Below the pieces are notes generated by a model that worked only from the letters and a program-made list of their open reading frames with translations, ran no database searches and was not told the DNA's origin. A stretch of DNA of 64,000 nt, taken from assembly GCA_038911065.1 (NCBI GenBank), contig JBCKBR010000002.1:14957-78956 (forward strand), read 5' to 3'. The position numbers were made by a program, and so were the translations under genes. Positions 1-64,000 of the stretch are shown in pieces (positions within the stretch are counted from its first letter, which is position 1; each line of letters opens with the position of its first letter). Source of the DNA: Gaiellales bacterium (GTDB taxonomy: Bacteria > Actinomycetota > Thermoleophilia > Gaiellales > F1-60-MAGs149).

Positions 1-820
1 CTTTTTCATCGAGGTCCGGCATCGGTGGCTTGAGCTTGCGAAATTCGTTGACGCTGCCGAGAATGCCGGCGATGCGTGAGCCTGGTCCGCGCGGGTGCGG
101 CTCGGCACCGTACTGCTCATTCGTGTATTTGCCGAGCTTGTACGTGTAGATCGAGGGGCTTAGGCCCTGCGTAAGACCGGGGTGGATAAAGGGGATGTGA
201 TAGCCCTCCATGTAGTTATCGACGTACATCTTCCAGCTGCAGTCGACTTCCCAGCGGCGACCGCCGGCGAACTCCAACTGATCAACGCTGTAGTTTTGCA
301 GGCGAGGGGTGATGTCCCCGAGCCATTCCTCGAGCGGTGGCGCGACATCGGAAAGCGTGACCCAGATACTCGGTCCCCATGTCCCGACGCGAAATTCTGG
401 GAGGCGCATCGTGTCCGTATCGAAGTCTTCAGTTCCGTCCATGCCGTTTGCGTTTCGCAGTCGACCATCAAGTTCGTAGATCCAGCCGTGGTATGGACAC
501 TGGAACGTTTTGCGCGTGCCTGTACCGATTGAGACTGGACCAGCACGGTGGAGGCACGTGTTCGAAAGCGCGCGCAACGTGCCTGTGCCGTCACGGACGA
601 CGACGACCTCTTCGTTTGCGACGGTGGTGGTGAAGTATTGGCCGGGATGCGCAACTTGTTCGGTTTGTCCGACGCACGTCCAGATGTCGCGAAACAGGGT
701 CTTCATTTCGATGTCGAAGAGATCGCGCGAGGTGTACCAATCGTTCGGCAGCGTGCCCGATCGGGCTACACCGCGATCCTCCCAAACGGATACGGGCCCC
801 AGCATTTCGATCTCAGCCAT
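1..820 (-). CDS. Rieske non-heme iron oxygenase alpha subunit (aromatic ring-hydroxylating/choline monooxygenase-like), 3' end outside window
   Basis: Absent from the ORF track because no stop falls in the window. Manual translation from ATG 820 (AGGAG upstream): MAEIEMLGPV...TLPNDWYTS...SNTCLHRAG...FQCPYHGWIY (Rieske CxH..CxxH)...CSWKMYVDNYMEGYHIPFIHPGL (mononuclear Fe motif). Confidence 0.92.
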   Translation of the reverse strand, partial: MAEIEMLGPVSVWEDRGVARSGTLPNDWYTSRDLFDIEMKTLFRDIWTCVGQTEQVAHPGQYFTTTVANEEVVVVRDGTGTLRALSNTCLHRAGPVSIGTGTRKTFQCPYHGWIYELDGRLRNANGMDGTEDFDTDTMRLPEFRVGTWGPSIWVTLSDVAPPLEEWLGDITPRLQNYSVDQLEFAGGRRWEVDCSWKMYVDNYMEGYHIPFIHPGLTQGLSPSIYTYKLGKYTNEQYGAEPHPRGPGSRIAGILGSVNEFRKLKPPMPDLDEK

Positions 821-982
821 TTCGACTCCTCTTTGCTAGCGACAAGTGACACAAGAATGATCTGAGCATAGTCTGGCGACGAGGCAGACACAATCGTGCG
901 TTTTACGCATCGCGTAACGAATAGCGACATATTTGGCGGTATTCGTTCCTTTACGCCTGCGCGTTGCGTAAGATCAGCAATC

Positions 983-1447
983 ATGACGGTACATATTCCT
1001 CTTGATGCAACCGATCAGGCGATCCTCCGCGCGTTGCAGGCGGACGGGCGGCGTTCGTACCGTGACATAGCGCGCGCGATTGGTGTCTCCGAAGGCACGG
1101 TGCGAGGTCGCACGCGCAAACTCGAACACCTCGGTGCCTTACGCATACTTGCATTCGTCGACCCGATGAGGCTTGGTAATTCTGTACTCGCGCTGATGCT
1201 GCTCCGTATCGAAGCCGCGCATGTTGAAGCAGTCATCGCTGCGTTAACGGAATGGACAGAGACGACGTACGTCTCGACGCTGGCCGGTCGCGCCGATGTC
1301 TACGTCCAGATCATTTGTGCCGACGCTGAGGCACTCAGCAATATCCTCACGCGTGCGCGGTCGTTGCGTGGAGTCATCGAGACGGAGACGATGCTCGAGC
1401 TTGAGGTGCACAAGTTCACGTATAGCCACGCAAACGCCGGGAGCTAG
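983..1447 (+). CDS. Lrp/AsnC family transcriptional regulator
   Basis: LDATDQAILRALQADGRRSYRDIARAIGVSEGTVRGR HTH plus RAM-like C-terminus. Divergent from the Rieske gene. ATG 983 lies 8 nt after TAAGAT (leaderless). Confidence 0.92.
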   Translation: MTVHIPLDATDQAILRALQADGRRSYRDIARAIGVSEGTVRGRTRKLEHLGALRILAFVDPMRLGNSVLALMLLRIEAAHVEAVIAALTEWTETTYVSTLAGRADVYVQIICADAEALSNILTRARSLRGVIETETMLELEVHKFTYSHANAGS

Positions 1448-1533
1448 ATTCTGCTGGCCCCGTAGCACCGGAGCACCTTTCGCGCGGCTCGCGTTCTAGA
1501 CTCAGGCGCAGCGCGCTCGCCCTGGAGTGCTGC

Positions 1534-1896
1534 TCAGAACCGGACGAGCGTGCGTTCCGGATTGTCTTCTGGCCCGATTTCAAAGCCGATCACGAACCGC
1601 ATCTCGAGGGCGGCGGCGACGCGGCTGAGCGTTTCGGGCTTGGTTGCGTACTGCCCATTTTCGATGCGCGAGATGGCAGAGTGGCTCGTGGCTGCCCGCT
1701 TGGCGACTTCCTGTTGGGTCAGGCCGAGGTCGCCACGACGGAACATGACCGTGCGGGCAATTGTTCGGAACGGCGCAGTTCGCTCGTACTCAGCTCGAAA
1801 CTCCGGGCTGTTTCGGAGGCTCTCTTCAATGGATTCCTGGACGGTTTGCCCGATCGGGCTGATCCACGTTTCGTCTTCGTGCGGGGTGTCAGTCAT
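1534..1896 (-). CDS. XRE/HigA-type HTH antitoxin
   Basis: RGDLGLTQQEVAKRAATSHSAISRIENG HTH_3 motif downstream of a RelE-like toxin. ATG 1896 is 7 nt after TAAAGT. Confidence 0.85.
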   Translation of the reverse strand: MTDTPHEDETWISPIGQTVQESIEESLRNSPEFRAEYERTAPFRTIARTVMFRRGDLGLTQQEVAKRAATSHSAISRIENGQYATKPETLSRVAAALEMRFVIGFEIGPEDNPERTLVRF

Positions 1897-1939
1897 ATCG
1901 CTCACTTTATCAGGAATGGTAAAATTATGGTTTGGGAGT

Positions 1940-2341
1940 TTATGGCGCGTCATTTCCTGCGGCTCTCGGCGACGATCGTCTTGGTGCATTCATCCGCATG
2001 TGAAAGTCGGCCCAACGGGCGCGTGCGATATCGATGTCGCGGCGGGGTACCGCATTGGTCGTCTTCCTGAAGGCATGAAGTAGCACGATCAGATTTTCCG
2101 ATCGTCGGTAGATGATCCGGTACTGCTCGCTGCCAAAGTGCGCGCGCAGTTCGCGCAAGCCATGCGTCAGGTTCGACGTTAGGGGAAACGGTAGTGGAGG
2201 CGCATTTGGGGGAAGATCGTTGAGGTGCTTGATCTGAAGTTGCAGCGCATGCTTGCGGCGCTCGCCCAGCCCCAGAACAAAATCGTTGACGGGTTCCGAC
2301 CCATCGACTGCCCGGTAATAGACGGCACTGGTTCGTGTCAA
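1940..2341 (-). CDS. RelE/HigB (Gp49/DUF891-like) type II toxin
   Basis: VYYRAVDGSEPVNDF...LRELRAHFGSEQYRIIY...IVLLHAFRKTTNAVPRRDIDIARAR. Toxin-first order as in higBA. Start (TTG 2341) uncertain. Confidence 0.85.
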   Translation of the reverse strand: MTRTSAVYYRAVDGSEPVNDFVLGLGERRKHALQLQIKHLNDLPPNAPPLPFPLTSNLTHGLRELRAHFGSEQYRIIYRRSENLIVLLHAFRKTTNAVPRRDIDIARARWADFHMRMNAPRRSSPRAAGNDAP

Positions 2342-2392
2342 TTGGGCTCCGGCATCTACCTTCCACGCTAAAGCCGCCTGATTGAAGAATAT

Positions 2393-2890
2393 GTGCAGCC
2401 GCCGCGGGCTACGAGCGGTATCGCGCACGCGATGTGCCGCCTCTCAAACGTGGTGTGGCTTGGATGGAACCAATCAGCGCCGAATCAGCGCGAGGCGGAA
2501 CTGTCGCCACGCGACGCCAGGACGGAGTTTTGGCCAGCTCTCATTCAACGAGTGCAGAGAGTGGTGGGCTCGCCACACGTCGAAGAGACGGCGTATGCTC
2601 AAAGCGTGGCTGCAACTCCAGATCCCTTCGCGACACTCGAGATTCCTCCGGGAATGATGGTGACGTATGGTCGTGGTCCCGACCTTTCGGGCACCGTTAA
2701 GGTCGTCTCCGACGAGTGGCTCCGCGCGCATCTGGTGCCCGGCTTGACGCTGGATCCCGAGGAGGGCGCGCGCCGGATTGGAGAGTTGGCGGGGAGCGTG
2801 AGTATTGGTCGGCGCCCTGTCAAGGCCGATTATCGCGCGCGTTGGAGGTACAACTCGGAGGAGTTCGACGCGAACGGCGATCCGCTCTAG
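2393..2890 (+). CDS. hypothetical protein
   Basis: 165-aa ORF with plausible composition in its 3' half. No motif recognised and start uncertain. Confidence 0.35.
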   Translation: MQPPRATSGIAHAMCRLSNVVWLGWNQSAPNQREAELSPRDARTEFWPALIQRVQRVVGSPHVEETAYAQSVAATPDPFATLEIPPGMMVTYGRGPDLSGTVKVVSDEWLRAHLVPGLTLDPEEGARRIGELAGSVSIGRRPVKADYRARWRYNSEEFDANGDPL

Positions 2891-3064
2891 CGCGGTCCAC
2901 TCGGGCCGCTGGAGCACCCATCGCGCCGCTGAATCAACCCAGTACACCCGATGCTGCGAGCCAGGCACGCGTCGGCGGCGTGCTCCTGCCGCGAATGCGG
3001 CTGATAATAGATTCCGCCTAGGGAAGACAGGTTTGTGGCGTTCCTCGACCGAGCATAGAGCCAA

Positions 3065-3132
3065 GGCGGACCTCACATCCGCGCGGTTGTGGCGTCCGCC
3101 CGGGTAGGCGGACATGACAGCCGCGCGGTTGT
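3065..3132. repeat. 36-bp imperfect palindrome (copy 1) followed by a partial copy (3107-3132)
   Basis: GGCGGACCTCACATCCGCGCGGTTGTGGCGTCCGCC, then GTAGGCGGACATGACAGCCGCGCGGTTGT. Confidence 0.9.
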
Positions 3133-3229
3133 AAATAATCGAAATGACACGTAGACGATCGTGATTCGCGCCGGAGTAACTCATGTGTGTTGCGGGCCTG
3201 GGGCCAGGTCGTGGAGTTACTCGTTGGGG

Positions 3230-3775
3230 CTACAACTGGCCGTAGTCCAAATCAGACAAGTCGAGTTCGAGAGTTCTAACGAGGCGACGAGAAACCGCTC
3301 TCATCTCGGACTCGTTTAGATACCCGACGCGACGCAGGATTGCGTTCGCTGAGATCGTCGAAATGCTCGTGAAATTGATGTAACACTCCGAGCCGCTGGT
3401 GCCGTGGCGCCCCTCCTTACCTATCAGTATCGAAGTCGGATGGGATCCGCTTTCCAGACGCCTGTAGAACTGCTTCCGATCGCGGTGCTTGTCTCTAATT
3501 GAGCTCACTCGTGCTACTACAACGTCTTTCATGCGTTCGTCTGTTGCGGTCTGTAGGAGCAGAACGCGGCGAAGCTTGACTTGCGTGACTACTTCAGGCA
3601 CGTCGCCCGGAGCGATAGTGGCTTGAAACTCTTCGATGTTTTCGAAGGTTTCGAACGTGGCCGAAAACTCCGACTCAGCTTTTTCAAGTGCCGCCGTCAG
3701 CGGGAACCCGGTGGTGAAAGGATAAAGCGCAAGGCAAACGGCGCCACAGACCAACTCTGACCGGTCAGCGGGCAA
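3230..3775 (-). CDS. PemK/MazF-like endoribonuclease toxin with N-terminal insertion
   Basis: KLRRVLLLQ...VVVARVSS...ISTISANAILRRVGYLNESEMRAVSRRLVRTLEL follows the PemK/MazF pattern. Lies 3 nt downstream of a small acidic partner. Confidence 0.7.
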   Translation of the reverse strand: MPADRSELVCGAVCLALYPFTTGFPLTAALEKAESEFSATFETFENIEEFQATIAPGDVPEVVTQVKLRRVLLLQTATDERMKDVVVARVSSIRDKHRDRKQFYRRLESGSHPTSILIGKEGRHGTSGSECYINFTSISTISANAILRRVGYLNESEMRAVSRRLVRTLELDLSDLDYGQL

Positions 3776-3778
3776 AGA

Positions 3779-4078
3779 TCAGGACGTCCAGCTCGCAAGA
3801 ATCCCAATATTTATCTCAGCATCGTCCACTCGGTCTTCATTCATAACCGCGAAGTCGTCATCGGTGAGCAGCTCGGCGACAGGAATCGGACGACCTTCGC
3901 GATGCCGCGCTAGCGTCGCCTCTACGATCGCGTAGTCATCTGGATGCAAGACGAAGAAAGCGGCCTTGTCGTGAGCGCGCACTTCAACAGACCGCTTGAG
4001 CGCAACGGCTTGCCGTGCCTGCGAGGGAAGCCGTACATCACGGCCGAAAACAACTAACGGTTCGCTGCGCTGACCCAT
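3779..4078 (-). CDS. putative antitoxin (Phd/YefM-like)
   Basis: VEVRAHDKAAFFVLHPDDY resembles the Phd motif, with an acidic C-terminus. TACACT -10 lies 6 nt before ATG 4078. Confidence 0.55.
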   Translation of the reverse strand: MGQRSEPLVVFGRDVRLPSQARQAVALKRSVEVRAHDKAAFFVLHPDDYAIVEATLARHREGRPIPVAELLTDDDFAVMNEDRVDDAEINIGILASWTS

Positions 4079-4126
4079 GCAAAGAGTGTAGACCATATTC
4101 GACCAATACGCACGCTTTCGCATATT

Positions 4127-4153
4127 GCGTACGTTTCATGGAGAAACGTACGC
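4127..4153. promoter_or_regulatory. inverted repeat, probable TA operator
   Basis: GCGTACGTTTC-ATGGA-GAAACGTACGC, perfect 11-bp arms upstream of the antitoxin. Confidence 0.55.
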
Positions 4154-4167
4154 CGCCGTCACTGGCC

Positions 4168-4201
4168 CGGACGCCACATCCGCGCGGTTGTGGCGTCCGC
4201 C
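4168..4201. repeat. palindrome copy 2
   Basis: CGGACGCCACATCCGCGCGGTTGTGGCGTCCG, perfect except for one T.T mismatch. Confidence 0.9.
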
Positions 4202-4247
4202 CTGGCACACACGACACCGGCCGCGCATTCCGAATCGTCTCCAACAC

Positions 4248-5603
4248 TCATCCGCACTCGTTGCTCGCCGCGTCCAACTCGGCGAGAGCGCTCGCCGCAT
4301 TCTCATTACCGAGTGCTGCGGCCTGCTCGTACCAGGCGCGTGCAGCATCCCGATCACCCGCCTTTTCGGCGAGCACACCAAGATTAGTCATCGCCTCCGG
4401 ATGATCGAGTGTGGTGGCCTGCTCGTACCAGGAGCGTGCGGCATCCAAGTCGCCCGCCTCTTCGGCGAGTAAGCCAAGATTAGTCATCGCCATCGGATTA
4501 CCGGGGTTGGCGGCTAGCTCGTACCAGGCGCGTGCGGCATCCAAGTCACCTGCTCCTTCGGCGAGCACGCCAAGATTAGTCATCGCCTTCGGATTACCGA
4601 GTTGGGCGGCCTGCTCGTACCAGGCGCGTGCAACATCCAATTCACCCACCTCTTCGGCGAGTAAACCAAGATTAGTCATCGCCTGCGGTTGATCGAGTGT
4701 GGCGGCCTGCTCGTACCAGGCGCGTGCGGCATCCAAGTCGCCCCCCTCTTTGGCGAGCAAACCAAGATTAAACATCGCCTGCGGATCATCGAATTGGGCG
4801 GCCTGCTCCCACCACGCGCGTGCACCCTCCAAGTCACCCGCAGAGTGGGCGAGCCAACCAAGATTATTCATCGCCTCCGGGTCATCGAGTGTGGCGGCCT
4901 GCTCGTACCAGGCGCGTGCGGCATCCATGTCGCCCGCCTCTTCGGCGAGCACGCCAAGATTGAACATCGCCTTCGGATTACCGAGTTTGGCGGCCTGCTC
5001 ATACCACGCGCGTGCCACATCCATGTCGCCCGCCTCTTCGGCGAGCACTCCAAGATTAGTCATCGCCTCCGGATGGTTGAGCGTGGCGGCCTGCTCCCAC
5101 CAGGTGCGTGCAGCATCCCGATCACCCGCCTCATAGGCGAGCCAACCAAGCCTATTGATCGCCTTCGGATGATCGAGCGTGGCGGCCTGCTCGTACCAGG
5201 CGCGTGCAGCATCCAGATCACCCGCCTCGTTGGCGAGCACACCAAGATTGATCATCGCATCCTGATTACCGAGGTTGGCGGCCTGCTCCCACCAGGCGCA
5301 TGCAGCATCCAGATCACCCGCCTGTTGGGCGAGCGCTCCAAGAAGGAACATCGCCTGCGAATCATCGAGCTTTGCGGCCTGCTCCCACCAGGCGCGTGCA
5401 GCAGCCAGATCCCCCAACTTATAGGCGAGCACTTCAAGCAGGACCACGCCAGGATCGTGGGCGGCCTGCTCGTACCAGGCGCGTGCAGCATCCATGTCAC
5501 CCGCCTCTTCGGCGAGCACACCAAGATTGGTCATCGCTTCCGGATCATCAGGCGCAACAGCATCATCCGAACTCTGCTGCTGCTGCTTCTTGAAAAGCCC
5601 CAT
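4248..5603 (-). CDS. Sel1/TPR-like repeat protein A (N-cap + 13 x 32-aa repeats + C-cap)
   Basis: MGLFKKQQQQSSDD leader, 96-bp units encoding [DG]xPxAMxxLGxLAxxAGDLDAARAWYEQAAxL, ending LAELDAASNECG. Confidence 0.92.
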   Translation of the reverse strand: MGLFKKQQQQSSDDAVAPDDPEAMTNLGVLAEEAGDMDAARAWYEQAAHDPGVVLLEVLAYKLGDLAAARAWWEQAAKLDDSQAMFLLGALAQQAGDLDAACAWWEQAANLGNQDAMINLGVLANEAGDLDAARAWYEQAATLDHPKAINRLGWLAYEAGDRDAARTWWEQAATLNHPEAMTNLGVLAEEAGDMDVARAWYEQAAKLGNPKAMFNLGVLAEEAGDMDAARAWYEQAATLDDPEAMNNLGWLAHSAGDLEGARAWWEQAAQFDDPQAMFNLGLLAKEGGDLDAARAWYEQAATLDQPQAMTNLGLLAEEVGELDVARAWYEQAAQLGNPKAMTNLGVLAEGAGDLDAARAWYELAANPGNPMAMTNLGLLAEEAGDLDAARSWYEQATTLDHPEAMTNLGVLAEKAGDRDAARAWYEQAAALGNENAASALAELDAASNECG

Positions 5604-5716
5604 TGCGCCCCCTCCGACCTAGTGTCCCACTCGTAGTCGCGCCGTGCAGCCACTTACACATAATGCCGAGCGTAGAGCAAGGCGGACCTCACATCCGCGG
5701 GGTTGTGGCGTCCGCC
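5604..5716 (-). repeat. shared 5' block of Sel1-repeat genes including palindrome copy 3 (5681-5716)
   Basis: + strand CCTAGTGTCCCACTCGTAGTCGCGCCGTGCAGCCACTTACACATAATGCCGAGCGTAGAGCAAGGCGGAC...GTCCGCC. Related copies at 9221, 17525, 20002, 24032 and 27886. Confidence 0.9.
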
Positions 5717-5926
5717 CTCAGGTGCCCTTTAGGCCGCCACAGGGGAGTGGGGTCAATCTAAAAGGGCCGCGGACACCGCGCCCGGTTTCTCTGTTCACGC
5801 ATACCCGCAAATGCTGCACCCGGGGTCATGGTGTCGTGACTATCGCCTACAGCACTCTCCAACCAACACGCACGACACACAAGACACCGGCCGCGCGTTC
5901 CGAATCGTCTCCAACACTCACCGGCA

Positions 5927-6775
5927 CTAGTTGCTCGCCGCATCCAACTCGGCGAGAGCGCGTGCCGCATCCGCATAACCGAGTTTTGCGGCCTTCTCGT
6001 ACCACGCGCGTGCAGCATCCAGATCACCCGCCTCTTTGGCGAGCACACCAAGATTATTCATCGCCTTCGGATCACCGAGTTTTGCGGCCTTCTCATACCA
6101 CGCGCGTTCAGCATCCAGATCACCCGCCTGATAGGCGAGCAAACCAAGGTTATACATCGCCTCCGGTTTACCGAGTTTGGCGGCCTTCTCATACCACGCG
6201 CGTGCGGCATCCAGATCACCCGCCTTTTCGGCGAGCCAACCAAGATTAGTCATCGCCTCCGGATTACTGAGGTTGGCGGCCTGCTCGTACCACGTGCGTG
6301 CAGCATCCAGATTACCCGCCTCTTCGGCGAGCACTCCAAGATTAGTCATCGCCTTCGGATTACCGAGTTTGGCGGCCTGCTCGTACCACGTGCGTGCAGC
6401 ATCCATGTCGCCCGCCTCTTCGGCGAGCCAACCAAGATTATTGATCGCATCCGAATTACCGAGTTTGGTGGCCTTCTCGTACCAGACGCGTGCCGCATCC
6501 AGATCACCCGCCTTATAGGCGAGCCAACCAAGATTATTCATCGCCTTCGGATTACCGAGTTTGGCGGCCTTCTCATACCACGCGCGTGCAGCATCCAGAT
6601 CACCCGCCTTTTCGGCGAGCCAACCAAGATTGAACATCGCCTCCGGATCATCGAGGTTGGCGGCTGGCGCGCTGATGGCAGCAGAACTCGCGGGCACTAC
6701 CGTCGGTTCCGTAGAACCTCCACACCCAGCAACGATGAAAGCTGAGGCAAACATGAGAAGCAGCAGTCGATTCAT
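5927..6775 (-). CDS. Sel1/TPR-like repeat lipoprotein B (signal peptide II + 7 repeats + C-cap)
   Basis: MNRLLLLMFASAFIVAGC lipobox, 7 repeats, ending LAELDAASN. TAGCGT lies 7 nt before the ATG. Confidence 0.9.
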   Translation of the reverse strand: MNRLLLLMFASAFIVAGCGGSTEPTVVPASSAAISAPAANLDDPEAMFNLGWLAEKAGDLDAARAWYEKAAKLGNPKAMNNLGWLAYKAGDLDAARVWYEKATKLGNSDAINNLGWLAEEAGDMDAARTWYEQAAKLGNPKAMTNLGVLAEEAGNLDAARTWYEQAANLSNPEAMTNLGWLAEKAGDLDAARAWYEKAAKLGKPEAMYNLGLLAYQAGDLDAERAWYEKAAKLGDPKAMNNLGVLAKEAGDLDAARAWYEKAAKLGYADAARALAELDAASN

Positions 6776-6965
6776 ACCGGTGACGCTACTACAACGTGCA
6801 GCACACGATCAGAAAGCCCGGCGCGCTCGACGATGCGGGATCTTTCCCGGGCGGCAGAGTTTCCGTCACAGGGGAAGGGGGCCGGGGTGTATCACGCGTG
6901 ACGCTCCCAACTTAGACCCACCCTTGGTTTTTTTTTACCCACACCATCAAAGACATCGGCAGGGG

Positions 6966-7088
6966 TCAGGTGCGATTTGCTACCGCTGGCTCAATTACTG
7001 ATGGTTTGATCTGAGCGCCGCAGTGGCCACAAAAAGGATCGCCCGCGACACGCGCCGCGCCACAGGACCCGCAGAAGCCATTGGTCAT
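6966..7088 (-). pseudogene. zinc-ribbon N-terminal fragment (40 aa)
   Basis: MTNGFCGSCGAARVAGDPFCGHCGAQ. ATGA overlap with the upstream gene, stops soon after the zinc ribbon. Confidence 0.5.
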
Positions 7089-7732
7089 GTAGCCGTGACT
7101 ACGATCAAGGTTGCGAATGCGATTGCGACGAGGCAGATTGGGCCAAACGCCCAGACCACGCTCCAGCGGGTCCAGCATCGAGTGGGTGCCGTGCCCCCGC
7201 TCAGCGCATTCAATGCTCCGCGCAGCCGCTGCAACGTGTGTCCGTACATAAAGAACACCACAATCGCTGCAATAGAACCAAGGTAGGGAATATACGCCAA
7301 AGCGAACCACGTCGTGTAGCGTCTCGTGTTGATTCCCTCAGTGCCTGCCTTCTTTGCGACGAGGTCAATATCGCGCCAGAGATCACGCGCCACAAAGATC
7401 TGCCAAATTGGGACCACCATGCCGAAAGTCTGTCGACCAGGATCGTCACGCCCATCGTGGTTGATCGCGGATATCTGCTTACGGGTGCAGTAGAACCAGT
7501 AAAGCCCCCAGATCCCGGAGGAGATGATGTAGAAGACGATCGCCCGCCCTATTGCGAAGTTCGCCAGATCCGTGCCAGCATCGATTGTCACCGGCGTGGT
7601 CGCAGGCTCGCTGAATGCAGCTGGCATAGCCATCACGCTCTCCGACGATGCGTGCACAACTTTGGCACCACAGACGCCGCAGAACTCGTCGTCTACACCA
7701 ACGCTTGTCTTGCATGTCTGACAGATCATCAT
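7085..7732 (-). CDS. zinc-ribbon + DUF4234-like membrane protein
   Basis: CQTC...FCGVCG ribbon, ISSGIWGLYWFY motif and several TM segments. Confidence 0.75.
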   Translation of the reverse strand: MMICQTCKTSVGVDDEFCGVCGAKVVHASSESVMAMPAAFSEPATTPVTIDAGTDLANFAIGRAIVFYIISSGIWGLYWFYCTRKQISAINHDGRDDPGRQTFGMVVPIWQIFVARDLWRDIDLVAKKAGTEGINTRRYTTWFALAYIPYLGSIAAIVVFFMYGHTLQRLRGALNALSGGTAPTRCWTRWSVVWAFGPICLVAIAFATLIVVTAT

Positions 7733-7795
7733 GCCTCCTTGAAGTTGGCTACGAGTTCCAGTTGATGGTCGCGCGCAGTTGACACCACCGAGTGG

Positions 7796-9031
7796 CTACG
7801 AATCCGGTGGAAAAGCCACTGCATCGAGCACAATTGTCTCGACTGATCCTCCCGCAGTCAACGTGATCGACAGGTCACCGATCTGCCCTAACTTGCGAAT
7901 GCAAGACGTCGGGAAAGTCACGTCTCGCGCGAGAGCTGGCGGGTCGAGTGGATCGATCGTGTCTGTGGTCGCGGTGCATTGCTGCACACCCGAGGCGTCG
8001 ACGATCTGCGTTGGGTCACCCGTTAGGTCAGGTGTCCCATCGAAGTTCGTGTCGATCGAGAACGAGTAACCCACGGGGCCAGCAGGCGTAGCGTGCTGAA
8101 AGTACAACCACGAAATCGTGGTGGTTGCTGCTGTGGTACTGGCCGCTCCGGCGAAGAAGTCGATGCCATCTTCGGCCGCCCCGTTTCCTCCCGAGCGCGT
8201 GTAGACATAGACTTTCTCCCGAATCAGCCGGCTAATGCGGCGCTTGGCTGTCGGGAGCCACGCGGTGAAGTTGGCCATGCGACCAAACACCGTTGGCGCG
8301 GTCGGCTCGCAGGTATTGCGATAGAACGTCCCCCAAGAGACCACACCGACGAGAGTTGCTCGCCCGCCCTGCTTCGCAATTAGAGGACCGCCTGAATCGC
8401 CACTGCAAGCCCCTCCAAAGATCTCTTCATTGGCGAAGTAGCGTCCAGCTGCGATCTGCACCGCTGGCTTGAAGGACGAACCGAAGATCCGTGCGCCGAC
8501 GTCGGAGTAGTCTTTGACTCGGAGCGCTCCGAGCTCACTGGGCTGTTCGGAGTTCTGATTTAGACCCCACCCATAGAGCATCAGCGAAGCATAGAACGTA
8601 GTTCCGCGGCCAGGGAGCCTTGGATATCTTGCTGGCTCGCACCCGGCGGTTACGCGAAGTAGTGCGATGTCATTGACTGAGATCCTCCGTTTGAAATACC
8701 GTGGGTGCGACTCGAATGACAAGACTGCGCAGTAGGCAAGCGTCTTCGTGCTTTTGCCGACACCGACGTAGAGGTTTTCTGGCCGCACGTCGGCGACGCA
8801 GTGAGCAGCCGTGACGACGTATCCACGTGCGATGAACGTGCCAGTGCAATAGCCAGTGATCGTCTTCCCAGCCCAATCTCCCGGTTCATCAACGTACATG
8901 ATTGAAGTGACATAAGGCACGGTATTCCCACTCACTTCGCCAGTGGGGTACGACACTGCACTGGCGGTACTGACCCACGCGAGTGAGGCGGCCACTGCTG
9001 TCATGGCGAGGATCATTCGGCGGGTGTTCAT
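7796..9031 (-). CDS. secreted trypsin-like (S1) serine protease
   Basis: Signal peptide and catalytic motifs TAAHC, NDIALL and GDSGGP. Confidence 0.92.
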   Translation of the reverse strand: MNTRRMILAMTAVAASLAWVSTASAVSYPTGEVSGNTVPYVTSIMYVDEPGDWAGKTITGYCTGTFIARGYVVTAAHCVADVRPENLYVGVGKSTKTLAYCAVLSFESHPRYFKRRISVNDIALLRVTAGCEPARYPRLPGRGTTFYASLMLYGWGLNQNSEQPSELGALRVKDYSDVGARIFGSSFKPAVQIAAGRYFANEEIFGGACSGDSGGPLIAKQGGRATLVGVVSWGTFYRNTCEPTAPTVFGRMANFTAWLPTAKRRISRLIREKVYVYTRSGGNGAAEDGIDFFAGAASTTAATTTISWLYFQHATPAGPVGYSFSIDTNFDGTPDLTGDPTQIVDASGVQQCTATTDTIDPLDPPALARDVTFPTSCIRKLGQIGDLSITLTAGGSVETIVLDAVAFPPDS

Positions 9032-9055
9032 TACGCAATACCTCGCGATAATTGA

Positions 9056-9105
9056 TAACGATTGGTTACTACGGTATACGTTAAAAAGATACGTGTCAAT
9101 CGTTA
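9056..9105 (-). promoter_or_regulatory. sigma70-type promoter of the protease, overlapped by an inverted repeat
   Basis: Minus strand TTGACA (9099-9094)-N17-TACCGT (9076-9071). TAACGATTG at 9056 and CAATCGTTA at 9097 form an inverted repeat. Confidence 0.55.
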
Positions 9106-9220
9106 CTATTCGGGGAACTTCGCCTACGGTTCATCGTGGCCTCCGACCACTCGCCGGGAAGTTCGCGTCTATGTCGACGTGACCGGATCCCTCCGCCCAA
9201 CTGGCCTCACCCAACCCTGA

Positions 9221-9299
9221 CACGCCGTGCAGCCACTTACACATAATGCCGAGCGTAGAGCAAGGCGGACATCACATCCGCGCGGTTGTGGCGTCCGCC
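9221..9299. repeat. orphan copy of the shared 5' block + palindrome copy 4 (9264-9299)
   Basis: Nearly identical to 5641-5716, but not followed by a Sel1 gene. Confidence 0.9.
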
Positions 9300-9445
9300 C
9301 TGCGGGCACGAGAACTCCCCGGCTTTCGACTCCTTTGACCCAGAGCCTTACGACTCCTGAGATCAGGTGATCTTTGCCCGCTGACTGCGGCACTTGAAAA
9401 AGCTGAGGCGGAGCTTTTGGCACCCATAACACGTTCTTCGAGGTT

Positions 9446-9491
9446 GCTTGTATCTATAAACGGTAGAATTGCATCGTTTATAGATACAAGC
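9446..9491. promoter_or_regulatory. perfect 17-bp inverted repeat, probable operator of the MNT-HEPN operon
   Basis: GCTTGTATCTATAAACG-N12-CGTTTATAGATACAAGC, ending 4 nt before the ATG. The spacer contains TAGAAT. Confidence 0.7.
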
Positions 9492-9495
9492 TGCT

Positions 9496-10119
9496 ATGCT
9501 GAGGCCCGTGTCCAAGTCGCCGACCATCGACGTCTTTCCGATCTTCCGCACCCAGCATCAGGCTGATCTGTTGCGTCTACTGCTGCTTCAACCTGACAGG
9601 AAGTTCACGGGTGTCGAACTGGCTGAGTTGACTGGGCGCCCGGCGTCCACGATCTACCCTGAGCTAAGGCGCCTTGTGAGCGCAGGCATTATCCGCGAGG
9701 AAGAGGTTGCGACTGCGAAGTACTCCCAGGCGGCGACCAACTCACCGTTCTACGAGCACCTTCGTGCCCTGGTCCAGCTCGCGATGGGGCCGGAGGCCGA
9801 ACTTCGCGGCCGCCTATCGACGATCGACGGCATCGATGTCGCAGTCATCTTCGGCTCGTGGGCGCGCGGGACGGATCTTCACCCGACGAGCGACGTTGAC
9901 GTGCTGGTCGTGGGGACTCCCGCCTACGAACAGCTCGCCGACGCCGCGAGCGAGGTCGAGGCGCTGATCGGGCGCGACGTGCAAATCATCTCGTATAGCT
10001 GGGAAGAACTCGACCAGCGCATCGCTGCCGACAGCGGCTTCGTTAAGAACGTGCTCAACGGCCCGATGAAAGCTTTACTCGGCGAAGTAGAGACGCTCCG
10101 CGAGAGGGGGGCAGCATGA
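9496..10119 (+). CDS. HTH + minimal nucleotidyltransferase (MNT) antitoxin
   Basis: N-terminal wHTH and IFGSWARG...SDVDVLVVG (Pol-beta GS..DxD). Confidence 0.88.
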   Translation: MLRPVSKSPTIDVFPIFRTQHQADLLRLLLLQPDRKFTGVELAELTGRPASTIYPELRRLVSAGIIREEEVATAKYSQAATNSPFYEHLRALVQLAMGPEAELRGRLSTIDGIDVAVIFGSWARGTDLHPTSDVDVLVVGTPAYEQLADAASEVEALIGRDVQIISYSWEELDQRIAADSGFVKNVLNGPMKALLGEVETLRERGAA

Positions 10120-10541
10120 TCGACGCAACGACCGAACCTGTCCCGGCGGACGTCAACGAGGCGGCACGCAAGATTGCGCAGGCGATGAAGCACGCAGAGA
10201 GCGCCGAGCAGTGCGTCGACAATGAGAGCGCGTACATCCTGCTCTATTCCGCCGTGCACAAGGCGCTGGCGGCGGTCTTGATCTCGATCGGTCTTCGCGT
10301 CGGTAGTGGTGAGCGCGGCCACGTCGTGCTCATCCGGGAGGCGAAGAAGCATCTTGGAGCGGAGCACGCGGCGCTCCTGAGTCGTCTCGACCGAGCTCGT
10401 CGAAAGCGCAATAGCGTTTCTTACGAGACCGAGCAGATCACGGACGGCGAACTTGTAGCAATGAAGCACGATGCGATGCTGACGTTGGAAACGGCGGGTC
10501 GCTTCGTTCAAGAGCAGAAGACATCGCCCGCATCGGACTGA
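10116..10541 (+). CDS. HEPN domain protein (MNT-HEPN toxin)
   Basis: ATGA overlap with MNT, helical, LYSAVHKA and RRKRNSVSY (Rx4-Y/H motif). Confidence 0.8.
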   Translation: MIDATTEPVPADVNEAARKIAQAMKHAESAEQCVDNESAYILLYSAVHKALAAVLISIGLRVGSGERGHVVLIREAKKHLGAEHAALLSRLDRARRKRNSVSYETEQITDGELVAMKHDAMLTLETAGRFVQEQKTSPASD

Positions 10542-11161
10542 TCTCCGATCCGCATGGCGATGCGGACGCGCTTGGCGCAGGACTTGATCTGCTCGCGACC
10601 CTCTCCTGCGGCGAGCTTTGGTGTCTCGGCGACCTCGTCGGGCCATCGGACTCGGCGAAGACGTTGGCGCTTGCACTGGCGTCCTGCGATGTCGTTCTCG
10701 CAGGGAACCACGATCTCCTCGTTGCCGGGCGTTTACCCGAGAGCTACCTCGCCACACATGGCGCCGAGAAGATCAAGCGCATCCGGAGCGAACTGAGCCT
10801 CGAAGAAATGGCCTCCCTCCGCGCTCTGCCCACGCGGGAATCCAACGCCGAGCTACAAGGCGCGCACGCAGGCCTCGATCACTTCACCGATCACGTCGTC
10901 GACCGCTTCGACGCCGACAATCAACTCGCACTTGCCGATCGGCGCTACCTCGCTCTAGGGCACACTCACCAAGCCCACTATTTCACCGCTGAGGGGTGCT
11001 GGAGCGTCGAACCGAATCGACTCATCGTGGTCGGCGGATCAGCGCTCGTCAGCCCCGGAAGCGTCCGGCATACCACGCGCCAGGGAACTGTCTGCGTGCT
11101 GGACACGACGGCAGCCACTTGCCACTGGTACCGGATAGATCCTCCGACTAGTGCCCGGTGA
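10529..11161 (+). CDS. calcineurin-like metallophosphoesterase (no canonical start codon)
   Basis: The frame of ORF 10664-11161 extends upstream as RIGLISDPHG...CLGDLVG...AGNHD...AHAG...LGHTH...SPGS, giving all metallophosphoesterase motifs. Confidence 0.75.
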   Translation, partial: RIGLISDPHGDADALGAGLDLLATLSCGELWCLGDLVGPSDSAKTLALALASCDVVLAGNHDLLVAGRLPESYLATHGAEKIKRIRSELSLEEMASLRALPTRESNAELQGAHAGLDHFTDHVVDRFDADNQLALADRRYLALGHTHQAHYFTAEGCWSVEPNRLIVVGGSALVSPGSVRHTTRQGTVCVLDTTAATCHWYRIDPPTSAR

Positions 11162-11283
11162 CGGCAGTGGACGTAGGCAAGATGGATTGAACAACGGCCC
11201 TGCCTAGCGCCTCGGACTAGTCCGAAAATCGACTCGCGCTCGGGCCATTACTCCATGAAGCCGCTGCGACACGGGCTCCGGCA

Positions 11284-11487
11284 TTAGGTCAGCAGGGCAG
11301 CGCTTCGATTTCGCCGCCGAGAGGTGCGAAGCAGCATGCACCGCAGGGAGATGAAGATAGGCGCCAGCCCGCCAGCGAGGTACACGCGCTCGCGCCATGG
11401 GCCGATGTCGCCGAGGAGCGTGACGAGCGCTCGCTCGCAACGTGCCGTCGTTACCTCGTCGTAGTCAGTGAAGCGGCGCTTGTTCAA
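11284..11487 (-). pseudogene. truncated AbiEii-like nucleotidyltransferase toxin
   Basis: 4-nt overlap with AbiEi. VYLAGGLAP (N-terminal GG motif) followed by an unrelated tail and a stop at 67 aa. Confidence 0.6.
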
Positions 11488-12539
11488 AACCCTATGACCT
11501 CCTCGCGCAGCCGATCTGCCTGCTCTCGACCTCGCCGCGGATCTTGGCGAAGGTCGAGGAACAGTCGGAACGGGTTGGCTGTCCAGACGTCGCCGACCTT
11601 TTGCCTGAGCACCAGCGGCGTGTCACCCATAGCTTGCCGCAAAACGATGTTGTGTCCGTCGGCGACTTGGTCGGCACGCGCCGTGTCAACGACATAGTCC
11701 AACGCGACCGTCTCGGTTACCCAGACTTCCGTGATGGGAATCGCGGTGATGAACGGAGCTAGTCGGGCTGCTCCCGCCGCGCCCGTGACCGCGTGTTCGA
11801 TCTTCGCTTTCGTGAGCAGTTCGCTCAACGCTTGTGCCTGCGTGCTGGGATCGCGAGCGAGCCGGAATGCTCGCACCTGATTGACGCCGCGATCGCGCAT
11901 CTCCTCGGCCCAGAGATCGAGGAGAGCGGTCGGGTTCGTGAGGAGACGCGTTCGCTGAGGTCCAGCGCCTTCGACCTGGATCAGGCCCTCGCGTTCGAGT
12001 CGAGTGAACAATCGGTGCGCTAGCCCGACAGAAACCCCAGCGGCTTCGGCGAGGTCGTGCACCTGCCACTGCCGTTCGGGGTCGGCCAGTAGTACCTGGG
12101 TCGCCACTCCCGCCTTACCCATCAGCTTGACCGGAGGTGCTCCTGTTGTCGGCGCTGGCGTTGCGCGCCTCCCCTCCGTCCACAGGAAGAGGCCGGGAAG
12201 CTCGATCCTGATGTTCCCGGTTGCATCGATGACGGCGACGCCAGCCTCTTCCAGGATCTGGAGGGCTTCTGCGGTCGTTGTCCGAGCGACAAGGAGCAGG
12301 TGCGTTCCCTCGGGCAGGCCTTCGGCGTACGCGGCGTGCTGCCGTGCCGCGGAAGCATTCGTGACCCGTTGGGTCTTCACCTCGACCACGTGGGTCACGT
12401 CTCCGGCACGGACGACGACGTCTCGGTGCCGCTTGGTGGCTGGCGTCGGCTCAACGCCGACCCTCGGGACGCCCTGAAGGATCCTGAGCGTCTCACGCTC
12501 AAGCGGTCCTTGGATATTCACTAAATCATTCTTATTCAC
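11484..12539 (-). CDS. type IV TA AbiEi-family antitoxin (AbiEi_2-like)
   Basis: VVEVK N-domain, wHTH (DLAEAAGVSVGLAHR), LLDLWAEE, AVTGAAGAARLAPF and NPFRLFLDL...RGREQADRL. Confidence 0.82.
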   Translation of the reverse strand: MNKNDLVNIQGPLERETLRILQGVPRVGVEPTPATKRHRDVVVRAGDVTHVVEVKTQRVTNASAARQHAAYAEGLPEGTHLLLVARTTTAEALQILEEAGVAVIDATGNIRIELPGLFLWTEGRRATPAPTTGAPPVKLMGKAGVATQVLLADPERQWQVHDLAEAAGVSVGLAHRLFTRLEREGLIQVEGAGPQRTRLLTNPTALLDLWAEEMRDRGVNQVRAFRLARDPSTQAQALSELLTKAKIEHAVTGAAGAARLAPFITAIPITEVWVTETVALDYVVDTARADQVADGHNIVLRQAMGDTPLVLRQKVGDVWTANPFRLFLDLRQDPRRGREQADRLREEVIGF

Positions 12540-12572
12540 AACGCTTGTGAATATAGCCTATTTCGTGAATAT
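12514..12572. promoter_or_regulatory. inverted repeats over the abiEi start (autoregulatory operator)
   Basis: TATTCACAA-CGC-TTGTGAATA (12533-12553), plus extra half-sites ATATTCAC (12514) and GTGAATAT (12565). Confidence 0.6.
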
Positions 12573-12601
12573 CTGCAAGGCGCTCGGGGGCCGGTACCGG
12601 A

Positions 12602-12661
12602 GCCGCCGCCTGGTACATGGGCGCCAACATCCCCGTCAAACCCCGCGTCTTCCTGCCCTAC
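12602..12661 (+). pseudogene. 60-bp relic of a Baeyer-Villiger monooxygenase 3' end
   Basis: Encodes AAAWYMGANIPVKPRVFLPY. 51/60 nt identical to 15051-15110. Confidence 0.65.
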
Positions 12662-13047
12662 CACGGCGTCGCCTGGCGGTGTGGAGCGTCGTGTGGGCAG
12701 CACTGCCGGTTGTCGCGATGCTCGTTGTGGTTGGAGTTGGGGCGGCAGCGGGATAAGGCTTTGCCCGATTCCGAGTGCACCTCTCCAATAGCTCCGCCGA
12801 CTCCCGTTCGCCTTCCCCCACGGGGCTGCCTTACTGCCCATCAGCACACGCCGCATCGCGAGATACGCACCAATTGCCGCTGTGCCATTGGTGGATTGAC
12901 GATCGACGATTTGGGCACCACCCGGCTCGGGAGCAATCTCGAAATGCCGACTAGGAACCGTTGGCGTCTCCATCAGACGCGGCTACGTCGTGCGCGCCCG
13001 ATGATGTCTGGTTCGGGCGAGGTCGATGCAGGGATTGATTGCCTGCT

Positions 13048-14181
13048 CTAGAGGTTGACGGGCTGTTGCTCGGCGACCGAGCGTTTGATTGCTACTTCGA
13101 GTCGGATCGCGGCGAGGCCGTCGGCGATTGTCACGTCGGGGGTGCGGCGGTCGCGGACGCACTCGACGAAGTGGCGCACCTCGCCGGCAAAGCCGTGCAG
13201 GTGGCGCGGGTCGAAAGCGTCGAGTGGCACCTGGTCGTGCGGCTCCCATATCTCGGGTGTGGTGGCGCCCTTCATCCATGCGGTCACGCGCCGCCACTCG
13301 TCGATGTAGACCGCACTGCCGTGCCCCGTTAGGACGACGCGCTCGTTGATCCGTTCGAGGCAGTTCAGTTGCAGCGTGCCGATCGCGCCACTCTCGAAGC
13401 CGAGCAGCACAGCCCAAGCCTCTTCCTGCGGCGCCTCCTTGCCCTCCGCGAGCGCCGACATGTCGCGCCACACCGACCCCGTCATCGGCAGGTCGAGGGT
13501 GCCCGGTGTCCATTCGCGCGTATCACCCGGCATGCGCGAGGCGCGTGTAGCCATCACCCAGCGCACGTCACCGCCGAAGAAGCGCGCGAGGTCGAGGTGG
13601 TGGCAGCCGAACCCGTTGAGGAAGTCGTAGACGGAGCGGGGAGGGTAGGTGCCAAACGTCCAGCGGCCCTCGTACGCTGTCAACGGGCCAAACTCGGGTC
13701 GCTGCATAATCGCGAGTGCGCGCTGATACGGCTCGGAGAAGCGCTTCATGAAGCCGACCATGACCTCACGACCATTGCGTTGCGCTGCCTCTGCGAGCGC
13801 GATGCAGTCCTCAACAGTCTCGGCCGGTGGTTTTTCGACCATCACGTCGGCACCCGCGTTGAGGCAGTCGATCGCCACGCTCGGCTGCAGCCGCGGGTGC
13901 ATCGCAACGATTACGCCATCGAGCTCGGCCTTGGCGAGCATGTCGCGATGGTCCGTGTAGACCTCGGCAATGCCAAAGTCACGCGCGCACGCCCGCGCTC
14001 GCGCCTCATCGATGTCGCAGCACGCGACGAGCTCGCCGACCGCACCGCCCTCTGCGAGGTCGCCAATCGCCGCGCCGATCAGCTCGGGCGGATTGTGGAC
14101 CGCGAGCCGAAAGCAGGGATAGAGGTTCTGAACAGCATGGCTACCGCAACCGATCACGCCGATCCGGGGGAGGCTAGGCAT
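13048..14181 (-). CDS. Gfo/Idh/MocA family oxidoreductase
   Basis: RIGVIGCGSHA Rossmann motif, VMVEKPPA, VGFMKRF and GCHHLDL. ATG 14181 is 7 nt after TAGTAT. Confidence 0.92.
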   Translation of the reverse strand: MPSLPRIGVIGCGSHAVQNLYPCFRLAVHNPPELIGAAIGDLAEGGAVGELVACCDIDEARARACARDFGIAEVYTDHRDMLAKAELDGVIVAMHPRLQPSVAIDCLNAGADVMVEKPPAETVEDCIALAEAAQRNGREVMVGFMKRFSEPYQRALAIMQRPEFGPLTAYEGRWTFGTYPPRSVYDFLNGFGCHHLDLARFFGGDVRWVMATRASRMPGDTREWTPGTLDLPMTGSVWRDMSALAEGKEAPQEEAWAVLLGFESGAIGTLQLNCLERINERVVLTGHGSAVYIDEWRRVTAWMKGATTPEIWEPHDQVPLDAFDPRHLHGFAGEVRHFVECVRDRRTPDVTIADGLAAIRLEVAIKRSVAEQQPVNL

Positions 14182-14431
14182 TGGCGGGATACTATCCGAC
14201 GCGCAGCGAGGACGGCTGATTTCCTCTGCGCACCAAACGACGTCGCGCTTGGAGCTTGTTGTCAAGCCCGCGGTCACGCGGGGGAATGGCACCGCGTCAC
14301 ATAATCAGTCCTACTCCACGTCCTCGCGGTGCTGCATGGGTCCGTTTCTACTCTTGTCGGCATGACACGTTTACCAGGAGGACGAGCGTGGTTGTTCTGC
14401 TTCACAGGACCTCGCCAAGCTGCGAGATCTC

Positions 14432-14941
14432 TCAGAACAACAGATCCGAGTCCCCCGACTCCTCATACGTCCCCGTCAGCAGGCTCGCCCACTGTTCGTC
14501 TTCGACTTCGTCGGGCGTCCGGTCGTACTCGTCGGGTACGCGGGCTTCTTGTGGGAGGGGTCGGTTGCGACCGACTTCGCGTACGAGTTCGGCAAAGAGG
14601 CTGGGGCTCATCGCGAGCTCGCCGAATAAGACGCCGGGCTGGTCATAGACCCCTTCACCAGGGTTGAATACGAGCAGGCAGAAGACGAGTTCCTGCTCGT
14701 TGTGTACTTCGGTGTGGGTGCGCGAGATCAAGATCGCGTCGGTGTCGTCGGCCTTCATCAGCGAGTGGTCGGCGGTGATGCACCACGCCTTGTAATTGTC
14801 GGGCTCGCGGAAGGCGATCTGGCGGATGTCTTCTTTGAGGAAGCACTGCACCTGCGCGAGTGGGCGTGGCGGCTTCAGTGGGATCGGCTGATCCGGGTCG
14901 AGCTCGTACGAGTCGTGCGGGGAGTTGGTCGACGCCTGCAT
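14432..14941 (-). CDS. hypothetical protein
   Basis: 169-aa acidic ORF with coding-like codon use. Its 5' end runs into the BVMO relic, so it may be truncated. Confidence 0.55.
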   Translation of the reverse strand: MQASTNSPHDSYELDPDQPIPLKPPRPLAQVQCFLKEDIRQIAFREPDNYKAWCITADHSLMKADDTDAILISRTHTEVHNEQELVFCLLVFNPGEGVYDQPGVLFGELAMSPSLFAELVREVGRNRPLPQEARVPDEYDRTPDEVEDEQWASLLTGTYEESGDSDLLF

Positions 14942-15178
14942 CGGCCACCTCGAGCATCACCAAATCGCGACGATCGAGGCCACTTCTGAAGCCCAGGCCG
15001 CCTGGGACCAGGAGGTCCACGACGAGGCCTACGCCACCCTCTATCGGCAGGCCGCCTCTTGGTACATGGGCGCCAACATCCCGGGGAAGCCACGCATCTT
15101 CCTGCCGTACGTCGGCGGCGTCGGCAAGTACGCCGGGATCTGTGACGGGGTCGTGGGGGAGGGGTATCGGTTTTTTTT
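14925..15178 (+). pseudogene. C-terminal fragment of a cyclohexanone/phenylacetone-type Baeyer-Villiger monooxygenase
   Basis: IATIEATSEAQAAWDQEV...SWYMGANIPGKPRIFLPYVGGVGKY...CDGVVGEGY is the typical BVMO C-terminus. No N-terminal part is present. Confidence 0.8.
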
Positions 15179-15562
15179 GTGCTCACGCCGTAGACGAACC
15201 GGCGAGACGCTGGCGGCGCAGATGGTCAAAATACGCGCCGAGCGCTTTGGTCTGCATTCCCCGCATGTGGGCGACGGGACGTCGTTCTCCGTGGATCTGC
15301 GTTGAGCCAGTACCGAGCTCAGCCGTCGGAGGGAACCGTCCCTGCCGGCAAAATGCCGATCCATGCCAGGAGGTCGATGTCGTCCTCATCAATCACCTGC
15401 AGCAGAGTTGGTGGTACAACCGGCTGGAGATTCTGATCAGCAATGAAGTTCCCGTCGGATTCTCCAGCCGCGTGCATAGTTGTGGCGGGGGCATCTACCG
15501 ATCGCGTTTGCGCACACTTTTGACACCCCCCGATTGAGACGAGGCAAGGCGTCAGCCTACGC

Positions 15563-17524
15563 CTAGTCGGTCGGGATGGCCGTATCCGACTCGTCTAGTC
15601 CTACCGTATCCGTCTGATCCGCACCTGTCAGATTCGCATTGGTCAGATTCGCACCTGTCAGATTCGCATTGGTCAGATTCGCGTCCGTCAGATTCGCATG
15701 CGTCAGATTCGCATTAGTCAGATCCGCGTCCGTCAGATTCGCACGCGTCAGATCCGCATTCTCCAGGGTCGCACCCATCAGCAACGCATTGGTCAGGTCT
15801 GCATCCGTCAGATTCGCACGCGTCAGATCCGCATTCTCCAGGGTCGCACCCATCAGATTCGCATTAGTCAGATCCGCGTCCGTCAGCACCGCATTGGTGA
15901 GGTCCGGATCCTCACTGAGTCCCCAGCTGGAACAGTATTGATAGATGAAAGCACTTGTCAGCGAGGCTTTGGCGAGATTTGCGCCAGTGAGATCGGCTCC
16001 TGCAAGGACCGCACCGCAGAGCCGTGCATCCCGCAGGTCAGCACCCGCCAGGTTGGCATCGGTCAGGTTTGCCTCCAGTATCTCCATTCCCCGAAGATCA
16101 GCACCGGCTAAGTCAACGCCCTCCAACCGCAGAATGGGAACTTCAAGTCTTGTGTCGGGGCGGACAACCCACCCCGCCCGATCTGACAAGGATGTTATAG
16201 GTCGTGGTCCGTCCCAAACGCGTCCCGTCTTTTCCAGCAACACCATTTCGAATTGCGATTTCTCGTGACCACATCTGCCAAGAATGGCGAAGTTGCGTTC
16301 AGCCAATTCGAGATCCCCACGCTCCTGCGCCGCCAACGCGACCAGATAAACGGCATGGGGGTTACCTATCTCCGCGAACTCCTCAAGCCAACCATCATCA
16401 TCAGTCATCTCAGGTGAACGCTTCCGAAACTCATGGAGCCTTTCCATAGCAGCGGCGCTCCCACACAGGGCAAGTTCCCGGAATCGTGCTCTTGCCTCTT
16501 CAGTGTTGCCCTCGACCATTGCGAGAAATCCGGCGGTGTAGTTCTCGGAAATCGCGATAGCGTTGTCCTCAGAAGACGGACCGAGGTTGATAGCCCGCAC
16601 CTTCACCTCACGAATCAGGTCGTCATCCTCAAGGTCTAGAGCCTCCACATCGCCTGCCCAATAGAGGCGTCCAATGCCCTTGATCGCGTCCTCGTGGCCG
16701 AGTTCTGCAGCCTTCTTCCACCAGTCTCGCGCCGCCGCCGTGTCACCCGCCTCTTTGGCGAGAGCGCCGAGATGGGTCATCGCATTCGTGTTGTCGAGTG
16801 CTGCGGCCTGCTCGTACCAGTCTCGCGCCGCCGCCGTGTCACCCGCCTCTTTGGCGAGAGCGCCGAGATGGGTCATCGCATTCGTGTTGTCGAGTGCTGC
16901 GGCCTGCTCGCACCAGTTTCGCGCCGCCGCCGTGTCACCCTCCTCTTGGGCGAGAAAGCCGAGATTGTGCATCGCAGTCGCGTCACCGAATGCTGCGGCC
17001 TGCTCCAACCAGTTTCGCGCCGCCGCCGTATCACCCTCCTTATGGGCGAGAAAGCCGAGATTGATCATCGCTTGCGCGTCACCGAGAGCTGCGGCCCGTT
17101 CATACAGTGGCCGAGCCGCGTCGGCGTCTCCATCATGAAAATCCGCCAATACACCAAGAGCCCTGATTGCCGCAGCGTCATCGTGTTCCGCCGCTTTGAG
17201 ATACCACTCCCGCGCACTGTTGGTATCACCGCGTTCTTCTAAGACCGTTCCGAGGTTGTACATCGCCTTCGCGTCACCGAGTGCTGCTGCCTGCTCGTAC
17301 CAGTCTCGCGCCGCGGCCGTATCACCCTCCTCATTGGCGAGGAGGCCGAGATTGGTCATCGCCTCCGGATTACCAAGTGTGGCGGCCTGCTCGTACCAGG
17401 CGCGTGCAGCATCCAGATCACCCGCCTCATAGGCGAACTCACCAAGATTGATCATCGCTTCCGGATCATCAGGCGCAACAACATCATCCGAACTCTGCTG
17501 CTGCTTCTTCTTCTTCCCCATCAC
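15563..17524 (-). CDS. Sel1-repeat protein C fused to pentapeptide repeats
   Basis: Shared N-cap, 8 repeats, diverged helical middle, then A(D/N)LTx pentapeptide array. Confidence 0.9.
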   Translation of the reverse strand: MMGKKKKQQQSSDDVVAPDDPEAMINLGEFAYEAGDLDAARAWYEQAATLGNPEAMTNLGLLANEEGDTAAARDWYEQAAALGDAKAMYNLGTVLEERGDTNSAREWYLKAAEHDDAAAIRALGVLADFHDGDADAARPLYERAAALGDAQAMINLGFLAHKEGDTAAARNWLEQAAAFGDATAMHNLGFLAQEEGDTAAARNWCEQAAALDNTNAMTHLGALAKEAGDTAAARDWYEQAAALDNTNAMTHLGALAKEAGDTAAARDWWKKAAELGHEDAIKGIGRLYWAGDVEALDLEDDDLIREVKVRAINLGPSSEDNAIAISENYTAGFLAMVEGNTEEARARFRELALCGSAAAMERLHEFRKRSPEMTDDDGWLEEFAEIGNPHAVYLVALAAQERGDLELAERNFAILGRCGHEKSQFEMVLLEKTGRVWDGPRPITSLSDRAGWVVRPDTRLEVPILRLEGVDLAGADLRGMEILEANLTDANLAGADLRDARLCGAVLAGADLTGANLAKASLTSAFIYQYCSSWGLSEDPDLTNAVLTDADLTNANLMGATLENADLTRANLTDADLTNALLMGATLENADLTRANLTDADLTNANLTHANLTDANLTNANLTGANLTNANLTGADQTDTVGLDESDTAIPTD

Positions 17525-17582
17525 GCCCCCGCCTTACTTAGTGTCCCACTAGTAGTCGCGCACGCCGTGCAGCCACTTACAC
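17525..17582 (-). repeat. shared 5' block (without palindrome)
   Basis: CTTAGTGTCCCACTAGTAGTCGCGCACGCCGTGCAGCCACTTACAC. Confidence 0.85.
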
Positions 17583-17749
17583 CATGAATAGCCCCCGGGT
17601 TCCATAGCGTCTGTTTTTGTTTGCTGACCTGCCAGGACAGGCGTCAGTGTTCCGAGTTATTGAGTGGCGTTGACGCGGCTTAGAGAGCGCTGGGCGGCAA
17701 GCCTGGCTGGGGGCGTGGCATGCACTTCGATCAAACGCAGTGCGTGTGT

Positions 17750-18199
17750 TCACGCGTCGCCGGGTCGTACTCCGAGCTGAACGAGTGCGTGCTGGTACTT
17801 CGTGACTAGCCGCGCCCGTGTCTCAGGATCGAGTAGCGCGAGCCGCTCCTCCAAGAGGTTGTCGCGCGTGTCGGCGATCTTGATCGGTATCGCATCCGGG
17901 GTCAGCACCACGCGAGCGATGTAGGTCGTGTGGTCTTCTCCCTCTCTGCGTGTCAGGACGTCAATCAGTGTGATTGCCTCGGCGGAGACGCCGCTGGCGC
18001 GAAGCGATTGGGCTGTCTCGAGCGTGTCCTCGATTGCGTCGTGCAGGTATGCGGCTACGACTTGCGCCTCGCTGCCGCCCGCATCCCGGACTGCTTTGGC
18101 GACGCGGCTGAGGTGTTCGATGTAGGGCTTGCAAGCCTTGTCTCCACAGCCCGCATGGATGCGCGTTGCGAGGTCGATGGTGTCTGCGTAGTCCGCCAT
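17750..18199 (-). CDS. HD-domain small alarmone hydrolase-like protein (SpoT/Mesh1 HD_4)
   Basis: HAG..DK..KPYIEHLSRV...AAYLHDAIEDT...IKIADTRDNL. Confidence 0.85.
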   Translation of the reverse strand: MADYADTIDLATRIHAGCGDKACKPYIEHLSRVAKAVRDAGGSEAQVVAAYLHDAIEDTLETAQSLRASGVSAEAITLIDVLTRREGEDHTTYIARVVLTPDAIPIKIADTRDNLLEERLALLDPETRARLVTKYQHALVQLGVRPGDA

Positions 18200-18238
18200 G
18201 CTGATGCTGCCTGCTCTCATTGTCCTAGTCGGTAAGTA

Positions 18239-18456
18239 TCACACTGTTGCTTCGAGGCTGAAGTTGACGCGATACCGATAGAAGTCGATGTCCGGCGTCA
18301 TCGCGAGTGCGCGTGTCAGCTTGATGTCATCCTCATCTTGTGGAAGTCGAAGAGATAGGCACAGATGCGGATATCTTTGTCCTCGGTCTTGTGCTCGACG
18401 CCGTCCTCCCACAAGAGGCGCCGATGAGACCCGTTGGTGACGTAGATGCGACTCAT
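18239..18456 (-). pseudogene. possible small frameshifted gene
   Basis: MSRIYVTNGSHRRLLWEDGVEH... continues coding-like in another frame (DEDDIKLTRALAMTPDIDFYRYRVNF). Confidence 0.25.
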
Positions 18457-18478
18457 CCGGTCAGCGCCATCGTGCTCA

Positions 18479-19837
18479 TCAGGAAGGCTCGGTATCCGGC
18501 GGTGTCTCTGGATCCACAATCGTGTAGTCGCCGAGGTCGCCGCGTAGGTTCTCGTTCACGCTGGGATTCTTGCGTTTAATTGGTGGCGGCACTAGGCCAT
18601 TCCTGAACATCAGGGGGACGCCCCAACTAGCCGCCAGCACAGCAGCGCCGGACTCGGTCAGCCGCTCATCATTCTCAACCGCTAGTTCGTAGCCCATACC
18701 TCGTATCGACCGCTTCCAAGAGTCGGCCCCCGGGGTCAACTCGTCAGCCTCAAAGCCGTAGGCGCGATACAGGACGTAGTAGTTTGGCTTGGTTCCCATC
18801 ACAACGTAATCCATGCGGCTCCTTTCTCGTGCGCTTTGATCGAGTTTGGCGGCCTGCTCGTACCACGTGCGTGCAGCATCCAGATCACCCATCTCTTCGG
18901 CGAGCGCTCCAAGATTGAACATGGCATTCGAATCATCGGGGTTGGCGGCCTGCTCGTACCAGGCGCGTGCAGCATCCAGATCACCCGCCTCATAGGTGAG
19001 CCGACCAAGATTGGACATCGCCCACAGATAATCGAGTTTGGCGGCCTGCTCGTACCAGGCGCGTGCAGCATCCAAGTTGCCAGCCTCTTCGGCGAGCAAA
19101 CCAAGATTAGTCATCGCCTCCGGATTACTGAGTTTGACGGCCTTCTCCCACCAGGCGCGTGCAGCTTCCAAGTCACCCGCATCTTTGGCGAGTCCACCAA
19201 GACCGAGCATCGCGTCCTGATTACCGAGTGTGGCGGCCTGCTCGAGCCAGGCGCGTGCAGCGTCCAGGCCACTCGTATCTTGGGTGAGCGCTCCAAGCTT
19301 GAACGTGGCATCCGGTTGATCGAGGTTGGCGGCCTGCTCGTACCAGGCGCGTGCAGCATCCAGATCACCCGCCTCTTGGGCGAGCACTCCAAGTTTAGTC
19401 ATCGCATCCGGTTGATCGAGGTTGGCGGCCTTCTCGTACCAGTCGCGTGCAGCATCCAGGTCACCCGCCTGTTGGGCGAGGAAACCAAGAACGGTCATCG
19501 CATCCGGATTACCGAGTTTGGCGGCCTTCTCCCACCACGCGCGTGCACCATCCAGATCACCCGCCTCTTGGGCGAACGCTCCAAGATTGAACATGGCATC
19601 CGGATCATCGAGTTTGGCGGCCTGCTCGTAGCAGGTGTGTGCAGCATCCCGATCAGCCCACTCTCTGTCCTGCTTGTCTTGGGCAGCATCGTAGGCAGCC
19701 TCGTAGATCTTGGCGGCGGCGTCATGCGCGGCGAGGCGCGCAACCTCGTCTCCTTTGTGCTGGATGTTGACGGCGAGGACTGTCGAGAGATAGACGCGCA
19801 TCGCGGCGGCCTTTGTGGCGTTCATGGTGACTTTCAT
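18479..19837 (-). CDS. Sel1-repeat protein D with foreign N- and C-terminal domains
   Basis: About 60 unrelated aa, about 8.5 repeats, then a 111-aa domain that has its own GAAAGGAG + ATG (18814). Confidence 0.85.
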   Translation of the reverse strand: MKVTMNATKAAAMRVYLSTVLAVNIQHKGDEVARLAAHDAAAKIYEAAYDAAQDKQDREWADRDAAHTCYEQAAKLDDPDAMFNLGAFAQEAGDLDGARAWWEKAAKLGNPDAMTVLGFLAQQAGDLDAARDWYEKAANLDQPDAMTKLGVLAQEAGDLDAARAWYEQAANLDQPDATFKLGALTQDTSGLDAARAWLEQAATLGNQDAMLGLGGLAKDAGDLEAARAWWEKAVKLSNPEAMTNLGLLAEEAGNLDAARAWYEQAAKLDYLWAMSNLGRLTYEAGDLDAARAWYEQAANPDDSNAMFNLGALAEEMGDLDAARTWYEQAAKLDQSARERSRMDYVVMGTKPNYYVLYRAYGFEADELTPGADSWKRSIRGMGYELAVENDERLTESGAAVLAASWGVPLMFRNGLVPPPIKRKNPSVNENLRGDLGDYTIVDPETPPDTEPS

Positions 19838-20001
19838 GGTGGCTGGCTCCTTTCGTGGTGGGCGGCCGGCTCGTACCTGACGCGCACAACATCCAGATCC
19901 CCCGCCTCATAGGCGATCTCACCAAGATTGATCATCGCATCCGGATCATCAGACGCGACAGCATCATCCGAACTCTGCTGCGGCTTCTCGAAAAGCCCCA
20001 T
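19834..20001 (-). pseudogene. N-cap + single repeat stub (55 aa)
   Basis: MGLFEKPQQSSDDAVASDDPDAMINLGEIAYEAGDLDVVRVRYEPAAHHERSQPP*. Its TGA overlaps the ATG of gene D. Confidence 0.75.
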
Positions 20002-20112
20002 TGCGCCGCCTCCGACCTAGGGTTCCACTCGTAGTCGCGCACGCCGTGCAGCCGCTTACACGCAATGGCGAGTGTAGAGCAGGGCGGACATCACATCCGC
20101 GCGGTGGTGGCG
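20002..20112 (-). repeat. shared 5' block + degenerate palindrome (20083-20112)
   Basis: CCTAGGGTTCCACTCGTAGTCGCGCACGCCGTGCAGCCGCTTACAC...GTAGAGCAGGGCGGACATCACATCCGCGCGGTGGTGGCG. Confidence 0.85.
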
Positions 20113-20191
20113 ATCGTCGCCGCAACGGCTACCCGCACGCGCAGGTCGCAGTACCTGACCTGGGAGGACGTACCGCTCCCTGGGTCGCCCA

Positions 20192-20243
20192 CAGCCTACG
20201 CCTAGTCGGTTGGGATGCCCGCATCCGACTCGTCTAGTCCTAC
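20192..20243 (-). repeat. copy of the 3' end of the pentapeptide gene C (15553-15604)
   Basis: 49/52 nt identical. Encodes VGLDESDAGIPTD*, with an ADLTNAN relic just upstream. Confidence 0.85.
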
Positions 20244-20276
20244 TGCTCTCGTCGGTTCGCATTCGTCAGATCCGCA

Positions 20277-21152
20277 CTAGTTGCTCGACGCATCCAACTC
20301 GGCGAGCCACTTCGCCGCATCCTCATCACCGAGTTTGGCGGCCTTCTCGAACCACGCGCGTGCCGCATCTAGGTCACCCGCCTCTTCGGCGAGCGCTCCA
20401 AGCCCATACATCGCAACCGGATCACCGAGTTTGGCGGCCTGCTCGAGCCAGACGCGTGTCGCATCCAGATCCCCCGCCTCTTCGGCGAGCACTCCAAGGT
20501 GGATCATCGCCTTGGGATCATCGAGTGTGGCGGCCTGCTCGTACCAAGCGCGTGCAGCATCCTCATCACTCGCCTCATAGGCGAGCAAACCAAGACTAGT
20601 CATCGCCTCCGGAACACCGAGTTTGGCAGCCTGTTCCCACCACGCGCGTGCAACATCTAGGTCACCCGCCTCTTCGGCGAGCGCTCCAAGATTGAATATC
20701 GCATCCGGTTGATCGAGGTTGGCGGCCTTCTCGTACCAGACGCGCCCCGCATCCAGATCACCCGCCTCATAGGCGAGCACTCCAAGACTAGTCATCGCAT
20801 CCGGATCACCGAGTTTGGCGGCCTTCTCCCACCAGGCGTGAGCAGCATCCAGATCCCCCGCCTTTTCGGCGAGCACACCAAGACGGAACATGGCATCCGG
20901 ATGATCGAGTGTGGCGGCCTGCTCGTAGCAGGTGCGTGCAGCATCCAGGTCACCCGCCTCTTCGGCGAGAAAACCAAGATAGAGCATCGCATCCGGATCA
21001 CCGAGTTTGGCGGCCTTCTCCCACCAGACGCGTGCAGCATCCGTATCACCCGCCTCATAGGCGAGCTCACCAAGATCGGTCATCGCTTCCGGATCAGCAG
21101 TGGCAACAACATCATCCGAACTCTGCTGCTGCTGCTTCTTGAAGAGCCCCAT
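20277..21152 (-). CDS. Sel1-repeat protein E (N-cap + 8 repeats + C-cap)
   Basis: MGLFKKQQQQSSDD at 21152 with GGAGG RBS, ending LAELDASSN. Confidence 0.92.
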   Translation of the reverse strand: MGLFKKQQQQSSDDVVATADPEAMTDLGELAYEAGDTDAARVWWEKAAKLGDPDAMLYLGFLAEEAGDLDAARTCYEQAATLDHPDAMFRLGVLAEKAGDLDAAHAWWEKAAKLGDPDAMTSLGVLAYEAGDLDAGRVWYEKAANLDQPDAIFNLGALAEEAGDLDVARAWWEQAAKLGVPEAMTSLGLLAYEASDEDAARAWYEQAATLDDPKAMIHLGVLAEEAGDLDATRVWLEQAAKLGDPVAMYGLGALAEEAGDLDAARAWFEKAAKLGDEDAAKWLAELDASSN

Positions 21153-21295
21153 CACGCGCCTCCTAGGTGGGTTCACCCTAGAGTCGATCCACACGGCATT
21201 TGGCTTACGCAGTGTATTGAATCGGACGCACGTGTGGAGGGGTATTGTCGGGTGATTGACCACACGGGGAGCTTGGTGCGTGCGCCAGAATCACT

Positions 21296-21847
21296 TCACT
21301 CACCAGTGGTCTTGCGCCGCTGCCAGGCCTCGATCGCAACGCGCTCAATCGCCTCCGTCGATAGTTCCCTCGTGACGCGCTCGGCGGCCTCGCTCTTTGG
21401 CATTGCCGACGTCTCATCGAGCCCGAGCGCCTGCAAGAGCTCTAGGCGACGCAACCCATAGACGATCCGCGCAGAGTGGGCCTTTGCCCGTGGCCGCGGC
21501 TTGCGCGTGCCGAACTTCTTCGACCGTGTCCGCAAGAAGAACCCGTTCTCCTGCTCCTCACAGACCCAGATCCCGCAGCGATCGCCGACGGTCGCGCGCA
21601 CGCCCTCGACGTGCCGCGGCTCCGTCACGACGAGTACCTGGCGGAAGCGGTGGTCGTAGAGCGCGTACTGCTTGGCGAGGCGCTTCAGTGTGTCCTTATC
21701 CGACTTGATCTCGATTCCAGTCAGCACACCGTCGATCATCGCGACCATGTCCACGCGGCAGTTCTTGACGTTGATCTCATCGACCCATGGGATGCCGGCC
21801 TTGTCGAACTCGGCGTGGAGGCGGTCGCGGATGTCAGCGTCGTTCAC
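21296..21847 (-). CDS. sce7726/MmcB-like PD-(D/E)xK nuclease-fold protein
   Basis: VDEI...RVDMVAM...GIEIKSDKDTLKRLAKQ...Y. GTGA overlap with the upstream ORF. Confidence 0.8.
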   Translation of the reverse strand: MNDADIRDRLHAEFDKAGIPWVDEINVKNCRVDMVAMIDGVLTGIEIKSDKDTLKRLAKQYALYDHRFRQVLVVTEPRHVEGVRATVGDRCGIWVCEEQENGFFLRTRSKKFGTRKPRPRAKAHSARIVYGLRRLELLQALGLDETSAMPKSEAAERVTRELSTEAIERVAIEAWQRRKTTGE

Positions 21848-22047
21848 GCGAGGTCCCACCCGTCGTCATCATCAATCGGCGTGTTCCGCGTGCTCCCGTC
21901 GAAGAGGCCTTCGGAGCGCCAGCGGTGTCGCTCTGGGCCGCAGCACTCGTAGTCGCACATGCTCCGAATGGTGTCGCTGCCGAAGCTAATGAAGGCGACG
22001 ATCACACCTTCGGTGCCACACGTTGGGCAGATGCGCTCGTCGCTCAT
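21844..22047 (-). CDS. small Cys-rich (zinc-finger-like) protein
   Basis: MSDERICPTCGTE...CDYECCGPERHRW, with strong RBS AAGGAGGAG. Confidence 0.6.
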   Translation of the reverse strand: MSDERICPTCGTEGVIVAFISFGSDTIRSMCDYECCGPERHRWRSEGLFDGSTRNTPIDDDDGWDLA

Positions 22048-22075
22048 GTCGGCTCCTCCTTTTCCTTCATCCAGA

Positions 22076-24031
22076 TCATCCGCACTCGTTGCTCGACGCA
22101 TCCAACTCGGCGAGGTTGCTCGCCGCATCCTCATCACCGAGTGTGGCGGCCTGCTCCCACCACGCGCGTGCAGCATCCAGGTCACCCGCCTGTTGGGCGA
22201 GCACTCCAAGATTGTTCATCGCTTCCGGTTGATCGAGTGTGGCGGCCTGCTCGTACCAGGCGCGTGCAGCATCCAGGTCACCCGCCTGTTGGGCGAGCAA
22301 ACCAAGACTATTCATCGCATCCGGTTGATCGAGTGCTGCGGCCTGCTCTAACCAGGCGCGTGCACCATCCAGGTCACCCGCATCTTCGGCGAGCACACCA
22401 AGAAGGATCATCGCACCCGGATCACCGAGGTTGGCGGCCTGCTCCCCCCACGCGCGTGCAGCATCCAGGTCACCCGCCTTTTCGGCGAGCACACCAAGAA
22501 GGACCATGGCACCCGGATGATCGAGTGTGGCGGCCTGCTCGTACCAGGCGCGTGCAGCATCCATGTCACCCGCCTCTTTGGCGAGCCCACCAAGATTGAA
22601 CATCGCATCCGGATGATCGAGTGTGGCGGCCTGCTCGTACCAGGCGCGTTCAGCATCCAGGTCACCCGCCTCATAGGCGAGCCGCCCAAGATTAGTCATC
22701 GCATCCGGATCATCGAGTGTGGCGGCCTTCTCCCACCACGCGCGTGCAGCATCCAGGTCACCCGCCTCATAGGCGAGAACGCCGAGATTGTACATCGCCT
22801 GCGTTTGATCGAGTGTGGCGGCCTTCTCCCACCACGCGCGTGCAGCATCCAGGTCACCCGCCTCTTTGGCGAGCGCACCAAGACGATTCATCGCATCCGG
22901 ATCATCGAGTGTGGCGGCCTGCTCTAACCAGGCGCGTGCACCATTCAGATCACCCTCCTCATGGGCGAGCACTCCAAGATTGAACATGGCATCCGGTTGA
23001 TCGAGTTTGGCGGCCTGCTCGTACCAGGCGCGCGCCGCATCCAAGTCACCCGCCTCTTTGGCGAGCACACCAAGAAGGGCCATCGCAGTCGGATCATCGT
23101 GTTTGGCGGCCTGCTCCCACCAGGCGCGTGCAGCATCCCGATCACCCGCCTGTTCGGCGAGCCCACCAAGTTTGGTCATCGCCCCCGCGCAACCATCATC
23201 GGCGCCCTGACGAAGCCACGAGCACGCTGCCTCAACGTCACCCTCATCTAGGGCGCTTTCCACGAGCGCCCACATCGCATCGCTACTTCCACGCTCGGCG
23301 TTGCACTCCAACATATTCTGCCACGCACCCTCATCGCCACTCAAGATGGCTTCCATGTCGATACCAGACATCCCCATCGGAGGGGGCCATCTTCCAGCCT
23401 TTTCCAACCACGCCCGGTACGCCTTCTTGTCGCCGGCGTCGTAGGCGAGATCTGCGAGATTTTCCATCGCGTCATAGGCGCCGTCATACGCGTCGCTCGT
23501 GTCTGCGGCCTTCTGCCACCACGAGCGGGCTCCATCCATGTCCCCCGCCTCCTTGGCGAGGTCTCCGAGGTGGAGCATTCCCGTCGCGGCACCGAGGTCT
23601 GCAAGTTGTCCCCACCATGAGCGCGCCGCATCCACGTCGCCCAGCTTGTCGGCAAGATAGCCGAGCTTATACAGCCCAGTCGTATCGCCGTGCTCTAGAG
23701 CCTTCAGGTACCACTCGCGTGCCTTATCAAAATCGGCTTCTTCACTCTCGAACCGTACGCCGAGACCAACCATCGCGCCTGCGTGGCCGAGCGCTGCCGC
23801 CTTCCCAAACCACTCACGTGCCGCAGCAGTATCGTTCACATAGAGCGCGAAATCTCCAAGGTGGTCCATCGCGTCTGCGCTGCCAAGGTCTGCGGCCTGC
23901 TGATACCAGTTTCGCGCCGCATCCTTATCACCCGCCTCATAGGCGAGCCCACCAAGTTTGATCATCGCTTCCGGATCATCAGGCGCAACATCATCATCCG
24001 AACTCTGCTGCTTCTTGAAAAGCCCCATCAC
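22076..24031 (-). CDS. Sel1-repeat protein F (N-cap + ~18 repeats + C-cap)
   Basis: Repeats 2-7 are diverged, repeats 8-18 are of the homogeneous 96-bp type. Ends LAELDASSNECG. Confidence 0.92.
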   Translation of the reverse strand: MMGLFKKQQSSDDDVAPDDPEAMIKLGGLAYEAGDKDAARNWYQQAADLGSADAMDHLGDFALYVNDTAAAREWFGKAAALGHAGAMVGLGVRFESEEADFDKAREWYLKALEHGDTTGLYKLGYLADKLGDVDAARSWWGQLADLGAATGMLHLGDLAKEAGDMDGARSWWQKAADTSDAYDGAYDAMENLADLAYDAGDKKAYRAWLEKAGRWPPPMGMSGIDMEAILSGDEGAWQNMLECNAERGSSDAMWALVESALDEGDVEAACSWLRQGADDGCAGAMTKLGGLAEQAGDRDAARAWWEQAAKHDDPTAMALLGVLAKEAGDLDAARAWYEQAAKLDQPDAMFNLGVLAHEEGDLNGARAWLEQAATLDDPDAMNRLGALAKEAGDLDAARAWWEKAATLDQTQAMYNLGVLAYEAGDLDAARAWWEKAATLDDPDAMTNLGRLAYEAGDLDAERAWYEQAATLDHPDAMFNLGGLAKEAGDMDAARAWYEQAATLDHPGAMVLLGVLAEKAGDLDAARAWGEQAANLGDPGAMILLGVLAEDAGDLDGARAWLEQAAALDQPDAMNSLGLLAQQAGDLDAARAWYEQAATLDQPEAMNNLGVLAQQAGDLDAARAWWEQAATLGDEDAASNLAELDASSNECG

Positions 24032-24136
24032 GCCCCCGCCTACTTAGTGTCCCACTAGTAGTCGCGCACGGCGGGCAGCACCTTACACAAAATGCCGAGT
24101 GTAGAGCAGGGCGGACATCAGATCCGCGTGGTTGTG
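24032..24136 (-). repeat. shared 5' block + partial palindrome (24110-24136)
   Basis: CTTAGTGTCCCACTAGTAGTCGCGCACGG...CTTACACAAAATGCCGAGTGTAGAGCAGGGCGGACATCAGATCCGCGTGGTTGTG. Confidence 0.85.
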
Positions 24137-24333
24137 CATAGCGTTGAAAACAGCCGCATCTGCTCCACAGTCGTGGCTCTTGTTTGCAACAATGCGCGGT
24201 CCGCAACGACAACCGCCACACACTGCGCTTGGCACTCAGCTAGGGCGAAGTGAAACGCGGCGCGGTGCTTGAGGCGATATCGCGCCGCCTGTGAAGAGCT
24301 GATGGTCGAAGACCTCGCAGCTCGCGACGAGCG

Positions 24334-27300
24334 CTAAGCGTCTCGGCGAATTGCCTCGACGATCTTGCGTACGACTTCATCGTCATCCGCGGCGAGCGAT
24401 TTAAGGAGATCGGGCGAGAGCAGCTTGCCGGCCGTGCGAACGAGCTCGCGACGTGCTGTGAAGATGCGGCTTGAGGCCAGTGCTTGTTGCGCGTCGGCGT
24501 GAAGCAGTGGGGCCTTCTTCGCAAGCGCCCGAGGGACGTCTACTGAACGGTGTTCGGCGAGCGCGACTTGTTGAGCGGGGGTAAGCGACTTGAGAAGTGC
24601 ATCGTCGGCGATGATCGCTAGTAGGTCGCCTTGGTCCTGTGCAGCAATACGGGCGTCAACGTCTCCTGTTCCGGATTGTGCGGCATTCGCTTTGCGGGGT
24701 CTCTTCGCTGCTGCAGAGGGCGTTCGCTTGGTGGGGGCCGGCTTCGCGGTGCTCCACGAATTGACGATCTTGGACACGCCTTCGTCATCGTCATCCTCGA
24801 GGATCGTGCGCGCTTCGTCGCAGAGTGCAGCTGGTCCGATGCTGGCTAGCGCACGGCGGGCGACGAATAGTTTCGACTTCGCGATCGCGACTTGCGTCTC
24901 TGGAGCAAGCGTTGCGGCCTTGGTGGCAAGTGCCCGCGCGGACTTGGGGTCGGCCCGACGTACGAGATCAGCCTGTTGCTGAGGTGTTGCAGCGAGAAGA
25001 AGGTCGTTGTTTGCAATCACCGCCTGAATGGTGGCTGCATCGGTTGCTGCCATCGCATCCGCGAATGCATCGTCTGACATCGACGCACGCGTGGCATGAC
25101 TAATGGCAATGGAGCTCGCTCGTGGCTCGCGGTTCTGCTCTCGTAGGATGGCCTTGACCTTCCGACTCGTGCTGGCCTCAAGCATACGGATAATCTCGTC
25201 GGGGAGAACATCACGGTTGCGTGCGAGTGCCTCCTCGACAGCCCATTTGTCGCCCTGACGCGCAGACGTGACCGAGTCCCATCCTCGGGAGGCGATCTGT
25301 CCCGTGTTCCATCCGAGGAGGCTGCGGATGCTCGCGGGCGACGTCAGCCGAAGTGCCTCGGGGTTAGTTGCGATGGCGATGACGAGTTCGGTCATGCCAT
25401 CGAACTCCTTCGAAAGCTTGTAGCGGGAACTAGTGGCCGTCGGCTCTAAGACGCGTGTGGTGAGAACATGCTCGACAAGGTCGGGCCATGCAACGCGGTC
25501 GCTCACGTACCTGATGACCGCATTCAGGGTCATGGCATCGACTTGTTCTCTTGATACGCCACTAGCGTGTTTGTTGGTGTCGGCCCCCGTTGTCGTCAAT
25601 ATGGCTTCGCGCCCTTGAATAGCCGCGGCGACGCGTGGGTTTGAGTGGGCACGAAGCTTCTTCCGATCCATCTCGCTCAGAGCGTCATAGCGTTGTTCGA
25701 CGAGAAGTGTCGCGGATTCCGGAAGCAGTCCCCGTATGAATATGCGCTTTGCGTGTGGGGTCATCGCCGGAAACGAGGACAGCATGAGCTTCTGAATCCG
25801 AACCAGTTCCCTCCGCCGAGCAGAACGTTCGTCCGCCAGATCGTCGCCCCAGGAATGTCCCTTCGTGGTGACCCACGTCGAAACTTCGGTCACCAGGTTC
25901 TGGAGTTGGTTTGGGAGATATCCAGCGCTTTGCAGAACGAGATCGAGCGAGCGATCCTTCCCACGGTGGCGGGCCTGAATTTCCTCGCGGAATTGATCGC
26001 TGCTGAGAGCGGCAATCTCAGTGAGTTCCGCGGGAAGTGCCTGTGGATCGCCAGGACGAGAGTTGGTTGGTCTCTCATCGGCGCTCTTGTCAACGTTTGC
26101 GGCAGCGCGCGCTGCTTCCGCTTGATGCTTGTCGGCAAGTTGGCGCACTGCCTTTGGAAGGTCTCGTCGGGCCGCTACGGCCGTCCTGATTCGTAACTCC
26201 GGATCTGTGGCGAGAGCCTTGATGAGCGAATTGAATCCCGAGCCCGTGATGTTTTTGAGATCTGGGCGAGTTGCGACGGTGTGCCTGACGCGCGGATCGG
26301 CATCCTCGGCGAGCTGTGTCATGACGCGCTTGGCATGCTTGTTGTCGGACGGAATGAGTAGCGCGGCTAGGAGTTTGCTGGCAGGTTTGAAGCGTTCGAT
26401 ACGCGCCGTCACTCCGCCTGCTGGGAGTTTTGATGCGTTGGAGCTCAGCACGGTGAGGGCAACGACATCGTCCTCGTCTCCGAGCAATTCGTCTGCGATC
26501 GCTTTGGTGATATCACCGCGCTCGGCAATAGCTTCGCGTACATACGGATCCGAGTGTCGAGCGAGGTGCGAGATCGCAAAGCGCGGGAGGTCTGATCGCT
26601 CGGCCAGCAGAATGTGTGTGGCATTTGATAGATCGAGGAGCGAGCGAACCGCATCGTCGTCGATGTCGAGTCGTTCGATGAGAGCGCGTCGCGCCCATGC
26701 GAGTGCTGTCTCGCGATCAGCGACTTCTGGGTCCTGGTTCGCCGCCACAGAACTTTCGGTGATGCGTAACAGTTCGACGGCGGTCGGAACAGGCTGGGAG
26801 CGAATAGCGGAGAGCAGCACGACGATGCTTGGATCGTGCGCTGCTTGGAGTACCAGCGTATTCGGAGCGTCAGGTCGTCGAACAATGCGGCTCCGGACGA
26901 TGGCATCACGGTGCGACGCTAGGCGCTTGAGATAACTCGTGTCGAGCTCGTCGTGCGCTGCTCGCCATCGTTCGCGGTACGGAGCGCGCGTACGGTCACG
27001 GGTCATTCCCTCGATGCTGTATGCGGTGTCATCCTGAATGCGCCGATCAGGTGCGAGTTCTGCGAACTCGGATGGGCATGCCCGCGACACGGCGGCAGCT
27101 GTGCGTGGTGATCGGTCGCGAGCAAGCGCGGCGAGTACTGGACGATCGGCATCCCAGGCGTGCTTGACCGCGAAGGCGAAGCGGACATCAGGGCTCTTGT
27201 GCGTTGCGAGCGACTCGTGCGCGGCAGTGGGAAGTTCCTCACGAGCACAGATCGCTATCGCTACATCCGGCTTTGCGAATCGGGCGAGCGCTTCAATCGC

Positions 27301-27885
27301 CTGATCTGGCGCGGCCTCAATCTTGGCGAGTGCCTCGAGGACCGGATGAAATGGGTGTGTCGCGATAGTTTCCAGTGCAGCTGATGACAACGCTCCGCGC
27401 TTTAGGAGCGCATGGAAGGCGATATCAGCGCGATGTGGGGGCGACCATGAGTGGGTACCAGGGCGCGAACCGCTGCGCCATCCGAGAAGCGGCAGCGAGA
27501 GATCCGCGGGCAGTTCTCGCCGCATGGCGAGGTCAATCTTTCCTTGGAATCCCGAAGCCGTTGCAATGCGCCGGGCAATGAGGCGCGGCAGCGAGGGCAC
27601 GCTTGTGGCAAGGCTCTCAAGCCAGAATGGCCACGCTCCCTCCGCTCCGTGCTCGCCAAGACAAGTCCTCAACGCGAGCGCCGGCATTGCATACTCGTCT
27701 TCCGGCGAAATTGCGACGCTCCGACCATCAACGATCGCAGCCGTGATCTCGTACCACGCGCGTGCAGCATCCAGATCACCCTCCTCATGGGCGAGCAAAC
27801 CAAGATTGGACATCACATCCGGATCATCAGGCGCAATAACATCATCCGAACTCTGCTGCTGCTTCTTCTTGGAAAGCCCCATCAC
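24334..27885 (-). CDS. large HEAT/leucine-rich-variant repeat protein G, headed by the shared N-cap and one Sel1 module
   Basis: MMGLSKKKQQQSSDD...AARAWYE, then repeats such as LATHKSPDVRFAFA, LARHSDPYVREAIA and LAEDADPRVRHTVA. A ~90-aa C-terminal unit is duplicated. Confidence 0.82.
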   Translation of the reverse strand: MMGLSKKKQQQSSDDVIAPDDPDVMSNLGLLAHEEGDLDAARAWYEITAAIVDGRSVAISPEDEYAMPALALRTCLGEHGAEGAWPFWLESLATSVPSLPRLIARRIATASGFQGKIDLAMRRELPADLSLPLLGWRSGSRPGTHSWSPPHRADIAFHALLKRGALSSAALETIATHPFHPVLEALAKIEAAPDQAIEALARFAKPDVAIAICAREELPTAAHESLATHKSPDVRFAFAVKHAWDADRPVLAALARDRSPRTAAAVSRACPSEFAELAPDRRIQDDTAYSIEGMTRDRTRAPYRERWRAAHDELDTSYLKRLASHRDAIVRSRIVRRPDAPNTLVLQAAHDPSIVVLLSAIRSQPVPTAVELLRITESSVAANQDPEVADRETALAWARRALIERLDIDDDAVRSLLDLSNATHILLAERSDLPRFAISHLARHSDPYVREAIAERGDITKAIADELLGDEDDVVALTVLSSNASKLPAGGVTARIERFKPASKLLAALLIPSDNKHAKRVMTQLAEDADPRVRHTVATRPDLKNITGSGFNSLIKALATDPELRIRTAVAARRDLPKAVRQLADKHQAEAARAAANVDKSADERPTNSRPGDPQALPAELTEIAALSSDQFREEIQARHRGKDRSLDLVLQSAGYLPNQLQNLVTEVSTWVTTKGHSWGDDLADERSARRRELVRIQKLMLSSFPAMTPHAKRIFIRGLLPESATLLVEQRYDALSEMDRKKLRAHSNPRVAAAIQGREAILTTTGADTNKHASGVSREQVDAMTLNAVIRYVSDRVAWPDLVEHVLTTRVLEPTATSSRYKLSKEFDGMTELVIAIATNPEALRLTSPASIRSLLGWNTGQIASRGWDSVTSARQGDKWAVEEALARNRDVLPDEIIRMLEASTSRKVKAILREQNREPRASSIAISHATRASMSDDAFADAMAATDAATIQAVIANNDLLLAATPQQQADLVRRADPKSARALATKAATLAPETQVAIAKSKLFVARRALASIGPAALCDEARTILEDDDDEGVSKIVNSWSTAKPAPTKRTPSAAAKRPRKANAAQSGTGDVDARIAAQDQGDLLAIIADDALLKSLTPAQQVALAEHRSVDVPRALAKKAPLLHADAQQALASSRIFTARRELVRTAGKLLSPDLLKSLAADDDEVVRKIVEAIRRDA

Positions 27886-28089
27886 GCCCTCTCCTACCTG
27901 GTGTCCTACCAGTAGTCGCGCACGCCGTGATGGCTGCTACGGAGTTCGCGGTGTGAATCTATCACGACCCAAGTCGTAATCATCATGCTGTTACGATCTA
28001 AGCATGGCTGCCTCTTTGCCATCGTCTGCGCGCCCGTTAGATCAACTCGACAAGACGCTCGGATTCGTCCGCATGGCGAGGGAGTACAA

Positions 28090-28455
28090 ATGAAGGTTTG
28101 TACAGCGTGCTGGGAGTACGTCAGCAAAGACGTATGCGACTCGTGTGGCGACGACTCGGAGTTGAGTGACGAGTCGGATCTCATCGCCGCTCAACGAGTA
28201 CTGCTTTGGATGTTTAATGATGGCGAGGACCTCGTCGCAGCCTTCATTAGCGACGTTTGCGACTGGGACAAGGTGACTGAGGATGATCTCGGCGAAGCAG
28301 CGACATGGCGCTCCTTTCGCACGTACGTAGAGCGAGCGCGGCGACCGTTGACGCAGCTTCCGGACGGAACACGAATCGACGATCCGTCGATCGGGTCTTG
28401 GGTCATCGACGACATCCTCCGCGAACATGCTGACATCCTTCGCAGCATCGATTGA
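28090..28455 (+). CDS. hypothetical protein with N-terminal CxxC-CxxC
   Basis: MKVCTACWEYVSKDVCDSCG, with GAGGGAG RBS. Confidence 0.6.
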   Translation: MKVCTACWEYVSKDVCDSCGDDSELSDESDLIAAQRVLLWMFNDGEDLVAAFISDVCDWDKVTEDDLGEAATWRSFRTYVERARRPLTQLPDGTRIDDPSIGSWVIDDILREHADILRSID

Positions 28456-28519
28456 TGACCGTGAGTGAAGAGCACTTGATCAGCCGTTATGATGAGTCAA
28501 TATTCAGTGGTCACCACCC

Positions 28520-28753
28520 GTGGTCGGCCGGCCGATGATTGCGGGATTCTCGGCGGCTTCTGTGACGACATACTCGATCAGTGCAAGTGGATCAGCGCGA
28601 GTCTCAACGACCGTCCGCGGCTCCTGCACCGTCACCAGTGGCAAAGCCCCCTGCAAGATCAAGCTCCCCTCGAAGGGGAAGTGGGTGGTGGCGATCACGC
28701 CGAAGAAGAACGGCAAGACGGGCAAGCCCGCAACGAAGACCATCAAACTCTGA
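28520..28753 (+). pseudogene. orphan basic C-terminal domain of a secreted protein
   Basis: GSCTVTSGKAPCKIKLPSKGKWVVAITPKKNGKTGKPATKTIKL*, strongly coding-like but with no good start. Confidence 0.35.
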
Positions 28754-28791
28754 GTATCGTGCGGGCATGGTGATCCGACCCGCCACTTCAG

Positions 28792-30420
28792 ATGAGTGAT
28801 GCTAACTCCAACGAGGGCATCCAGCAGACCTTCCTCAACGACCTGATCACAGCGGTCGGCGGTGGCATCAAGACCAAGCATCAACTTGCCGTGGCGCTCG
28901 GGCAGAAGTATCAGATTGATACTCGTGCGATCAACCAGTGGCTCTACCGCTACGAGGGGTCGTACTTTGCCAAGGATCGATCACCTCAGGACGGCCTGCC
29001 AAGCTGGTCGTTGATCAATGCGCCGACGGCCCGGCTTGAGCGCTCGCGGTCCGAGGCTTCGCCAACAGAATGCCCGATCAATATCCGAAAGGAACGGTGG
29101 GAGCGGCTGCGCACGTGGCAGCGAGATGCCATCGTTGCGTGGCTCAAAAACGATGAGCGGGGAATCGTTGAGGCGGTGACGGGCGCGGGCAAGAGCGACG
29201 TGGGGATTGCGCTGGCTGAGCACTACCTCAACGCCGGCTCGCGCGTAATCGTGCTCGTGCCGACGAACACCCTGAAGGCTCAATGGGCGGGCAGGCTGCA
29301 CGAGGACGTGTGTGATCACCTCGGAATCAGCGTCGAGGAGATTTCGGCAACCACCTCAAGCGCGTGGCAGCGAGCTCGCGTGATTGTGGCGCACCCGACC
29401 ACGGTTGCGCGAGCGCTCGAGTCGGGGCGACTCGACCCAGACACGGTCGGGCTCCTGATCGCAGACGAAGCGCATCATTACGGCGCAGCGTCTTGGCGGA
29501 ATGCTCTCGGGGACGGCTTCGGCGCGCGCCTCGGCCTCTCAGCCACGATTGATCGTGCCGACGAGAGTTACGACGACGTGCTCGACCCGTATTTCGGTGG
29601 GATCGTTTACACGTTGGATTTCCAGCGCGCATACGGGTTCAAGCTGCTCGCACCATTCCGGCTGGCGTATGTCGGATGTGAGTTTGACGAGGACGAGCGG
29701 GCGATGTATGACGCGGCCGCAGCGAGGCACAAGACCGCACGCAAGAGCCTGCTCAAGCTCTGTCCCGATCTCGAGAGTGTTGAGGGCTCGGGATTCTTCG
29801 CAAAGGTCTCGCGTCTTGCCAAGTCACCCGATAACAAGCAGGTCGGTATGGCGGCTGGCGCGCTGCTGTCGGCGATCACCGAACAGCGTTCTTTGCGGGC
29901 ATCGTGCTCGGGCAAACTGCGTGCGTTACCGGAGGTTCTCCGCGTCACGGAGTACCGCCATAGCGCCATCGTTTTCGCCGGCACCATTGCTGCTGCGCAG
30001 AAGGCGAAGGATGCCTGTGATGCGATTGGAGTGTCGGGGAGGCAGATCACCAAGGACACGCCGCAGTTGGAGCGAGGGCGGATTCTCAAAAAGTTTCGCG
30101 GCGGCTCGGTTCGCGTGCTGATCGGACCGCAGACGCTCGACGAGGGCCTCGATGTGCCCGAGGCTGATCTTGGCATCGTGATCAGCGCGAGCCGTTCCCG
30201 CCGACAGATGGTTCAGCGCTTTGGTCGTCTACTCCGCAAGAAGGCTGAAGATCGCGATGCTGCCATCGTGGTGCTGTACGTCATTGATACGAACGAGGAC
30301 CCGACGCATCCGAGCCGGGACGGCTTCATCGAGGACCTTGAGGATCTCTCCACGCCCGATTGCAAGACGTTTCGAGCGGATACGGAAATGCGACAGTTGG
30401 TCGCATATCTCATGCCGTAG
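28792..30420 (+). CDS. superfamily II DEAD/DEAH helicase (ResIII/XPB-like)
   Basis: LRTWQRDA, AVTGAGKS, IADEAHH, LSAT, LDEGLDVP and QRFGRLLR. Confidence 0.92.
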   Translation: MSDANSNEGIQQTFLNDLITAVGGGIKTKHQLAVALGQKYQIDTRAINQWLYRYEGSYFAKDRSPQDGLPSWSLINAPTARLERSRSEASPTECPINIRKERWERLRTWQRDAIVAWLKNDERGIVEAVTGAGKSDVGIALAEHYLNAGSRVIVLVPTNTLKAQWAGRLHEDVCDHLGISVEEISATTSSAWQRARVIVAHPTTVARALESGRLDPDTVGLLIADEAHHYGAASWRNALGDGFGARLGLSATIDRADESYDDVLDPYFGGIVYTLDFQRAYGFKLLAPFRLAYVGCEFDEDERAMYDAAAARHKTARKSLLKLCPDLESVEGSGFFAKVSRLAKSPDNKQVGMAAGALLSAITEQRSLRASCSGKLRALPEVLRVTEYRHSAIVFAGTIAAAQKAKDACDAIGVSGRQITKDTPQLERGRILKKFRGGSVRVLIGPQTLDEGLDVPEADLGIVISASRSRRQMVQRFGRLLRKKAEDRDAAIVVLYVIDTNEDPTHPSRDGFIEDLEDLSTPDCKTFRADTEMRQLVAYLMP

Positions 30421-30502
30421 GGAGCTGGCTGGAACACCACCTACGCGCCTGGCACTAGGTGTTCTCAACCTCCCGCTTGCGCCGCTGCCCCGCCTCACCA
30501 AT

Positions 30503-30550
30503 ACCCCGCTCCCGCCATACCACGCGCGTGCGGGGCGACGGGAGCGGGGT
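30503..30550. terminator. GC-rich hairpin between convergent genes
   Basis: ACCCCGCTCCCG-N24-CGGGAGCGGGGT. Confidence 0.5.
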
Positions 30551-30558
30551 GGTGGTGC

Positions 30559-31080
30559 TTACTCGGTCTGCTCGTCCGCCGGCAGTGCATCCGTTGTCCA
30601 CTCATTCGCCGGCCATGTGTCCACCGACAGCTCGTCTGCCGACAATTCCAGCGGCTTGGGCGGGCTGTAGCCGCGCATTCCGCGAATACCGGTCGCCGGG
30701 GCGGGTGGCACGCGTGGAATCGTCATCTCGCCGATCGTGCGGTCGTAGTCCTGGGGGTCGCAGACGAGCTCGTTGATGAGTCTCGGTCCGGGCTTTGCCG
30801 GCGCGAAGCTGCAGATCGCGACGAGGACTTCGATCGTGTTGCACCACGCGCTGGTTGCCTGTTCGAGGTGCGTGCGGAGCACGGCGACGGGCTGTGACTC
30901 GTCCACATCCTTGAAGAACACGGGTATCAGCACCTGGTGCTGCGTGTAGGCGTAGTTGAGGCGCTGGTTCGAGCGGTTGTACAGCCACTGCACGGCCTCA
31001 ACGGAGAGGCCGGGGTAGTGGTCTGCACGCGGCCGAAAGGGCGCGTCAGGGTTGACGGGGGGTGGAGTCTGGTTAGGCAC
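30559..31080 (-). CDS. hypothetical protein
   Basis: 173 aa, AGAGGAG RBS before GTG, high GC3. Confidence 0.6.
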   Translation of the reverse strand: MPNQTPPPVNPDAPFRPRADHYPGLSVEAVQWLYNRSNQRLNYAYTQHQVLIPVFFKDVDESQPVAVLRTHLEQATSAWCNTIEVLVAICSFAPAKPGPRLINELVCDPQDYDRTIGEMTIPRVPPAPATGIRGMRGYSPPKPLELSADELSVDTWPANEWTTDALPADEQTE

Positions 31081-31192
31081 GAGGGGGTTCTCCTCTGGAA
31101 AGCCACTAGGCGTCTGCAGGATGCGGACGCATGGGTAGGTCGCGGCTGGTCACGCACCGCTTACGCGCGATTGTTCGCGTGAGTATTGTGTA

Positions 31193-32167
31193 GTGACGAT
31201 GACGCAGGACCTTGGACAGATCGAGCACGTCGATCCGCGTTCGTACTGGAAGAATGAAGCGCACGACTTCACGCCTTGGCTTCGGGAAAACATCGGGCTT
31301 CTCGCGGCGGCGCTCGGTCTGGAACTCGATCCTGCCGTGGATAGTGAGGTTGCGGTGGGGCCGTTTTCTGCTGATCTTGTCGCGACCGACCTTTCGACCG
31401 GAGCCATTGTTCTTGTTGAAAATCAGCTTGAACAGACCGACCATTCTCACCTTGGGCAACTGATCACCTACGCAAGTGGTTTGGGTGCGACTGAACTCAT
31501 CTGGGTGACACCGACGATGCGGGATGAGCATCGTCAGGCCATGACGTGGCTCAACGAGAACACGAGCGAGGACGTGCGGTTCTACGGCGTCGAGGTCGAG
31601 TTGCTCCGCATTGGCGATTCGCCACTCGCGCCTAATTTCAAGGTCGTCGTTGCTCCAAGCGAGTGGCAAAAGGCGGGGAATGCGGCCAAAAAGGGAACGA
31701 TGTCTGAGCGCAATCAGCGTTACCGCGAGTATTGGGCCAGAATGCTCGAAGATTTGCGAGAGCGTGATCCCGCGTTCACAAGCTTGGATCCCAAAAATGC
31801 GCCGGCTAGGGGCTGGATGGCTTTCACGCTAGGACGAAGTGGCATCAGTACAAATCCGGTGTTTGGCTGGGAGAAAGCTGGCTACCGCATGCGCGTCGAG
31901 GTGTACATCAACCTTGGGGAGCAAGATCAGTGCAAGCACGCATTTGATGGTCTGTACGCTCAGAAGTCTGAGATCGAGAGCGAACTAGGTCAGGCACTCG
32001 AGTGGACCCGCCGCGACGACATTCGGGTCTCGAGGATCTATCTGGCTAAGGCAGGCAGAATTAATGATGCTGACGATCTACTCGCTGAACACCGCGATTG
32101 GATGATCACGAGCCTCATTGCGCTGCGCAAGGCGTTCGCGCCGCGCGTCAAGGCGCTGTCCTTATAG
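31193..32167 (+). CDS. DUF4268 protein with N-terminal NucS-like endonuclease domain
   Basis: WKNEAHDFTPWL, ADLVA...LVENQL...DHSHLGQLITYA, and C-terminal KSEIESELGQALEW...SRI. Confidence 0.85.
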   Translation: MTMTQDLGQIEHVDPRSYWKNEAHDFTPWLRENIGLLAAALGLELDPAVDSEVAVGPFSADLVATDLSTGAIVLVENQLEQTDHSHLGQLITYASGLGATELIWVTPTMRDEHRQAMTWLNENTSEDVRFYGVEVELLRIGDSPLAPNFKVVVAPSEWQKAGNAAKKGTMSERNQRYREYWARMLEDLRERDPAFTSLDPKNAPARGWMAFTLGRSGISTNPVFGWEKAGYRMRVEVYINLGEQDQCKHAFDGLYAQKSEIESELGQALEWTRRDDIRVSRIYLAKAGRINDADDLLAEHRDWMITSLIALRKAFAPRVKALSL

Positions 32168-32177
32168 TTTCGAGTGT

Positions 32178-32852
32178 ATGATTCAGCGTGAGATGTTGGG
32201 GCGAATTGCATACTCCGGTGCCGTTGTAGGTGCGGTGGCAGTGGCCGCATGGAGTGTTCTCTTTGCGACGTCGCCATCGCCAGTTCTAGCTCAAGATGTC
32301 GCTGCGATTTCGCCGCCGGCAAGTTCGACTGTGAATGACAGTGATTTGGTCACGTTTTCGTGGTCGCCAGATAGTGGTCAGGATCAGTTCAAGATCATCT
32401 TTTCACAGATAAATTGGTCGAGTTGGAGTATGTGGGATGCCTCGCTATACAAGACGTCTTGGATTTTTGGCACATCGCGCCTTGTGCGGCCAGACTTTGA
32501 GGGGCTGAGCGTGGGAACCTGGTACTGGCGCATCTGCGCTGCGTGGTCGTCGGACGGCCTCTTCCCGACTTGCTACTTGACTTCGGCTGGGGGAGTCCTT
32601 GATGTGGTGACGGCAGAATCCATCGTTGCGTCGAATGCGCCTCTTAGCCTTGCGGCTGCGAAGCAAGGCGCTCGCTGGGTTGGCATGCGCAAGTTTCGCG
32701 GCCGGTATGTTGGGGCTGTGTGCGTGAAGCACTCCGTGTCTCAGGCACTCTGCTACGTCCGCATGAAACGGAATGGCAAGGGGTATGCGCGATACGTGTA
32801 CCTGTCCAATGATTCGTATGGTGATCTCTCGTACTCGCTGACCGGTTTCTAG
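32178..32852 (+). CDS. secreted hypothetical protein
   Basis: Hydrophobic N-terminus, Fn3-like GTWYWRICA segment and a basic Cys-containing tail. Confidence 0.65.
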   Translation: MIQREMLGRIAYSGAVVGAVAVAAWSVLFATSPSPVLAQDVAAISPPASSTVNDSDLVTFSWSPDSGQDQFKIIFSQINWSSWSMWDASLYKTSWIFGTSRLVRPDFEGLSVGTWYWRICAAWSSDGLFPTCYLTSAGGVLDVVTAESIVASNAPLSLAAAKQGARWVGMRKFRGRYVGAVCVKHSVSQALCYVRMKRNGKGYARYVYLSNDSYGDLSYSLTGF

Positions 32853-33160
32853 CGCCTAACCGAAGCGCTGTGTCGTTAAATCGATTCGCTCATGCGAGAA
32901 GGCTTGCTTGATACCCGCGCGTAAGCCAGCCACGAAGCAGGCTGGGGCTTGTTATTTCATGCCGCGCGAGCACCTCATGGCCGGCGTCAATACGGGCAAG
33001 GACACTGCGGTGATGCTCGATATCTTCACGGTCCCGATTGGCGTGATTGGCGACGGTGTGGGAGCTCGGGCTCCGGTAGGAGCAGGGTATTGACACTTCG
33101 TTCGTATCATGATGTCCGGTTGGATACGATGGTGGCGAGCAGTAATGGAGGGTGTGGACT

Positions 33161-34711
33161 GTGGCCGACCTTGCTGAGGGAACCGAATTCGCCGGGTACG
33201 TGATTCGAGAACGGATCGGTCGCGGAGCGATGGGCGTTGTCTATCGCGCCGAGGACCCGAAGCTCTCTCGCGAGGTTGCCCTTAAGGTCGTTGCAGAGCA
33301 TTTGGCCGAGGATGATCAGTTCCGTGCGCGTTTTGCTCAGGAGGCAAAGGCTGCCGCTCGCGTTGAGCATCCGGGTGTTGTTGCGATCTACCAGACCGGC
33401 GAGGAGAACGGAATTCCGTTTCTCGCTATGCGCCTGATTCGAGGGCGAGAGCTCTCGCAGGTCCTCGCTGAGCGCGGCAAGATCCCTGTCGCGGAAGCCG
33501 TTCGCATCCTCACGCCGATTGCTGAGGGGCTTGATGCGGCACACGCTGCAGGCATCGTGCATCGCGACGTGAAGCCCGCGAACATCCTCGTGCCCAATGA
33601 TGGTTCGCCTGCCGTGCTCGTCGATTTCGGGATTGGTCGCGTGATGCAAGGCACGCGAGCAACACAAACCGGCAGTTGGGTTGGGACGGTTGATTACGTC
33701 GCGCCGGAGCAGATTCGAGGCGCGGATGTTGACGGTCGCGCAGATCAGTACTCGCTGGGCTGTGTCCTTTACGAGATGGTTGAGGGCAAGCCACCATTCG
33801 AGCGTGGAGACGCGATTCAGACGATGTTTGCGCACGCGAGCGAGGATGTTCCGCTGAGTTCGGTGGATGAGCCGGGGGTGCGCGCTGCGTTCAACCGCGC
33901 TTTGGCGAAGGACCCCGATGCTCGCTTCCAATCCTGTGCTGAGTTGGTCGCGGTAGCTAGCGGCACGCGACGTGCCGACGCGATACCTCTGACAAGCGGC
34001 AAGACCGGTACCGTTATTGCCTCAGGGTCGCCTCGAATGGCTAAGGCCGTCACCACGAATTCATCTCCTGCTGCTGCGAGCGAGACCGAAGTGCGTGGGG
34101 GACGCAAATCACCAGGAAGTGGCAGGAAGTGGCTACTTGCAGGCATTGGTGCGGCAGCGGTTGTCGCTATCGCTGCCACGATTGGCTTCGTGGCGTTCTC
34201 GGGCGGTGGTGCCGACAATGCGCAAAGTGCGGTTTCCGCGACCACGACAGAGCAGCCCATCACGACCGCCGTGGATCCAGCACTCGTCAAGCTCAGGGCG
34301 ATTGACGCGCGCTACCGAACTGCCGCATCGCGATTCCAAGGGGAGATTAATACGGATTTCGAAGGGGAGGCGGATACGCATTACAAGGCTGCTCAGCGTG
34401 AGTGGAAGGCTTGCAAAGCCTCGGGGGATAGCCAATGCACGTGGGATACGTGGGTGCAATACGCACGGTGGATGAAATCGCAGCACAATCAGCTCGCTGG
34501 AATCCTGCGAACGGCGCAGGAGCAAGCAGCCATTGCGGGCATTTGTCAAGACGGCTATGACAATCCGCTTCAGTACCACGACAAGATGGCTCTGCTCCAA
34601 CAAGAGTCTATCAACGCCACTATCGCGAGAGACAATGATCGCGTTGGTGTCACAGATAAAAGGATCGGCGCGGCTACAGATTTATATGTGCTGCCAACCT
34701 GCAATCCGTGA
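33161..34711 (+). CDS. receptor-type Ser/Thr protein kinase 1
   Basis: IGRGAMGVVY, VALK, HRDVKPAN, DFG and APE, then a TM helix and a Cys-containing extracellular helical domain. Confidence 0.95.
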   Translation: MADLAEGTEFAGYVIRERIGRGAMGVVYRAEDPKLSREVALKVVAEHLAEDDQFRARFAQEAKAAARVEHPGVVAIYQTGEENGIPFLAMRLIRGRELSQVLAERGKIPVAEAVRILTPIAEGLDAAHAAGIVHRDVKPANILVPNDGSPAVLVDFGIGRVMQGTRATQTGSWVGTVDYVAPEQIRGADVDGRADQYSLGCVLYEMVEGKPPFERGDAIQTMFAHASEDVPLSSVDEPGVRAAFNRALAKDPDARFQSCAELVAVASGTRRADAIPLTSGKTGTVIASGSPRMAKAVTTNSSPAAASETEVRGGRKSPGSGRKWLLAGIGAAAVVAIAATIGFVAFSGGGADNAQSAVSATTTEQPITTAVDPALVKLRAIDARYRTAASRFQGEINTDFEGEADTHYKAAQREWKACKASGDSQCTWDTWVQYARWMKSQHNQLAGILRTAQEQAAIAGICQDGYDNPLQYHDKMALLQQESINATIARDNDRVGVTDKRIGAATDLYVLPTCNP

Positions 34712-34813
34712 GGGTGGTACTGACTACTCCTCGGATGAGGTCCTAAAGAATTTGGTGTTCGCAAGGAGCAGTTCGATGCGAGTGATGGATTAGGACATAT
34801 CACGCCCCAGCTG

Positions 34814-36379
34814 TTACGTGGATCCATGCAGAAATGTTGGTGTCATTAGGGCGAACGCTTCAGCCGTGTATTTTTTTACGACATTGACCCCCTGCTGGCT
34901 GAGCACATTGAACCTATACGCGCAGCTAAAGGTCTCGCCAAACGACTTTGGCACGCCATCAAAGCAGAACTTATCTATGTCTTCGTCCGTAGCGTAACCA
35001 AACTTGTTTAATCCCCACGTGACCATTGCCACCGCTCGTTTTGCTTGTTCGAGCCCATTGGGCGTGGAAGATCCCGACACCGTTGCGCACACGTCGAGCG
35101 CTTTGGTTGCTTTGTCTAGTTGGCCGAACGTTAAGAGGAGACGAGTGCTTCCGCTTGGCTCGCCAGCTTTGTGGGTGCGCGCACTGTGCATGCCCCTTTT
35201 AACAGCGAGAACAGCTTGATCGCACGATGGGGTTATGCCTGACGCGCTGGTCGCGGCGGTTGTGGTTGTAGTCGCATTAACCCCTAGATCCGCCGCGCTC
35301 GTTGCGTTTCCTGATTGCGCTGAAGAGTTGGTGTTCTTACCCTGGACTACAAAGAATACGAGTGCAATGGCGATCAGCATTGCGCTGACTCCGCAGGCCG
35401 CGATCACGGCCCTCCGCCTACGTTTTTGCGTTTCCGCGCGCGGCTCAGTCGTGCTGTTAGGCATACTCGCCTTGCTCGGTTCACCAATGATCGTGCCCGT
35501 CCGCCCAACCTTCGAAGTGACGACGGTCCCCGTTGGACCCACCGCTGAAGTCGGCGCCGTGCTTCCGCCGGCAGCGCCAATGAGATCGCTGCTCGTGATG
35601 AATCGTTCATCCGGATCCTTGCTGAGCCCGCGAGTGAGGGCTGCTTCGACGGCGTATCGTTGGTCCTCGCGTAGGCGTGTAAGAGGAGGCGGTGCTTCGC
35701 TTGCGTGGGCGAAGAGCGCTTGGATCGTGTCGGCTCGTCGGAAGGGTGGTTGTCCCTCGATCGCTTCGTACAGCACGCACGCGAGGGCGTACTGATCAGA
35801 TCGCCCGTCTACGTCTGCACCGCGGATCTGCTCGGGTGAGACGTAGTCAACGGTTCCAACCCAGGATCCGGTCTGCGTCGCGCGAGTGGATTGGGAAACG
35901 CGGCCAATCCCAAAATCGACGAGCACCGCAGGCGCGCCATCATCGGGCACGAGAATGTTTGCTGGTTTTACGTCTCGATGGACGATCCCCACTGCATGAG
36001 CGGCGTCGAGACCCTCGGCAATCGGCCGTAATAGGCTGATCGCATCAGCCGGAGAGAGTGGCCCGCGCTGCTCGAGGATCGTGGCGAGATCGCTGCCACG
36101 AACGAGGCGCATGGCGATGAAGGGGATCCCGTTCTCTTCACCGGCGGCGTGAATTGTGATGACCGAGGGATGCTCAATGCGCGCTGCAGTACGGGCTTCC
36201 TGGACGAATCGTTCGCGGAAGGCGGGATCTTTGGCGATGTGGTCGGCGACGACTTTGAGCGCTACTTCACGATCGAGACGTGGGTCGCGTGCTCGGTAGA
36301 CGACACCCATGGAGCCCTCGCCGATCACCTCGATGATCTCGTAGCCGGCGAAACTAGATCCGAGTGGGAGCACGGTCAT
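34814..36379 (-). CDS. receptor-type Ser/Thr protein kinase 2
   Basis: IGEGSMGVVY, HRDVKPAN, DFG and SPE, then a TM helix and a different extracellular domain. Confidence 0.95.
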   Translation of the reverse strand: MTVLPLGSSFAGYEIIEVIGEGSMGVVYRARDPRLDREVALKVVADHIAKDPAFRERFVQEARTAARIEHPSVITIHAAGEENGIPFIAMRLVRGSDLATILEQRGPLSPADAISLLRPIAEGLDAAHAVGIVHRDVKPANILVPDDGAPAVLVDFGIGRVSQSTRATQTGSWVGTVDYVSPEQIRGADVDGRSDQYALACVLYEAIEGQPPFRRADTIQALFAHASEAPPPLTRLREDQRYAVEAALTRGLSKDPDERFITSSDLIGAAGGSTAPTSAVGPTGTVVTSKVGRTGTIIGEPSKASMPNSTTEPRAETQKRRRRAVIAACGVSAMLIAIALVFFVVQGKNTNSSAQSGNATSAADLGVNATTTTTAATSASGITPSCDQAVLAVKRGMHSARTHKAGEPSGSTRLLLTFGQLDKATKALDVCATVSGSSTPNGLEQAKRAVAMVTWGLNKFGYATDEDIDKFCFDGVPKSFGETFSCAYRFNVLSQQGVNVVKKYTAEAFALMTPTFLHGST

Positions 36380-36391
36380 CGAATGCCTTGT

Positions 36392-37147
36392 CTACAGGGT
36401 TGAGAGCCACGGAAAACGCTCGTGCGTGGCAGCGTTGGAGGGCAGGACCTTGAGGCCGTACGTTGAGAGCTTGGCTCCGGCCGGTCCGCGACTGAGACGA
36501 GGTGCGAGGGTAGCGAGGAATGGGGGAGTCGAGTCGCTTGCGGTCCTGAATGCCTGTGCCATCGCAGAGACTGCAATGTCGGCGAGTTGAAGTAGTGGCT
36601 GGCTGTTCTCGTTCGTGATGTGGGGCGCTGTGGTCGCGAGACCGCGCCAATTGGTCCTCGTTCGTTGGCGTCGCAGCAGATCGAAATACGTTGCGAGCTC
36701 TCCCTTCTGCATTCCCACCATGTGAGCGGCATGGGTGGAAACCCGCGAGGCAGGCGCGCCATGCCAGGAGAGACGTTCTTGCATGAGGCGTAGCGAGTAG
36801 CGGTACATACGGTTTCGCTCGTCAAGGCCGTCGGCAGCGAGGGCTGATTTGTTGATGAGGACACCCACAATCGTGATGAACTCAGCTTGGCTCAGAGTGG
36901 CCACTGCGGCCTCACGGTGTGCCGGCTTCATTGAGTTGAAGTGAAGACGGTGACCTGCTTGGCGCCCGGTGACGCGCCGAATCGCATCGAGCAGTTCATA
37001 GGCACGCGGCAAGTCGGCGTCGTTCAGGAGGACAGCACCGAGTGCAAAGAAGAGCGAACTCTTGGCTAGACGATTTGGGTCGCCTGACTCATCCACGAAA
37101 GCGGACTTCGGACTCACGACGGGCGGGTGCTCTTTGGGGTGAGACAT
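36392..37147 (-). CDS. DUF3800 domain protein
   Basis: FVDESGD, LHF and LLQLADIAV signature motifs. Confidence 0.85.
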   Translation of the reverse strand: MSHPKEHPPVVSPKSAFVDESGDPNRLAKSSLFFALGAVLLNDADLPRAYELLDAIRRVTGRQAGHRLHFNSMKPAHREAAVATLSQAEFITIVGVLINKSALAADGLDERNRMYRYSLRLMQERLSWHGAPASRVSTHAAHMVGMQKGELATYFDLLRRQRTRTNWRGLATTAPHITNENSQPLLQLADIAVSAMAQAFRTASDSTPPFLATLAPRLSRGPAGAKLSTYGLKVLPSNAATHERFPWLSTL

Positions 37148-39168
37148 GAGAACAGATAGTCCTCGTCCAGATACAGCTTCTTCTCTACCATGTCCTCGTA
37201 TTCTTTATCGATGGCGCGAATGGTCGAATCATCGGCGTTGTCCCCCAATGCCTCGTAGCGCTTCGAGAGGTACTCGGCTTGCCGGTCATACCCGGCTACT
37301 GCGCCTTTGATGTGCTTGTGGCATGAATTTGAGAGTTCGTTCCACGAATTTGTTGCCACCAATGCACTGAGTGCAGAGACCATTTCGCGGGATCGCTTTC
37401 GAACATGCTGAATGTCGGTGTACTTCGCGATGCAGGTCTTCACGGTCGTCTCGGAGGATGCTCCGTAGTCAAAACTGCCGCCGACCAAAGCGTAACAACT
37501 AACTGCAACGCTATTCAAAAGCTGGGTGGTGTACCGCGCGCGGTAATACGCTACGAGGGCGGTGTCTCGTGCCGTCGCGTCCTCGGAGGGAATATCCCAA
37601 TTTGGTGCCGGTTGGCATGACGTGAGGACGCTGTAGGCGTTGACGTCGTAGGGGTTCGCGTCGCCGGAGGCAAATGGCGTGCGATATCGAATATCCGCCA
37701 GTGCGGTTCTGCTGTTGTCGGTAGAGGGGTAGCCTTCTTGGCGATCAATCCGGATTGCCTTTAGCCACCGCTCCAGCTGGGATTGGCCATCTGTCGACCA
37801 TTTTTCGATTGCGGCTCGGCAATTTTCAGGGCTCCCTGCGCCCGCTTCCTCAAGGAGCGCTGGGATTGTCGCTGCCGAATCGTGAGCGCCTGCCAATAGT
37901 CCACGTTGTTCAGCATTGAATGATGGTGAAAGTTGGCACTCGTAACTTTTTTTGGAGTCCTTCGCCTGGCACTTGTTGAAATTCGCATTAAACTGGCGCA
38001 TTCGCCTTGCAAAATCGGCTTGCGCGTCGAATGCGGCTTGGAGCGCGTTCAGTGTCTTGGCCTTGGCTGCCGCGGCATCTGAAGCTGTGGGTGTGGTTGA
38101 TGCCGAGGGACTCGTTGGGGCTGGGTCGTTGCCTTGGAAAAGGAAGATGCCGACGCCGATGAGGCCGACGACAGCGACGACTGCTCCCGCAACGATGAGA
38201 CGTTTTGTGCGTGATTTAGCCTGTTGCGTCGGGGGTTGTTGCTCCGTGCTCGTAGACGCCGCAGTCACTTGAGCGCCAACAGAGGGCGTTACCTGCGGAA
38301 GCGTCGACGACGACTCGTGAGCGACGAGGCCAAGACCGGCGGCGGCGGCCATCGCATTGATCATCGCTGCGGAACCAGCGAAACGGTGGCCTGGTGCCTT
38401 CGACAGCGCGCGCGTCATCGCGGCGTCCAATTCTGGTGTCGCGCTCGGTACGTGATCACGCAGGCTCGGCGGTGCATCGTTGACCTGCGCGAACAGCGTC
38501 TGCATTGGCTGGTCGCGACGGAACGGCGGGGCGCCGGTGAGGGCCTCATAGAGGACGCATGCGAGCGCGTACTGGTCGGTGCGCCCGTCTACGACGCCCG
38601 TCGCGATCTGCTCTGGTGCTGCGTAGTCAACGGAGCCGACGAACTGGCCGGTCTGGGTTATGCCAGCCTGGCCTTGCGCCTTAGCCAGGCCGAAGTCCGA
38701 GAGCAGAACCTCACGCGCTGGCGAGTCGGGCTCGGCGATCAGGATGTTCGAAGGTTTGACGTCGCGGTGAACGAGGCCGCGCTTCGATGCCGCATCGAGC
38801 GCTTCCGCCACAGGCGTGAGCAGGCGAATCGCCTCATCGACGGTGAGCGGTCCCTTCCGCTTGAGGTAGGTCCCGAGATCCTCGCCGTCCACGAGGCGCA
38901 TCGCGATAAAGAGCGTCCCGTCGGACTCATCAACCTCGAAGATCGGGATGATCCCGCGATGATCGACCGCGGCTGCAGCGCGAGCCTCGGCGATGAAGCG
39001 GTCCCGATAGTCCTGATTCTCTGACAGGTGCGAGGAGACGACCTTGAGCGCGACCGAGCGATTGAGCCGCTCGTCGCGTGCGCGGTAGACGACGCCCATG
39101 CCGCCACGGCCGAGCACGCCTTCGACGATGAATGCGCCAACCTTGTCGCCCGACTGCAGTTCAGCCAT
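37114..39168 (-). CDS. receptor-type Ser/Thr protein kinase 3
   Basis: LGRGGMGVVY, HRDVKPSN, DFG and APE, then a TM helix and a ~330-aa Cys-rich extracellular region. Confidence 0.95.
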   Translation of the reverse strand: MAELQSGDKVGAFIVEGVLGRGGMGVVYRARDERLNRSVALKVVSSHLSENQDYRDRFIAEARAAAAVDHRGIIPIFEVDESDGTLFIAMRLVDGEDLGTYLKRKGPLTVDEAIRLLTPVAEALDAASKRGLVHRDVKPSNILIAEPDSPAREVLLSDFGLAKAQGQAGITQTGQFVGSVDYAAPEQIATGVVDGRTDQYALACVLYEALTGAPPFRRDQPMQTLFAQVNDAPPSLRDHVPSATPELDAAMTRALSKAPGHRFAGSAAMINAMAAAAGLGLVAHESSSTLPQVTPSVGAQVTAASTSTEQQPPTQQAKSRTKRLIVAGAVVAVVGLIGVGIFLFQGNDPAPTSPSASTTPTASDAAAAKAKTLNALQAAFDAQADFARRMRQFNANFNKCQAKDSKKSYECQLSPSFNAEQRGLLAGAHDSAATIPALLEEAGAGSPENCRAAIEKWSTDGQSQLERWLKAIRIDRQEGYPSTDNSRTALADIRYRTPFASGDANPYDVNAYSVLTSCQPAPNWDIPSEDATARDTALVAYYRARYTTQLLNSVAVSCYALVGGSFDYGASSETTVKTCIAKYTDIQHVRKRSREMVSALSALVATNSWNELSNSCHKHIKGAVAGYDRQAEYLSKRYEALGDNADDSTIRAIDKEYEDMVEKKLYLDEDYLFSCLTPKSTRPS

Positions 39169-39251
39169 GAACGCCCCTCTCCGTGTAGATAGTAACAAGC
39201 GTGATGGCACAAATTGCGCGCGACAGATATGGCGTTAGTATCCACGAATAG

Positions 39252-41060
39252 TTGCCGTTGGTACAAAGCGAGATTGGTCTGACTAGTAATCCCCTCAACT
39301 GGGTAATTGTGCGACCCGATGGCACTCGTGTGCCCATTGATCGCGCCCTCGTGGTCGGCCGCTTGCCGGATTGCGATGTGGTCGTGGCCGATGGGCTCGT
39401 GTCGGGACGGCATCTGCGTGTGGAGCCCGCACTCAACGGCGTTCGCATCGAGGACCTCGGTTCCTCAAACGGTACGTTCGTGGATGGTGTAAGGATGGTT
39501 GCGCCGCACGTGCTTTATGCGGACGCCACGCTTGCATTGGGAGCCGCTGCGATTCGGATCATCAATCCGAAACCGACGCCTGAGCTGGCGGCGAGTTTCA
39601 TCGTCGTTCGTTCAGGTGCGGCCACGGGATTGGCTACTGAGATTGTGGTGGGCGCTGATCTATTGATCGGTCGCGCAGACGAATGCGCCGTGGTACTCGA
39701 CGACCTGCTCGTGTCAAACCAGCATCTTCGTGTGCGGCGGCCTGTCGCCACCGAAGGCGGCGAGATCCTGATCGAGGATCTCGGATCGGCGAATGGCACG
39801 CTGGTTGACGGTGAGGTGCTGTCGCCCGGGACGCCAACAACGGTTGGACATGGGACGTCGCTTCAACTTGGCGACACGCAGCTGGTTGTCTCAGGCACAC
39901 GCACGCCCCCGGTTCAGCGCAGGGAGACCGTGATCCGCACCGTGCCTGCAGAGTTACGGGCTGCCGCGGCGGTTGCCACCGGTGCTGCAAGCGCGTCGAG
40001 CGCGCCATCGCAAGCGAGTTCTGGTCGACGCTCGCGCACGCCGCTGCTTGTTGGTAGCGCAGTCATCGCCGCACTCCTCGTCGTCGGCGTTGTGGCGTTT
40101 ATGGCGACGCGTGGCAGCAGTGGCACAGTCGAGTCTGTGGTGCGTGACGAGTCGCCTGCAACAGTGCAGATCATCACGGACCTCTCCGACGGGGTGGCCT
40201 CGGGTAGTGGCGTCGTCATTGATGCGAACGCTGGCCTTATTCTTACCAATGCCCACGTCATTGCCGGCGGTAACTCGTACAAGATCCGGCGTACCACGGA
40301 TGGCAAAGAGGTGCCGGCCCAACTCGTTGCATCGATGCCTTGCGATGATCTTGCGCTCCTGCAAGTTGTGGCCGAATCGGATCGGGTCGGTCTGCGCACC
40401 GCCGCGTTTGCCGAGCCCGGTTCGCTCAACCAGGGCGAGTCGGTGGTGGCGCTCGGCTATCCAGGTTCGGCCGAGAGTGCTTCGAGCGAATCCGCATTTG
40501 CGAGTGATCAGATGTCTGCAACGAACGGCATCGTCTCGAAGACGAGTGCGAAGTACATTGATCCGCTGAGTGGCGTCGCACCATTGCCGGACACGGTGCA
40601 GCACACCGCGGCGATCAATCACGGCAACTCGGGTGGGCCACTCTTCGACCTTGACGGCAAACTCGTGGGCATCAACGTCGCGATGTTCGCCGACTCCACC
40701 GGGCAGCGCGCCGAGGGTGAGAATTATGCCGTCAGCGTCGAGCAGATTCGCAAGGTGATTGATGGGCTCAAAGCGGGGACTTCAGTCGGTGAGTTCGGCA
40801 TGTCTCTCTCGTGGGTAGGAACCAAGGAAGACCCCGATAAACCTGCGGCCCTCTTGATTGACAGCGTCGCTGCGAATAGCCCCGCATCGAACGCTGGTAT
40901 CCGTGCAGATACCTATGTTGTCGCCGTCGACGATCAGGAGATTCGCGACCTTATTGAGTATTGCGCTGCTGTCTCCACGCCGGGCTCGCACTCGATTACG
41001 ACGTCCAGCGATGACACCGATAGTAGCCGTGACTGGACGCTGAATGCGGGCGTTTGGTAG
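39252..41060 (+). CDS. FHA-FHA-TM-HtrA/DegP-like protease-PDZ
   Basis: Two FHA domains (GR...VS..H...DLGS.NGT), a TM helix, triad TNAHV / DLALL / GNSGG, and a PDZ-like end (NSPASNAGI). Confidence 0.9.
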   Translation: MPLVQSEIGLTSNPLNWVIVRPDGTRVPIDRALVVGRLPDCDVVVADGLVSGRHLRVEPALNGVRIEDLGSSNGTFVDGVRMVAPHVLYADATLALGAAAIRIINPKPTPELAASFIVVRSGAATGLATEIVVGADLLIGRADECAVVLDDLLVSNQHLRVRRPVATEGGEILIEDLGSANGTLVDGEVLSPGTPTTVGHGTSLQLGDTQLVVSGTRTPPVQRRETVIRTVPAELRAAAAVATGAASASSAPSQASSGRRSRTPLLVGSAVIAALLVVGVVAFMATRGSSGTVESVVRDESPATVQIITDLSDGVASGSGVVIDANAGLILTNAHVIAGGNSYKIRRTTDGKEVPAQLVASMPCDDLALLQVVAESDRVGLRTAAFAEPGSLNQGESVVALGYPGSAESASSESAFASDQMSATNGIVSKTSAKYIDPLSGVAPLPDTVQHTAAINHGNSGGPLFDLDGKLVGINVAMFADSTGQRAEGENYAVSVEQIRKVIDGLKAGTSVGEFGMSLSWVGTKEDPDKPAALLIDSVAANSPASNAGIRADTYVVAVDDQEIRDLIEYCAAVSTPGSHSITTSSDDTDSSRDWTLNAGVW

Positions 41061-41108
41061 TCCAAGATCCTCGTAAAGTGGCGTCGCGTGTCGCGCTGGC
41101 GCGCGTGG

Positions 41109-41855
41109 TTATTGCGGGGGTGCAGAATCGGTGGAGTCGCTTTGTCGTTCAGAGCCCGCCGCATACACGACAATCGTGTCGGCCATCTTGTCGTGGAGCG
41201 TCTGCTTCTCCTTGTCCCACGTCATCCATAGGACGTCGACGAGTCCGAGGATCCCGGCCGTAATCTGCGAGCCGGCGTAGATCAGGATAATTTCCGCAAC
41301 CGATCGCCCAACACCACGCCAGAACGTCATCCGATCGCCGTTTGCTCGAAGCACACGCGTGCCAGCCGCCATGCCGCCGATTGACTGGCCATCTTTCCAC
41401 CACCAGAAGAGTGGGCGATAGAAAACCCACGCGCCGATGAAGAGCACAATGCCGACGGCGATTCCGAGTGGCCGTACTACTTCAGTCAGACCGACTGCAA
41501 TCAGTACCGCGACCAGCACAAGCACGAGTCGGATGAGTGCATCGATCAGGCTGCCGCCAACGCGAGCCCAGAACGTTGCGTACCGCATGCCGGCAGGTGC
41601 GAGGGAAGCCGGGGGCACAGGAGTCGGCGTGGCGCCTACAGCTTGTGCGGTTGCAGGTGTGGCTGTGGTGTTGACCGCGGGTGCGGTAGGGGAGGTGGGC
41701 GAGATCGCAGTCGCAGGAACCGCGGAGACAGCGGGCTCGATCGAAGGCGTGCTTTCAAGCTTGCTGCCGCACGCTCCACAGAAGCGAGAATTAGGCGTCG
41801 CGGGCGCCCCACACGTCGGGCATGTTGCTGCCATAGGCATCATCGCCCCCCACAC
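41109..41855 (-). CDS. zinc-ribbon + RDD family membrane protein
   Basis: CPTCG...FCGACG, YATFWARVGGSLID, GQSIG and KQTLHDKMADTIVV. Exact start uncertain. Confidence 0.88.
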   Translation of the reverse strand: MWGAMMPMAATCPTCGAPATPNSRFCGACGSKLESTPSIEPAVSAVPATAISPTSPTAPAVNTTATPATAQAVGATPTPVPPASLAPAGMRYATFWARVGGSLIDALIRLVLVLVAVLIAVGLTEVVRPLGIAVGIVLFIGAWVFYRPLFWWWKDGQSIGGMAAGTRVLRANGDRMTFWRGVGRSVAEIILIYAGSQITAGILGLVDVLWMTWDKEKQTLHDKMADTIVVYAAGSERQSDSTDSAPPQ

Positions 41856-41946
41856 GCGTCGATCACGTACTGATCGAGCTTCTCGATGATGGCATTCATT
41901 TTCCCTCTGCTCTCAGCCTTAGCAACATATCAATGACGGCAATTGT

Positions 41947-42030
41947 TGCTCGTACCAGGCGCGTGCGGCATCGAGATCGCCCACATATTCGGCGAGCATT
42001 CCAAGATTGAACATTGCCTGCGGATCCTCG
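41947..42030 (-). pseudogene. isolated single Sel1 module
   Basis: Encodes EDPQAMFNLGMLAEYVGDLDAARAWYEQ, with unrelated flanks. Confidence 0.8.
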
Positions 42031-42330
42031 ACAGGGAACGGCGTGCGCCAGTTACAACGCGCTCAACTCACCCACACATCAGGCAGGAGAGACCTTTAAG
42101 AGGGTCCACTGTCCGAAATCACCGCAGCAGGCCATCCCAGCCATCCCCATCGTCCGATTCAGCGCCATACTCATCGGCGGCCAGCACCTCAGACTCCAGG
42201 TCCTCTCCCCGCTCGCGACGGGTGCTGCTCGACGCAGGTGGCAATCGACCGATCTATGGACGAGCGTTCGTCGACAGCGCTGACGTCAATTGACAGGCCA
42301 AGGCGCAGGCTCACTCGGGAGGGCAACTGA

Positions 42331-42729
42331 CTAGACGTTGTTCTCTCCATCGTTCGTGCGGGGGTAGTCCTCTGTCCAGCTTCCGTCAGGACGAATGGTC
42401 ACGTTGTTCTTGACCACGCTCAGAGGCTCCTCCGGGAACACCTCAGAGTGCTGTTGCTTGATGAGGCAGTGATTCGCCTCCATCGCCATCCACACGCTCA
42501 TGTTGATGCTGACTGGACGACAGCCCGCAACAAGGGGCTCAATGTGCTCAATGAAATCTTCGTCGTTGTCACTGCACCCGAAGAGGACTACGTACTCATG
42601 ATCGCCAGTCTCCGATACTGTCACGAACGCATCTGGCACGAGCTCCTGCATCTCGGTGTTGATTGCATGGAAGATGGATACTGCATCTTCCCTTGTTGGG
42701 AATGTATGTGCCTGGAATGTGTAGTGCAT
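42331..42729 (-). CDS. hypothetical protein (paralog of 44468-44872)
   Basis: MHYTFQAHTFPTREDAVSIFHAINTEMQEL..., near-identical to the + strand copy. Confidence 0.75.
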   Translation of the reverse strand: MHYTFQAHTFPTREDAVSIFHAINTEMQELVPDAFVTVSETGDHEYVVLFGCSDNDEDFIEHIEPLVAGCRPVSINMSVWMAMEANHCLIKQQHSEVFPEEPLSVVKNNVTIRPDGSWTEDYPRTNDGENNV

Positions 42730-42791
42730 GAAACTAGTCTCCAAACTGTGTTGCTTTTAGACCACTGCGGGATAGCAGGTCTTTTGCGTAC

Positions 42792-42899
42792 TCATTGTCC
42801 GGCTTGATTGCGACTCTTGAAGTGGACTAGGTTCAAAGCGTTTGCTCCCGTCTTGCGGGTTTCGGTGCCACACGTTGGGCAGATGCGCTCGTCGCTCAT
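42792..42899 (-). pseudogene. truncated copy of the MSDERICPTCGTE gene start
   Basis: 42861-42903 is identical (43 bp) to 22009-22051, then diverges and stops at 35 aa. Confidence 0.6.
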
Positions 42900-43543
42900 G
42901 TCGCCGTCCACCACTCCTCCTCTATCACCTTCAGCCCGAGCCTCTCGAGGATGCGGGCCTGCTGTTGCCGCAACCAGATCGAGTCGCCAGCCATAAAAAT
43001 CGACGCCCCACTACCGATCGTGAAGGTGCCGATGCGCGATCCGTACCGCGTGGCGCAGTGGCGGCCGATACGTTCCAGAGCATCGTTGGATTCCCACCAG
43101 GCCTCTTCGCTGTGGATCAGCACGCCGTTCGCCTCGAGCATGAGGACCGTGTCGCCGTCGCGCTTATTAAGGGTTAGCATGAGATCGATCGTCGTCTCGT
43201 CGGCAAGTTCGGGCAGGCTCGCGGCGGATGACAGCTCCGACTTCTTGAACTTCCGCTCGCGCTTCGCGCGTTTCTTCTGATCGGTAAGCTCCCACCGCGC
43301 CTCCTCGTTGCCCGCGGCAGCCGCTTTCCTCACCTCGGCCTCGGTCGCGTAGTTGACGAGGCAGAGCCGATGGAAGCATTGCGGGCAATCGACCTGCAGG
43401 AGCTGATCGAAGGGCTCGCTGTCTGCCTCGTCACCCGTGCCCTTCCAGCCGCACGCGCACGTCCAGATGTCGGTGCGCCACGGCGAGTAGTAGGAGACGA
43501 TGGGGTTGCCGATCGTGGGCGGTCTCTCGTGTGGTTTAGTCAT
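42896..43543 (-). CDS. hypothetical protein with zinc-binding motif
   Basis: WTCACGWKG...VDCPQC, 215 aa. Confidence 0.7.
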   Translation of the reverse strand: MTKPHERPPTIGNPIVSYYSPWRTDIWTCACGWKGTGDEADSEPFDQLLQVDCPQCFHRLCLVNYATEAEVRKAAAAGNEEARWELTDQKKRAKRERKFKKSELSSAASLPELADETTIDLMLTLNKRDGDTVLMLEANGVLIHSEEAWWESNDALERIGRHCATRYGSRIGTFTIGSGASIFMAGDSIWLRQQQARILERLGLKVIEEEWWTAT

Positions 43544-43847
43544 GGCACAAGTAAGTCGGAGCGAGCCGTGGTTACCTTACGCCAGCCCGCACGAAACAGC
43601 CCACCAACGTGCCGGGCATGCCGACACGATCCCGCCGATCCGGCTCAGCCGCGAATTGCACCGAGCCGAGCAACGGCTGCCACCACGACGACGCCGGTCG
43701 TGGTGCTTCCCGTGCGACTACAGCGACGGCAGCCGCCACCCGTTGCGCTTCTCGTTCCTGCGCTCGCGCAGCCACCATGGGTGCCTCTCAGGGTCAGTCA
43801 AGCCGCAAAGTTGACCCGAGGTCTACCTCGCTGCTAGCGTCGTTACC

Positions 43848-44411
43848 ATGGCTTTCGAGGATACAGAGAAAATATCTAGACGTATCAACGCTGCTATCCG
43901 AGCAGGGCAACAGCCAATCTATCCACCGTGGTCAGGCGACAAAGGCGACAAGCCAAACCCCTACCTTCACGACGTTATCTGGCTGGCATATCGTGAGAAC
44001 GTGAGCGGCGAAACTTCGTCATCAGGGCGCCTCATGTCCGAATTCTGCACCGCATCCACGCAACTACGGAATGACGGCGATCATTGGGTTGCCAGAGATA
44101 TTGCGCTGCGCGGCGGCGCACCCCGGGCACGGCAAGTGCCCTTAGGGCACGAGTCCCCAGCACGGCAAGTGCCCTTAGGGCACGAGTCGCCCGGCTCGAT
44201 AGTTGTGCGCGGTTTTAGAATCCTCGGATTCTCAGTTTTTGCTCTCATTTTGCTAGCCATTACCCTCCCGATCATCGGTGCGATCGGCTACCGGTTGTGG
44301 TTGAGCGTTAGCGATCTTGCGAATGCGGCCTTTTGGGGGTTCGTAGTAGTTGCAGTAGCCGTCTTGTACATTGGGAGGGGTACGGACGACAGGCCAGGGC
44401 CGAGGTTCTAG
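43848..44411 (+). CDS. hypothetical membrane protein
   Basis: Two C-terminal TM helices, leaderless TAGCGT-N7-ATG, and an internal 33-bp tandem duplication. Confidence 0.65.
   Translation: MAFEDTEKISRRINAAIRAGQQPIYPPWSGDKGDKPNPYLHDVIWLAYRENVSGETSSSGRLMSEFCTASTQLRNDGDHWVARDIALRGGAPRARQVPLGHESPARQVPLGHESPGSIVVRGFRILGFSVFALILLAITLPIIGAIGYRLWLSVSDLANAAFWGFVVVAVAVLYIGRGTDDRPGPRF
44127..44192 (+). repeat. 2 x 33-bp tandem repeat with internal palindrome
   Basis: GCACGGCAAGTGCCCTTAGGGCACGAGTC(C/G)CC twice. Core GTGCCCT-T-AGGGCAC. Confidence 0.9.
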
Positions 44412-44467
44412 CCAACCAGGCTCCGCCCGTAGTGGTCTAAAAGCAACATAGATCGGAGACTAGTTTC

Positions 44468-44872
44468 ATGCACTACACATTCCAGGCACATACATTCCCA
44501 ACAAGGGAAGATGCAGTATCCGTCTTCCATGCAATCAACACCGAGATGCAAGAACTGTTGCCAGATGCGTTCGTAACGGTGCGGGAGGCTGCCGATCATG
44601 AGTACGAAGTCCTCTTCGGGTGCAGTGACAACGACGAAGATTTCATTGAGCACATTGAGCCCTTTGTTGCGGGCTGTCGTTCGGTCAATATCGACATGAG
44701 CGTGTGGATGGCGATGGAGGCGAACCACTCGCTCATCAAGCAGCAGCACTCTGAGGTGTTCCCGGAGGAGCCTCTGAGTGTGGTCAAGAACAACGTAGCC
44801 CTTCGTTCTGATGGAAGCTGGACCGAGGATTACGCCGGGCCGGATGATGGGGATGGTGATCCGCTGGCATGA
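44468..44872 (+). CDS. hypothetical protein (inverted paralog of 42331-42729)
   Basis: MHYTFQAHTFPTREDAVSVFHAINTEMQEL... Confidence 0.75.
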   Translation: MHYTFQAHTFPTREDAVSVFHAINTEMQELLPDAFVTVREAADHEYEVLFGCSDNDEDFIEHIEPFVAGCRSVNIDMSVWMAMEANHSLIKQQHSEVFPEEPLSVVKNNVALRSDGSWTEDYAGPDDGDGDPLA

Positions 44873-44950
44873 CGCGCATAGTCGGATGGTGGATTCAACC
44901 TGTCGTTGTAACACCTTAACTTTTGGGGTGCTTATGGGCAGGCCAGTTGG

Positions 44951-45148
44951 GTGGATACAGGCGTTGACGGGGCGATTGTCGACGAAGAGACGCGCCGCCG
45001 CATCGAAGCGAACCGCCGGCTCAACCAGAGCAACCGGGAGCCGGGCAGCGGACCGCGCCTCCGCATGGTCGATCCCGGAGAACTCAACATCGACGCCCAG
45101 CCCGGGGAGATCCTGGTCGTCAATGCCGAGGCGGGGCGGGGGCGGTGA
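44951..45148 (+). CDS. small hypothetical protein
   Basis: 65 aa, high GC3. Confidence 0.4.
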   Translation: MDTGVDGAIVDEETRRRIEANRRLNQSNREPGSGPRLRMVDPGELNIDAQPGEILVVNAEAGRGR

Positions 45149-45230
45149 TGTCCGTATCACGACGCACGGTTGCATCTTCGGCAATGGTTCACGTGTGGCA
45201 CATCGCGTGGAGGCAGAGGTTGTCCAGGAT

Positions 45231-45881
45231 ATGAGTAGGTGCGCGGTGAAACTCACCGCTACCTATGGTGATCACGCGCACCACAACCGTCGGAATCCGT
45301 TGGACGAACTCCTGTTCATCATGTGTAGCGTGCTGACGCAGGAGGCTAACTACCGCCGAACCCATCGAGCCTTGCGCGTTGCATTTCCGACGTGCGAGAG
45401 CCTCGCCAAAGCATCTGCGAGCGAGATCTCGGCCGCAATCGCCGTGGGTGGGCTGTCGGGCCGCAAGGGCACGGCAATCCATGAACTGATGGCTCGTCTG
45501 ATGATCGAGTTCGGCCGCCCGAGCCTTGCGTCGCTGAAGACAATGAGCGATGAGGAGTGCGAGGCGTTCCTGACGAGCCTTCCTCTCGTCGGTAAGAAGA
45601 CCGCTCGCTGCGTGATGATGTACTCGCTCGACCGGTTGGTGTTTCCAGTCGACACGCACTGCTGGCGAGTTGCAATGCGTCGCCAATGGGTCGTGGCGAG
45701 TAGAGGAGATGGCGCTTGCACGCCTGCCGACATGGATCGCTTGCAGGATGCGATTCCGCCCAACCTTCGGCACTCACTGCACGTGAACCTGCTCTCGCTC
45801 GGGCGTGAGCACTGCCGGCCCACCAATCCATCGTGCTCAACGTGTCCGGTCAAGGTTGGCTGCGCGGCTCGCGAGGCGTGA
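45231..45881 (+). CDS. endonuclease III-like HhH-GPD DNA glycosylase with [4Fe-4S] motif
   Basis: LTSLPLVGKKTARC (HhH with catalytic K), FPVDTH and CRPTNPSCSTCPVKVGC. Start 45231 or GTG 45195. Confidence 0.9.
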   Translation: MSRCAVKLTATYGDHAHHNRRNPLDELLFIMCSVLTQEANYRRTHRALRVAFPTCESLAKASASEISAAIAVGGLSGRKGTAIHELMARLMIEFGRPSLASLKTMSDEECEAFLTSLPLVGKKTARCVMMYSLDRLVFPVDTHCWRVAMRRQWVVASRGDGACTPADMDRLQDAIPPNLRHSLHVNLLSLGREHCRPTNPSCSTCPVKVGCAAREA

Positions 45882-45976
45882 TTGCTGTCGCGCGGCATCC
45901 GCCTCCCCGTCTAGCGTGCGTCCATGTGTCCTAGTCGTCGTAGAGCATCGATGGAGGAAGCGAGCAGTGCGGTCGT

Positions 45977-46666
45977 ATGACTGAGCCCAAGGCAATCGTG
46001 CTTCTGAGCGGTGGGCTAGATTCGTCGACTGTTCTTGCTATCGCTCGAGAGCAGGGCTACCGTCCGCTCGCCCTTAGCTTCGATTATGGCCAACGGCACT
46101 CAAGCGAGCTCGACTGCGCACGTCGCGTCGCCGCGTCCCAGGGCGTGTCGGATCACGTTTTCGTATCGATCGACCTGGCCGTTTTTGGCGGATCGGCCTT
46201 GACCGCCGATATCGACGTCCCGAAGGGGCGGTCCGCGGAGGAGATGGCTGGCGAGATTCCCATCACGTACGTTCCCGCTCGTAACACGGTCTTCCTATCC
46301 TTCGCGCTCGCATACGCTGAGGTGATGGAGGCCAGCGACATCTTCGTCGGCGTCAACGCGCTCGATTACAGCGGCTATCCAGACTGTCGCCCCGAGTACA
46401 TCGCGGCCTTCGAGACGCTCGCCAACCTGGCCACGAAGTCTGGCGTGGAGGGAACGCAGCGATTCAAGATCCACGCGCCCCTGATGGAACTGACCAAGGC
46501 CGAGATCATCGAGCGCGGTCTTGGATTAGGCGTCGATTACTCGATTACCCAGAGCTGCTATGACCCGGATGGGCAAGGGCGCGCCTGTGGCGAGTGCGAC
46601 GCCTGCCACCTACGCCTGAGGGGATTTGAGCAGGCAGGGCAGCAGGACCCCGCGGACTACTCCTGA
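45977..46666 (+). CDS. queC: 7-cyano-7-deazaguanine (preQ0) synthase
   Basis: [31 protein letters not shown] and SCY...CGECDAC. Confidence 0.96.
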
Positions 46667-47172
46667 TGGGTGAGGATCTTCGACTGGCGCACTGCAACTA
46701 GTAGGCCTGCAGCAACCAGAGCGAGAGCGGTCTTCACCAGGAACTGGCCGAGCACCGCATCGAACGTGAGCGGGAAGCCCGCAATCCACAGGAACAACAC
46801 AGTGTCAACGGGAGCCGACACGATGCTCGAGATGATGACCGCACCCACGATCGTTCGCCGCCGCGTGGGCGTGAACACGGCTAGGTCGACGAGTTCTGAC
46901 GTGATGAATGCGAGTGCGCTCGCCACCGCAATCGCCGGGTTCGAGACGAGGATCGAGATGCCGCATCCGACGACGATTGTTACGAACGTCCAGCGGACCC
47001 CGAGCATCTCCTGAACGCCATCACGCGTGATGAGCGCAAGACCGGCGGCAAACGTGCCGGCGCTGACGAGCAATCCGAAGCCGATGCCCACGAGGCCGAA
47101 GCGCTCCGTCATGAAGTTGGCAACGATGATCGTCGCGAGGTACACGAGTACCCACGAGACTTTTGCGATCAT
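46657..47172 (-). CDS. VUT family (YhhQ-like) queuosine-precursor transporter
   Basis: IIVAN, AGTF...[25 protein letters not shown] and [10 protein letters not shown]; 5-6 TM helices. Confidence 0.8.
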
Positions 47173-47231
47173 GCGGTCTCCTTTTAAGCAAGTTGAAGCA
47201 ACGCGATAAGCTTACTCGGCGCTCTCCGCGG

Positions 47232-49100
47232 TCAACGATTTGGAATTGGCGCGGCGGCTTGGGCGAGGATTGACGACCATCCCGTACCCGCGGCAAACCT
47301 GATGTCTGCATTCCTGGCATGTCGCTGGATGCATTCAGTTGCGGCATGTTTGGCTGCGCGAGTGACCATAATTACCACATCGGCACTCTTTGATGCTTGA
47401 ACTAGTTGCTCACTGCAATCATGGTCCGCGCGTATGTCAATTACCGCGGACGCGCATTGTCTCTGCAGGTCGCCTTGAGCCTTGCGGGCGGCGTGCTCTA
47501 TTAGCGAGTAGATCAGCACGCGCTTCCCCTTCAGATGATCGAAGTTGGTGTCCGGTGTTCGCTCTTCAACGATCGGGTAGGGAATCGGATCAAGAGCGGC
47601 TCGCGAAAAGAGTTCGTTTAGTTCAGCAAACTGTGCTCGGCTCAAGCGAGGGGCGCTGGTTGCCAGTTCCTGTTGAGCGAAAGCGCTCAGATAACCGAGA
47701 AGTTCAGTCGATGCTGGACTCGTCGGACGATCGTGCTCCTGCAGCGTCGAAGCGAGATCCATGGCCCATGGGAATGCCTTTAGATTCGCGTAGGTTTGCC
47801 AATGCGCGATGCCTGCGGCAACCACGTCATCTACAACGTTCGGGTCAGGAGGACCGATTTCAAGTGCCCGATCGAGGGCGTCGCTTGCGGCGTAGCGGCT
47901 GACGCCATTCAACGCCCTGGTTTCCCACAGTGCCTTGGCTATCGCTAGTAGAACCGACGGCTCCAAGTCAGCGTGCGCCAGGATGTGCCCGCTGACCTTT
48001 GGGAGGAGATCCTGCCCGGTGATCAACTCAATCAACTCGGCGAGCGTGGCGGGACTCGGAGAGTCGTAATCCCACAGTGGCCATTCGCTGCAGCCCTCGT
48101 CAAGAGGTTCTTCGTGCACCTCAGTTCCTTGTAGCGGATCGCTCAGAGAATCGACGTACTGAGTGAGGAAATGCACCCACGTTCTCGTTGCTGCTTCAGG
48201 TTCGGGTTGAGCCGGTGGCGGCTGTGGTGCCTCGTGAGGGGTGGGCGGTTCTCGTTCCTGCGACGATTCGGCGTACCCAGGCGTTAGAGGATCATCTACG
48301 AGAAGGCGCCAGACCTCTCTCTCCTCGGCAGTCGATCCTGCCTTTGGGTGCAGCACGGCTCCTGTGATGTGTGGCGAGTAGTCCCGCAAGGCGGCTCGCA
48401 TGGCTGCCTCGGGAGCCTCGGATTGCTCGATCTCGATTGCGAAGATGGCGCGGGCAATGTCGCGTGAGATACCGCGAGGAACAACAGCAAGCATGCCGAA
48501 TTGGGCGAGGTCGGCGAGTTCTAGTACATCTCGATGTCGTCGCTCCGCGGCAAGACAGCGGCAACGAATGAACTCAACGTCCGTCGCGCTAAAGCCCTCG
48601 CTTGAGATCAGGACGTCTGCAATCTCTAAGGCGCGATCCCCTCTTCCAGCTTCGACCTCCGCATCAAGCAATCTGAGCGCGCTTGCCACCGGCATTGCGC
48701 GCTGCGCCGTGATCGCGGGACGCGCAAGGAGCGACTGCATCATCCGCTCAGTGGAGAGGGCCATGTTCTTGAGATGGCTCTCGGGCGACACGAGGCGAAC
48801 GCGTCGGCCGCTATCGCCATCCAGTCGAGTTGCTGCAGCTTCGAGAGCGTTGTTTTGGGGGACAGATGATCGGTTGCACCAGGTCGGATGCAGATGGCCT
48901 CGCACGATCTCTTCGAGAAGCGCATCAGACGCGCTGGTGCAGGCCCATACGAGCCAGTCCCACTCGCCGTCAGGACGAGGCGCACAGAGAACACGAACCG
49001 GGAATTGGACCCCGAGGTCGGGAGTCGAGTATCCCCGGACGATTCCAGCAAGGCCGGTCCTGCCAAGACCTTCAAGGGCGAGTTCGGACTCCGTGATCAT
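47232..49100 (-). CDS. dpdD: protein DpdD
   Basis: Last large gene after the PLD gene. C-terminal KRVLIYSL...SADVVIMVTRAAKHAAT...GTGWSSIL domain. ATGA overlap. Confidence 0.78.
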   Translation of the reverse strand: MITESELALEGLGRTGLAGIVRGYSTPDLGVQFPVRVLCAPRPDGEWDWLVWACTSASDALLEEIVRGHLHPTWCNRSSVPQNNALEAAATRLDGDSGRRVRLVSPESHLKNMALSTERMMQSLLARPAITAQRAMPVASALRLLDAEVEAGRGDRALEIADVLISSEGFSATDVEFIRCRCLAAERRHRDVLELADLAQFGMLAVVPRGISRDIARAIFAIEIEQSEAPEAAMRAALRDYSPHITGAVLHPKAGSTAEEREVWRLLVDDPLTPGYAESSQEREPPTPHEAPQPPPAQPEPEAATRTWVHFLTQYVDSLSDPLQGTEVHEEPLDEGCSEWPLWDYDSPSPATLAELIELITGQDLLPKVSGHILAHADLEPSVLLAIAKALWETRALNGVSRYAASDALDRALEIGPPDPNVVDDVVAAGIAHWQTYANLKAFPWAMDLASTLQEHDRPTSPASTELLGYLSAFAQQELATSAPRLSRAQFAELNELFSRAALDPIPYPIVEERTPDTNFDHLKGKRVLIYSLIEHAARKAQGDLQRQCASAVIDIRADHDCSEQLVQASKSADVVIMVTRAAKHAATECIQRHARNADIRFAAGTGWSSILAQAAAPIPNR

Positions 49101-49636
49101 GCAGCGTCTTTCCAAGCCCGTCGGGCATATGCGAGCCGTTCGGCGACTCTTGCTGCCTCCCGTTCCAGCACAACGTCCTCACCGTTCTCGTTGAATCCAT
49201 ACCAGGTGAAATTCATTGAGCCGGTGATTGCTGCGAGACCTTCGATGATGAGCATCTTATTGTGCTGGTGCTCCGCCATCCGAATGTCAATGGGCAGGTT
49301 GCTGCTTCGTGTGACGAGTCGGTCTCGAAACGTATTGTTGTGATCCGTTTCCCAGCAGATCACCTTCACGTCACTGCCGCCACGCGCGAGTTCACAGAGT
49401 GCTTCGGATAATCTGATTCCAGTCTCCGGAAGTTCCGGTAGCAATGCTCGGAACCGTCCTGCGGTGTTGTCGAGGACCTCAACGTCGGAAACCCATGCTG
49501 AGATCAGATAGACTTGGGCAGGTCTGGCGAGGAGCGCACTGGCGAGCACGTTTTGGACCATTGCGCTGATTACGTCGGATGCGTGGCCTGGAAGGGTCGT
49601 GACACCGGCAGTGGTCGGAAGCTGCTCCGGGGTCAT
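49097..49636 (-). CDS. dpdK: phospholipase D-like nuclease DpdK
   Basis: VYLISAWVSDVEVLDN and HNKMLI...ITGSMNFT (HxK...GSxN). Confidence 0.88.
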   Translation of the reverse strand: MTPEQLPTTAGVTTLPGHASDVISAMVQNVLASALLARPAQVYLISAWVSDVEVLDNTAGRFRALLPELPETGIRLSEALCELARGGSDVKVICWETDHNNTFRDRLVTRSSNLPIDIRMAEHQHNKMLIIEGLAAITGSMNFTWYGFNENGEDVVLEREAARVAERLAYARRAWKDAA

Positions 49637-52600
49637 TGCGCGAGTTCCCGCACTTCCAGATCAACGTAAACGAGATCGCCTTCTCTTCCTACTCCAACAA
49701 TGCGGGCGCGCGCCAAGACAGAGCGCGCATCAAATGCAATGCACGTGGCTCCGAGGGCAGCAACAGCAATCTCCTTCTCGCGGGGCGCTGGCGCAATCAG
49801 ACGTGCGTGACCGTTAGAAATCTTTGCCTTCAAAAGGTCGATCCAATTCTCGTCAGCAATGGCAATGGAAGGCGTGTCTTCGGAGAATCGGTGTTGCAGC
49901 ATGAGACGGTCAGCGAGATCGCTCACCCCTGCGCGATTGAACCGGGACCAAGCGTTCAAGGATGCTGTCCGGGCCATGCGACCGCGTGGCCAGAGCAGGC
50001 TCACTGATCTGTCAATGTCACCGGCTCCACCGAGCCGTCTAGGGGCTGCGTAGGCGACCTCTTGGGGATCGAGTTCGAGATTCAGTTGGCGCTCGAGCTC
50101 GTCCCATGCCGACAGGAGTTGGGTTACCGATGAATCAGTTTCGTGGCTGCTTCCGGGACGTAAGATCCGCAGCGATAGCGTCGACATCATCGCTGAATTG
50201 GCGAGTAGCCCCTGCGCCTTGAGCGTGTCGCTCAGTGCCTGCAGAGCGGCACTCGTGGTCTCAATTGAAGTCGCAGTTCGCACCGCAGCGAACGCCGCTC
50301 CGATAGCACCGCCGGGGTCGGTCGCAGCAGAACTGACAGCGGCGCGGAGGCCAGCGTCTGCGATCTCCACGGTTGATGGACCGGCAGCAGCTTCAACGAG
50401 GTCAGCGAATCGGCGAGGGTCATCGAGAATGTTCGTCCGAAGTTCGTCTAGCACCCCGATGCTGCCAACTCCCGGCTCACACATCCAGATTCGTTCCTCT
50501 CCTGGTTTTGGCGCGTCGCTAACGCGATCTACGATCTCGACGTCCAGTTGGAGCTCATCGGCTCCAATGTTTGGGTTTAGCTGGTTGAGGGCATCGCGCA
50601 CGACCGCTGCAAGGGTTATTCGCTGCGATTCATTGAGGATGGAGGCCAACTGCGCATCGGAGGGGTCTCGCGCGGATCGCAAGGCATCGACGAGCGTTGG
50701 TCCCGCCAATGGATTGTCGTTCATGAAGCTGGACAGTCGTTGCCATCGAGCGCCTGGGTTCTCAGGGTCGGGGTCATCGGGACCTTCGGGTTCTTGGCCT
50801 GGCTGCAGAGTGGGCCCGGCATGCGCCGTCGTTTGCATGGCCTTCAAGACGGCGGCGACAAGCGCCTGCGGATCATCACATAACTGATCTAGTGCTTTGT
50901 CGGCGTCTGCCGCAGCCGCCAGCGCCAGCCTGAGGTATTGGCGAATGCCAAGAATGTCAAAGTCACTGAGCAGATCTCGGAGGCCTTGGTGCTGGATGAG
51001 AGCGGCGTCAAAGTGCATGGTTCGCAGCGCCCTTGCTGCCGCCTCGCCAAGTTCTACGAATGTGATTGGATCCGTAGGCGCTGCGATGAAGCAGGCGTCA
51101 ACGGTCTCCCGGTAGCCGATGGCCACAGGCTCGCCGGCGTGGCAGAACGATTGCTCGTGACGAACACCGTCGGGAGAGACCGCGTCTGCGCCAACGAGTG
51201 CGCGAGCGACGATAGGAGCGCATCCAAGCGAGTGAGTCATGAACGTGATGCTGGTTGCTGGCCGATTGCCTCTGCGAGAAGCGAGCAACGCAACCGGTTC
51301 CGCGTTCGCCGTAGGGGCATCCTCGCTTCCACTCACGAGGCTCGACCAAATCGGGCGCGAGTTCCAGCGTTGATCGGTTCGGTTCTGGGTTCGGCTGAGG
51401 TGGATCCTGTAGGGCCGCATCAGGCGCAGTTCCGATGTCCCGCAGGCACTGGGCACGGTCGCTGCCAGGTCATCAAGCACTCCGGGGTACTCGATGCTCC
51501 GTCCCAAAGCATCCGCTGGCACCCAGTGCCACTGTGTGAAGTGGTCGGTTGCAAAGCGCCGGGTCGGATTGCCGGGCCGCATGTAGGCCAAAGCCTGATC
51601 GATGGGGAGCCTCGGGATCGGGTCGCCCGAATAGTTGTCCCCACCTGCCGGGGATGCATCCTGGAGTTCGACGAGGACCTCGGGCACGTTCAGGTCGGCA
51701 AAGGTTGCGCTAGGAACGTGGGATGGCAGAGGGTGGTGGTCAACGAAGTAGTCACGTTCTCCTCGTGCAGTCGTCCAGCCCGACGCGATTTGCCGCAGCA
51801 GCGTGGGAACGACGCTCGTCATCAGCCCGCGTGGCTGGCCCCAGAGTATTGCGTTAAGCGTGGTCTCGGATTCGACGCCCAAGGCGCCGCGAAGGTGCCG
51901 CTCGAACTGGTTACGAGTTGCTTCGTCCACTAGGACGGCTTCGAGGATTTTTGCTGACTGCTGCCGTCTTCCTTGGTTCCCGTGCGCGTCCGACGAAAGG
52001 TCCGTCCATGCGTTGAGCCCCTGGACCTTCGTTGCAAGCCAATCGAGAAGGGCCCAGGCTGCCTGCACTCGTAGGACGAAGAGGCTTGCAGTCGGGAGTG
52101 GGTTGAATGGGACCGTTGGCTCGAGGAGGCGCTCGAACCCGAGAAACGAAGAACGATCTCGCCCAAAGTCGCTCAGAACTATCGCGGTAAGGGGGCGCAT
52201 GTGTGGCTTTCGACCGGCGCGGCCACGACGTTGAATTAACGCGGCGCTGTCGCGAGTGGTCTGATGTTGCACGACGGCGCCCACCTCGGGGTCATCGAAT
52301 CCCACTTCGAGGGAAGATGATGCGACGACGACATCGGCCGTCGAGTCGACGCCAGTTCGTTGGGATGACGTGAGGGCGACGCGAAGCGGTGTGTCCAGCG
52401 ATCCTGAAAGTGCTGCGGCTGGTCTCCAGTTCTGCCCAGAGGCCTCTCTGTCGTGTCGATCGTCCCCGAGGTCGCTTCGAAGTGAGGCTAGAGGAGCGCG
52501 CGGTGGGTGGCTGGCTCCTCGCTCTGCATCTCTTACCGCCCAGTAGAGTCGATTCACGTTGTCGAGCGAGTTGGCGAACGCGAATGTCTTGGTCCCGCTA

Positions 52601-54015
52601 GTGCCTGACTTTTGGCTCAGCCCCTCCCAGCGTTCCATCATTCGCTCGACCAGGAAGATCGTCTGAACGGTTGCTGACATCGTGGAGGTACCAGAGGTTG
52701 GGTCGCTCCTGAGCAGGATCGTGTGCTCAGCCGACTGGGCATCGAGTTCGTCCTTGCTTGGCTCGATAACGTCGATGTCCTCTAGCGATACCCCCGCCAG
52801 CCCGGCGAGATGCTCTCGTGGACGATCGAGAGTGGCTGATAGTCCAACGACGTGCGGTCGAGGCCCCCGAAGCGCGTTTTGCCAGCGCCGTAGAGTGAGC
52901 GCCGCTAGGGCTCCAGACGTGCCTGTGTACAGGTGCGCTTCGTCGAGCAGTAGCACTGCTGGGGATGCAACCTCGCCGACCAGCACGCTTCGACTGCTCG
53001 CGTCAGCCAAGAGTCGATTCACCATCTCGATCGTCGTCAAGAGGATGTTCGGCGGCCGTTGCTTAATGGACTGGCGGGTAAGCCTTACCTGTCCTTCCTT
53101 TGACCTCCAGCCGCAGGTGGGGCAGACGAGCGTTTCTGTGGGGAACGGTGCCTTCCACTGCAGTGCGCTATCGCATTCGGGTTGAGGACAGAAGAGGTAG
53201 GTGCTGGTGCGGACCCCATTCAACGCATCGGACCAGCCGCTACTCCTCGTACCCAACTTCGTGTCTCTGATGGTCGGACCAAAGTACGCACCAACAGAGG
53301 GAGCGCTCCCCAGAGCACCATGAACGAGGTCAGACTGTCGAATCGCCTCGCGCAACTGGTCCTTAAGAAGCTCGTTGCGCGGATAGATCGCCAGGGCAAC
53401 GGTCCTATCTGATGGGCCCTCTTGCTCGGCGATGTGAAGCAGGAGCGGGAGGTAGAACGCCTTGGTCTTGCCGCCGCCGGTCCCAGCGGAGATGAGGGTC
53501 CCGCTGCCTCGGAGTGGCGAGGGTGGTTGCCGAAGGTGGGAGCGAATTCTCGCGGCGCCTCGCACCTGGAATCCTGCGAGCTGAATCGCTCCACCCTCCA
53601 TCATCGCCTCGATGGCACGCCCCCCCGCGCCACCCGGTTCTACTCCCAACTGCGCGATCACCTCGTCTGCCCCCAGGTCGCGGCGTGGGAACCTGCGGGG
53701 TCGCGATGCGACGCGGAACGCATCGATGAGCGACGGACTGGTGCGCCAGTTGCCGCCGTGGAAGAGTTGGCGGTTCAGCGCAAGCAGTCTGACTGTCGTC
53801 GCGAACCTCGTCCGGAATCCGCCGGCAGCCACGAAGATGAGCTTCTGCGTTTGGAGCCGCTCGAATCGCTCGTCGAAGCTATCGATGCCGGCTTGGTCGG
53901 CAATCGCCGCCGCCTCGCCATGCGTGACGACGCCGTCTACATACCCCCAACTGAGCAGCGTGAGTTCACGTTGTTCAATGGCCGAGAGTAGCCTGTCGTC
54001 GAGGTCGGAAAGCAT
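49633..54015 (-). CDS. dpdJ: DEAD/DEAH helicase DpdJ
   Basis: LLSWG N-terminus, AGTGGGKT, IYPRNELLKDQ, Zn motif CPQPEC..CPTC, DEAH, LSAT, SLEVGFDDP and QRRGRAGR. Confidence 0.88.
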   Translation of the reverse strand: MLSDLDDRLLSAIEQRELTLLSWGYVDGVVTHGEAAAIADQAGIDSFDERFERLQTQKLIFVAAGGFRTRFATTVRLLALNRQLFHGGNWRTSPSLIDAFRVASRPRRFPRRDLGADEVIAQLGVEPGGAGGRAIEAMMEGGAIQLAGFQVRGAARIRSHLRQPPSPLRGSGTLISAGTGGGKTKAFYLPLLLHIAEQEGPSDRTVALAIYPRNELLKDQLREAIRQSDLVHGALGSAPSVGAYFGPTIRDTKLGTRSSGWSDALNGVRTSTYLFCPQPECDSALQWKAPFPTETLVCPTCGWRSKEGQVRLTRQSIKQRPPNILLTTIEMVNRLLADASSRSVLVGEVASPAVLLLDEAHLYTGTSGALAALTLRRWQNALRGPRPHVVGLSATLDRPREHLAGLAGVSLEDIDVIEPSKDELDAQSAEHTILLRSDPTSGTSTMSATVQTIFLVERMMERWEGLSQKSGTSGTKTFAFANSLDNVNRLYWAVRDAERGASHPPRAPLASLRSDLGDDRHDREASGQNWRPAAALSGSLDTPLRVALTSSQRTGVDSTADVVVASSSLEVGFDDPEVGAVVQHQTTRDSAALIQRRGRAGRKPHMRPLTAIVLSDFGRDRSSFLGFERLLEPTVPFNPLPTASLFVLRVQAAWALLDWLATKVQGLNAWTDLSSDAHGNQGRRQQSAKILEAVLVDEATRNQFERHLRGALGVESETTLNAILWGQPRGLMTSVVPTLLRQIASGWTTARGERDYFVDHHPLPSHVPSATFADLNVPEVLVELQDASPAGGDNYSGDPIPRLPIDQALAYMRPGNPTRRFATDHFTQWHWVPADALGRSIEYPGVLDDLAATVPSACGTSELRLMRPYRIHLSRTQNRTDQRWNSRPIWSSLVSGSEDAPTANAEPVALLASRRGNRPATSITFMTHSLGCAPIVARALVGADAVSPDGVRHEQSFCHAGEPVAIGYRETVDACFIAAPTDPITFVELGEAAARALRTMHFDAALIQHQGLRDLLSDFDILGIRQYLRLALAAAADADKALDQLCDDPQALVAAVLKAMQTTAHAGPTLQPGQEPEGPDDPDPENPGARWQRLSSFMNDNPLAGPTLVDALRSARDPSDAQLASILNESQRITLAAVVRDALNQLNPNIGADELQLDVEIVDRVSDAPKPGEERIWMCEPGVGSIGVLDELRTNILDDPRRFADLVEAAAGPSTVEIADAGLRAAVSSAATDPGGAIGAAFAAVRTATSIETTSAALQALSDTLKAQGLLANSAMMSTLSLRILRPGSSHETDSSVTQLLSAWDELERQLNLELDPQEVAYAAPRRLGGAGDIDRSVSLLWPRGRMARTASLNAWSRFNRAGVSDLADRLMLQHRFSEDTPSIAIADENWIDLLKAKISNGHARLIAPAPREKEIAVAALGATCIAFDARSVLARARIVGVGREGDLVYVDLEVRELAQ

Positions 54016-54026
54016 CGTCTCGACTT

Positions 54027-54740
54027 CTATTCCTGCGGCGGCGAGGTCAGCCAAACTTGGTCGGGCAGATGCTCTTTGAGCCTCATCAGGTCTTGTTCGG
54101 AGACTTCGTCCAGCATCGCACCGTCGCCGCGAAGGATGCATCTGATCGTCTCGAAGCTGTCCCAGGCAATTTTAGCGCCGACCGGAAGCGCCCCAATCCG
54201 CTCCCGTAGAGCTTCGATGTCTTGCTCTAGTCGAGCCATGCCTTCTTCATCAAGAAGAGTCTCATCATGCGCCCGTGAGTTGATGCTGCGCAATGAACCT
54301 AGCGCGGTTCTTGCAGATGGCTCTGACACAGCGAGGCGTTCGAGAGCCTCTTGTTTAATGATCAGATCAGCCAAGAGCGTGGTCAGAAATGCCTGCTGCG
54401 TCCTCCGGAGCGCCGCACTCGCGTCCCGTTGGGTGCCCCTGAGGCTTGCATCGAATGCTTTGAGATCTATGATTGCATTCTGGCTCAGATTGGTGCCGCT
54501 CATCTGCTCGAGAGCATCCGCTGCTCCTTTGCATGCGACCTTCAATGAGTCGCGCTCACCGGCTTCTACTCGTTGTAAACGCGCGGTGTTGGTGATGGCC
54601 GCGGAAGTGAAGGCATTGAATAGTGTCATTGAAGACTCGTGAATTGATTCGAGAAGATTCTCTCTCTCCAGTGCAGTCGCGGCGGTGTTTGCGCCTTCCA
54701 ATCCCGTTACTGCTGCGTTTAGAAGCTGCACGATCGTCAT
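54027..54740 (-). CDS. dpdI: probable DpdI (helical protein)
   Basis: 237-aa coiled-coil-like ORF between dpdH and dpdJ. Assigned by position and size only. Confidence 0.6.
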   Translation of the reverse strand: MTIVQLLNAAVTGLEGANTAATALERENLLESIHESSMTLFNAFTSAAITNTARLQRVEAGERDSLKVACKGAADALEQMSGTNLSQNAIIDLKAFDASLRGTQRDASAALRRTQQAFLTTLLADLIIKQEALERLAVSEPSARTALGSLRSINSRAHDETLLDEEGMARLEQDIEALRERIGALPVGAKIAWDSFETIRCILRGDGAMLDEVSEQDLMRLKEHLPDQVWLTSPPQE

Positions 54741-57707
54741 CTAGATGCCTATCATCGCTTCGCGCACCGCCTCGCGTGCGTTGTCGATTGCCAGCTTCGT
54801 TAAGGCAGCGAGGGCATCGGCTCCTTCATCTGCATTGCCGGCGAGATTCTGTGTGTCGAGGAGTCGAGTGTTGGCTTGGTCGAGTGCGTACCGCAGTGAT
54901 TGGGCTTCTGTGAGATCCAGATCAAGCCTACGCAGCCTAAGAATCTTCTCGCCGAGCGGGAGGTCATCGAATCCAGAAATCGAGTCACGTAACGCCGTGA
55001 CTACACGTTGTCTATCCTCATTGCCTGTCTCCTCGATCAGGTTTGTGACCATTGGGTTCACGTTACCGTTTGCCTCTTGCATCGCAGTTGCCAATCGCTG
55101 CGCGGCTTGGTGCGTGTCGGCAAGCGACGATTCGCCGAGAATGCTCTCAATTGAAGTGTGGAGATCCCGCACTAGAGTGCTCTGCGCCACGATTGCGGTA
55201 TCAAAATCATCCAGCGTGGGGTCGCCGGAGTCAATTGGCAACTCTCGGTTTTCTAGGTCCCAAACTTGGGTGGCTCCGTTTCCCTGAGAGCGACCAAAGA
55301 ATCTTGCGACCTGGAGAGCAGCCTCGCTGTGAACCTGCTGCTGCTGGACAACAAGTTTCCTCCACTCATCGGCAGCGTGTGCTGCAGGCGTGTTGGCATC
55401 GCCCAGGTCGATAGGGACATCGTTGGTGTCCACCGGTTCGAGAGCGGCATTCATGAACCACCACGATGTCTGCAGTTGAGGTGCTCTAACGGCCCAACTG
55501 TTCTCGCGTTCTTGACGGGCTAGCACCCGAACGCGATCGTCAAGTTCCAGCTTGAAAGACTCGATCTTCTCTAGGTCGGCAGCCACCACCTCACTTGGAA
55601 GATGATTTGCTGCTTGCCTTGCAGGATCCATGCGAACTATGGCGATCAATGTATCGCGAGAGCGCGGATCTCGTTTGAACGTGATGATTGGCGACTCCTG
55701 GGGAGAAAATCCAATTGCTCGAGAATGGATATTGGGACCTGCGGAGATGCCTACGGACACGCAATACTTCTCGACAGGGTCTCCATTCCAAACGAGATTG
55801 TGTTCATTGATGATTTCTGGCCATACGGCAAGTGACTTCAATATGTTCCAGACCAATTTCTGAATGGAAGCCCTCATTGGCGCGGGGAGGAGCACTTCCG
55901 CTCGCGGATCTGCCCATCGTTCGATGCGCGCCAGTCGCTGGTCTTCCTGCGCCGGGGTGGGGGTCGGGGCCGCGGTGGGGCTGGGCTTGGTCTTGGGCTT
56001 GGGCTTGGGGGTGGTGTTGGGATCCTCTGCGCCAACAACCAGGTCTTCCGGGAAACCAAGTGCTGCGGACATGAGTGATCCGCTGCGGCCGGTTGGCTCC
56101 CACCATCGAACGATGTGGTCAAGACGGGCAAGTTCCTCGCCCGCTACGCCTGACGCATCCAGGAGATCCTGCTGTGCGCTATTGAGCGTCCGCAGGTCAT
56201 CCCTGAGTTGCATAGATGGGAAACTCTCGGCCGAACCGGAAGGGAACTTGGCTTCGGCCAACTGCTCTGGCGCGTTGACTAGTGTCGGTAGTACGGTCGT
56301 CTTCAGCAGGAAATCGCGTGGATTGAAGATCCCGTTCTGGCTAGCGGCAGCGGCTAGTCCGCGAATGCTCGATGGGTTGAGCGGGAAGAGTCCAAACCCG
56401 GCCTCGCTTCCAAACGCTTCGTGGCACTCTGGTCGCAACTCGCACTCTGTGCACTTGTTTGGAACCTTGGGGCGGACTGCCGCAACTGCGTTCGGACCAA
56501 CTCGCGCGACGTTCATGTAACGACCAAATAGCTCGCGAATTCGGTTTTCGGAATACGCGGATTCGTGATCGAGATTGAATTCTGAACTCTCACGCCACGT
56601 TGTCGCGCGCGACATGAATGAGTCCCGCAGGCCGCGGAAGGGTTCATTGGTGATTGCGATGACGAAGCGTACGGGGCAGCGAACGAGTCGGTTGTCTTCG
56701 AGTGGAGCCACCTCGAACTCTCTGAAGAGAGTGCCTTGGATGCCGCGAGCGTCTGAAAAGTCCTCAAACACGATCAGCAGTTCCTTGTCGCGTCGGCACA
56801 AAATTTCTCGGAGGGTGCGAAGTGCAGCGCTAAGGTCTCCACTTACCAGTCTCGCCGTGCGACCACGCGCTACATCCAACGCGTGGTTCAGCACGCCCAC
56901 CGTGGTTTCCGGGTGCGCTTCAAGATTATCTCGCCAGGGCGCTCCTGGGGCCAGTTGGAGGAGTTGATGCAAGTCGTCCTCGCTGATGGTGACATCAGCG
57001 CCGATGCTGTCTGCAGCGTGTTGATCCGCCAAACCTCGAACGCAACGCCGTAGCAAGCCGTCGCCAGATTCAAGTGCTTGGCGGACGTTCTCATCATTCA
57101 CGAATGCCGCGAGTCCGCGTTTCGGTGTTTCTATCAGGTCCAGGGCATGTCTTCGAGCGTCATCAGAGAAGTGGGCATCAATCTCGAGGTTTTCTTTAGG
57201 GAATCTGAGCACGTGCTCTAGTTCTGCCCACAGTTTGTGTGTGGCCTCGTCTTCGGTCAGGTCATCGGCTACCGTCATTAGGCCGACTTGATCATGCAAT
57301 AGGCGAATCTCGCCGTCGTCTGTCGAACCGAGAATCGTCCGGACGATCTCGCGCAAGTTTGTGCATGATTTCGGGACGTAGCGAACCTCGAGCCAATCAG
57401 GTTTTTCGCGTTCGATCTTCCGATAGACCCAGTGGAGAAGGTGTGACTTTCCGGTCCCGGGGATACCTGTCACTGCGATGAATCGGTTGGTCCTATGGTC
57501 GCCCTCGCTCGTGATATGAGATAGGAGATCAGCTTGCGTGGCAGGAGTAAAATCCTGCGGTTCTCCGGGGCGACGTAACGGTGATTGCCTCAAAGCAGGC
57601 TCCACGTGCAGTGCATCTAGCAGGTTGCGATCCACTTCCGCAACATCCTGTCTTATGAACTGCTGGTCTCGAACAAGATTGGCATCCCAACATGCTTGCC
57701 AGGTCAT
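54741..57707 (-). CDS. dpdH: P-loop ATPase DpdH
   Basis: GIPGTGKSHL Walker A, LLIVFEDF Walker B, NKCTEC...CHEAFG...LFPLN and FNPR. ATGA overlap with dpdG. Confidence 0.82.
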   Translation of the reverse strand: MTWQACWDANLVRDQQFIRQDVAEVDRNLLDALHVEPALRQSPLRRPGEPQDFTPATQADLLSHITSEGDHRTNRFIAVTGIPGTGKSHLLHWVYRKIEREKPDWLEVRYVPKSCTNLREIVRTILGSTDDGEIRLLHDQVGLMTVADDLTEDEATHKLWAELEHVLRFPKENLEIDAHFSDDARRHALDLIETPKRGLAAFVNDENVRQALESGDGLLRRCVRGLADQHAADSIGADVTISEDDLHQLLQLAPGAPWRDNLEAHPETTVGVLNHALDVARGRTARLVSGDLSAALRTLREILCRRDKELLIVFEDFSDARGIQGTLFREFEVAPLEDNRLVRCPVRFVIAITNEPFRGLRDSFMSRATTWRESSEFNLDHESAYSENRIRELFGRYMNVARVGPNAVAAVRPKVPNKCTECELRPECHEAFGSEAGFGLFPLNPSSIRGLAAAASQNGIFNPRDFLLKTTVLPTLVNAPEQLAEAKFPSGSAESFPSMQLRDDLRTLNSAQQDLLDASGVAGEELARLDHIVRWWEPTGRSGSLMSAALGFPEDLVVGAEDPNTTPKPKPKTKPSPTAAPTPTPAQEDQRLARIERWADPRAEVLLPAPMRASIQKLVWNILKSLAVWPEIINEHNLVWNGDPVEKYCVSVGISAGPNIHSRAIGFSPQESPIITFKRDPRSRDTLIAIVRMDPARQAANHLPSEVVAADLEKIESFKLELDDRVRVLARQERENSWAVRAPQLQTSWWFMNAALEPVDTNDVPIDLGDANTPAAHAADEWRKLVVQQQQVHSEAALQVARFFGRSQGNGATQVWDLENRELPIDSGDPTLDDFDTAIVAQSTLVRDLHTSIESILGESSLADTHQAAQRLATAMQEANGNVNPMVTNLIEETGNEDRQRVVTALRDSISGFDDLPLGEKILRLRRLDLDLTEAQSLRYALDQANTRLLDTQNLAGNADEGADALAALTKLAIDNAREAVREAMIGI

Positions 57708-58591
57708 GCTGCAGATACCTCGACGCGTGCCACAGTTTGGCGCAGATTGCCGGTGATATCTAGGGACCACGGTGTGGTGCGCTCGTCCGCGTCATCGGCT
57801 GAAGTTAGCGTGATCGCTCCATGCCGCTGTATTGCCAAGAGCGCACGGGAGCATCCGCGACTGAAGGTCTGCGGGGCGAGGTGTGGTTGGCCAAGCAAGT
57901 CTGTCATGGCGATTCCGAGTTGACCTTCTGGGAGCCACGGCAACTGGCCGCATAGAGATTCAGCGAAGTCGCCGGCTGGAATGGATTCTCCACGTGGAAA
58001 CGCCTTCGTGCGGAGGCAAGCAAGAACTGCTCTAGCGGGTAGTGGCCGAATTGAACTGTCTTCTCCACTAGGTTCTGCGATTCCGCACCAGATAGCCCAC
58101 CGTTTTAGCGTGTTGACCTGCGTCACATTTGTAACCACCTGCATCGAAGGCACTTGGTGCGCAAGCCCATCTTGGATGTCTTGAGTCGTGAGTGAGACGT
58201 CGGGATCCTGTCGTGCAAGCCAGAGCATGAATACTGCGGAACGCTGAGTGCCATGTTCCGAACTCCCTAAACCTTCTCCCGCAGGTGGCGTTACAAGGGT
58301 TCGGAGGCACGCGATCCGAAAGGCATTGAGATCGGCAACTTCTGGGTTTAGAGCGAGAAGGCCCCCGCCCTGGCTCGTGAAGAGGCCGAGATCAGTTGCA
58401 AGTTGGATCGTGTGGGCAACGTGGCGCCTCGTTGTGCTCCCAACCGGCGTGATGGACCGTCGGATAGCGTCTGTGGAAGCGGGACCAGTTGTAAGGCGGG
58501 AGTGTGCTGCAGTGAGAGCGGAGGGCAGAAACTCCGGTGCGACTATCCGCGCACCTATTGGGCTATCTTCGGGTGGGAGATCAATAGCCAT
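57704..58591 (-). CDS. dpdG: probable DpdG
   Basis: 295 aa between the RecQ-like and ATPase genes. N..Q....RWA...G and S..L.......I.L....DA patterns. Confidence 0.7.
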   Translation of the reverse strand: MAIDLPPEDSPIGARIVAPEFLPSALTAAHSRLTTGPASTDAIRRSITPVGSTTRRHVAHTIQLATDLGLFTSQGGGLLALNPEVADLNAFRIACLRTLVTPPAGEGLGSSEHGTQRSAVFMLWLARQDPDVSLTTQDIQDGLAHQVPSMQVVTNVTQVNTLKRWAIWCGIAEPSGEDSSIRPLPARAVLACLRTKAFPRGESIPAGDFAESLCGQLPWLPEGQLGIAMTDLLGQPHLAPQTFSRGCSRALLAIQRHGAITLTSADDADERTTPWSLDITGNLRQTVARVEVSAA

Positions 58592-58597
58592 GTTGCG

Positions 58598-60922
58598 TCA
58601 GTTGCCGATCCTGCGCCAGAGTGGCCCAGCTTGTGGGAAGTCGTTATGCGACACGATCACCAGATCTGCTTCGAGTTGCTCGACGAGACGTTGAAGGGTT
58701 TGACCATCATCAACATTAGTTAAGATCATTACACGATGGTCGGTGAAGCGGCAGTCTGGTGGTGATGAAATCTCCGTAATGAACGGGGCGGGATCTCTCG
58801 AGGTGAGCCACTCCTCCTCGAGATTCAAAAATGCAGGGGACGTGGGGATGCTGGGATCATCGAAAAGGATCTCTATCGACCCCATGGGCATGCGGCGGAT
58901 GAGGTCATCGAGGGATGGCAGGAGGTTGTTCCTCGCCTGCTCGTCTTCGTGGTCGTAGTAGTAGAACTCGGTGGGAACAAGGGCGCGAGTCAGGTGGCGC
59001 GGTGGGAATGCCCGAGGTTGCGTATCTGTCCGAGGGTGGTCTACAGGGTCGGCGCAACCGCCGCAGAGTGGTCTCGAGGTGGAATCTCGGATCTTGTAAA
59101 CACGTGACAATCGAGAGCAAACTATGCCGTCGCCGACTGCTTTGATCATGTCGTTGTAGCCCTCGCGCGATGCAATGGCGAGTTCGTCCCGAAGCGGACG
59201 AACCAGCCTCCAGTCGAGTTGCTCACCGCCCACCGCAATGGCATTAGGGCGGGCTCTTACCAGCGGACCGTCAATTGAGTGTTCAAGAATCTCGATGACG
59301 TCAGATAGATCCATCAGGAGCAGTGCTTGCCGGTTCCAGTTCTCGTTCGTTTGTCCCCCATAAGGATCTGGAGCCCCAAGTTGCTGCGTCTCCATGTTGA
59401 GGACGAAGCTCCCGTCCTGCCGTCGCCTGCTCTCCCAGAGCCTTGTCATGCGGCTCTCAAGTTCGCCTTTGAGAATTTTAGCTTGCATACTCTTCGCTAC
59501 TCTTTCATCCTCGGGGCAAGAGACTAGAATGCCAACCGCGCCGCGCCCATCGCGGCCCGCTCGGCCAACCTCCTGGAAGTAGCGGGCGATGGTCTCAGGC
59601 ATGCACGCGTGGATGACGGTGCGGATGGATGGAATGTCAACGCCGAGCCCGAAGGCGGACGTCGCAACCACTATGTCTGTATCTCCATCCATGACGCTGG
59701 CCACGACCGTTGCGCGCTCATCAGCATTGGTGCCGCCGTGAACGACCCGAACGCGGCGGTAACCGTCGTCTCGGAGATCTCGATCAAACGAGATCGCATC
59801 TTCGGGGATCGTGAAGAAGACGATGGCCGGCCGCGGGAGGTGTCGGAGCGCCTCCCGCACCCTAGAAAGTTTTGCTTCACGGTCATCTGCCCTGTAGAGC
59901 GCAAACTCCAGTTCGGGGCGAAGGCTATTCGCGCCGACAACGGGAATGTCATCGCCGTCGCCAAACAGGCGAGCGAGAAACGCGTAGTCGTGCTGCGTTA
60001 TCGTTGCGCTCAGCAGAACCGTGCGTGGCGCCATTCCCTCCGGCGCCTGTGCAATCCATTGCTTCCGAAAGGTCGCTATCTCGTGAAAGCTCGGACGAAA
60101 GCCGAGGCCCCACTGGAGAACCATGTGGGCTTCGTCGATCACTATCGTGTCGAGCCGTCCGCCTTGCACGAGTTCGGTGATTATCGTTCCCAGGACGCCA
60201 TCGGTGATGCTCTCAGGGGACGTGAAGAGCACTCGCTGCTCTCCGGTATTCACACGCTCGCGAAGCGCCTGCTTCTGATGCTCTTTGAGGCTCGCGTGAT
60301 AGGCGAGGCAGTGCCGCTTTTCATTAGGCTTGAGAAGCTTGTATTGCCGCTCCTGATCGAGAGCAAGGCTAACGGTGGGAACGATCATCAGCGTCGTGCC
60401 ACCGCTTCCAACTCTCGCCAGAGATCGCACGAGGCCAACGTTTGACTTGCCTCCGCCCGTCGGAAGGCAGACCATGAGCACTTCGCCAGGCTTCATCGCC
60501 GCGACTGATCGTGCAGCGCCGCGATGTTCGAGAGAGAGGTACGAGTCAAAGTTCGTTGCCAGACGCCAGATCGCATCTGGTCGGACGCAGGGTTGAGCAT
60601 CGACCCCACGCAAGCCTGCTTGACCCGCAACCCGCCTGTCGTTGAACTGGAACGTTGGGCGACACAACCAAGCAGGTGCCCACTCCAGCGCGTTGATGAG
60701 TGCCCCGCCGGTCGCGTTCCTTCGATACCCGAGGCTGAAGTCGCCGGCGCATCTCTCGATATCATCTTCCATTCCGGGCGGGACAGGGATCTCCTCCAGC
60801 ATCCTGTGCGCCACGTCGTCCTCTCGCAGCGCCTGCCGAGCAGCAGCCAGGAAGTCGAGGTGCCCCGCCGCTCCTGCTTCGAAGGCCTGGCTCACCCTTG
60901 CCAGTCGATCACGCGCGGTCAT
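58598..60922 (-). CDS. dpdF: RecQ-like helicase DpdF
   Basis: LPTGGGKS, VPTVSLALDQ, TSPE, IDEAHMV..WG..FRP, LSAT, ATSAFGLGVD and QEVGRAGRDG. Confidence 0.88.
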   Translation of the reverse strand: MTARDRLARVSQAFEAGAAGHLDFLAAARQALREDDVAHRMLEEIPVPPGMEDDIERCAGDFSLGYRRNATGGALINALEWAPAWLCRPTFQFNDRRVAGQAGLRGVDAQPCVRPDAIWRLATNFDSYLSLEHRGAARSVAAMKPGEVLMVCLPTGGGKSNVGLVRSLARVGSGGTTLMIVPTVSLALDQERQYKLLKPNEKRHCLAYHASLKEHQKQALRERVNTGEQRVLFTSPESITDGVLGTIITELVQGGRLDTIVIDEAHMVLQWGLGFRPSFHEIATFRKQWIAQAPEGMAPRTVLLSATITQHDYAFLARLFGDGDDIPVVGANSLRPELEFALYRADDREAKLSRVREALRHLPRPAIVFFTIPEDAISFDRDLRDDGYRRVRVVHGGTNADERATVVASVMDGDTDIVVATSAFGLGVDIPSIRTVIHACMPETIARYFQEVGRAGRDGRGAVGILVSCPEDERVAKSMQAKILKGELESRMTRLWESRRRQDGSFVLNMETQQLGAPDPYGGQTNENWNRQALLLMDLSDVIEILEHSIDGPLVRARPNAIAVGGEQLDWRLVRPLRDELAIASREGYNDMIKAVGDGIVCSRLSRVYKIRDSTSRPLCGGCADPVDHPRTDTQPRAFPPRHLTRALVPTEFYYYDHEDEQARNNLLPSLDDLIRRMPMGSIEILFDDPSIPTSPAFLNLEEEWLTSRDPAPFITEISSPPDCRFTDHRVMILTNVDDGQTLQRLVEQLEADLVIVSHNDFPQAGPLWRRIGN

Positions 60923-63900
60923 GGCGCGTCGCCCAATGGGATCCCAGATAGCACTACGAGGCCACACGCGTCAACACCAATCGTTGGCGTCTCTATCCCC
61001 GATCGAATCGCTTCTGTTAGGTTGGCCCAGTTCGTCGCGGCCTCAGTTGCACCAGGTTCCTTGCGAGCGACCATCCTTCTGCACTGTTCCAGCGATACGC
61101 GCTCGAGAGCCTCCGCGCCGGTTGTGATCGCGACTGCGAGGTCGTTGTCGTTGCCAAGCCACTGGGCCGCAGCGCCCCTCACGCGCTCGAACACGTTCTC
61201 CCACCTCTCTCCGTGGAGCGCCTCGTCGACGCGGTACCAGTCATCGATTCGAATGGTCGCATCGCGCTTGAACTGGCCTGGGAAGACGTTGGAATCGATC
61301 GGTGCATTGAGAAGGGCAAGTTCATCTGGTGCGGTCACGACGCCTCCATCAGAACTCAGCCACACCGACTTGAAGCAGGGCGCGAAGTAGGCGGCTGCGA
61401 ATCGCCGAAGAGATGCCGTTTCAAGATGCGTGGTGCCGGCAGCCTCCAATGTCGCCGCTGCCGCTGATAGATCGGGTTCGATGTAGAAGTCGAACAGGAG
61501 GCATGCCCGGTCAGGCAGGTCGGCCAGGCTTGGGCGTGAGCGGAGTTGGGCAAACGTTCTACCTCGGTCGTCCTCTCGAGAGAAGGCTAGGAGCGCCTCG
61601 ACGAAGGGATGGCCAGGGTTGAAGATCCTCTTATGATCTCGAGTTGCCCAGAATCGCTCGAACGTGCCAGTGGTGCGCCCTTCGTCCAGCGCTCCCGAGA
61701 ATTCAACCAGACGGTCTAGAGCAATCAGGGGCGGGTGGCGGGTGCTGGCCGCAATCGTGACCAGGTGTCCTGGCTCCTCCCACTTCATGAATCGAAGGTT
61801 TGCGAGGTCTGGCTGCACCGCTCCGCTAGACCACTGCAGCAGCGCATCGCGCCAGCGGTCGGTGCTCGGAGCCTCTTCGGCGCGCGAGACCGACTCGTAG
61901 AGGTCGCTCTGGTGCGTTGCAGTTGAGCCGAGCGCGAGGGCTTCCTCGCGCTCAACGCGCTCCAGTTCGTCGGCTAACTCAGTCGTAACGATGGCCTGCC
62001 ATCGCGCACACAGGCCGTCTGCGCCTTGCACCAAGGCATCGTGGAGGCAGGCGTTGCTGAGCCTTGCCATGGGGGACTGAAGCGTCGCCCGTGACTCGTC
62101 GAACAAGCCGAACCCTTCCGTGAGCAGGTCGAGCCACTCGGCTTCGAAGCGGGACCGGCCTAGGACCACGACGTGTTCCTGCACCTCTGCATCGCCGTAC
62201 CGATCAAACCGCCCAATGCGCTGCTCCCATCGGACCGGGTCGATGATGAGGCCCGCGTGGATGACCATGGTCGCGCGCTGGAGGTTCTGTCCCACCTCGC
62301 CAAGTTCATCAACCACGAGAATCGAACCGTCGAGTCCCGAATCTCCGCGCTCCTTGAACCACAGAGCAGCGCGAGGGTCTTCGTCCGAAAGGCGTCTAAT
62401 CACATCGCGCTGTCTCAGCCGACATCGCGCCATGAGTTCCGCAAAGACGTCGGTAGCGGCCTGCTGTGAGTGCGTGAGGATCACGACGTTGGCGTTCTCA
62501 TTCACGGCTTCTAACGCGAGCCTGCCCACCTCGCCCAATCGGGCTGCCTGCTCGCCCTGACCAGAGAGTTCGAGTACATCCGCGTACGCATTGTGTATAT
62601 CAATGTGCTCGGGCGCTTCTGATTGCGCTTCCGCTCTTGGGGTGAGCATGGGCGTCATGAGCGCATCTAGGTGCGAGCGAATGAGGCTCATGGCTTCAGA
62701 GTTCACTACCTCAATGGGTGCTTCGAGTAGAGCGATGGAATCCACATACGCATCGACAGCCCAGTGCCTGTCCGCGTGTTCCTCGAGCAGCACGACCGTT
62801 GGCCGCTGTCGGCCAACCACCGGCATTCGCATGCCGAGCACGCCGTTGCGCCGCTCTCGGATGGCCCGGGCGAGGAGGCGGTGCGTTTCGGTGACGTATG
62901 CAGAGAGGTCGAGAAGCGGCTCCACATGGGCGTCGCCATCTCTCAGGTCGTGTTCCGAAATCTCGGCAACTGCTTGGCGAATATGATCGTCGTCAGTGGT
63001 TTCGAGCAGAAGATCCAAGCCTCTCTGAATAGTGCCTTGCATGTTTCCAGGGCGAATGAACCGCAGCGCATCAGCAATCCGGCCTCGCTGGTCCTGCGCC
63101 TCTCGAAGCCATGCCAGGCGCTGGTCCTGGTCGGTCATGTGCGGCTGCAGCAGCCTCATCATGCGGAGCATGGCTTCTGGATCGTCAAGAGGAGGTGTGG
63201 CCGTGAGTAGGAGAACGCCGCGCGCTGCCACTGCGGCGCGCTCGATCCAGGAGTAGAACCCCTCGTCGGACAGCACGTCATGCGCCTCATCAACGACGAG
63301 CAGCGAGTGTGATGCGCTGGAGCCACGCATTGCCTCCGTTGCGGTTCTGATGGCGCATCGGCCAGGAAAGTCGGATTCCGTGTGAAACCGCCCGGCAAGT
63401 TCCTCGGTCCACTGTGCGCAAAGAGCGTCAGGGCTAACCACCAGGACGGTTCCCGTCGAATCCAGCAGGTGCTGTCGAATGATCAGGCCAGCCTCTATCG
63501 TCTTTCCCATACCAACCTCGTCGGCGAGGATGTACCGCTGAACTGGGTCTGACAGAACCTGTCGGGCAGTCTCTATCTGGTGAGGGACAAGATCGATCGA
63601 CGAGGATGCGAGGCTGGTGACGCCGCGATAGGCGCGAGCGCGCTCGAGATACTCTCGGACGAACATAGATCGCGATGCATGGAACCTTCGCGACTCGATG
63701 ACGCGATGCTGCAGGAAACGAGAGGCATCTGTGATCGGCGCATTAGCTCGAACGCGAACCGCTGCCTCGGGCAATACGCGTTCGGCGCCGCTAACCCGAA
63801 CGATGCATCGCCGATCATCAGGAAAATGGTCGAGAACGCGGCCCGGGATGAGGTTTCCCTCTAGCTGCACGTAGGCCCGCGTTTCGGGCATGAGGTGGGT

Positions 63901-64000
63901 GCGACGGACCATCGCAGGCGAATAGGTCTCAACGATCTCACCGTCGGCACCCGGGTGGATGAAGTGCGAGACCGTGATCAGGTCATCTCCAACTGCTTGG
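60919..64000 (-). CDS. dpdE: SNF2/RapA-like helicase DpdE (5' end outside window)
   Basis: LVPHQ, ILADEVGMGKTIEAG, VVDEAH, LTATP and EQRIGRFDRYG. The frame stays open to position 64000. Confidence 0.88.
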   Translation of the reverse strand, partial: QAVGDDLITVSHFIHPGADGEIVETYSPAMVRRTHLMPETRAYVQLEGNLIPGRVLDHFPDDRRCIVRVSGAERVLPEAAVRVRANAPITDASRFLQHRVIESRRFHASRSMFVREYLERARAYRGVTSLASSSIDLVPHQIETARQVLSDPVQRYILADEVGMGKTIEAGLIIRQHLLDSTGTVLVVSPDALCAQWTEELAGRFHTESDFPGRCAIRTATEAMRGSSASHSLLVVDEAHDVLSDEGFYSWIERAAVAARGVLLLTATPPLDDPEAMLRMMRLLQPHMTDQDQRLAWLREAQDQRGRIADALRFIRPGNMQGTIQRGLDLLLETTDDDHIRQAVAEISEHDLRDGDAHVEPLLDLSAYVTETHRLLARAIRERRNGVLGMRMPVVGRQRPTVVLLEEHADRHWAVDAYVDSIALLEAPIEVVNSEAMSLIRSHLDALMTPMLTPRAEAQSEAPEHIDIHNAYADVLELSGQGEQAARLGEVGRLALEAVNENANVVILTHSQQAATDVFAELMARCRLRQRDVIRRLSDEDPRAALWFKERGDSGLDGSILVVDELGEVGQNLQRATMVIHAGLIIDPVRWEQRIGRFDRYGDAEVQEHVVVLGRSRFEAEWLDLLTEGFGLFDESRATLQSPMARLSNACLHDALVQGADGLCARWQAIVTTELADELERVEREEALALGSTATHQSDLYESVSRAEEAPSTDRWRDALLQWSSGAVQPDLANLRFMKWEEPGHLVTIAASTRHPPLIALDRLVEFSGALDEGRTTGTFERFWATRDHKRIFNPGHPFVEALLAFSREDDRGRTFAQLRSRPSLADLPDRACLLFDFYIEPDLSAAAATLEAAGTTHLETASLRRFAAAYFAPCFKSVWLSSDGGVVTAPDELALLNAPIDSNVFPGQFKRDATIRIDDWYRVDEALHGERWENVFERVRGAAAQWLGNDNDLAVAITTGAEALERVSLEQCRRMVARKEPGATEAATNWANLTEAIRSGIETPTIGVDACGLVVLSGIPLGDAP

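Follow-up and report, generated by a model that had tools for sequence, protein, structure and literature searches.

We found that the 64,000-nucleotide stretch of DNA that we analyzed (the window) carries 65 copies of a 32-residue TPR/Sel1-like unit, spread over seven minus-strand genes (G1 to G7), a stub, and an orphan unit. We think that these genes probably represent a species-level expansion of a TPR/Sel1-like alpha-solenoid family, whose products are putative binders diversifying by recombination over evolutionary and population time.

According to this model, each unit would fold as helix A, a turn, and helix B. Each gene is complete and of an expressed type. Five genes and the stub start with a common 5' module made up of an upstream block, a tag of ~20 residues predicted to be disordered, and unit 1. 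Units would be gained, lost, and exchanged in register through homologous or unequal recombination between the 96-bp repeats, and larger rearrangements (presence or absence of the G5 body; the swap of a C-terminal domain) would use the common 5' module and the units as homology. The proteins would be mostly cytoplasmic binding modules, with G2 as the one lipoprotein. Their specificities may be undergoing diversification, probably so that they can serve as sensors, adaptors, or decoys in conflicts with phages or competitors. The time scale would be that of evolution and populations rather than that of a programmed intracellular mechanism.

Genes, caps, and the upstream block

We counted units with a unit HMM trained on 17 units from G1 and G2. 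It matched 13 units in G1, 7 in G2, 8 in G3, 8 and a half in G4, 8 in G5, 17 in G6 (11 clean and 6 degenerate), and 1 each in G7, the stub, and the orphan; one further match in G6, at E 37, was left out of the count. This confirmed the preliminary description, which had reported about 65 copies in seven co-oriented genes, a stub, and an orphan. Tandem Repeats Finder detected period-96 arrays in G1 to G6, and the Pfam families TPR_2 (78 to 173 bits; cutoff, 27), Sel1 (60 to 108 bits; cutoff, 30.7), and TPR_8 were above their cutoffs in the same six genes. Canonical TPR units have 34 residues and SLR units 36 to 44; at 32 residues (96 bp), the unit described here is shorter than either, and the 36-position Sel1 profile aligns to 32 of its residues. 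The short TPR-like variant is also found in many database homologues. All seven reading frames are intact, and no NTPase domain was found with Pfam in any of the seven proteins.

All the features that follow are on the minus strand. From its ORF, translation, and unit matches, G1 (positions 4248 to 5603; 451 aa) consists of an N-cap, 13 units, and a C-cap (LAELDAASNECG), and it scores 172 bits against TPR_2 and 96 bits against Sel1. G2 (5927 to 6775) is without the N-cap; it starts with a lipoprotein-type signal peptide (..FIVAGC, which we take to be a lipobox), followed by 7 units and a C-cap ending in N and a stop. G3 (15563 to 17524; 653 aa) has an N-cap variant (MGKKKKQQQSSDD), 8 units, a linker, and C-terminal pentapeptide repeats (PF00805, 160 bits). 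G4 (18479 to 19837), which has orthologues in P0004 and L034, joins its own N-terminal segment of ~80 aa to 8.5 units and a 119-aa C-terminal domain without a family assignment. The AlphaFold2 model of that domain was unusable (pLDDT, 34.6), and Atlas gave no usable match. The stub (19834 to 20112) is a 55-aa ORF that overlaps the start of G4 and carries an upstream block with a REP element (20078 to 20112), an N-cap, and one decayed unit (19858 to 19947). Its truncation junction (DVVRVR) was seen again in L034, there with two units.

G5 (20277 to 21155; 292 aa; the listed ORF extends to 21263) has an N-cap, 8 units, and a C-cap ending in N and a stop, and G6 (22076 to 24031; 651 aa) has an N-cap, about 6 degenerate and 11 clean units, and the C-cap ending NECG. 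In G7 (24334 to 27885), the N-cap and a single unit precede a helical, LRV/HEAT-like body of ~1,100 aa, for which Pfam yielded only a weak DUF2336 match. Atlas feature matches of this body to LRV/HEAT clusters (0.90 to 0.91) serve as a lead only. The orphan unit (41931 to 42026; HMM match at 41946 to 42026) has no start codon, is 73% identical to G1.7, and lies immediately upstream of an RDD/zinc-ribbon membrane gene, outside the region of the preliminary description (4248 to 27929).

The six N-caps and four C-caps reported previously were all recovered. The N-cap, MGL[FS]KK..QQSSDD..APDDP (MGKKKK in G3), begins G1, G3, G5, G6, G7, and the stub, and the C-cap, LAELDA[AS]SN, ends G1, G2, G5, and G6; a single GAG/TAG difference separates the NECG ending from the N ending. 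The same 5' module precedes bodies of unrelated kinds: TPR, TPR with a pentapeptide domain, and LRV/HEAT-like.

The shared noncoding 5' block of the preliminary description held up in part. In alignments, ~95 nt are common to G1, the stub, and G6 and ~55 to 60 nt to G3 and G7, with G5 aligning weakly. The blocks lie at 5604 to 5722 for G1 and at about 17525 to 17590, 24032 to 24130, and 27886 to 27945 for G3, G6, and G7, respectively. The distal ~40 nt (5676 to 5722 in G1) is a REP-like palindromic element with 119 blastn matches across the genome, so only the proximal ~60 nt is family specific. Single-sequence folds placed a hairpin beside the ribosome-binding site. We considered the block as an RNA element, and this was not upheld: the consensus fold of the proximal block had 20 pairs, only 2 with compensatory change, and its covariation term was unfavorable. 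The palindrome CTAGTG-GGA-CACTAG (CTGGT..ACCAG in G7) is classed as a lead and not as an RNA element. A sigma-70 promoter scan of positions 4100 to 7000 returned no sites.

We looked for the N-cap and 5' block in relatives, as the preliminary description had suggested. None of 26 other same-genus genomes contained the block DNA, none of 36 other genomes in the family contained the N-cap, and all 13 matches in the source genome fall inside the window. On this basis, the gene family is lineage specific. Elsewhere in its own genome, the only MGL[FS][KR][KR] starts were two implausible arginine-rich frames.

Array turnover and relationships among units

We compared the window with L034, an orthologous locus from another strain. 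Its flanks are 94.9 to 97.8% identical to the window, and its G4 array has 5.5 units versus 8.5 in the window. The last of these units is 99% identical and the inner ones are 83 to 90% identical, with one inner unit nearest to G1.9 (91.7%). L034 is missing the G5 body, and the gene at its G3 position has no pentapeptide domain. The joint that removes the G5 body, skipping 1,150 nt, was present in L034 and in contigs of all four sequencing runs examined. P0004 matches G4 near-perfectly over the C-terminal ~225 residues; its N-terminal part is 63% identical and two units shorter. Among database alleles, P0028 and P0123 agree at 161 of 162 aligned array residues, yet one has a 32-residue unit more than the other, and P0001, P0028, P0042, and P0123 have 194 to 200 of their first 200 residues in common, with 8, 5, 5, and 6 unit matches, respectively. 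The strain variation proposed in the preliminary description was thus found, in both unit number and content. We conclude that the arrays evolve much faster than the surrounding DNA, and these comparisons support change by recombination.

The source genome is a short-read MAG (78% complete, 110 contigs), and the arrays might be chimeras produced by short-read metagenome assembly of repeats. Logan contigs break within the arrays and neither confirm nor refute the unit order of the window. We nevertheless regard such an artifact as extremely improbable. Apart from one exact repeat of 95 nt (G3.7/G3.8), no exact repeat exceeds 57 nt, and we judged these lengths resolvable by large-k assembly; the reading frames are all intact. 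G4 recurs nearly unchanged from about residue 228 to its end in the independent record P0004, and its last unit and C-terminal domain recur also in L034; among the window's arrays, G4 is the only one with an independent assembly. In addition, L033 and L034, two independent metagenome contigs, are 100% identical to each other across 5,367 nt and carry similar arrays of the same kind as those in the window.

Recombination among modules, as originally proposed, was partly supported by the relationships among units. On a tree, the units of G1, G4, G5, and G6 were interspersed, with gene labels clustering no more than shuffled labels, whereas the units of G2 and G3 grouped by gene. Of 61 units, 20 had their nearest neighbor within their own gene. 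No unit pairs were identical; the top DNA identity was 94.8%, with means of 75 to 87%. Within genes, the mean protein identity of units was 63 to 76%, and 85% was reached by 3 of 1,035 unit pairs. We found no collinearity of units between genes (r = -0.08). Mosaicism between genes was not detected by the exact-run test: the longest intergene exact match was 54 nt (null 95th percentile, 47; maximum, 60), inside the null range, and no conversion tract between genes within this genome was significant by run length. Recent exchange among the window's paralogues is therefore not directly demonstrated.

The variant sites are close to linkage equilibrium. All four allele combinations were present in 325 of 378 informative-site pairs, linkage was lost past about 10 nt, and 6 of 78 pairs of hypervariable positions were associated at a P value of <0.05. 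Codon alternatives two or three bases apart occurred at intermediate frequency (GAA 21 versus TAT 9; ACT 12 versus TTC 10). The spread of unit identities was slightly wider than expected without linkage (standard deviation, 0.043; null 99th percentile, 0.040). Recurrent mutation in units that arose in a star-like burst can also produce such a lack of linkage.

This near equilibrium, the interspersed units, and the cap-repeat-cap design accompanied by a stub and an orphan unit would also fit a programmed system, in which a lineage would copy or shuffle donor modules into expression sites during its lifetime, in the manner of lamprey VLRs or pilS/vlsE-type cassettes. We consider this very unlikely, and the data already disfavor it. 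Each array forms a complete gene that has a start of its own and, in most cases, its own upstream block, and there is no silent cassette bank such as the VLR-like repertoire of the preliminary description would call for. The promoterless fragments number only two, and the junction of one of them, the stub, is repeated in another strain. The intergene exact matches and the lack of identical units also argue against copying. Pfam scans of 42 neighbor ORFs (each of at least 70 aa) revealed no domain of a reverse transcriptase, invertase, recombinase, or deaminase, and the sole PADLOC "RT-Protease" match spans the protease domain only. The tRNA scan found no genes, and the Rfam scan of the whole window gave no matches.

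Predicted binding face and genomic setting

We predict an alpha-solenoid superhelix fold for the family. The AlphaFold2 model of G5 (pLDDT, 92.4) has 17 helices, with N-cap residues 1 to 20 disordered. The best Foldseek matches of this model were consensus TPR (CTPR) superhelices and Sel1 proteins (Oxalobacter, LceB, LpnE, and HcpC), and the probability was 1.00 for CTPR, Sel1, and OGT TPR structures.

To place variation on this fold, we used the Pfam TPR_2 register, in which the TPR position equals the unit position minus 1, and the concave ligand-binding positions set beforehand from the excerpted text of Magliery and Regan (PMC1261162). The pN/pS ratio, calculated pairwise among paralogous units as a description and not as a codon-model test, was 1.12 at concave positions (bootstrap, 0.93 to 1.40) versus 0.48 at other positions (0.43 to 0.56). 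Amino acid variation thus appears mainly at the predicted concave ligand-binding groove, drawing on a limited set of alternative residues at the binding face, and the scaffold is conserved.

Since the concave pN/pS ratio is about 1 and not clearly higher, relaxed constraint could account for it. The genes could then be ordinary paralogous TPR scaffold proteins, such as envelope or complex-assembly helpers, that arose by tandem duplication and neutral slippage and have no role in conflict or recognition. G2-like lipoproteins with 5 units, which look housekeeping-like, occur in same-genus species at 4 of 9 relatives' loci examined. Consistently with a scaffold role, NCBIfam gave only generic matches, every one below its cutoff (PilW, GltE, and YbgF), and the four family proteins submitted to PADLOC-DB 2.0 (G1, G3, G4, and G7) matched no families at an E value of ≤1e-4. 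We take this explanation seriously but think it unlikely, as the N-cap genes are restricted to their own lineage and the variable sites coincide with ligand-binding positions set beforehand. In close relatives, the same units occur in fusions with a wide range of unrelated domains, and homologues further away carry them joined to caspase, kinase, and TIR domains. The genes also sit in a variable defense-gene island, a setting that the preliminary description had proposed; it holds Dpd, PDC-S11, a PbeA-like helicase, MNT/HEPN, and MazF. The window also contains a trypsin-like gene at 7796 to 9031.

Another candidate was a sensor-effector arrangement in which the TPR genes would work with the neighboring sce7726-family gene. 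We rejected it: none of the 9 other sce7726 loci examined in the same genus, with about 1.5 kb on each side, contained a unit.

The presence of one disordered tag on three different solenoid bodies could mean that the tag is an export or targeting signal and that the proteins are immunity- or effector-type solenoids of an interbacterial or host-directed system. Legionella Sel1 effectors are among the structural neighbors, and solenoid repeats are named as variable modules of bacterial conflict systems in the excerpted text of PMC7159879. We find this improbable. Scans of the window gave no toxin, secretion system, or polymorphic-toxin gene, and in our own reading the tag seems to be without recognizable signal-peptide features. 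The source bacterium seems to live freely in fresh water or estuaries, an impression that comes solely from freshwater and estuary sequencing runs containing small shares of the window (0.12 at most).

A more specific form of the binder model, which we regard as doubtful, is that the tagged solenoids are a germline-encoded, coregulated recognition set. Their grooves would bind different invader proteins, and the tag would couple all the bodies to one partner or location, making the set an NTPase-free bacterial counterpart of fungal NLR diversification.

Fungi, plants, and animals provide well-documented examples of diversifying repeat receptors; bacterial ones are known mainly within NTPase- or retroelement-based conflict systems. 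Here the same evolutionary behavior is seen in stand-alone bacterial TPR proteins, with unit turnover several-fold above that of the flanks, predicted groove variation, and domain swaps around a constant module, and an orthologous strain pair gives a DNA-level record of the turnover. If the family recognizes invaders or competitors, it would be a simple natural binder library and a tractable case of specificity arising from repeat recombination. If it does not, the locus remains a clear illustration of how repeats evolve, both concertedly and by diversification, in a streamlined freshwater genome.

Comparison with known systems

The lamprey VLR resembles this family only in its layout of cap, variable repeats, and cap. 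VLRs are built of LRRs, not TPRs, and arise by somatic assembly of silent cassettes, in which a cytidine deaminase takes part; we found neither a cassette bank nor, in the ORFs scanned, a deaminase. Unlike diversity-generating retroelements (DGRs), the family has no reverse transcriptase domain among its 42 neighbor ORFs scanned with Pfam.

The structural matches of the G5 model include HcpC of Helicobacter pylori. Hcp proteins are secreted and disulfide rich, with units of ~36 residues; the units here have 32 residues without cysteine pairs, and most of the proteins have no signal peptide. Within the excerpted text of PMC1941758, the Hcp/SLR family is likewise a bacterial multigene Sel1-like family with lineage-specific adaptation.

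The hypervariable bacterial conflict systems, as far as the excerpts of PMC7159879 describe them, similarly combine a constant module with fast-varying ones, and TPR, HEAT, and pentapeptide repeats are among their variable modules. The actinobacterial setting also appears to be common to both, judging from the sources of homologues. Unlike in those systems, our scans found no MoxR-vWA pair, GTPase, STAND NTPase, or DGR beside the family genes, and the constant part is a 20-residue tag.

Fungal NLR repeats (HNWD and the Podospora TPR/ANK NLRs; excerpted text of PMC4986451) are alike in forming a multigene family whose members carry solenoid repeats that resemble one another internally, in strain polymorphism of repeat number, in repeat exchange within and between members, in concave TPR sites that are variable and, here, may be selected, and in combinatorial domain architectures. 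The same excerpts define highly conserved repeats by 85% protein identity, and the units here, with means of 63 to 76% within genes, fall below that value. The present family differs further in having neither a NOD, NACHT, or NB-ARC NTPase nor an N-terminal death effector; it belongs to a bacterium with a small genome, and a tag predicted to be disordered and an upstream block stand in place of the effector domain.

CTPR and DARPin-type libraries share with the family the cap-repeat-cap design, a fixed scaffold with variation at the binding face, and, for CTPR, a structural match. Unlike these libraries, the genes described here are natural, and their variation has evolved over limited residue alternatives.

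Repeat arrays, caps, and upstream block

The 96-bp (32-residue) repeat is carried by seven co-oriented minus-strand ORFs in the window, G1 to G7. We counted units with a profile built on 17 units from G1 and G2. This gave 13 units in G1, 7 in G2, 8 in G3, 8.5 in G4, 8 in G5, and 17 in G6 (11 clean and 6 degenerate), with one each in G7, in a stub upstream of G4, and in an orphan unit (profile match at window 41946-42026); the total of 65 agrees with the approximately 65 copies in the preliminary description. The units matched TPR_2, TPR_8, and Sel1 far over the Pfam cut-offs. The predicted model of G5 (pLDDT 92.4) has 17 helices, with 13-residue helices linked via 3-residue turns; among solved structures, it comes closest to superhelices of consensus TPR and to Sel1 proteins from bacteria. 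The G5 N-cap, its first 20 residues, is disordered in the model, and the model of the G4 C-terminal domain had a pLDDT of 34.6. In searches of same-genus and same-family genomes, the N-cap family was confined to this lineage; other species of the genus had relatives at 35-50% identity only, including a G2-like lipoprotein with 5 units. We concluded that these genes form a lineage-specific family of TPR-like solenoids.

The N-cap is present at the start of G1, G3 (as a variant), G5, G6, G7, and the stub. It contains a microsatellite, (AAG)n(CAG)n, that is in frame and varies in copy number between paralogues (window ~5570-5590, 24005-24020, and the other N-caps), and related-strain contigs differ by 3 nt within this run at 5574 and 24010. 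The C-cap is a single helix A that ends in NECG before the stop codon in G1 and G6 and in N in G2 and G5. One GAG/TAG change separates the two endings, and the DNA beyond still aligns; ~55 nt of 3' flank is common to G1 and G2. A more distant TPR/Sel1 protein, divergently oriented on a contig of another strain (L034:2-1279, minus strand), has MGLF at its start, then basic residues, then a stretch that is acidic and rich in serine (MGLFRRRETETTADESS...). From this start, the N-terminal motif may be wider than the N-cap family.

We confirmed that the 5' block described earlier as shared is common to these genes, but only its proximal ~60 nt is family-specific; the distal ~40 nt is a genome-wide REP-like palindrome. 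Two partial copies of the block lack an N-cap: one of 79 nt (97% identity; window 9223-9301), which precedes the gene for a secreted trypsin-like protease (7796-9031) by ~190 nt, and one of 98 nt (86% identity) on another contig (G000:C6:31539-31647). These copies may point to shared regulation. A small palindrome adjoins the ribosome-binding site in the block, with one compensatory variant, in G7, and weak covariation support; an Rfam search of the whole window found nothing.

The REP-like element (arms GGCGGAC ... GTCCGCC) gave 119 blastn matches across the 2-Mb genome and is commonly arranged in inverted pairs ~75 nt apart. Copies lie at window 5676-5722, 9259-9301, 3062-3101, 4175-4203, and 20078-20112 and on many other contigs. 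In metagenome contigs from sequencing runs, bins with the element had a depth ~10x that of neighboring bins. Several contig joints in related strains coincide with its copies, so the element may indicate where the island rearranges.

Distribution of variation among units

Clustering of units by gene, which the preliminary description held would, if strict, count against shuffling, was seen for G2 and G3 but not for the other four of six arrays. In a maximum-likelihood tree, gene labels changed 4 times for G2 (1 of 500 shuffles was as low) and twice for G3 (0 of 500), whereas G1, G4, G5, and G6 required 11, 7, 7, and 13 changes, not below shuffled labels; this tree is poorly resolved, with good support on 1 of 58 inner branches. 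The nearest neighbor belonged to the same gene for 20 of 61 units, and first units, adjacent to the N-cap, tend to resemble each other across genes. Arrays shared no diagonals with one another (unit-by-unit matrices were flat, 75-90%), and the similarity of one unit pair was no guide to that of the next (r = -0.08; 633 pairs).

We saw no recent exchange between genes of this genome: no exact tract common to two genes was significant. No two units are identical (top identity, 94.8%). The longest exact match between genes was 54 nt; a null built from column-specific mismatch rates reached 47 nt at its 95th percentile and 60 nt at most. The sole outlier was the tandem pair G3.7/G3.8 (units 7 and 8 of G3), at 95 nt. 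The spread of pairwise identity (SD 0.043) barely exceeded the 99th percentile of a no-linkage null (0.040).

All four allele combinations were present at 325 of 378 informative-site pairs, r2 between sites was at background past ~10 nt, and among hypervariable residue positions only 6 of 78 pairs were associated at p < 0.05. Alternative codons, often 2-3 bases apart, stand at intermediate frequency (GAA 21 versus TAT 9; TAC 24 versus TGG 12; ACT 12 versus TTC 10). Recurrent change driven by selection could also have produced such codons. Because repeated independent multi-base changes are unlikely, we read the pattern as suggesting that variants were extensively reassorted among units long ago.

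Across 53 clean units, overall pS was 0.27 and pN was 0.20. Unit positions 4, 8, 9, and 28 are invariant and positions 11, 12, 16, 22, 24, and 26 nearly so; we take these to be the packing core. Variability is highest at positions 1, 3, 6, 7, 10, 13, 30, and 32. In the Pfam TPR_2 alignment, TPR position equals unit position minus 1. Magliery and Regan (PMC1261162) place the most variable TPR positions (2, 5, 9, 12, 13, 33, and 34) on the concave face and give positions 2, 5, 6, 9, 12, and 13 as touching ligand in HOP. With a concave set fixed beforehand from that text (unit positions 1, 3, 6, 7, 10, 13, 14, and 32), pN/pS was 1.12 (bootstrap 0.93-1.40), versus 0.48 (0.43-0.56) at other positions. 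Variation is clearly enriched on the binding face, concentrated at the canonical groove, which falls short of proof of positive selection.

Array turnover between strains

The window covers C2:14957-78956 of its source genome, a short-read MAG (1.99 Mb, 110 contigs, 78% complete). Among its arrays, only G4 has independent records: the last unit and the C-terminal domain recur in L034, and residues ~228 to the end in the protein record P0004. L034 and a second metagenome contig of another strain, L033, were retrieved when the G4 C-terminal domain was used to scan metagenome contigs; the two are 100% identical over 5,367 nt. Unique DNA at the L034 locus (sce7726-family gene, G4 C-domain, HD gene, 169-aa ORF, and GFO gene) is 94.9-97.8% identical to the window, while the G4 orthologue has 5.5 units rather than 8.5. 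Changes in repeat number or order among strain variants had been put forward earlier as a check; these strains differ in unit number and content. The last unit of the orthologue matches G4.8 at 99% identity; its inner units reach at best 83-90% identity with units of G4, and one of them has G1.9 as its nearest unit (91.7%). The L034 gene at the G3 position has an N-cap and 11 units without the pentapeptide domain, and that at the G6 position lacks the N-cap, carries 7 units, and ends differently. The stub (window 19834-20001; L034:3081-3320) has the same truncation junction (DVVRVR.EP) in both strains, with one unit in the window and two in L034. Because the junction recurs in another strain, the stub appears to be an old remnant, perhaps retained, or possibly a small gene.

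The G5 body is missing from the L033/L034 locus, and the same 1,150-nt skip occurred in contigs of all four sequencing runs compared, from 4 studies. Recombination between the two directly repeated 5' modules (upstream block, N-cap, and unit 1) could interconvert the two forms in either direction.

Protein records from other assemblies vary similarly. P0004 is near-perfect to G4 over the final ~225 residues, 63% identical elsewhere, and two units shorter. P0001, P0028, P0042, and P0123 have 194-200 of their first 200 residues in common, with 8, 5, 5, and 6 unit matches, respectively (units ~70% identical); P0028 and P0123 are one 32-residue unit apart and, where their arrays align, match at 161 of 162 residues. 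In close relatives, the N-cap or units are fused to DUF6891, an uncharacterized 150-residue domain, DUF2511, or HAD plus phosphoribosyltransferase; more distant homologues have similar arrays fused to caspase, kinase, and TIR domains. We concluded that the arrays gain, lose, and replace units far faster than flanking DNA changes and that the 5' module and units act as homology for larger rearrangements.

Genomic setting and known systems

The TPR genes lie in a variable island, which also holds sce7726-family and small HD genes and the kinase, DUF3800, FHA, and QueC-Dpd genes described below. Interspersed with the TPR genes are small defense-type genes: a MazF-like toxin (window 3230-3775), an MNT/HEPN pair (PDC-M05A/B; 9496-10541), an AbiEi-like regulator (11484-12539), a PbeA-like helicase (28792-30420), and PDC-S11 (DUF4268; 31193-32167). 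The sce7726-family gene lies between G6 and G5; we rejected it as a linked partner of the arrays: 0 of 9 other same-genus loci contain a unit. Window 33152-41060 holds a DUF3800 gene, three genes for Hanks-type Ser/Thr kinases, and one gene whose product combines two FHA domains with a trypsin-like and a PDZ domain. These kinases matched PD-T4-6 models in PADLOC, perhaps simply because of the kinase fold; PADLOC gave no match for G1, G3, G4, or G7, the four TPR-family proteins submitted. At 45977-63912, QueC is followed by matches to DpdD, DpdJ (1,083 bits), DpdH, DpdG (weak), DpdF, and DpdE, which looks like a 7-deazaguanine DNA-modification (Dpd) defense cluster extending past the window end.

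The orphan unit (41931-42026) is directly upstream of a zinc-ribbon/RDD membrane gene (41109-41855). G2 is directly downstream of a zinc-ribbon/DUF4234 membrane gene (7085-7732), with an apparent zinc-ribbon remnant immediately upstream of G2 (6776-6830). Judged from gene order, lipoprotein-type TPR genes may recurrently pair with zinc-ribbon membrane proteins.

For the module-shuffling repertoire first proposed, a dedicated mechanism was not supported: there was no cassette bank, no recent tract, and no linked enzyme among the scanned window ORFs. The proteins are probably binding modules undergoing diversification in biotic conflict. Among known systems, their behavior is closest to that of fungal NLRs, whose TPR, ANK, and WD repeats evolve in a concerted and diversifying manner (PMC4986451), and to bacterial conflict systems, in which a constant module is combined with variable ones (PMC7159879). 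The G1 to G7 proteins lack the NTPases that define both of these, and internal repeat identity in G1 to G6 is lower.

Follow-up and report, generated by a model that had tools for sequence, protein, structure and literature searches.

The window analysed here, a 64,000-nt stretch of a metagenome-assembled contig (assembly of 110 contigs, 78% complete) from a Gaiellales bacterium, carries at positions 4248–24031 six minus-strand genes, g1–g6, whose ORFs and translations consist of 32-residue units of the TPR/Sel1 type (Table 1); the interval is bounded by the outermost ends of the g1 and g6 ORFs. A seventh gene, g7, has the N-terminus common to this repeat-gene family, and following its one unit it continues for about 1100 residues as another helical repeat, whose sole Pfam match, to DUF2336, is weak. 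All reading frames of g1–g6 are open across 282–653 codons, and their products match Pfam TPR_2, TPR_8, and Sel1 far over the cut-offs (for g1, TPR_2 at 172.5 bits and Sel1 at 95.8 bits). The C-terminus of g3 is formed by pentapeptide repeats (Pentapeptide, 160.2 bits; TPR_2, 77.5 bits), and the 115-residue C-terminal domain of g4 matched no Pfam family. The N-terminus of g2 is a putative lipoprotein-type signal peptide, a hydrophobic stretch ending in AGC with a lipobox as read from the sequence, and its signal and linker are common to the database proteins P0009, P0011, and P0025.

Table 1. Features of the repeat-gene locus, in window coordinates.
Feature	Position	Strand	Length	Description
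g1	4248..5603	minus	451 aa	N-terminal MGLFKKQQQQ leader (ORF translation)
g1 units	4299-5537			12 canonical 32-residue units, then C-terminal half-unit cap (unit table)
Conserved upstream block, one copy	5604..5700	minus	~95 nt	Found by alignment
g2	5927..6775	minus	282 aa	7 units at 5969-6640, then cap
g3	15563..17524	minus	653 aa	Leader, 7 canonical units at 16688-17458, and degenerate units
g4	18479..19837	minus	452 aa	N-terminus unrelated; 8 units at 18830-19597
g4-upstream fragment	19834..20001	minus	55 aa	Truncated leader and one unit, then stop; frame differs from g4; conserved upstream DNA retained
g5	20277..21155	minus	292 aa	From leader ATG at 21155; ORF extends to GTG at 21263; 8 units (20319-21086) and cap; linkers switch between KLG and T/NLD types
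g6	22076..24031	minus	651 aa	Leader; N-terminal half degenerate, followed by 11 near-regular units; 12 canonical units at 22127-23968
g7	24334..27885	minus	1183 aa	Leader, upstream DNA, and one unit as in the repeat-gene family

The conserved block of about 95 nt upstream of g1 contains what reads as a promoter-like TACACT, a 5′ leader, and a G-rich ribosome-binding stretch. Further copies precede g3, the g4 fragment, g6, and g7, with a weaker copy at g5; the block matched no Rfam family, and its consensus folding is only weak. The window is a defence island, with PADLOC matches to DpdD/E/F/H/J, PbeA, PDC-S11, PDC-M05A/B, and cll. None of g1–g7 matched a PADLOC model at E 1e-5, and no NTPase or effector domain was found in them.

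In the proteins of g1–g6, anchor motifs recur every 32 residues, which the DNA mirrors as a 96-nt period with about 51 in-register copies. The alignment comprises the 54 units in 32-residue register, leaving out degenerate, indel-bearing, or half units (g1 aa 52–83; g3 aa 119–151 and after 279; g4 aa 49–80; g6 aa 54–283; and the C-terminal half-unit caps). The variable residues x1–x4 are unit positions 3, 4, 7, and 10, and x5 is position 11; their entropies are 2.71, 2.25, 2.73, 2.31, and 1.69 bits, and outside this set positions 27, 30, and 32 reach 2.30, 2.42, and 2.85 bits, so that these eight are the most variable positions of the unit. Fourteen scaffold positions (1, 2, 5, 6, 8, 9, 13, 14, 18, 19, 21, 23, 25, and 26) stay at or below 0.6 bits. 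The near-constant scaffold with hypervariable fixed sites that a preliminary description had noted is thus borne out position by position, as are its lists of residues: all 24 x1x2 pairs are present together with IK, all eight x3 residues together with T, and all 10 x4x5 pairs among the 17 observed. Linkers had been said to alternate among a few alleles; the five named do occur but cover only 20 of the 54 units, and there are 37 distinct five-residue linkers. The units carry 48 distinct x1–x5 combinations, within-gene unit identity is 0.60–0.75, and nucleotide identity (0.77) exceeds amino-acid identity (0.65).

The AF2 model of g5 (pLDDT 93.7, pTM 0.82) comprises 17 helices and places helix A at unit positions 31–32 and 1–11, where the variable residues had been expected. 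Its best Foldseek matches are the consensus TPR proteins 9qhb and 8chy and the Sel1 proteins 6ok3, 8sxq, 1ouv, and 6deh. Ungapped TPR_2/TPR_1 matches in g1, g2, g5, g6, and P0001 equate unit position p with TPR position p+2. Unit residues M2, L5, G6, A9, A18, Y22, and A25 thereby fall on TPR positions 4, 7, 8, 11, 20, 24, and 27, which we take to be the canonical TPR signature positions, and x1–x5 map to TPR positions 5, 6, 9, 12, and 13. According to Magliery and Regan (2005, PMC1261162), TPR positions 2, 5, 6, 9, 12, and 13 contact peptide in the HOP TPR1/TPR2A complexes, so the earlier proposal that the x residues line the concave groove agrees with published ligand-contact positions. Position 6 is given there as often Asn, contacting the ligand backbone (PMC1261162); x2 is Asn in 32 of the 54 units, which fits this equivalence. 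With a spacing of i, i+3, i+4, i+7, and i+10/11, the x residues share one helical face, and helix geometry together with the register suggests that x1–x5 may form one continuous surface.

Global omega is 1.06 across the unit despite the strongly conserved scaffold. The site test, a custom script run on a fixed tree built from the same 32 codons and of a kind that recombination between units inflates, gave omega above 1 at p < 0.0016 (Bonferroni threshold over 32 sites) at 8 of the 32 codon sites, so the variability pattern is not due to chance. This site-specific excess of amino-acid replacement reaches omega values of 3.9, 3.1, 2.8, and 4.0 at positions 3, 4, 7, and 10 (p 1e-4 to 2e-9). Positions 27, 30, and 32 evolve as fast as x1–x4, and the variable set is therefore wider than x1–x5, whereas x5, with an omega of 0.95, is variable yet not faster than neutral; omega is about 1.0 at positions 24, 28, and 29. 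Tree-free estimates of x1–x4 dN/dS are 1.97 (all 1431 unit pairs), 2.82 with a range of 1.42–6.11 (200 cross-validated nearest-pair splits), and 3.00 (23 adjacent pairs), ratios that are rough because the x sites are near saturation: between the least diverged pairs pN is still about 0.45. For x1–x5 the bootstrap interval is 1.87–4.13 (27 disjoint pairs), with 0 of 2000 replicates at or below 1; elsewhere dN/dS is 0.55 on the outer face of helix B, 0.28 in the core, and 0.28–0.5 in the scaffold. The x sites were initially chosen for their variability, and the TPR literature independently defines the same set. Diversifying selection rather than drift had been proposed for x1–x5, on the premise that their dN/dS would exceed that of other exposed sites. 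It does so at x1–x4 (2–4), and the proposal stands for these positions but not for x5.

The positions most variable here are likewise the top-ranked ones among 42 units drawn from 10 ORFs in other species of the genus, where x1–x4 dN/dS is 1.54 (73 within-ORF pairs), and among 52 units drawn from 12 database proteins. Of 42 long proteins, some of them fused to protease, caspase, STAND ATPase, TIR, or kinase domains, 33 have position 7, 31 have position 3, and 26 have position 4 within their top six for variability. Between close relatives, flanks are 97–99% identical and the number and content of units differ. Over the last 213 residues, the database protein P0002 and its close relative g4 differ at 4; upstream the two are diverged, and P0002 is shorter there by exactly 64 residues (2 units). 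P0001, P0005, and P0006 have N-terminal domains 97–99.5% identical and arrays 64–72% identical, with 7, 4, and 4 units. A 1605-nt contig present in four of four metagenome runs keeps both g4 flanks, and its g4 region differs from that of the window by 96 nt (894 versus 990 nt). Not every member diversifies, since a lipoprotein member that lies among housekeeping genes in other species is nearly unchanged between three of them (L004, L007, L008).

We regard a diversifying TPR binding groove as the probable general reading of the repeat genes. Relaxed constraint alone, in which exposed positions drift neutrally, purifying selection keeps the scaffold, and the diversity is unselected, appears unlikely. 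It would account for the neutral values at positions 11, 24, 28, and 29 and for the near-saturation of the x sites, and in TPRs generally it is the groove that varies most (PMC1261162). Against it stand the x1–x4 ratios of 2–4 in all designs, the bootstrap, and the low ratio at the outer helix-B positions, which are assumed to be equally exposed; moreover, neutral conversion tracts would be expected to erase the x codons too, as these lie 3–9 nt from codons with homogenised silent sites. That a diversity-generating retroelement or similar agent writes the variable codons by targeted hypermutation is the least credible of the explanations considered, even though variability at fixed codons within otherwise constant sequence resembles the product of such an agent and these retroelements are known to diversify bacterial conflict-system proteins (PMC7159879). 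A search of the 78%-complete genome with RVT_1 gave no match, which makes such an element unlikely; the variable nucleotides are not adenine-centred (x3 codons are GTG, GCG, TGG, TTG, and GGG), and variation extends across more than 50 units in six genes rather than a single variable region with a template repeat. A second report reportedly also links these retroelements to the diversification of bacterial conflict-system proteins.

It is highly improbable that the arrays are an assembly artefact, that is, collapsed chimeras of population variants or mis-joined reads. The assembly is fragmented and incomplete, and in four other runs the arrays assembled only as 126–262 nt pieces with many joints, so the unit order given here may contain errors. 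In-register, codon-specific variability over 54 units, however, cannot arise from mis-joining; variability at these positions recurs in independent assemblies and in isolate genomes from other Actinobacteria, and the frames are open throughout. Equally hard to credit is a true code of one symbol per repeat in the sense of TALE, PPR, or Pumilio proteins, in which each unit would read one base or one residue of a linear ligand through its x residues. The near-constant scaffold with specificity-type residues at fixed sites is what such a code would look like, and the Asn at x2 could be a constant backbone contact beside variable ones, but the fold is neither TALE nor PPR, the number of distinct x combinations speaks against a small alphabet, no nucleic-acid-binding feature is known, and the published TPR complexes (PMC1261162) show no simple per-repeat code in their peptide binding. 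The "RVD-like code" of the preliminary description is thus an analogy only: no discrete alphabet was seen in the units, and rather than establishing a novel type of code, the pattern is one that TPR proteins and fungal immune receptors were already known to show.

In the diversifying-groove reading, the products are TPR/Sel1-type alpha-solenoids of 32-residue helix-turn-helix units. Their scaffold residues, near-constant at the protein and DNA level, would pack the two helices and are held so by purifying selection and, probably, by recombination between units. An exposed stripe of helix A (unit positions 32, 3, 4, 7, 10, and 11, corresponding to TPR positions 2, 5, 6, 9, 12, and 13) would face the concave groove, in which extended peptides or protein surfaces are bound by TPR proteins. 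This stripe, apart from position 11, and loop positions 27 and 30 are substituted faster than silent sites, so that nearly every unit differs and every paralogue would display its own binding surface. Whole units are also gained, lost, and exchanged in arrays between close relatives. We infer that the groove binds proteins or peptides and that its diversity answers variable targets.

Several known systems show parts of this pattern. Magliery and Regan (2005, PMC1261162) give TPR positions 2, 5, 9, 12, 13, 33, and 34 as most variable, matching unit positions 32, 3, 7, 10, 11, and about 30, and unit position 4 matches their contact position 6; their figures were compiled from thousands of unrelated TPRs, whereas the present genes form one young family with a near-identical scaffold, dN above dS, and a unit of 32 rather than 34 residues. 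The TPR, ANK, and WD arrays of fungal NOD-like receptors (Dyrka et al. 2014, PMC4986451) likewise have near-identical repeats, repeat numbers that are polymorphic among isolates, and signs of concerted evolution, but there the arrays form the C-terminal sensor part of NACHT or NB-ARC ATPases, and highly conserved fungal repeats were defined by an 85% criterion, compared with 0.60–0.75 identity here. The NB-ARC-TPR and ROCO-LRR genes of Ectocarpus (Zambounis et al. 2012, PMC3341825) are clustered and fast-evolving; a unit-wise analysis found diversifying selection on their repeat modules, for which variable ligands are proposed. They differ in being eukaryotic, in shuffling separate 42-residue exons, in encoding NB-ARC domains, and in weaker selection on TPR exons (5 of 245 lineages). 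Sel1-like proteins (HcpC 1ouv, LpnE 6deh, LceB 8sxq, Oxalobacter 6ok3) share the fold and sequence family and are among the best structural matches, whereas the unit here has 32 residues and no cysteine pairs and comes from an uncultured freshwater actinobacterium, not a host-associated pathogen; close relatives of this organism occur in metagenome runs with freshwater or estuary labels. Sel1 repeats span 36–44 residues with a longer inter-helix loop, and a Helicobacter Sel1-like family is reportedly under positive selection. TALE repeats are also tandem, near-identical units with specificity residues at fixed positions, but their ligand is DNA, read by two residues in a loop with a small proven alphabet, and the fold here is TPR/Sel1. 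Designed consensus TPRs (CTPR; 9qhb, 8chy), the best structural matches, have an idealised scaffold that permits groove-residue variation, but are man-made with identical 34-residue repeats.

In relatives from other Actinobacteria, repeats of the same 32-residue class, variable at the same positions, are fused to Trypsin_2, Peptidase_C14, AAA_16, P-loop, TIR_2, and Pkinase domains. These protease, caspase, STAND ATPase, TIR, and kinase fusions suggest invader proteins as the most likely targets, and the arrays might, as a tentative reading, serve as sensors or decoys of proteins from phage or mobile elements. A known counterpart is the bacterial STAND/NLR-like and protease- or caspase-linked conflict proteins with TPR arrays (Kaur et al. 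2020, PMC7159879). In the window no partner NTPase or effector was found, and the arrays stand alone or are joined to pentapeptide, LRV-like, or uncharacterised domains.

The repeats assigned to 4248–24031 in the preliminary description end exactly at the outermost ends of six minus-strand open reading frames, g1–g6, each built of a 32-residue TPR/Sel1-type unit, with g2 of lipoprotein type; a seventh gene, g7, shares their N-terminus. Recurring anchor motifs are spaced 32 residues apart, and the DNA has a period of 96 nt with ~51 in-register copies. A unit-profile search of the genome (1.99 Mb, 110 contigs, 78% complete) places every copy within the g1–g7 cluster, with the exception of one orphan unit. 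The orphan is intergenic and 14 kb away from the cluster, and no open frame surrounds it. The remainder of g7 is LRV/HEAT-like by eye and gives only a weak DUF2336 match in Pfam. The N-terminus of g4 itself is unrelated, and the remnant upstream of this gene looks like the trace of an earlier rearrangement or frameshift in which the g4 start was replaced.

Features of the repeat-gene cluster and its surroundings (window positions)
Feature	Position	Strand	Remarks
g1	4248–5603	−	ORF
g2	5927–6775	−	ORF; lipoprotein
g3	15563–17524	−	ORF
g4	18479–19837	−	ORF
g5	20277–21263	−	ORF; leader ATG at 21155
g6	22076–24031	−	ORF
g7	24334–27885	−	1183 residues: family leader and one TPR unit, then ~1100 residues of another helical repeat
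Remnant, 55 codons	19834–20001	−	Leader and one unit, then stop; other frame, directly upstream of g4
Orphan single unit	about 41946–42032	−	~29 residues, 66% identity to g5
Conserved ~95-nt block	5604–5700, 17525–17620, 20002–20095, 24032–24125, 27886–27960	−	Upstream of g1, g3, g4 fragment, g6, g7
Weaker copy of ~95-nt block	21156–21250	−	Upstream of g5
187-residue protein	21296–21859	−	Between g5 and g6; no Pfam family; PADLOC "cll", E 3e-17
Zinc-ribbon/DUF4234 membrane protein	7085–7732	−	Head-to-tail with trypsin-family protease, upstream of g2
Secreted trypsin-family protease	7796–9031	−	150-residue C-terminal extension; upstream of g2
Ser/Thr protein kinase gene	33152–34711	+	
Ser/Thr protein kinase gene	34814–36379	−	
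Ser/Thr protein kinase gene	37114–39210	−	
FHA-protease	39252–41060	+	Two FHA domains, trypsin-like, PDZ; adjoins kinase genes
Defence island	44811–63912, also 28792–32167, 9496–10541, 11484–12539, 3230–3775		PADLOC/Pfam

The 54 units that retain the 32-residue register were aligned, leaving out degenerate or indel-bearing units and C-terminal half-unit caps. The alignment confirms the original observation of variable residues at five fixed sites, x1–x5 (unit positions 3, 4, 7, 10, and 11), in a nearly constant scaffold: entropy at these sites is 2.71, 2.25, 2.73, 2.31, and 1.69 bits, respectively, 14 scaffold positions have at most 0.6 bits, and every residue listed for the variable sites is found in the units. 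Together the five sites take 48 distinct combinations in the 54 units, with 25 x1x2 pairs. Further entropy peaks fall at positions 32 (2.85 bits), 30 (2.42 bits), and 27 (2.30 bits). The five linker sequences that had been described as a few alternating alleles account for only 20 of the units; within g5 (20319–21086), linkers of a KLG type alternate with those of a T/NLD type, a pattern suggestive of a super-repeat of two units. Scaffold codon usage is stereotyped, and identity between units is higher for nucleotides (0.77) than for amino acids (0.65), the ranges within genes being 0.72–0.87 and 0.60–0.75, respectively.

In terms of fold, the AlphaFold2 model of g5 (pLDDT 93.7, pTM 0.82) consists of 17 stacked helices of 12–14 residues, with helix A formed by unit positions 31–32 and 1–11 and helix B by positions 15–27. 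Its top Foldseek matches are the consensus TPRs 9qhb and 8chy and the Sel1 proteins 6ok3, 8sxq, 1ouv, and 6deh, and model and matches alike display the tandem helix-turn-helix solenoid that defines TPR proteins. Positions 32, 3, 4, 7, 10, and 11 lie on a single face of helix A (spacing i, i+3, i+4, i+7, i+10/11), and the conserved positions 1, 5, 8, 9, and 12 occupy the opposite face. In the ungapped Pfam matches of g1, g2, g5, g6, and P0001, a related database protein, unit position p corresponds to TPR position p+2, a register that makes x1–x5 TPR positions 5, 6, 9, 12, and 13 and unit position 32 TPR position 2. According to Magliery and Regan (PMC1261162), variability among TPRs is greatest at positions 2, 5, 9, 12, 13, 33, and 34, each of which faces the concave side; peptide contacts in the HOP complexes are made by positions 2, 5, 6, 9, 12, and 13; and position 6 is often an Asn that touches the ligand backbone. 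The Asn found at x2 in 32 of the 54 units matches this frequent Asn. The proposal that the variable helix-A sites line the concave groove of the solenoid is correct on the basis of register mapping and helix geometry, as distinct from model coordinates.

The claim of diversifying selection rather than drift at all five sites holds for x1–x4 and fails for x5. Global omega for the units is 1.06 (IQ-TREE GY+F3X4) despite the conservation of most unit positions. A site-wise likelihood test (our own script, with a fixed tree and one common synonymous rate) gave omega values of 3.9, 3.1, 2.8, and 4.0 at positions 3, 4, 7, and 10, and 0.95 at position 11. Positions 22, 27, 30, and 32 gave 3.1, 3.4, 3.1, and 3.2, respectively, and omega exceeds 1 at p < 0.0016 at eight of the 32 sites; the variable set as first drawn was therefore incomplete, with positions 27, 30, and 32 also evolving rapidly. 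Since recombination between units can inflate site-wise tests, tree-free counts were added. Over all 1431 pairs, dN/dS at x1–x4 is 1.97. An initial nearest-pair design was treated as biased because the choice of pairs and dS drew on the same codons, which lowers dS; it was replaced by held-out codons, in which half of the scaffold codons picks the nearest pairs and the other half supplies dS, and by pairs defined by position alone. The former yields 2.82 (range 1.42–6.11 over 200 splits) and the latter, with 23 adjacent pairs, 3.00, compared with 0.38–0.52 for the scaffold, 0.55 for the outer face of helix B, and 0.28 for the core. The x codons lie only 3–9 nt away from codons with homogenised silent sites, and the persistence of their diversity in such surroundings would be hard to explain without selection.

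Two other sources of the variability were considered. Neither hallmark of a diversity-generating retroelement target, a reverse transcriptase with a template repeat or variation at adenine positions, was found: no PF00078 match appeared in the genome, which at 78% completeness leaves absence short of proof, while control genomes gave matches, and the variable bases are not centred on adenine, the commonest x3 codons being GTG and GCG and the x1 codons including ACT and TTC. Taken together, these two results make such a mechanism unlikely. Codon-specific variability that stays in register and is found again in independent genomes cannot come from an assembly artefact; the order of units inside the arrays remains open to assembly error.

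Whole units are gained and lost as well. g4 and the database protein P0002 have four differences in their last 213 residues and have diverged upstream, where they differ by a 64-residue, two-unit indel. Three other database proteins, P0001, P0005, and P0006, with seven, four, and four units, are 97–99.5% identical in their N-terminal domains and 64–72% identical in their arrays. Among the sequencing runs listed, seven matched, each carrying at most 12% of the words sampled, and none of these is an RNA run. A 1605-nt contig with both g4 flanks was recovered from four of four runs, all labelled freshwater or estuary metagenome; its flanks differ from the window at 8 of 388 nt and 25 of 205 nt, and the sequence between them measures 894 nt vs 990 nt in the window, the 96-nt difference being one unit length. 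Repeat-number polymorphism of the kind described for NLR-type arrays is thus present, and the g5 linkers and the g4/P0002 indel hint that gain and loss proceed by a 64-residue super-repeat.

Proteins g1–g6 match the TPR_2, TPR_8, and Sel1 families far above Pfam cut-offs. TPR_2 scores are 172.5, 116.6, 77.5, 85.4, 102.7, and 152.8 bits in g1 to g6, respectively (cut-off 27), and Sel1 (PF08238) scores are 60.5–107.8 bits (cut-off 30.7). The Pfam TPR matches are ungapped over TPR positions 1–31; the canonical TPR has 34 residues whereas the present unit has 32, the two missing residues falling in the loop after helix B. Sel1 units comprise 36–44 residues, and their helices are joined by an extended loop. 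The 36 positions of the Sel1 profile are matched here by 32 residues, short of the Sel1 unit length. Among near-length matches with measurable unit spacing, the commonest spacing is 32 in 49 proteins and 36 in 25, counts obtained with a unit profile 32 residues long, which favours 32. The units pass Pfam cut-offs only for TPR/Sel1-type families and their structural matches are TPR/Sel1 proteins, in contrast to the fold and family of TALEs. The “RVD-like code” proposed for the variable sites is unsupported in view of this fold and of the number of x1x2 pairs and five-site combinations. No description of this particular stand-alone 32-residue family was found in the literature searched, although such an absence is not proof.

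Among described systems, the fungal NOD-like receptors come closest in regime: their TPR, ANK, and WD repeats combine high internal conservation with polymorphism in repeat number and with positive selection on the concave side (PMC4986451). The g1–g6 family has in common with these arrays selection at concave positions, as placed by register mapping, and changes in unit number. The two differ in that amino-acid identity within genes is 0.60–0.75 here and repeat identity exceeds 85% in the fungal arrays, and in that the latter are attached to NACHT, NB-ARC, or STAND NTPases, whereas Pfam detects no NTPase domain in g1–g7; it is only in more distant relatives that arrays are linked to an NTPase. 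A Helicobacter Sel1-like family has reportedly also been under positive selection (PMC1941758). The NB-ARC–TPR genes of Ectocarpus (PMC3341825) are a parallel case, and Kaur et al. (PMC7159879) describe bacterial conflict systems with repeats that form superstructures, TPRs among them.

Close relatives are few: about a dozen database proteins have 47–68% identity, and in these the unit is joined to DUF6891, DUF2511, pentapeptide repeats, or an unnamed 200-residue domain; some of them have the family N-terminal leader or the lipoprotein signal of g2. A match is present in 18 of the 24 other genomes of the genus, with best identities of 48–50%. Variability is again highest at the same positions among 42 units of 10 ORFs from other species and among 52 units of 12 database proteins, and dN/dS at x1–x4 in other species is 1.54 (73 within-ORF pairs), with dS near saturation. 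Of 108 longer relatives, mostly Actinobacteria, the 42 with at least six ungapped 32-residue units were used; the six most variable positions include position 7 in 33, position 3 in 31, and position 4 in 26 of them. Among the longer relatives, the fusion partners of the repeat are peptidases (trypsin-like and caspase), AAA_16/STAND ATPases, and TIR, kinase, and XRE HTH domains. A genome-collection search with g5 returned 27 loci, all distant TPR/Sel1 proteins (25–36% identity, unrelated phyla) and none of them a close relative. A five-unit lipoprotein member is common to other species of the genus (L043 at 7740–8510 in genome G008, and L004, L007, and L008). It is almost unchanged between the three species of the last three loci, adjoins the housekeeping genes for aspartate-semialdehyde dehydrogenase and aspartokinase, recR, and dnaX, and may represent the conserved form from which the expanded family arose. 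A 452-residue relative in another species has an integrase, a Ser/Thr kinase, and a primase-polymerase as neighbours.

Within the ~95-nt block upstream of the genes are a −10-like box (TACACT), a 5′ leader that includes a small hairpin, and a ribosome-binding stretch rich in G. Next comes a 22-residue N-terminal peptide common to the genes (MGLFKKQQQQSSDD...), which is predicted to be disordered, varies in the number of Lys/Gln codons, and heads proteins with different bodies. Among 27 genus genomes, the leader DNA pattern (at most three mismatches) is found only in the window's own genome, in three copies. No Rfam family matched in the whole window, and the consensus fold of the 5′ leader (−7.42 kcal/mol, positive covariation term, compensatory change in 2 of 18 pairs) falls short of what would identify an RNA element.

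In the window, PADLOC identifies DpdD, DpdE, DpdF, DpdH, and DpdJ, PbeA, PDC-S11, a PDC-M05A/B pair, and cll, and Pfam adds QueC in the Dpd cluster, AbiEi, and a MazF-like toxin. The resulting defence island holds a Dpd 7-deazaguanine DNA-modification cluster, a PbeA-like helicase, PDC-S11 (DUF4268), and the PDC-M05A/B nucleotidyltransferase–HEPN pair. Genes g1–g7 match zero families of PADLOC-DB 2.0 at E 1e-5, whereas neighbouring genes do match. The window has no tRNA gene and no integrase, the genome's three integrase matches lying on other contigs.

One conceivable role, to which we give little credence, is that the cluster constitutes a germline repertoire of stand-alone protein binders, made of shuffled and selected units, whose paralogues recognise or decoy changing invader proteins. 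Such a repertoire would be a bacterial counterpart of fungal and algal NLR-like hypervariable repeat sensors, uncoupled from any NTPase. In it, a constant Asn backbone contact with variable neighbours could permit unit-by-unit recognition of an extended peptide, a partial code, and the promoter-leader block together with the N-terminal peptide would give all members common regulation or a common location. If the ligands are invader proteins, stand-alone TPR arrays would join the bacterial recognition modules, and the 54 natural scaffold variants would be a ready library for the study or engineering of TPR specificity; if they are ordinary cellular partners, the cluster remains a documented, unsurprising example of a known TPR rule, the greatest variability at binding positions. 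The cluster provides a natural example, in the defence island of a small-genome uncultured actinobacterium, of a regime described mainly in eukaryotic immune receptors, in which the scaffold is constant, groove residues are driven apart, and arrays gain, lose, and exchange whole units.

The trypsin-family protease, the DUF4234 membrane protein, and the lipoprotein g2 may form one operon. No link of these neighbours to g2 emerged; a complex prediction for g2 and the adjacent protease, run without controls, scored 0.00 against a mark of 0.34, which weighs neither for nor against such a link. Kinship of either protease in the window with the repeat-fused protease of the database protein P0121 was considered and rejected, as BLASTP E values of 8.3 for the protease next to g2 and 0.30 for the FHA-protease indicate no specific protease link. 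A kinase, like those beside the FHA-protease, also adjoins a TPR relative in another species (locus L044).
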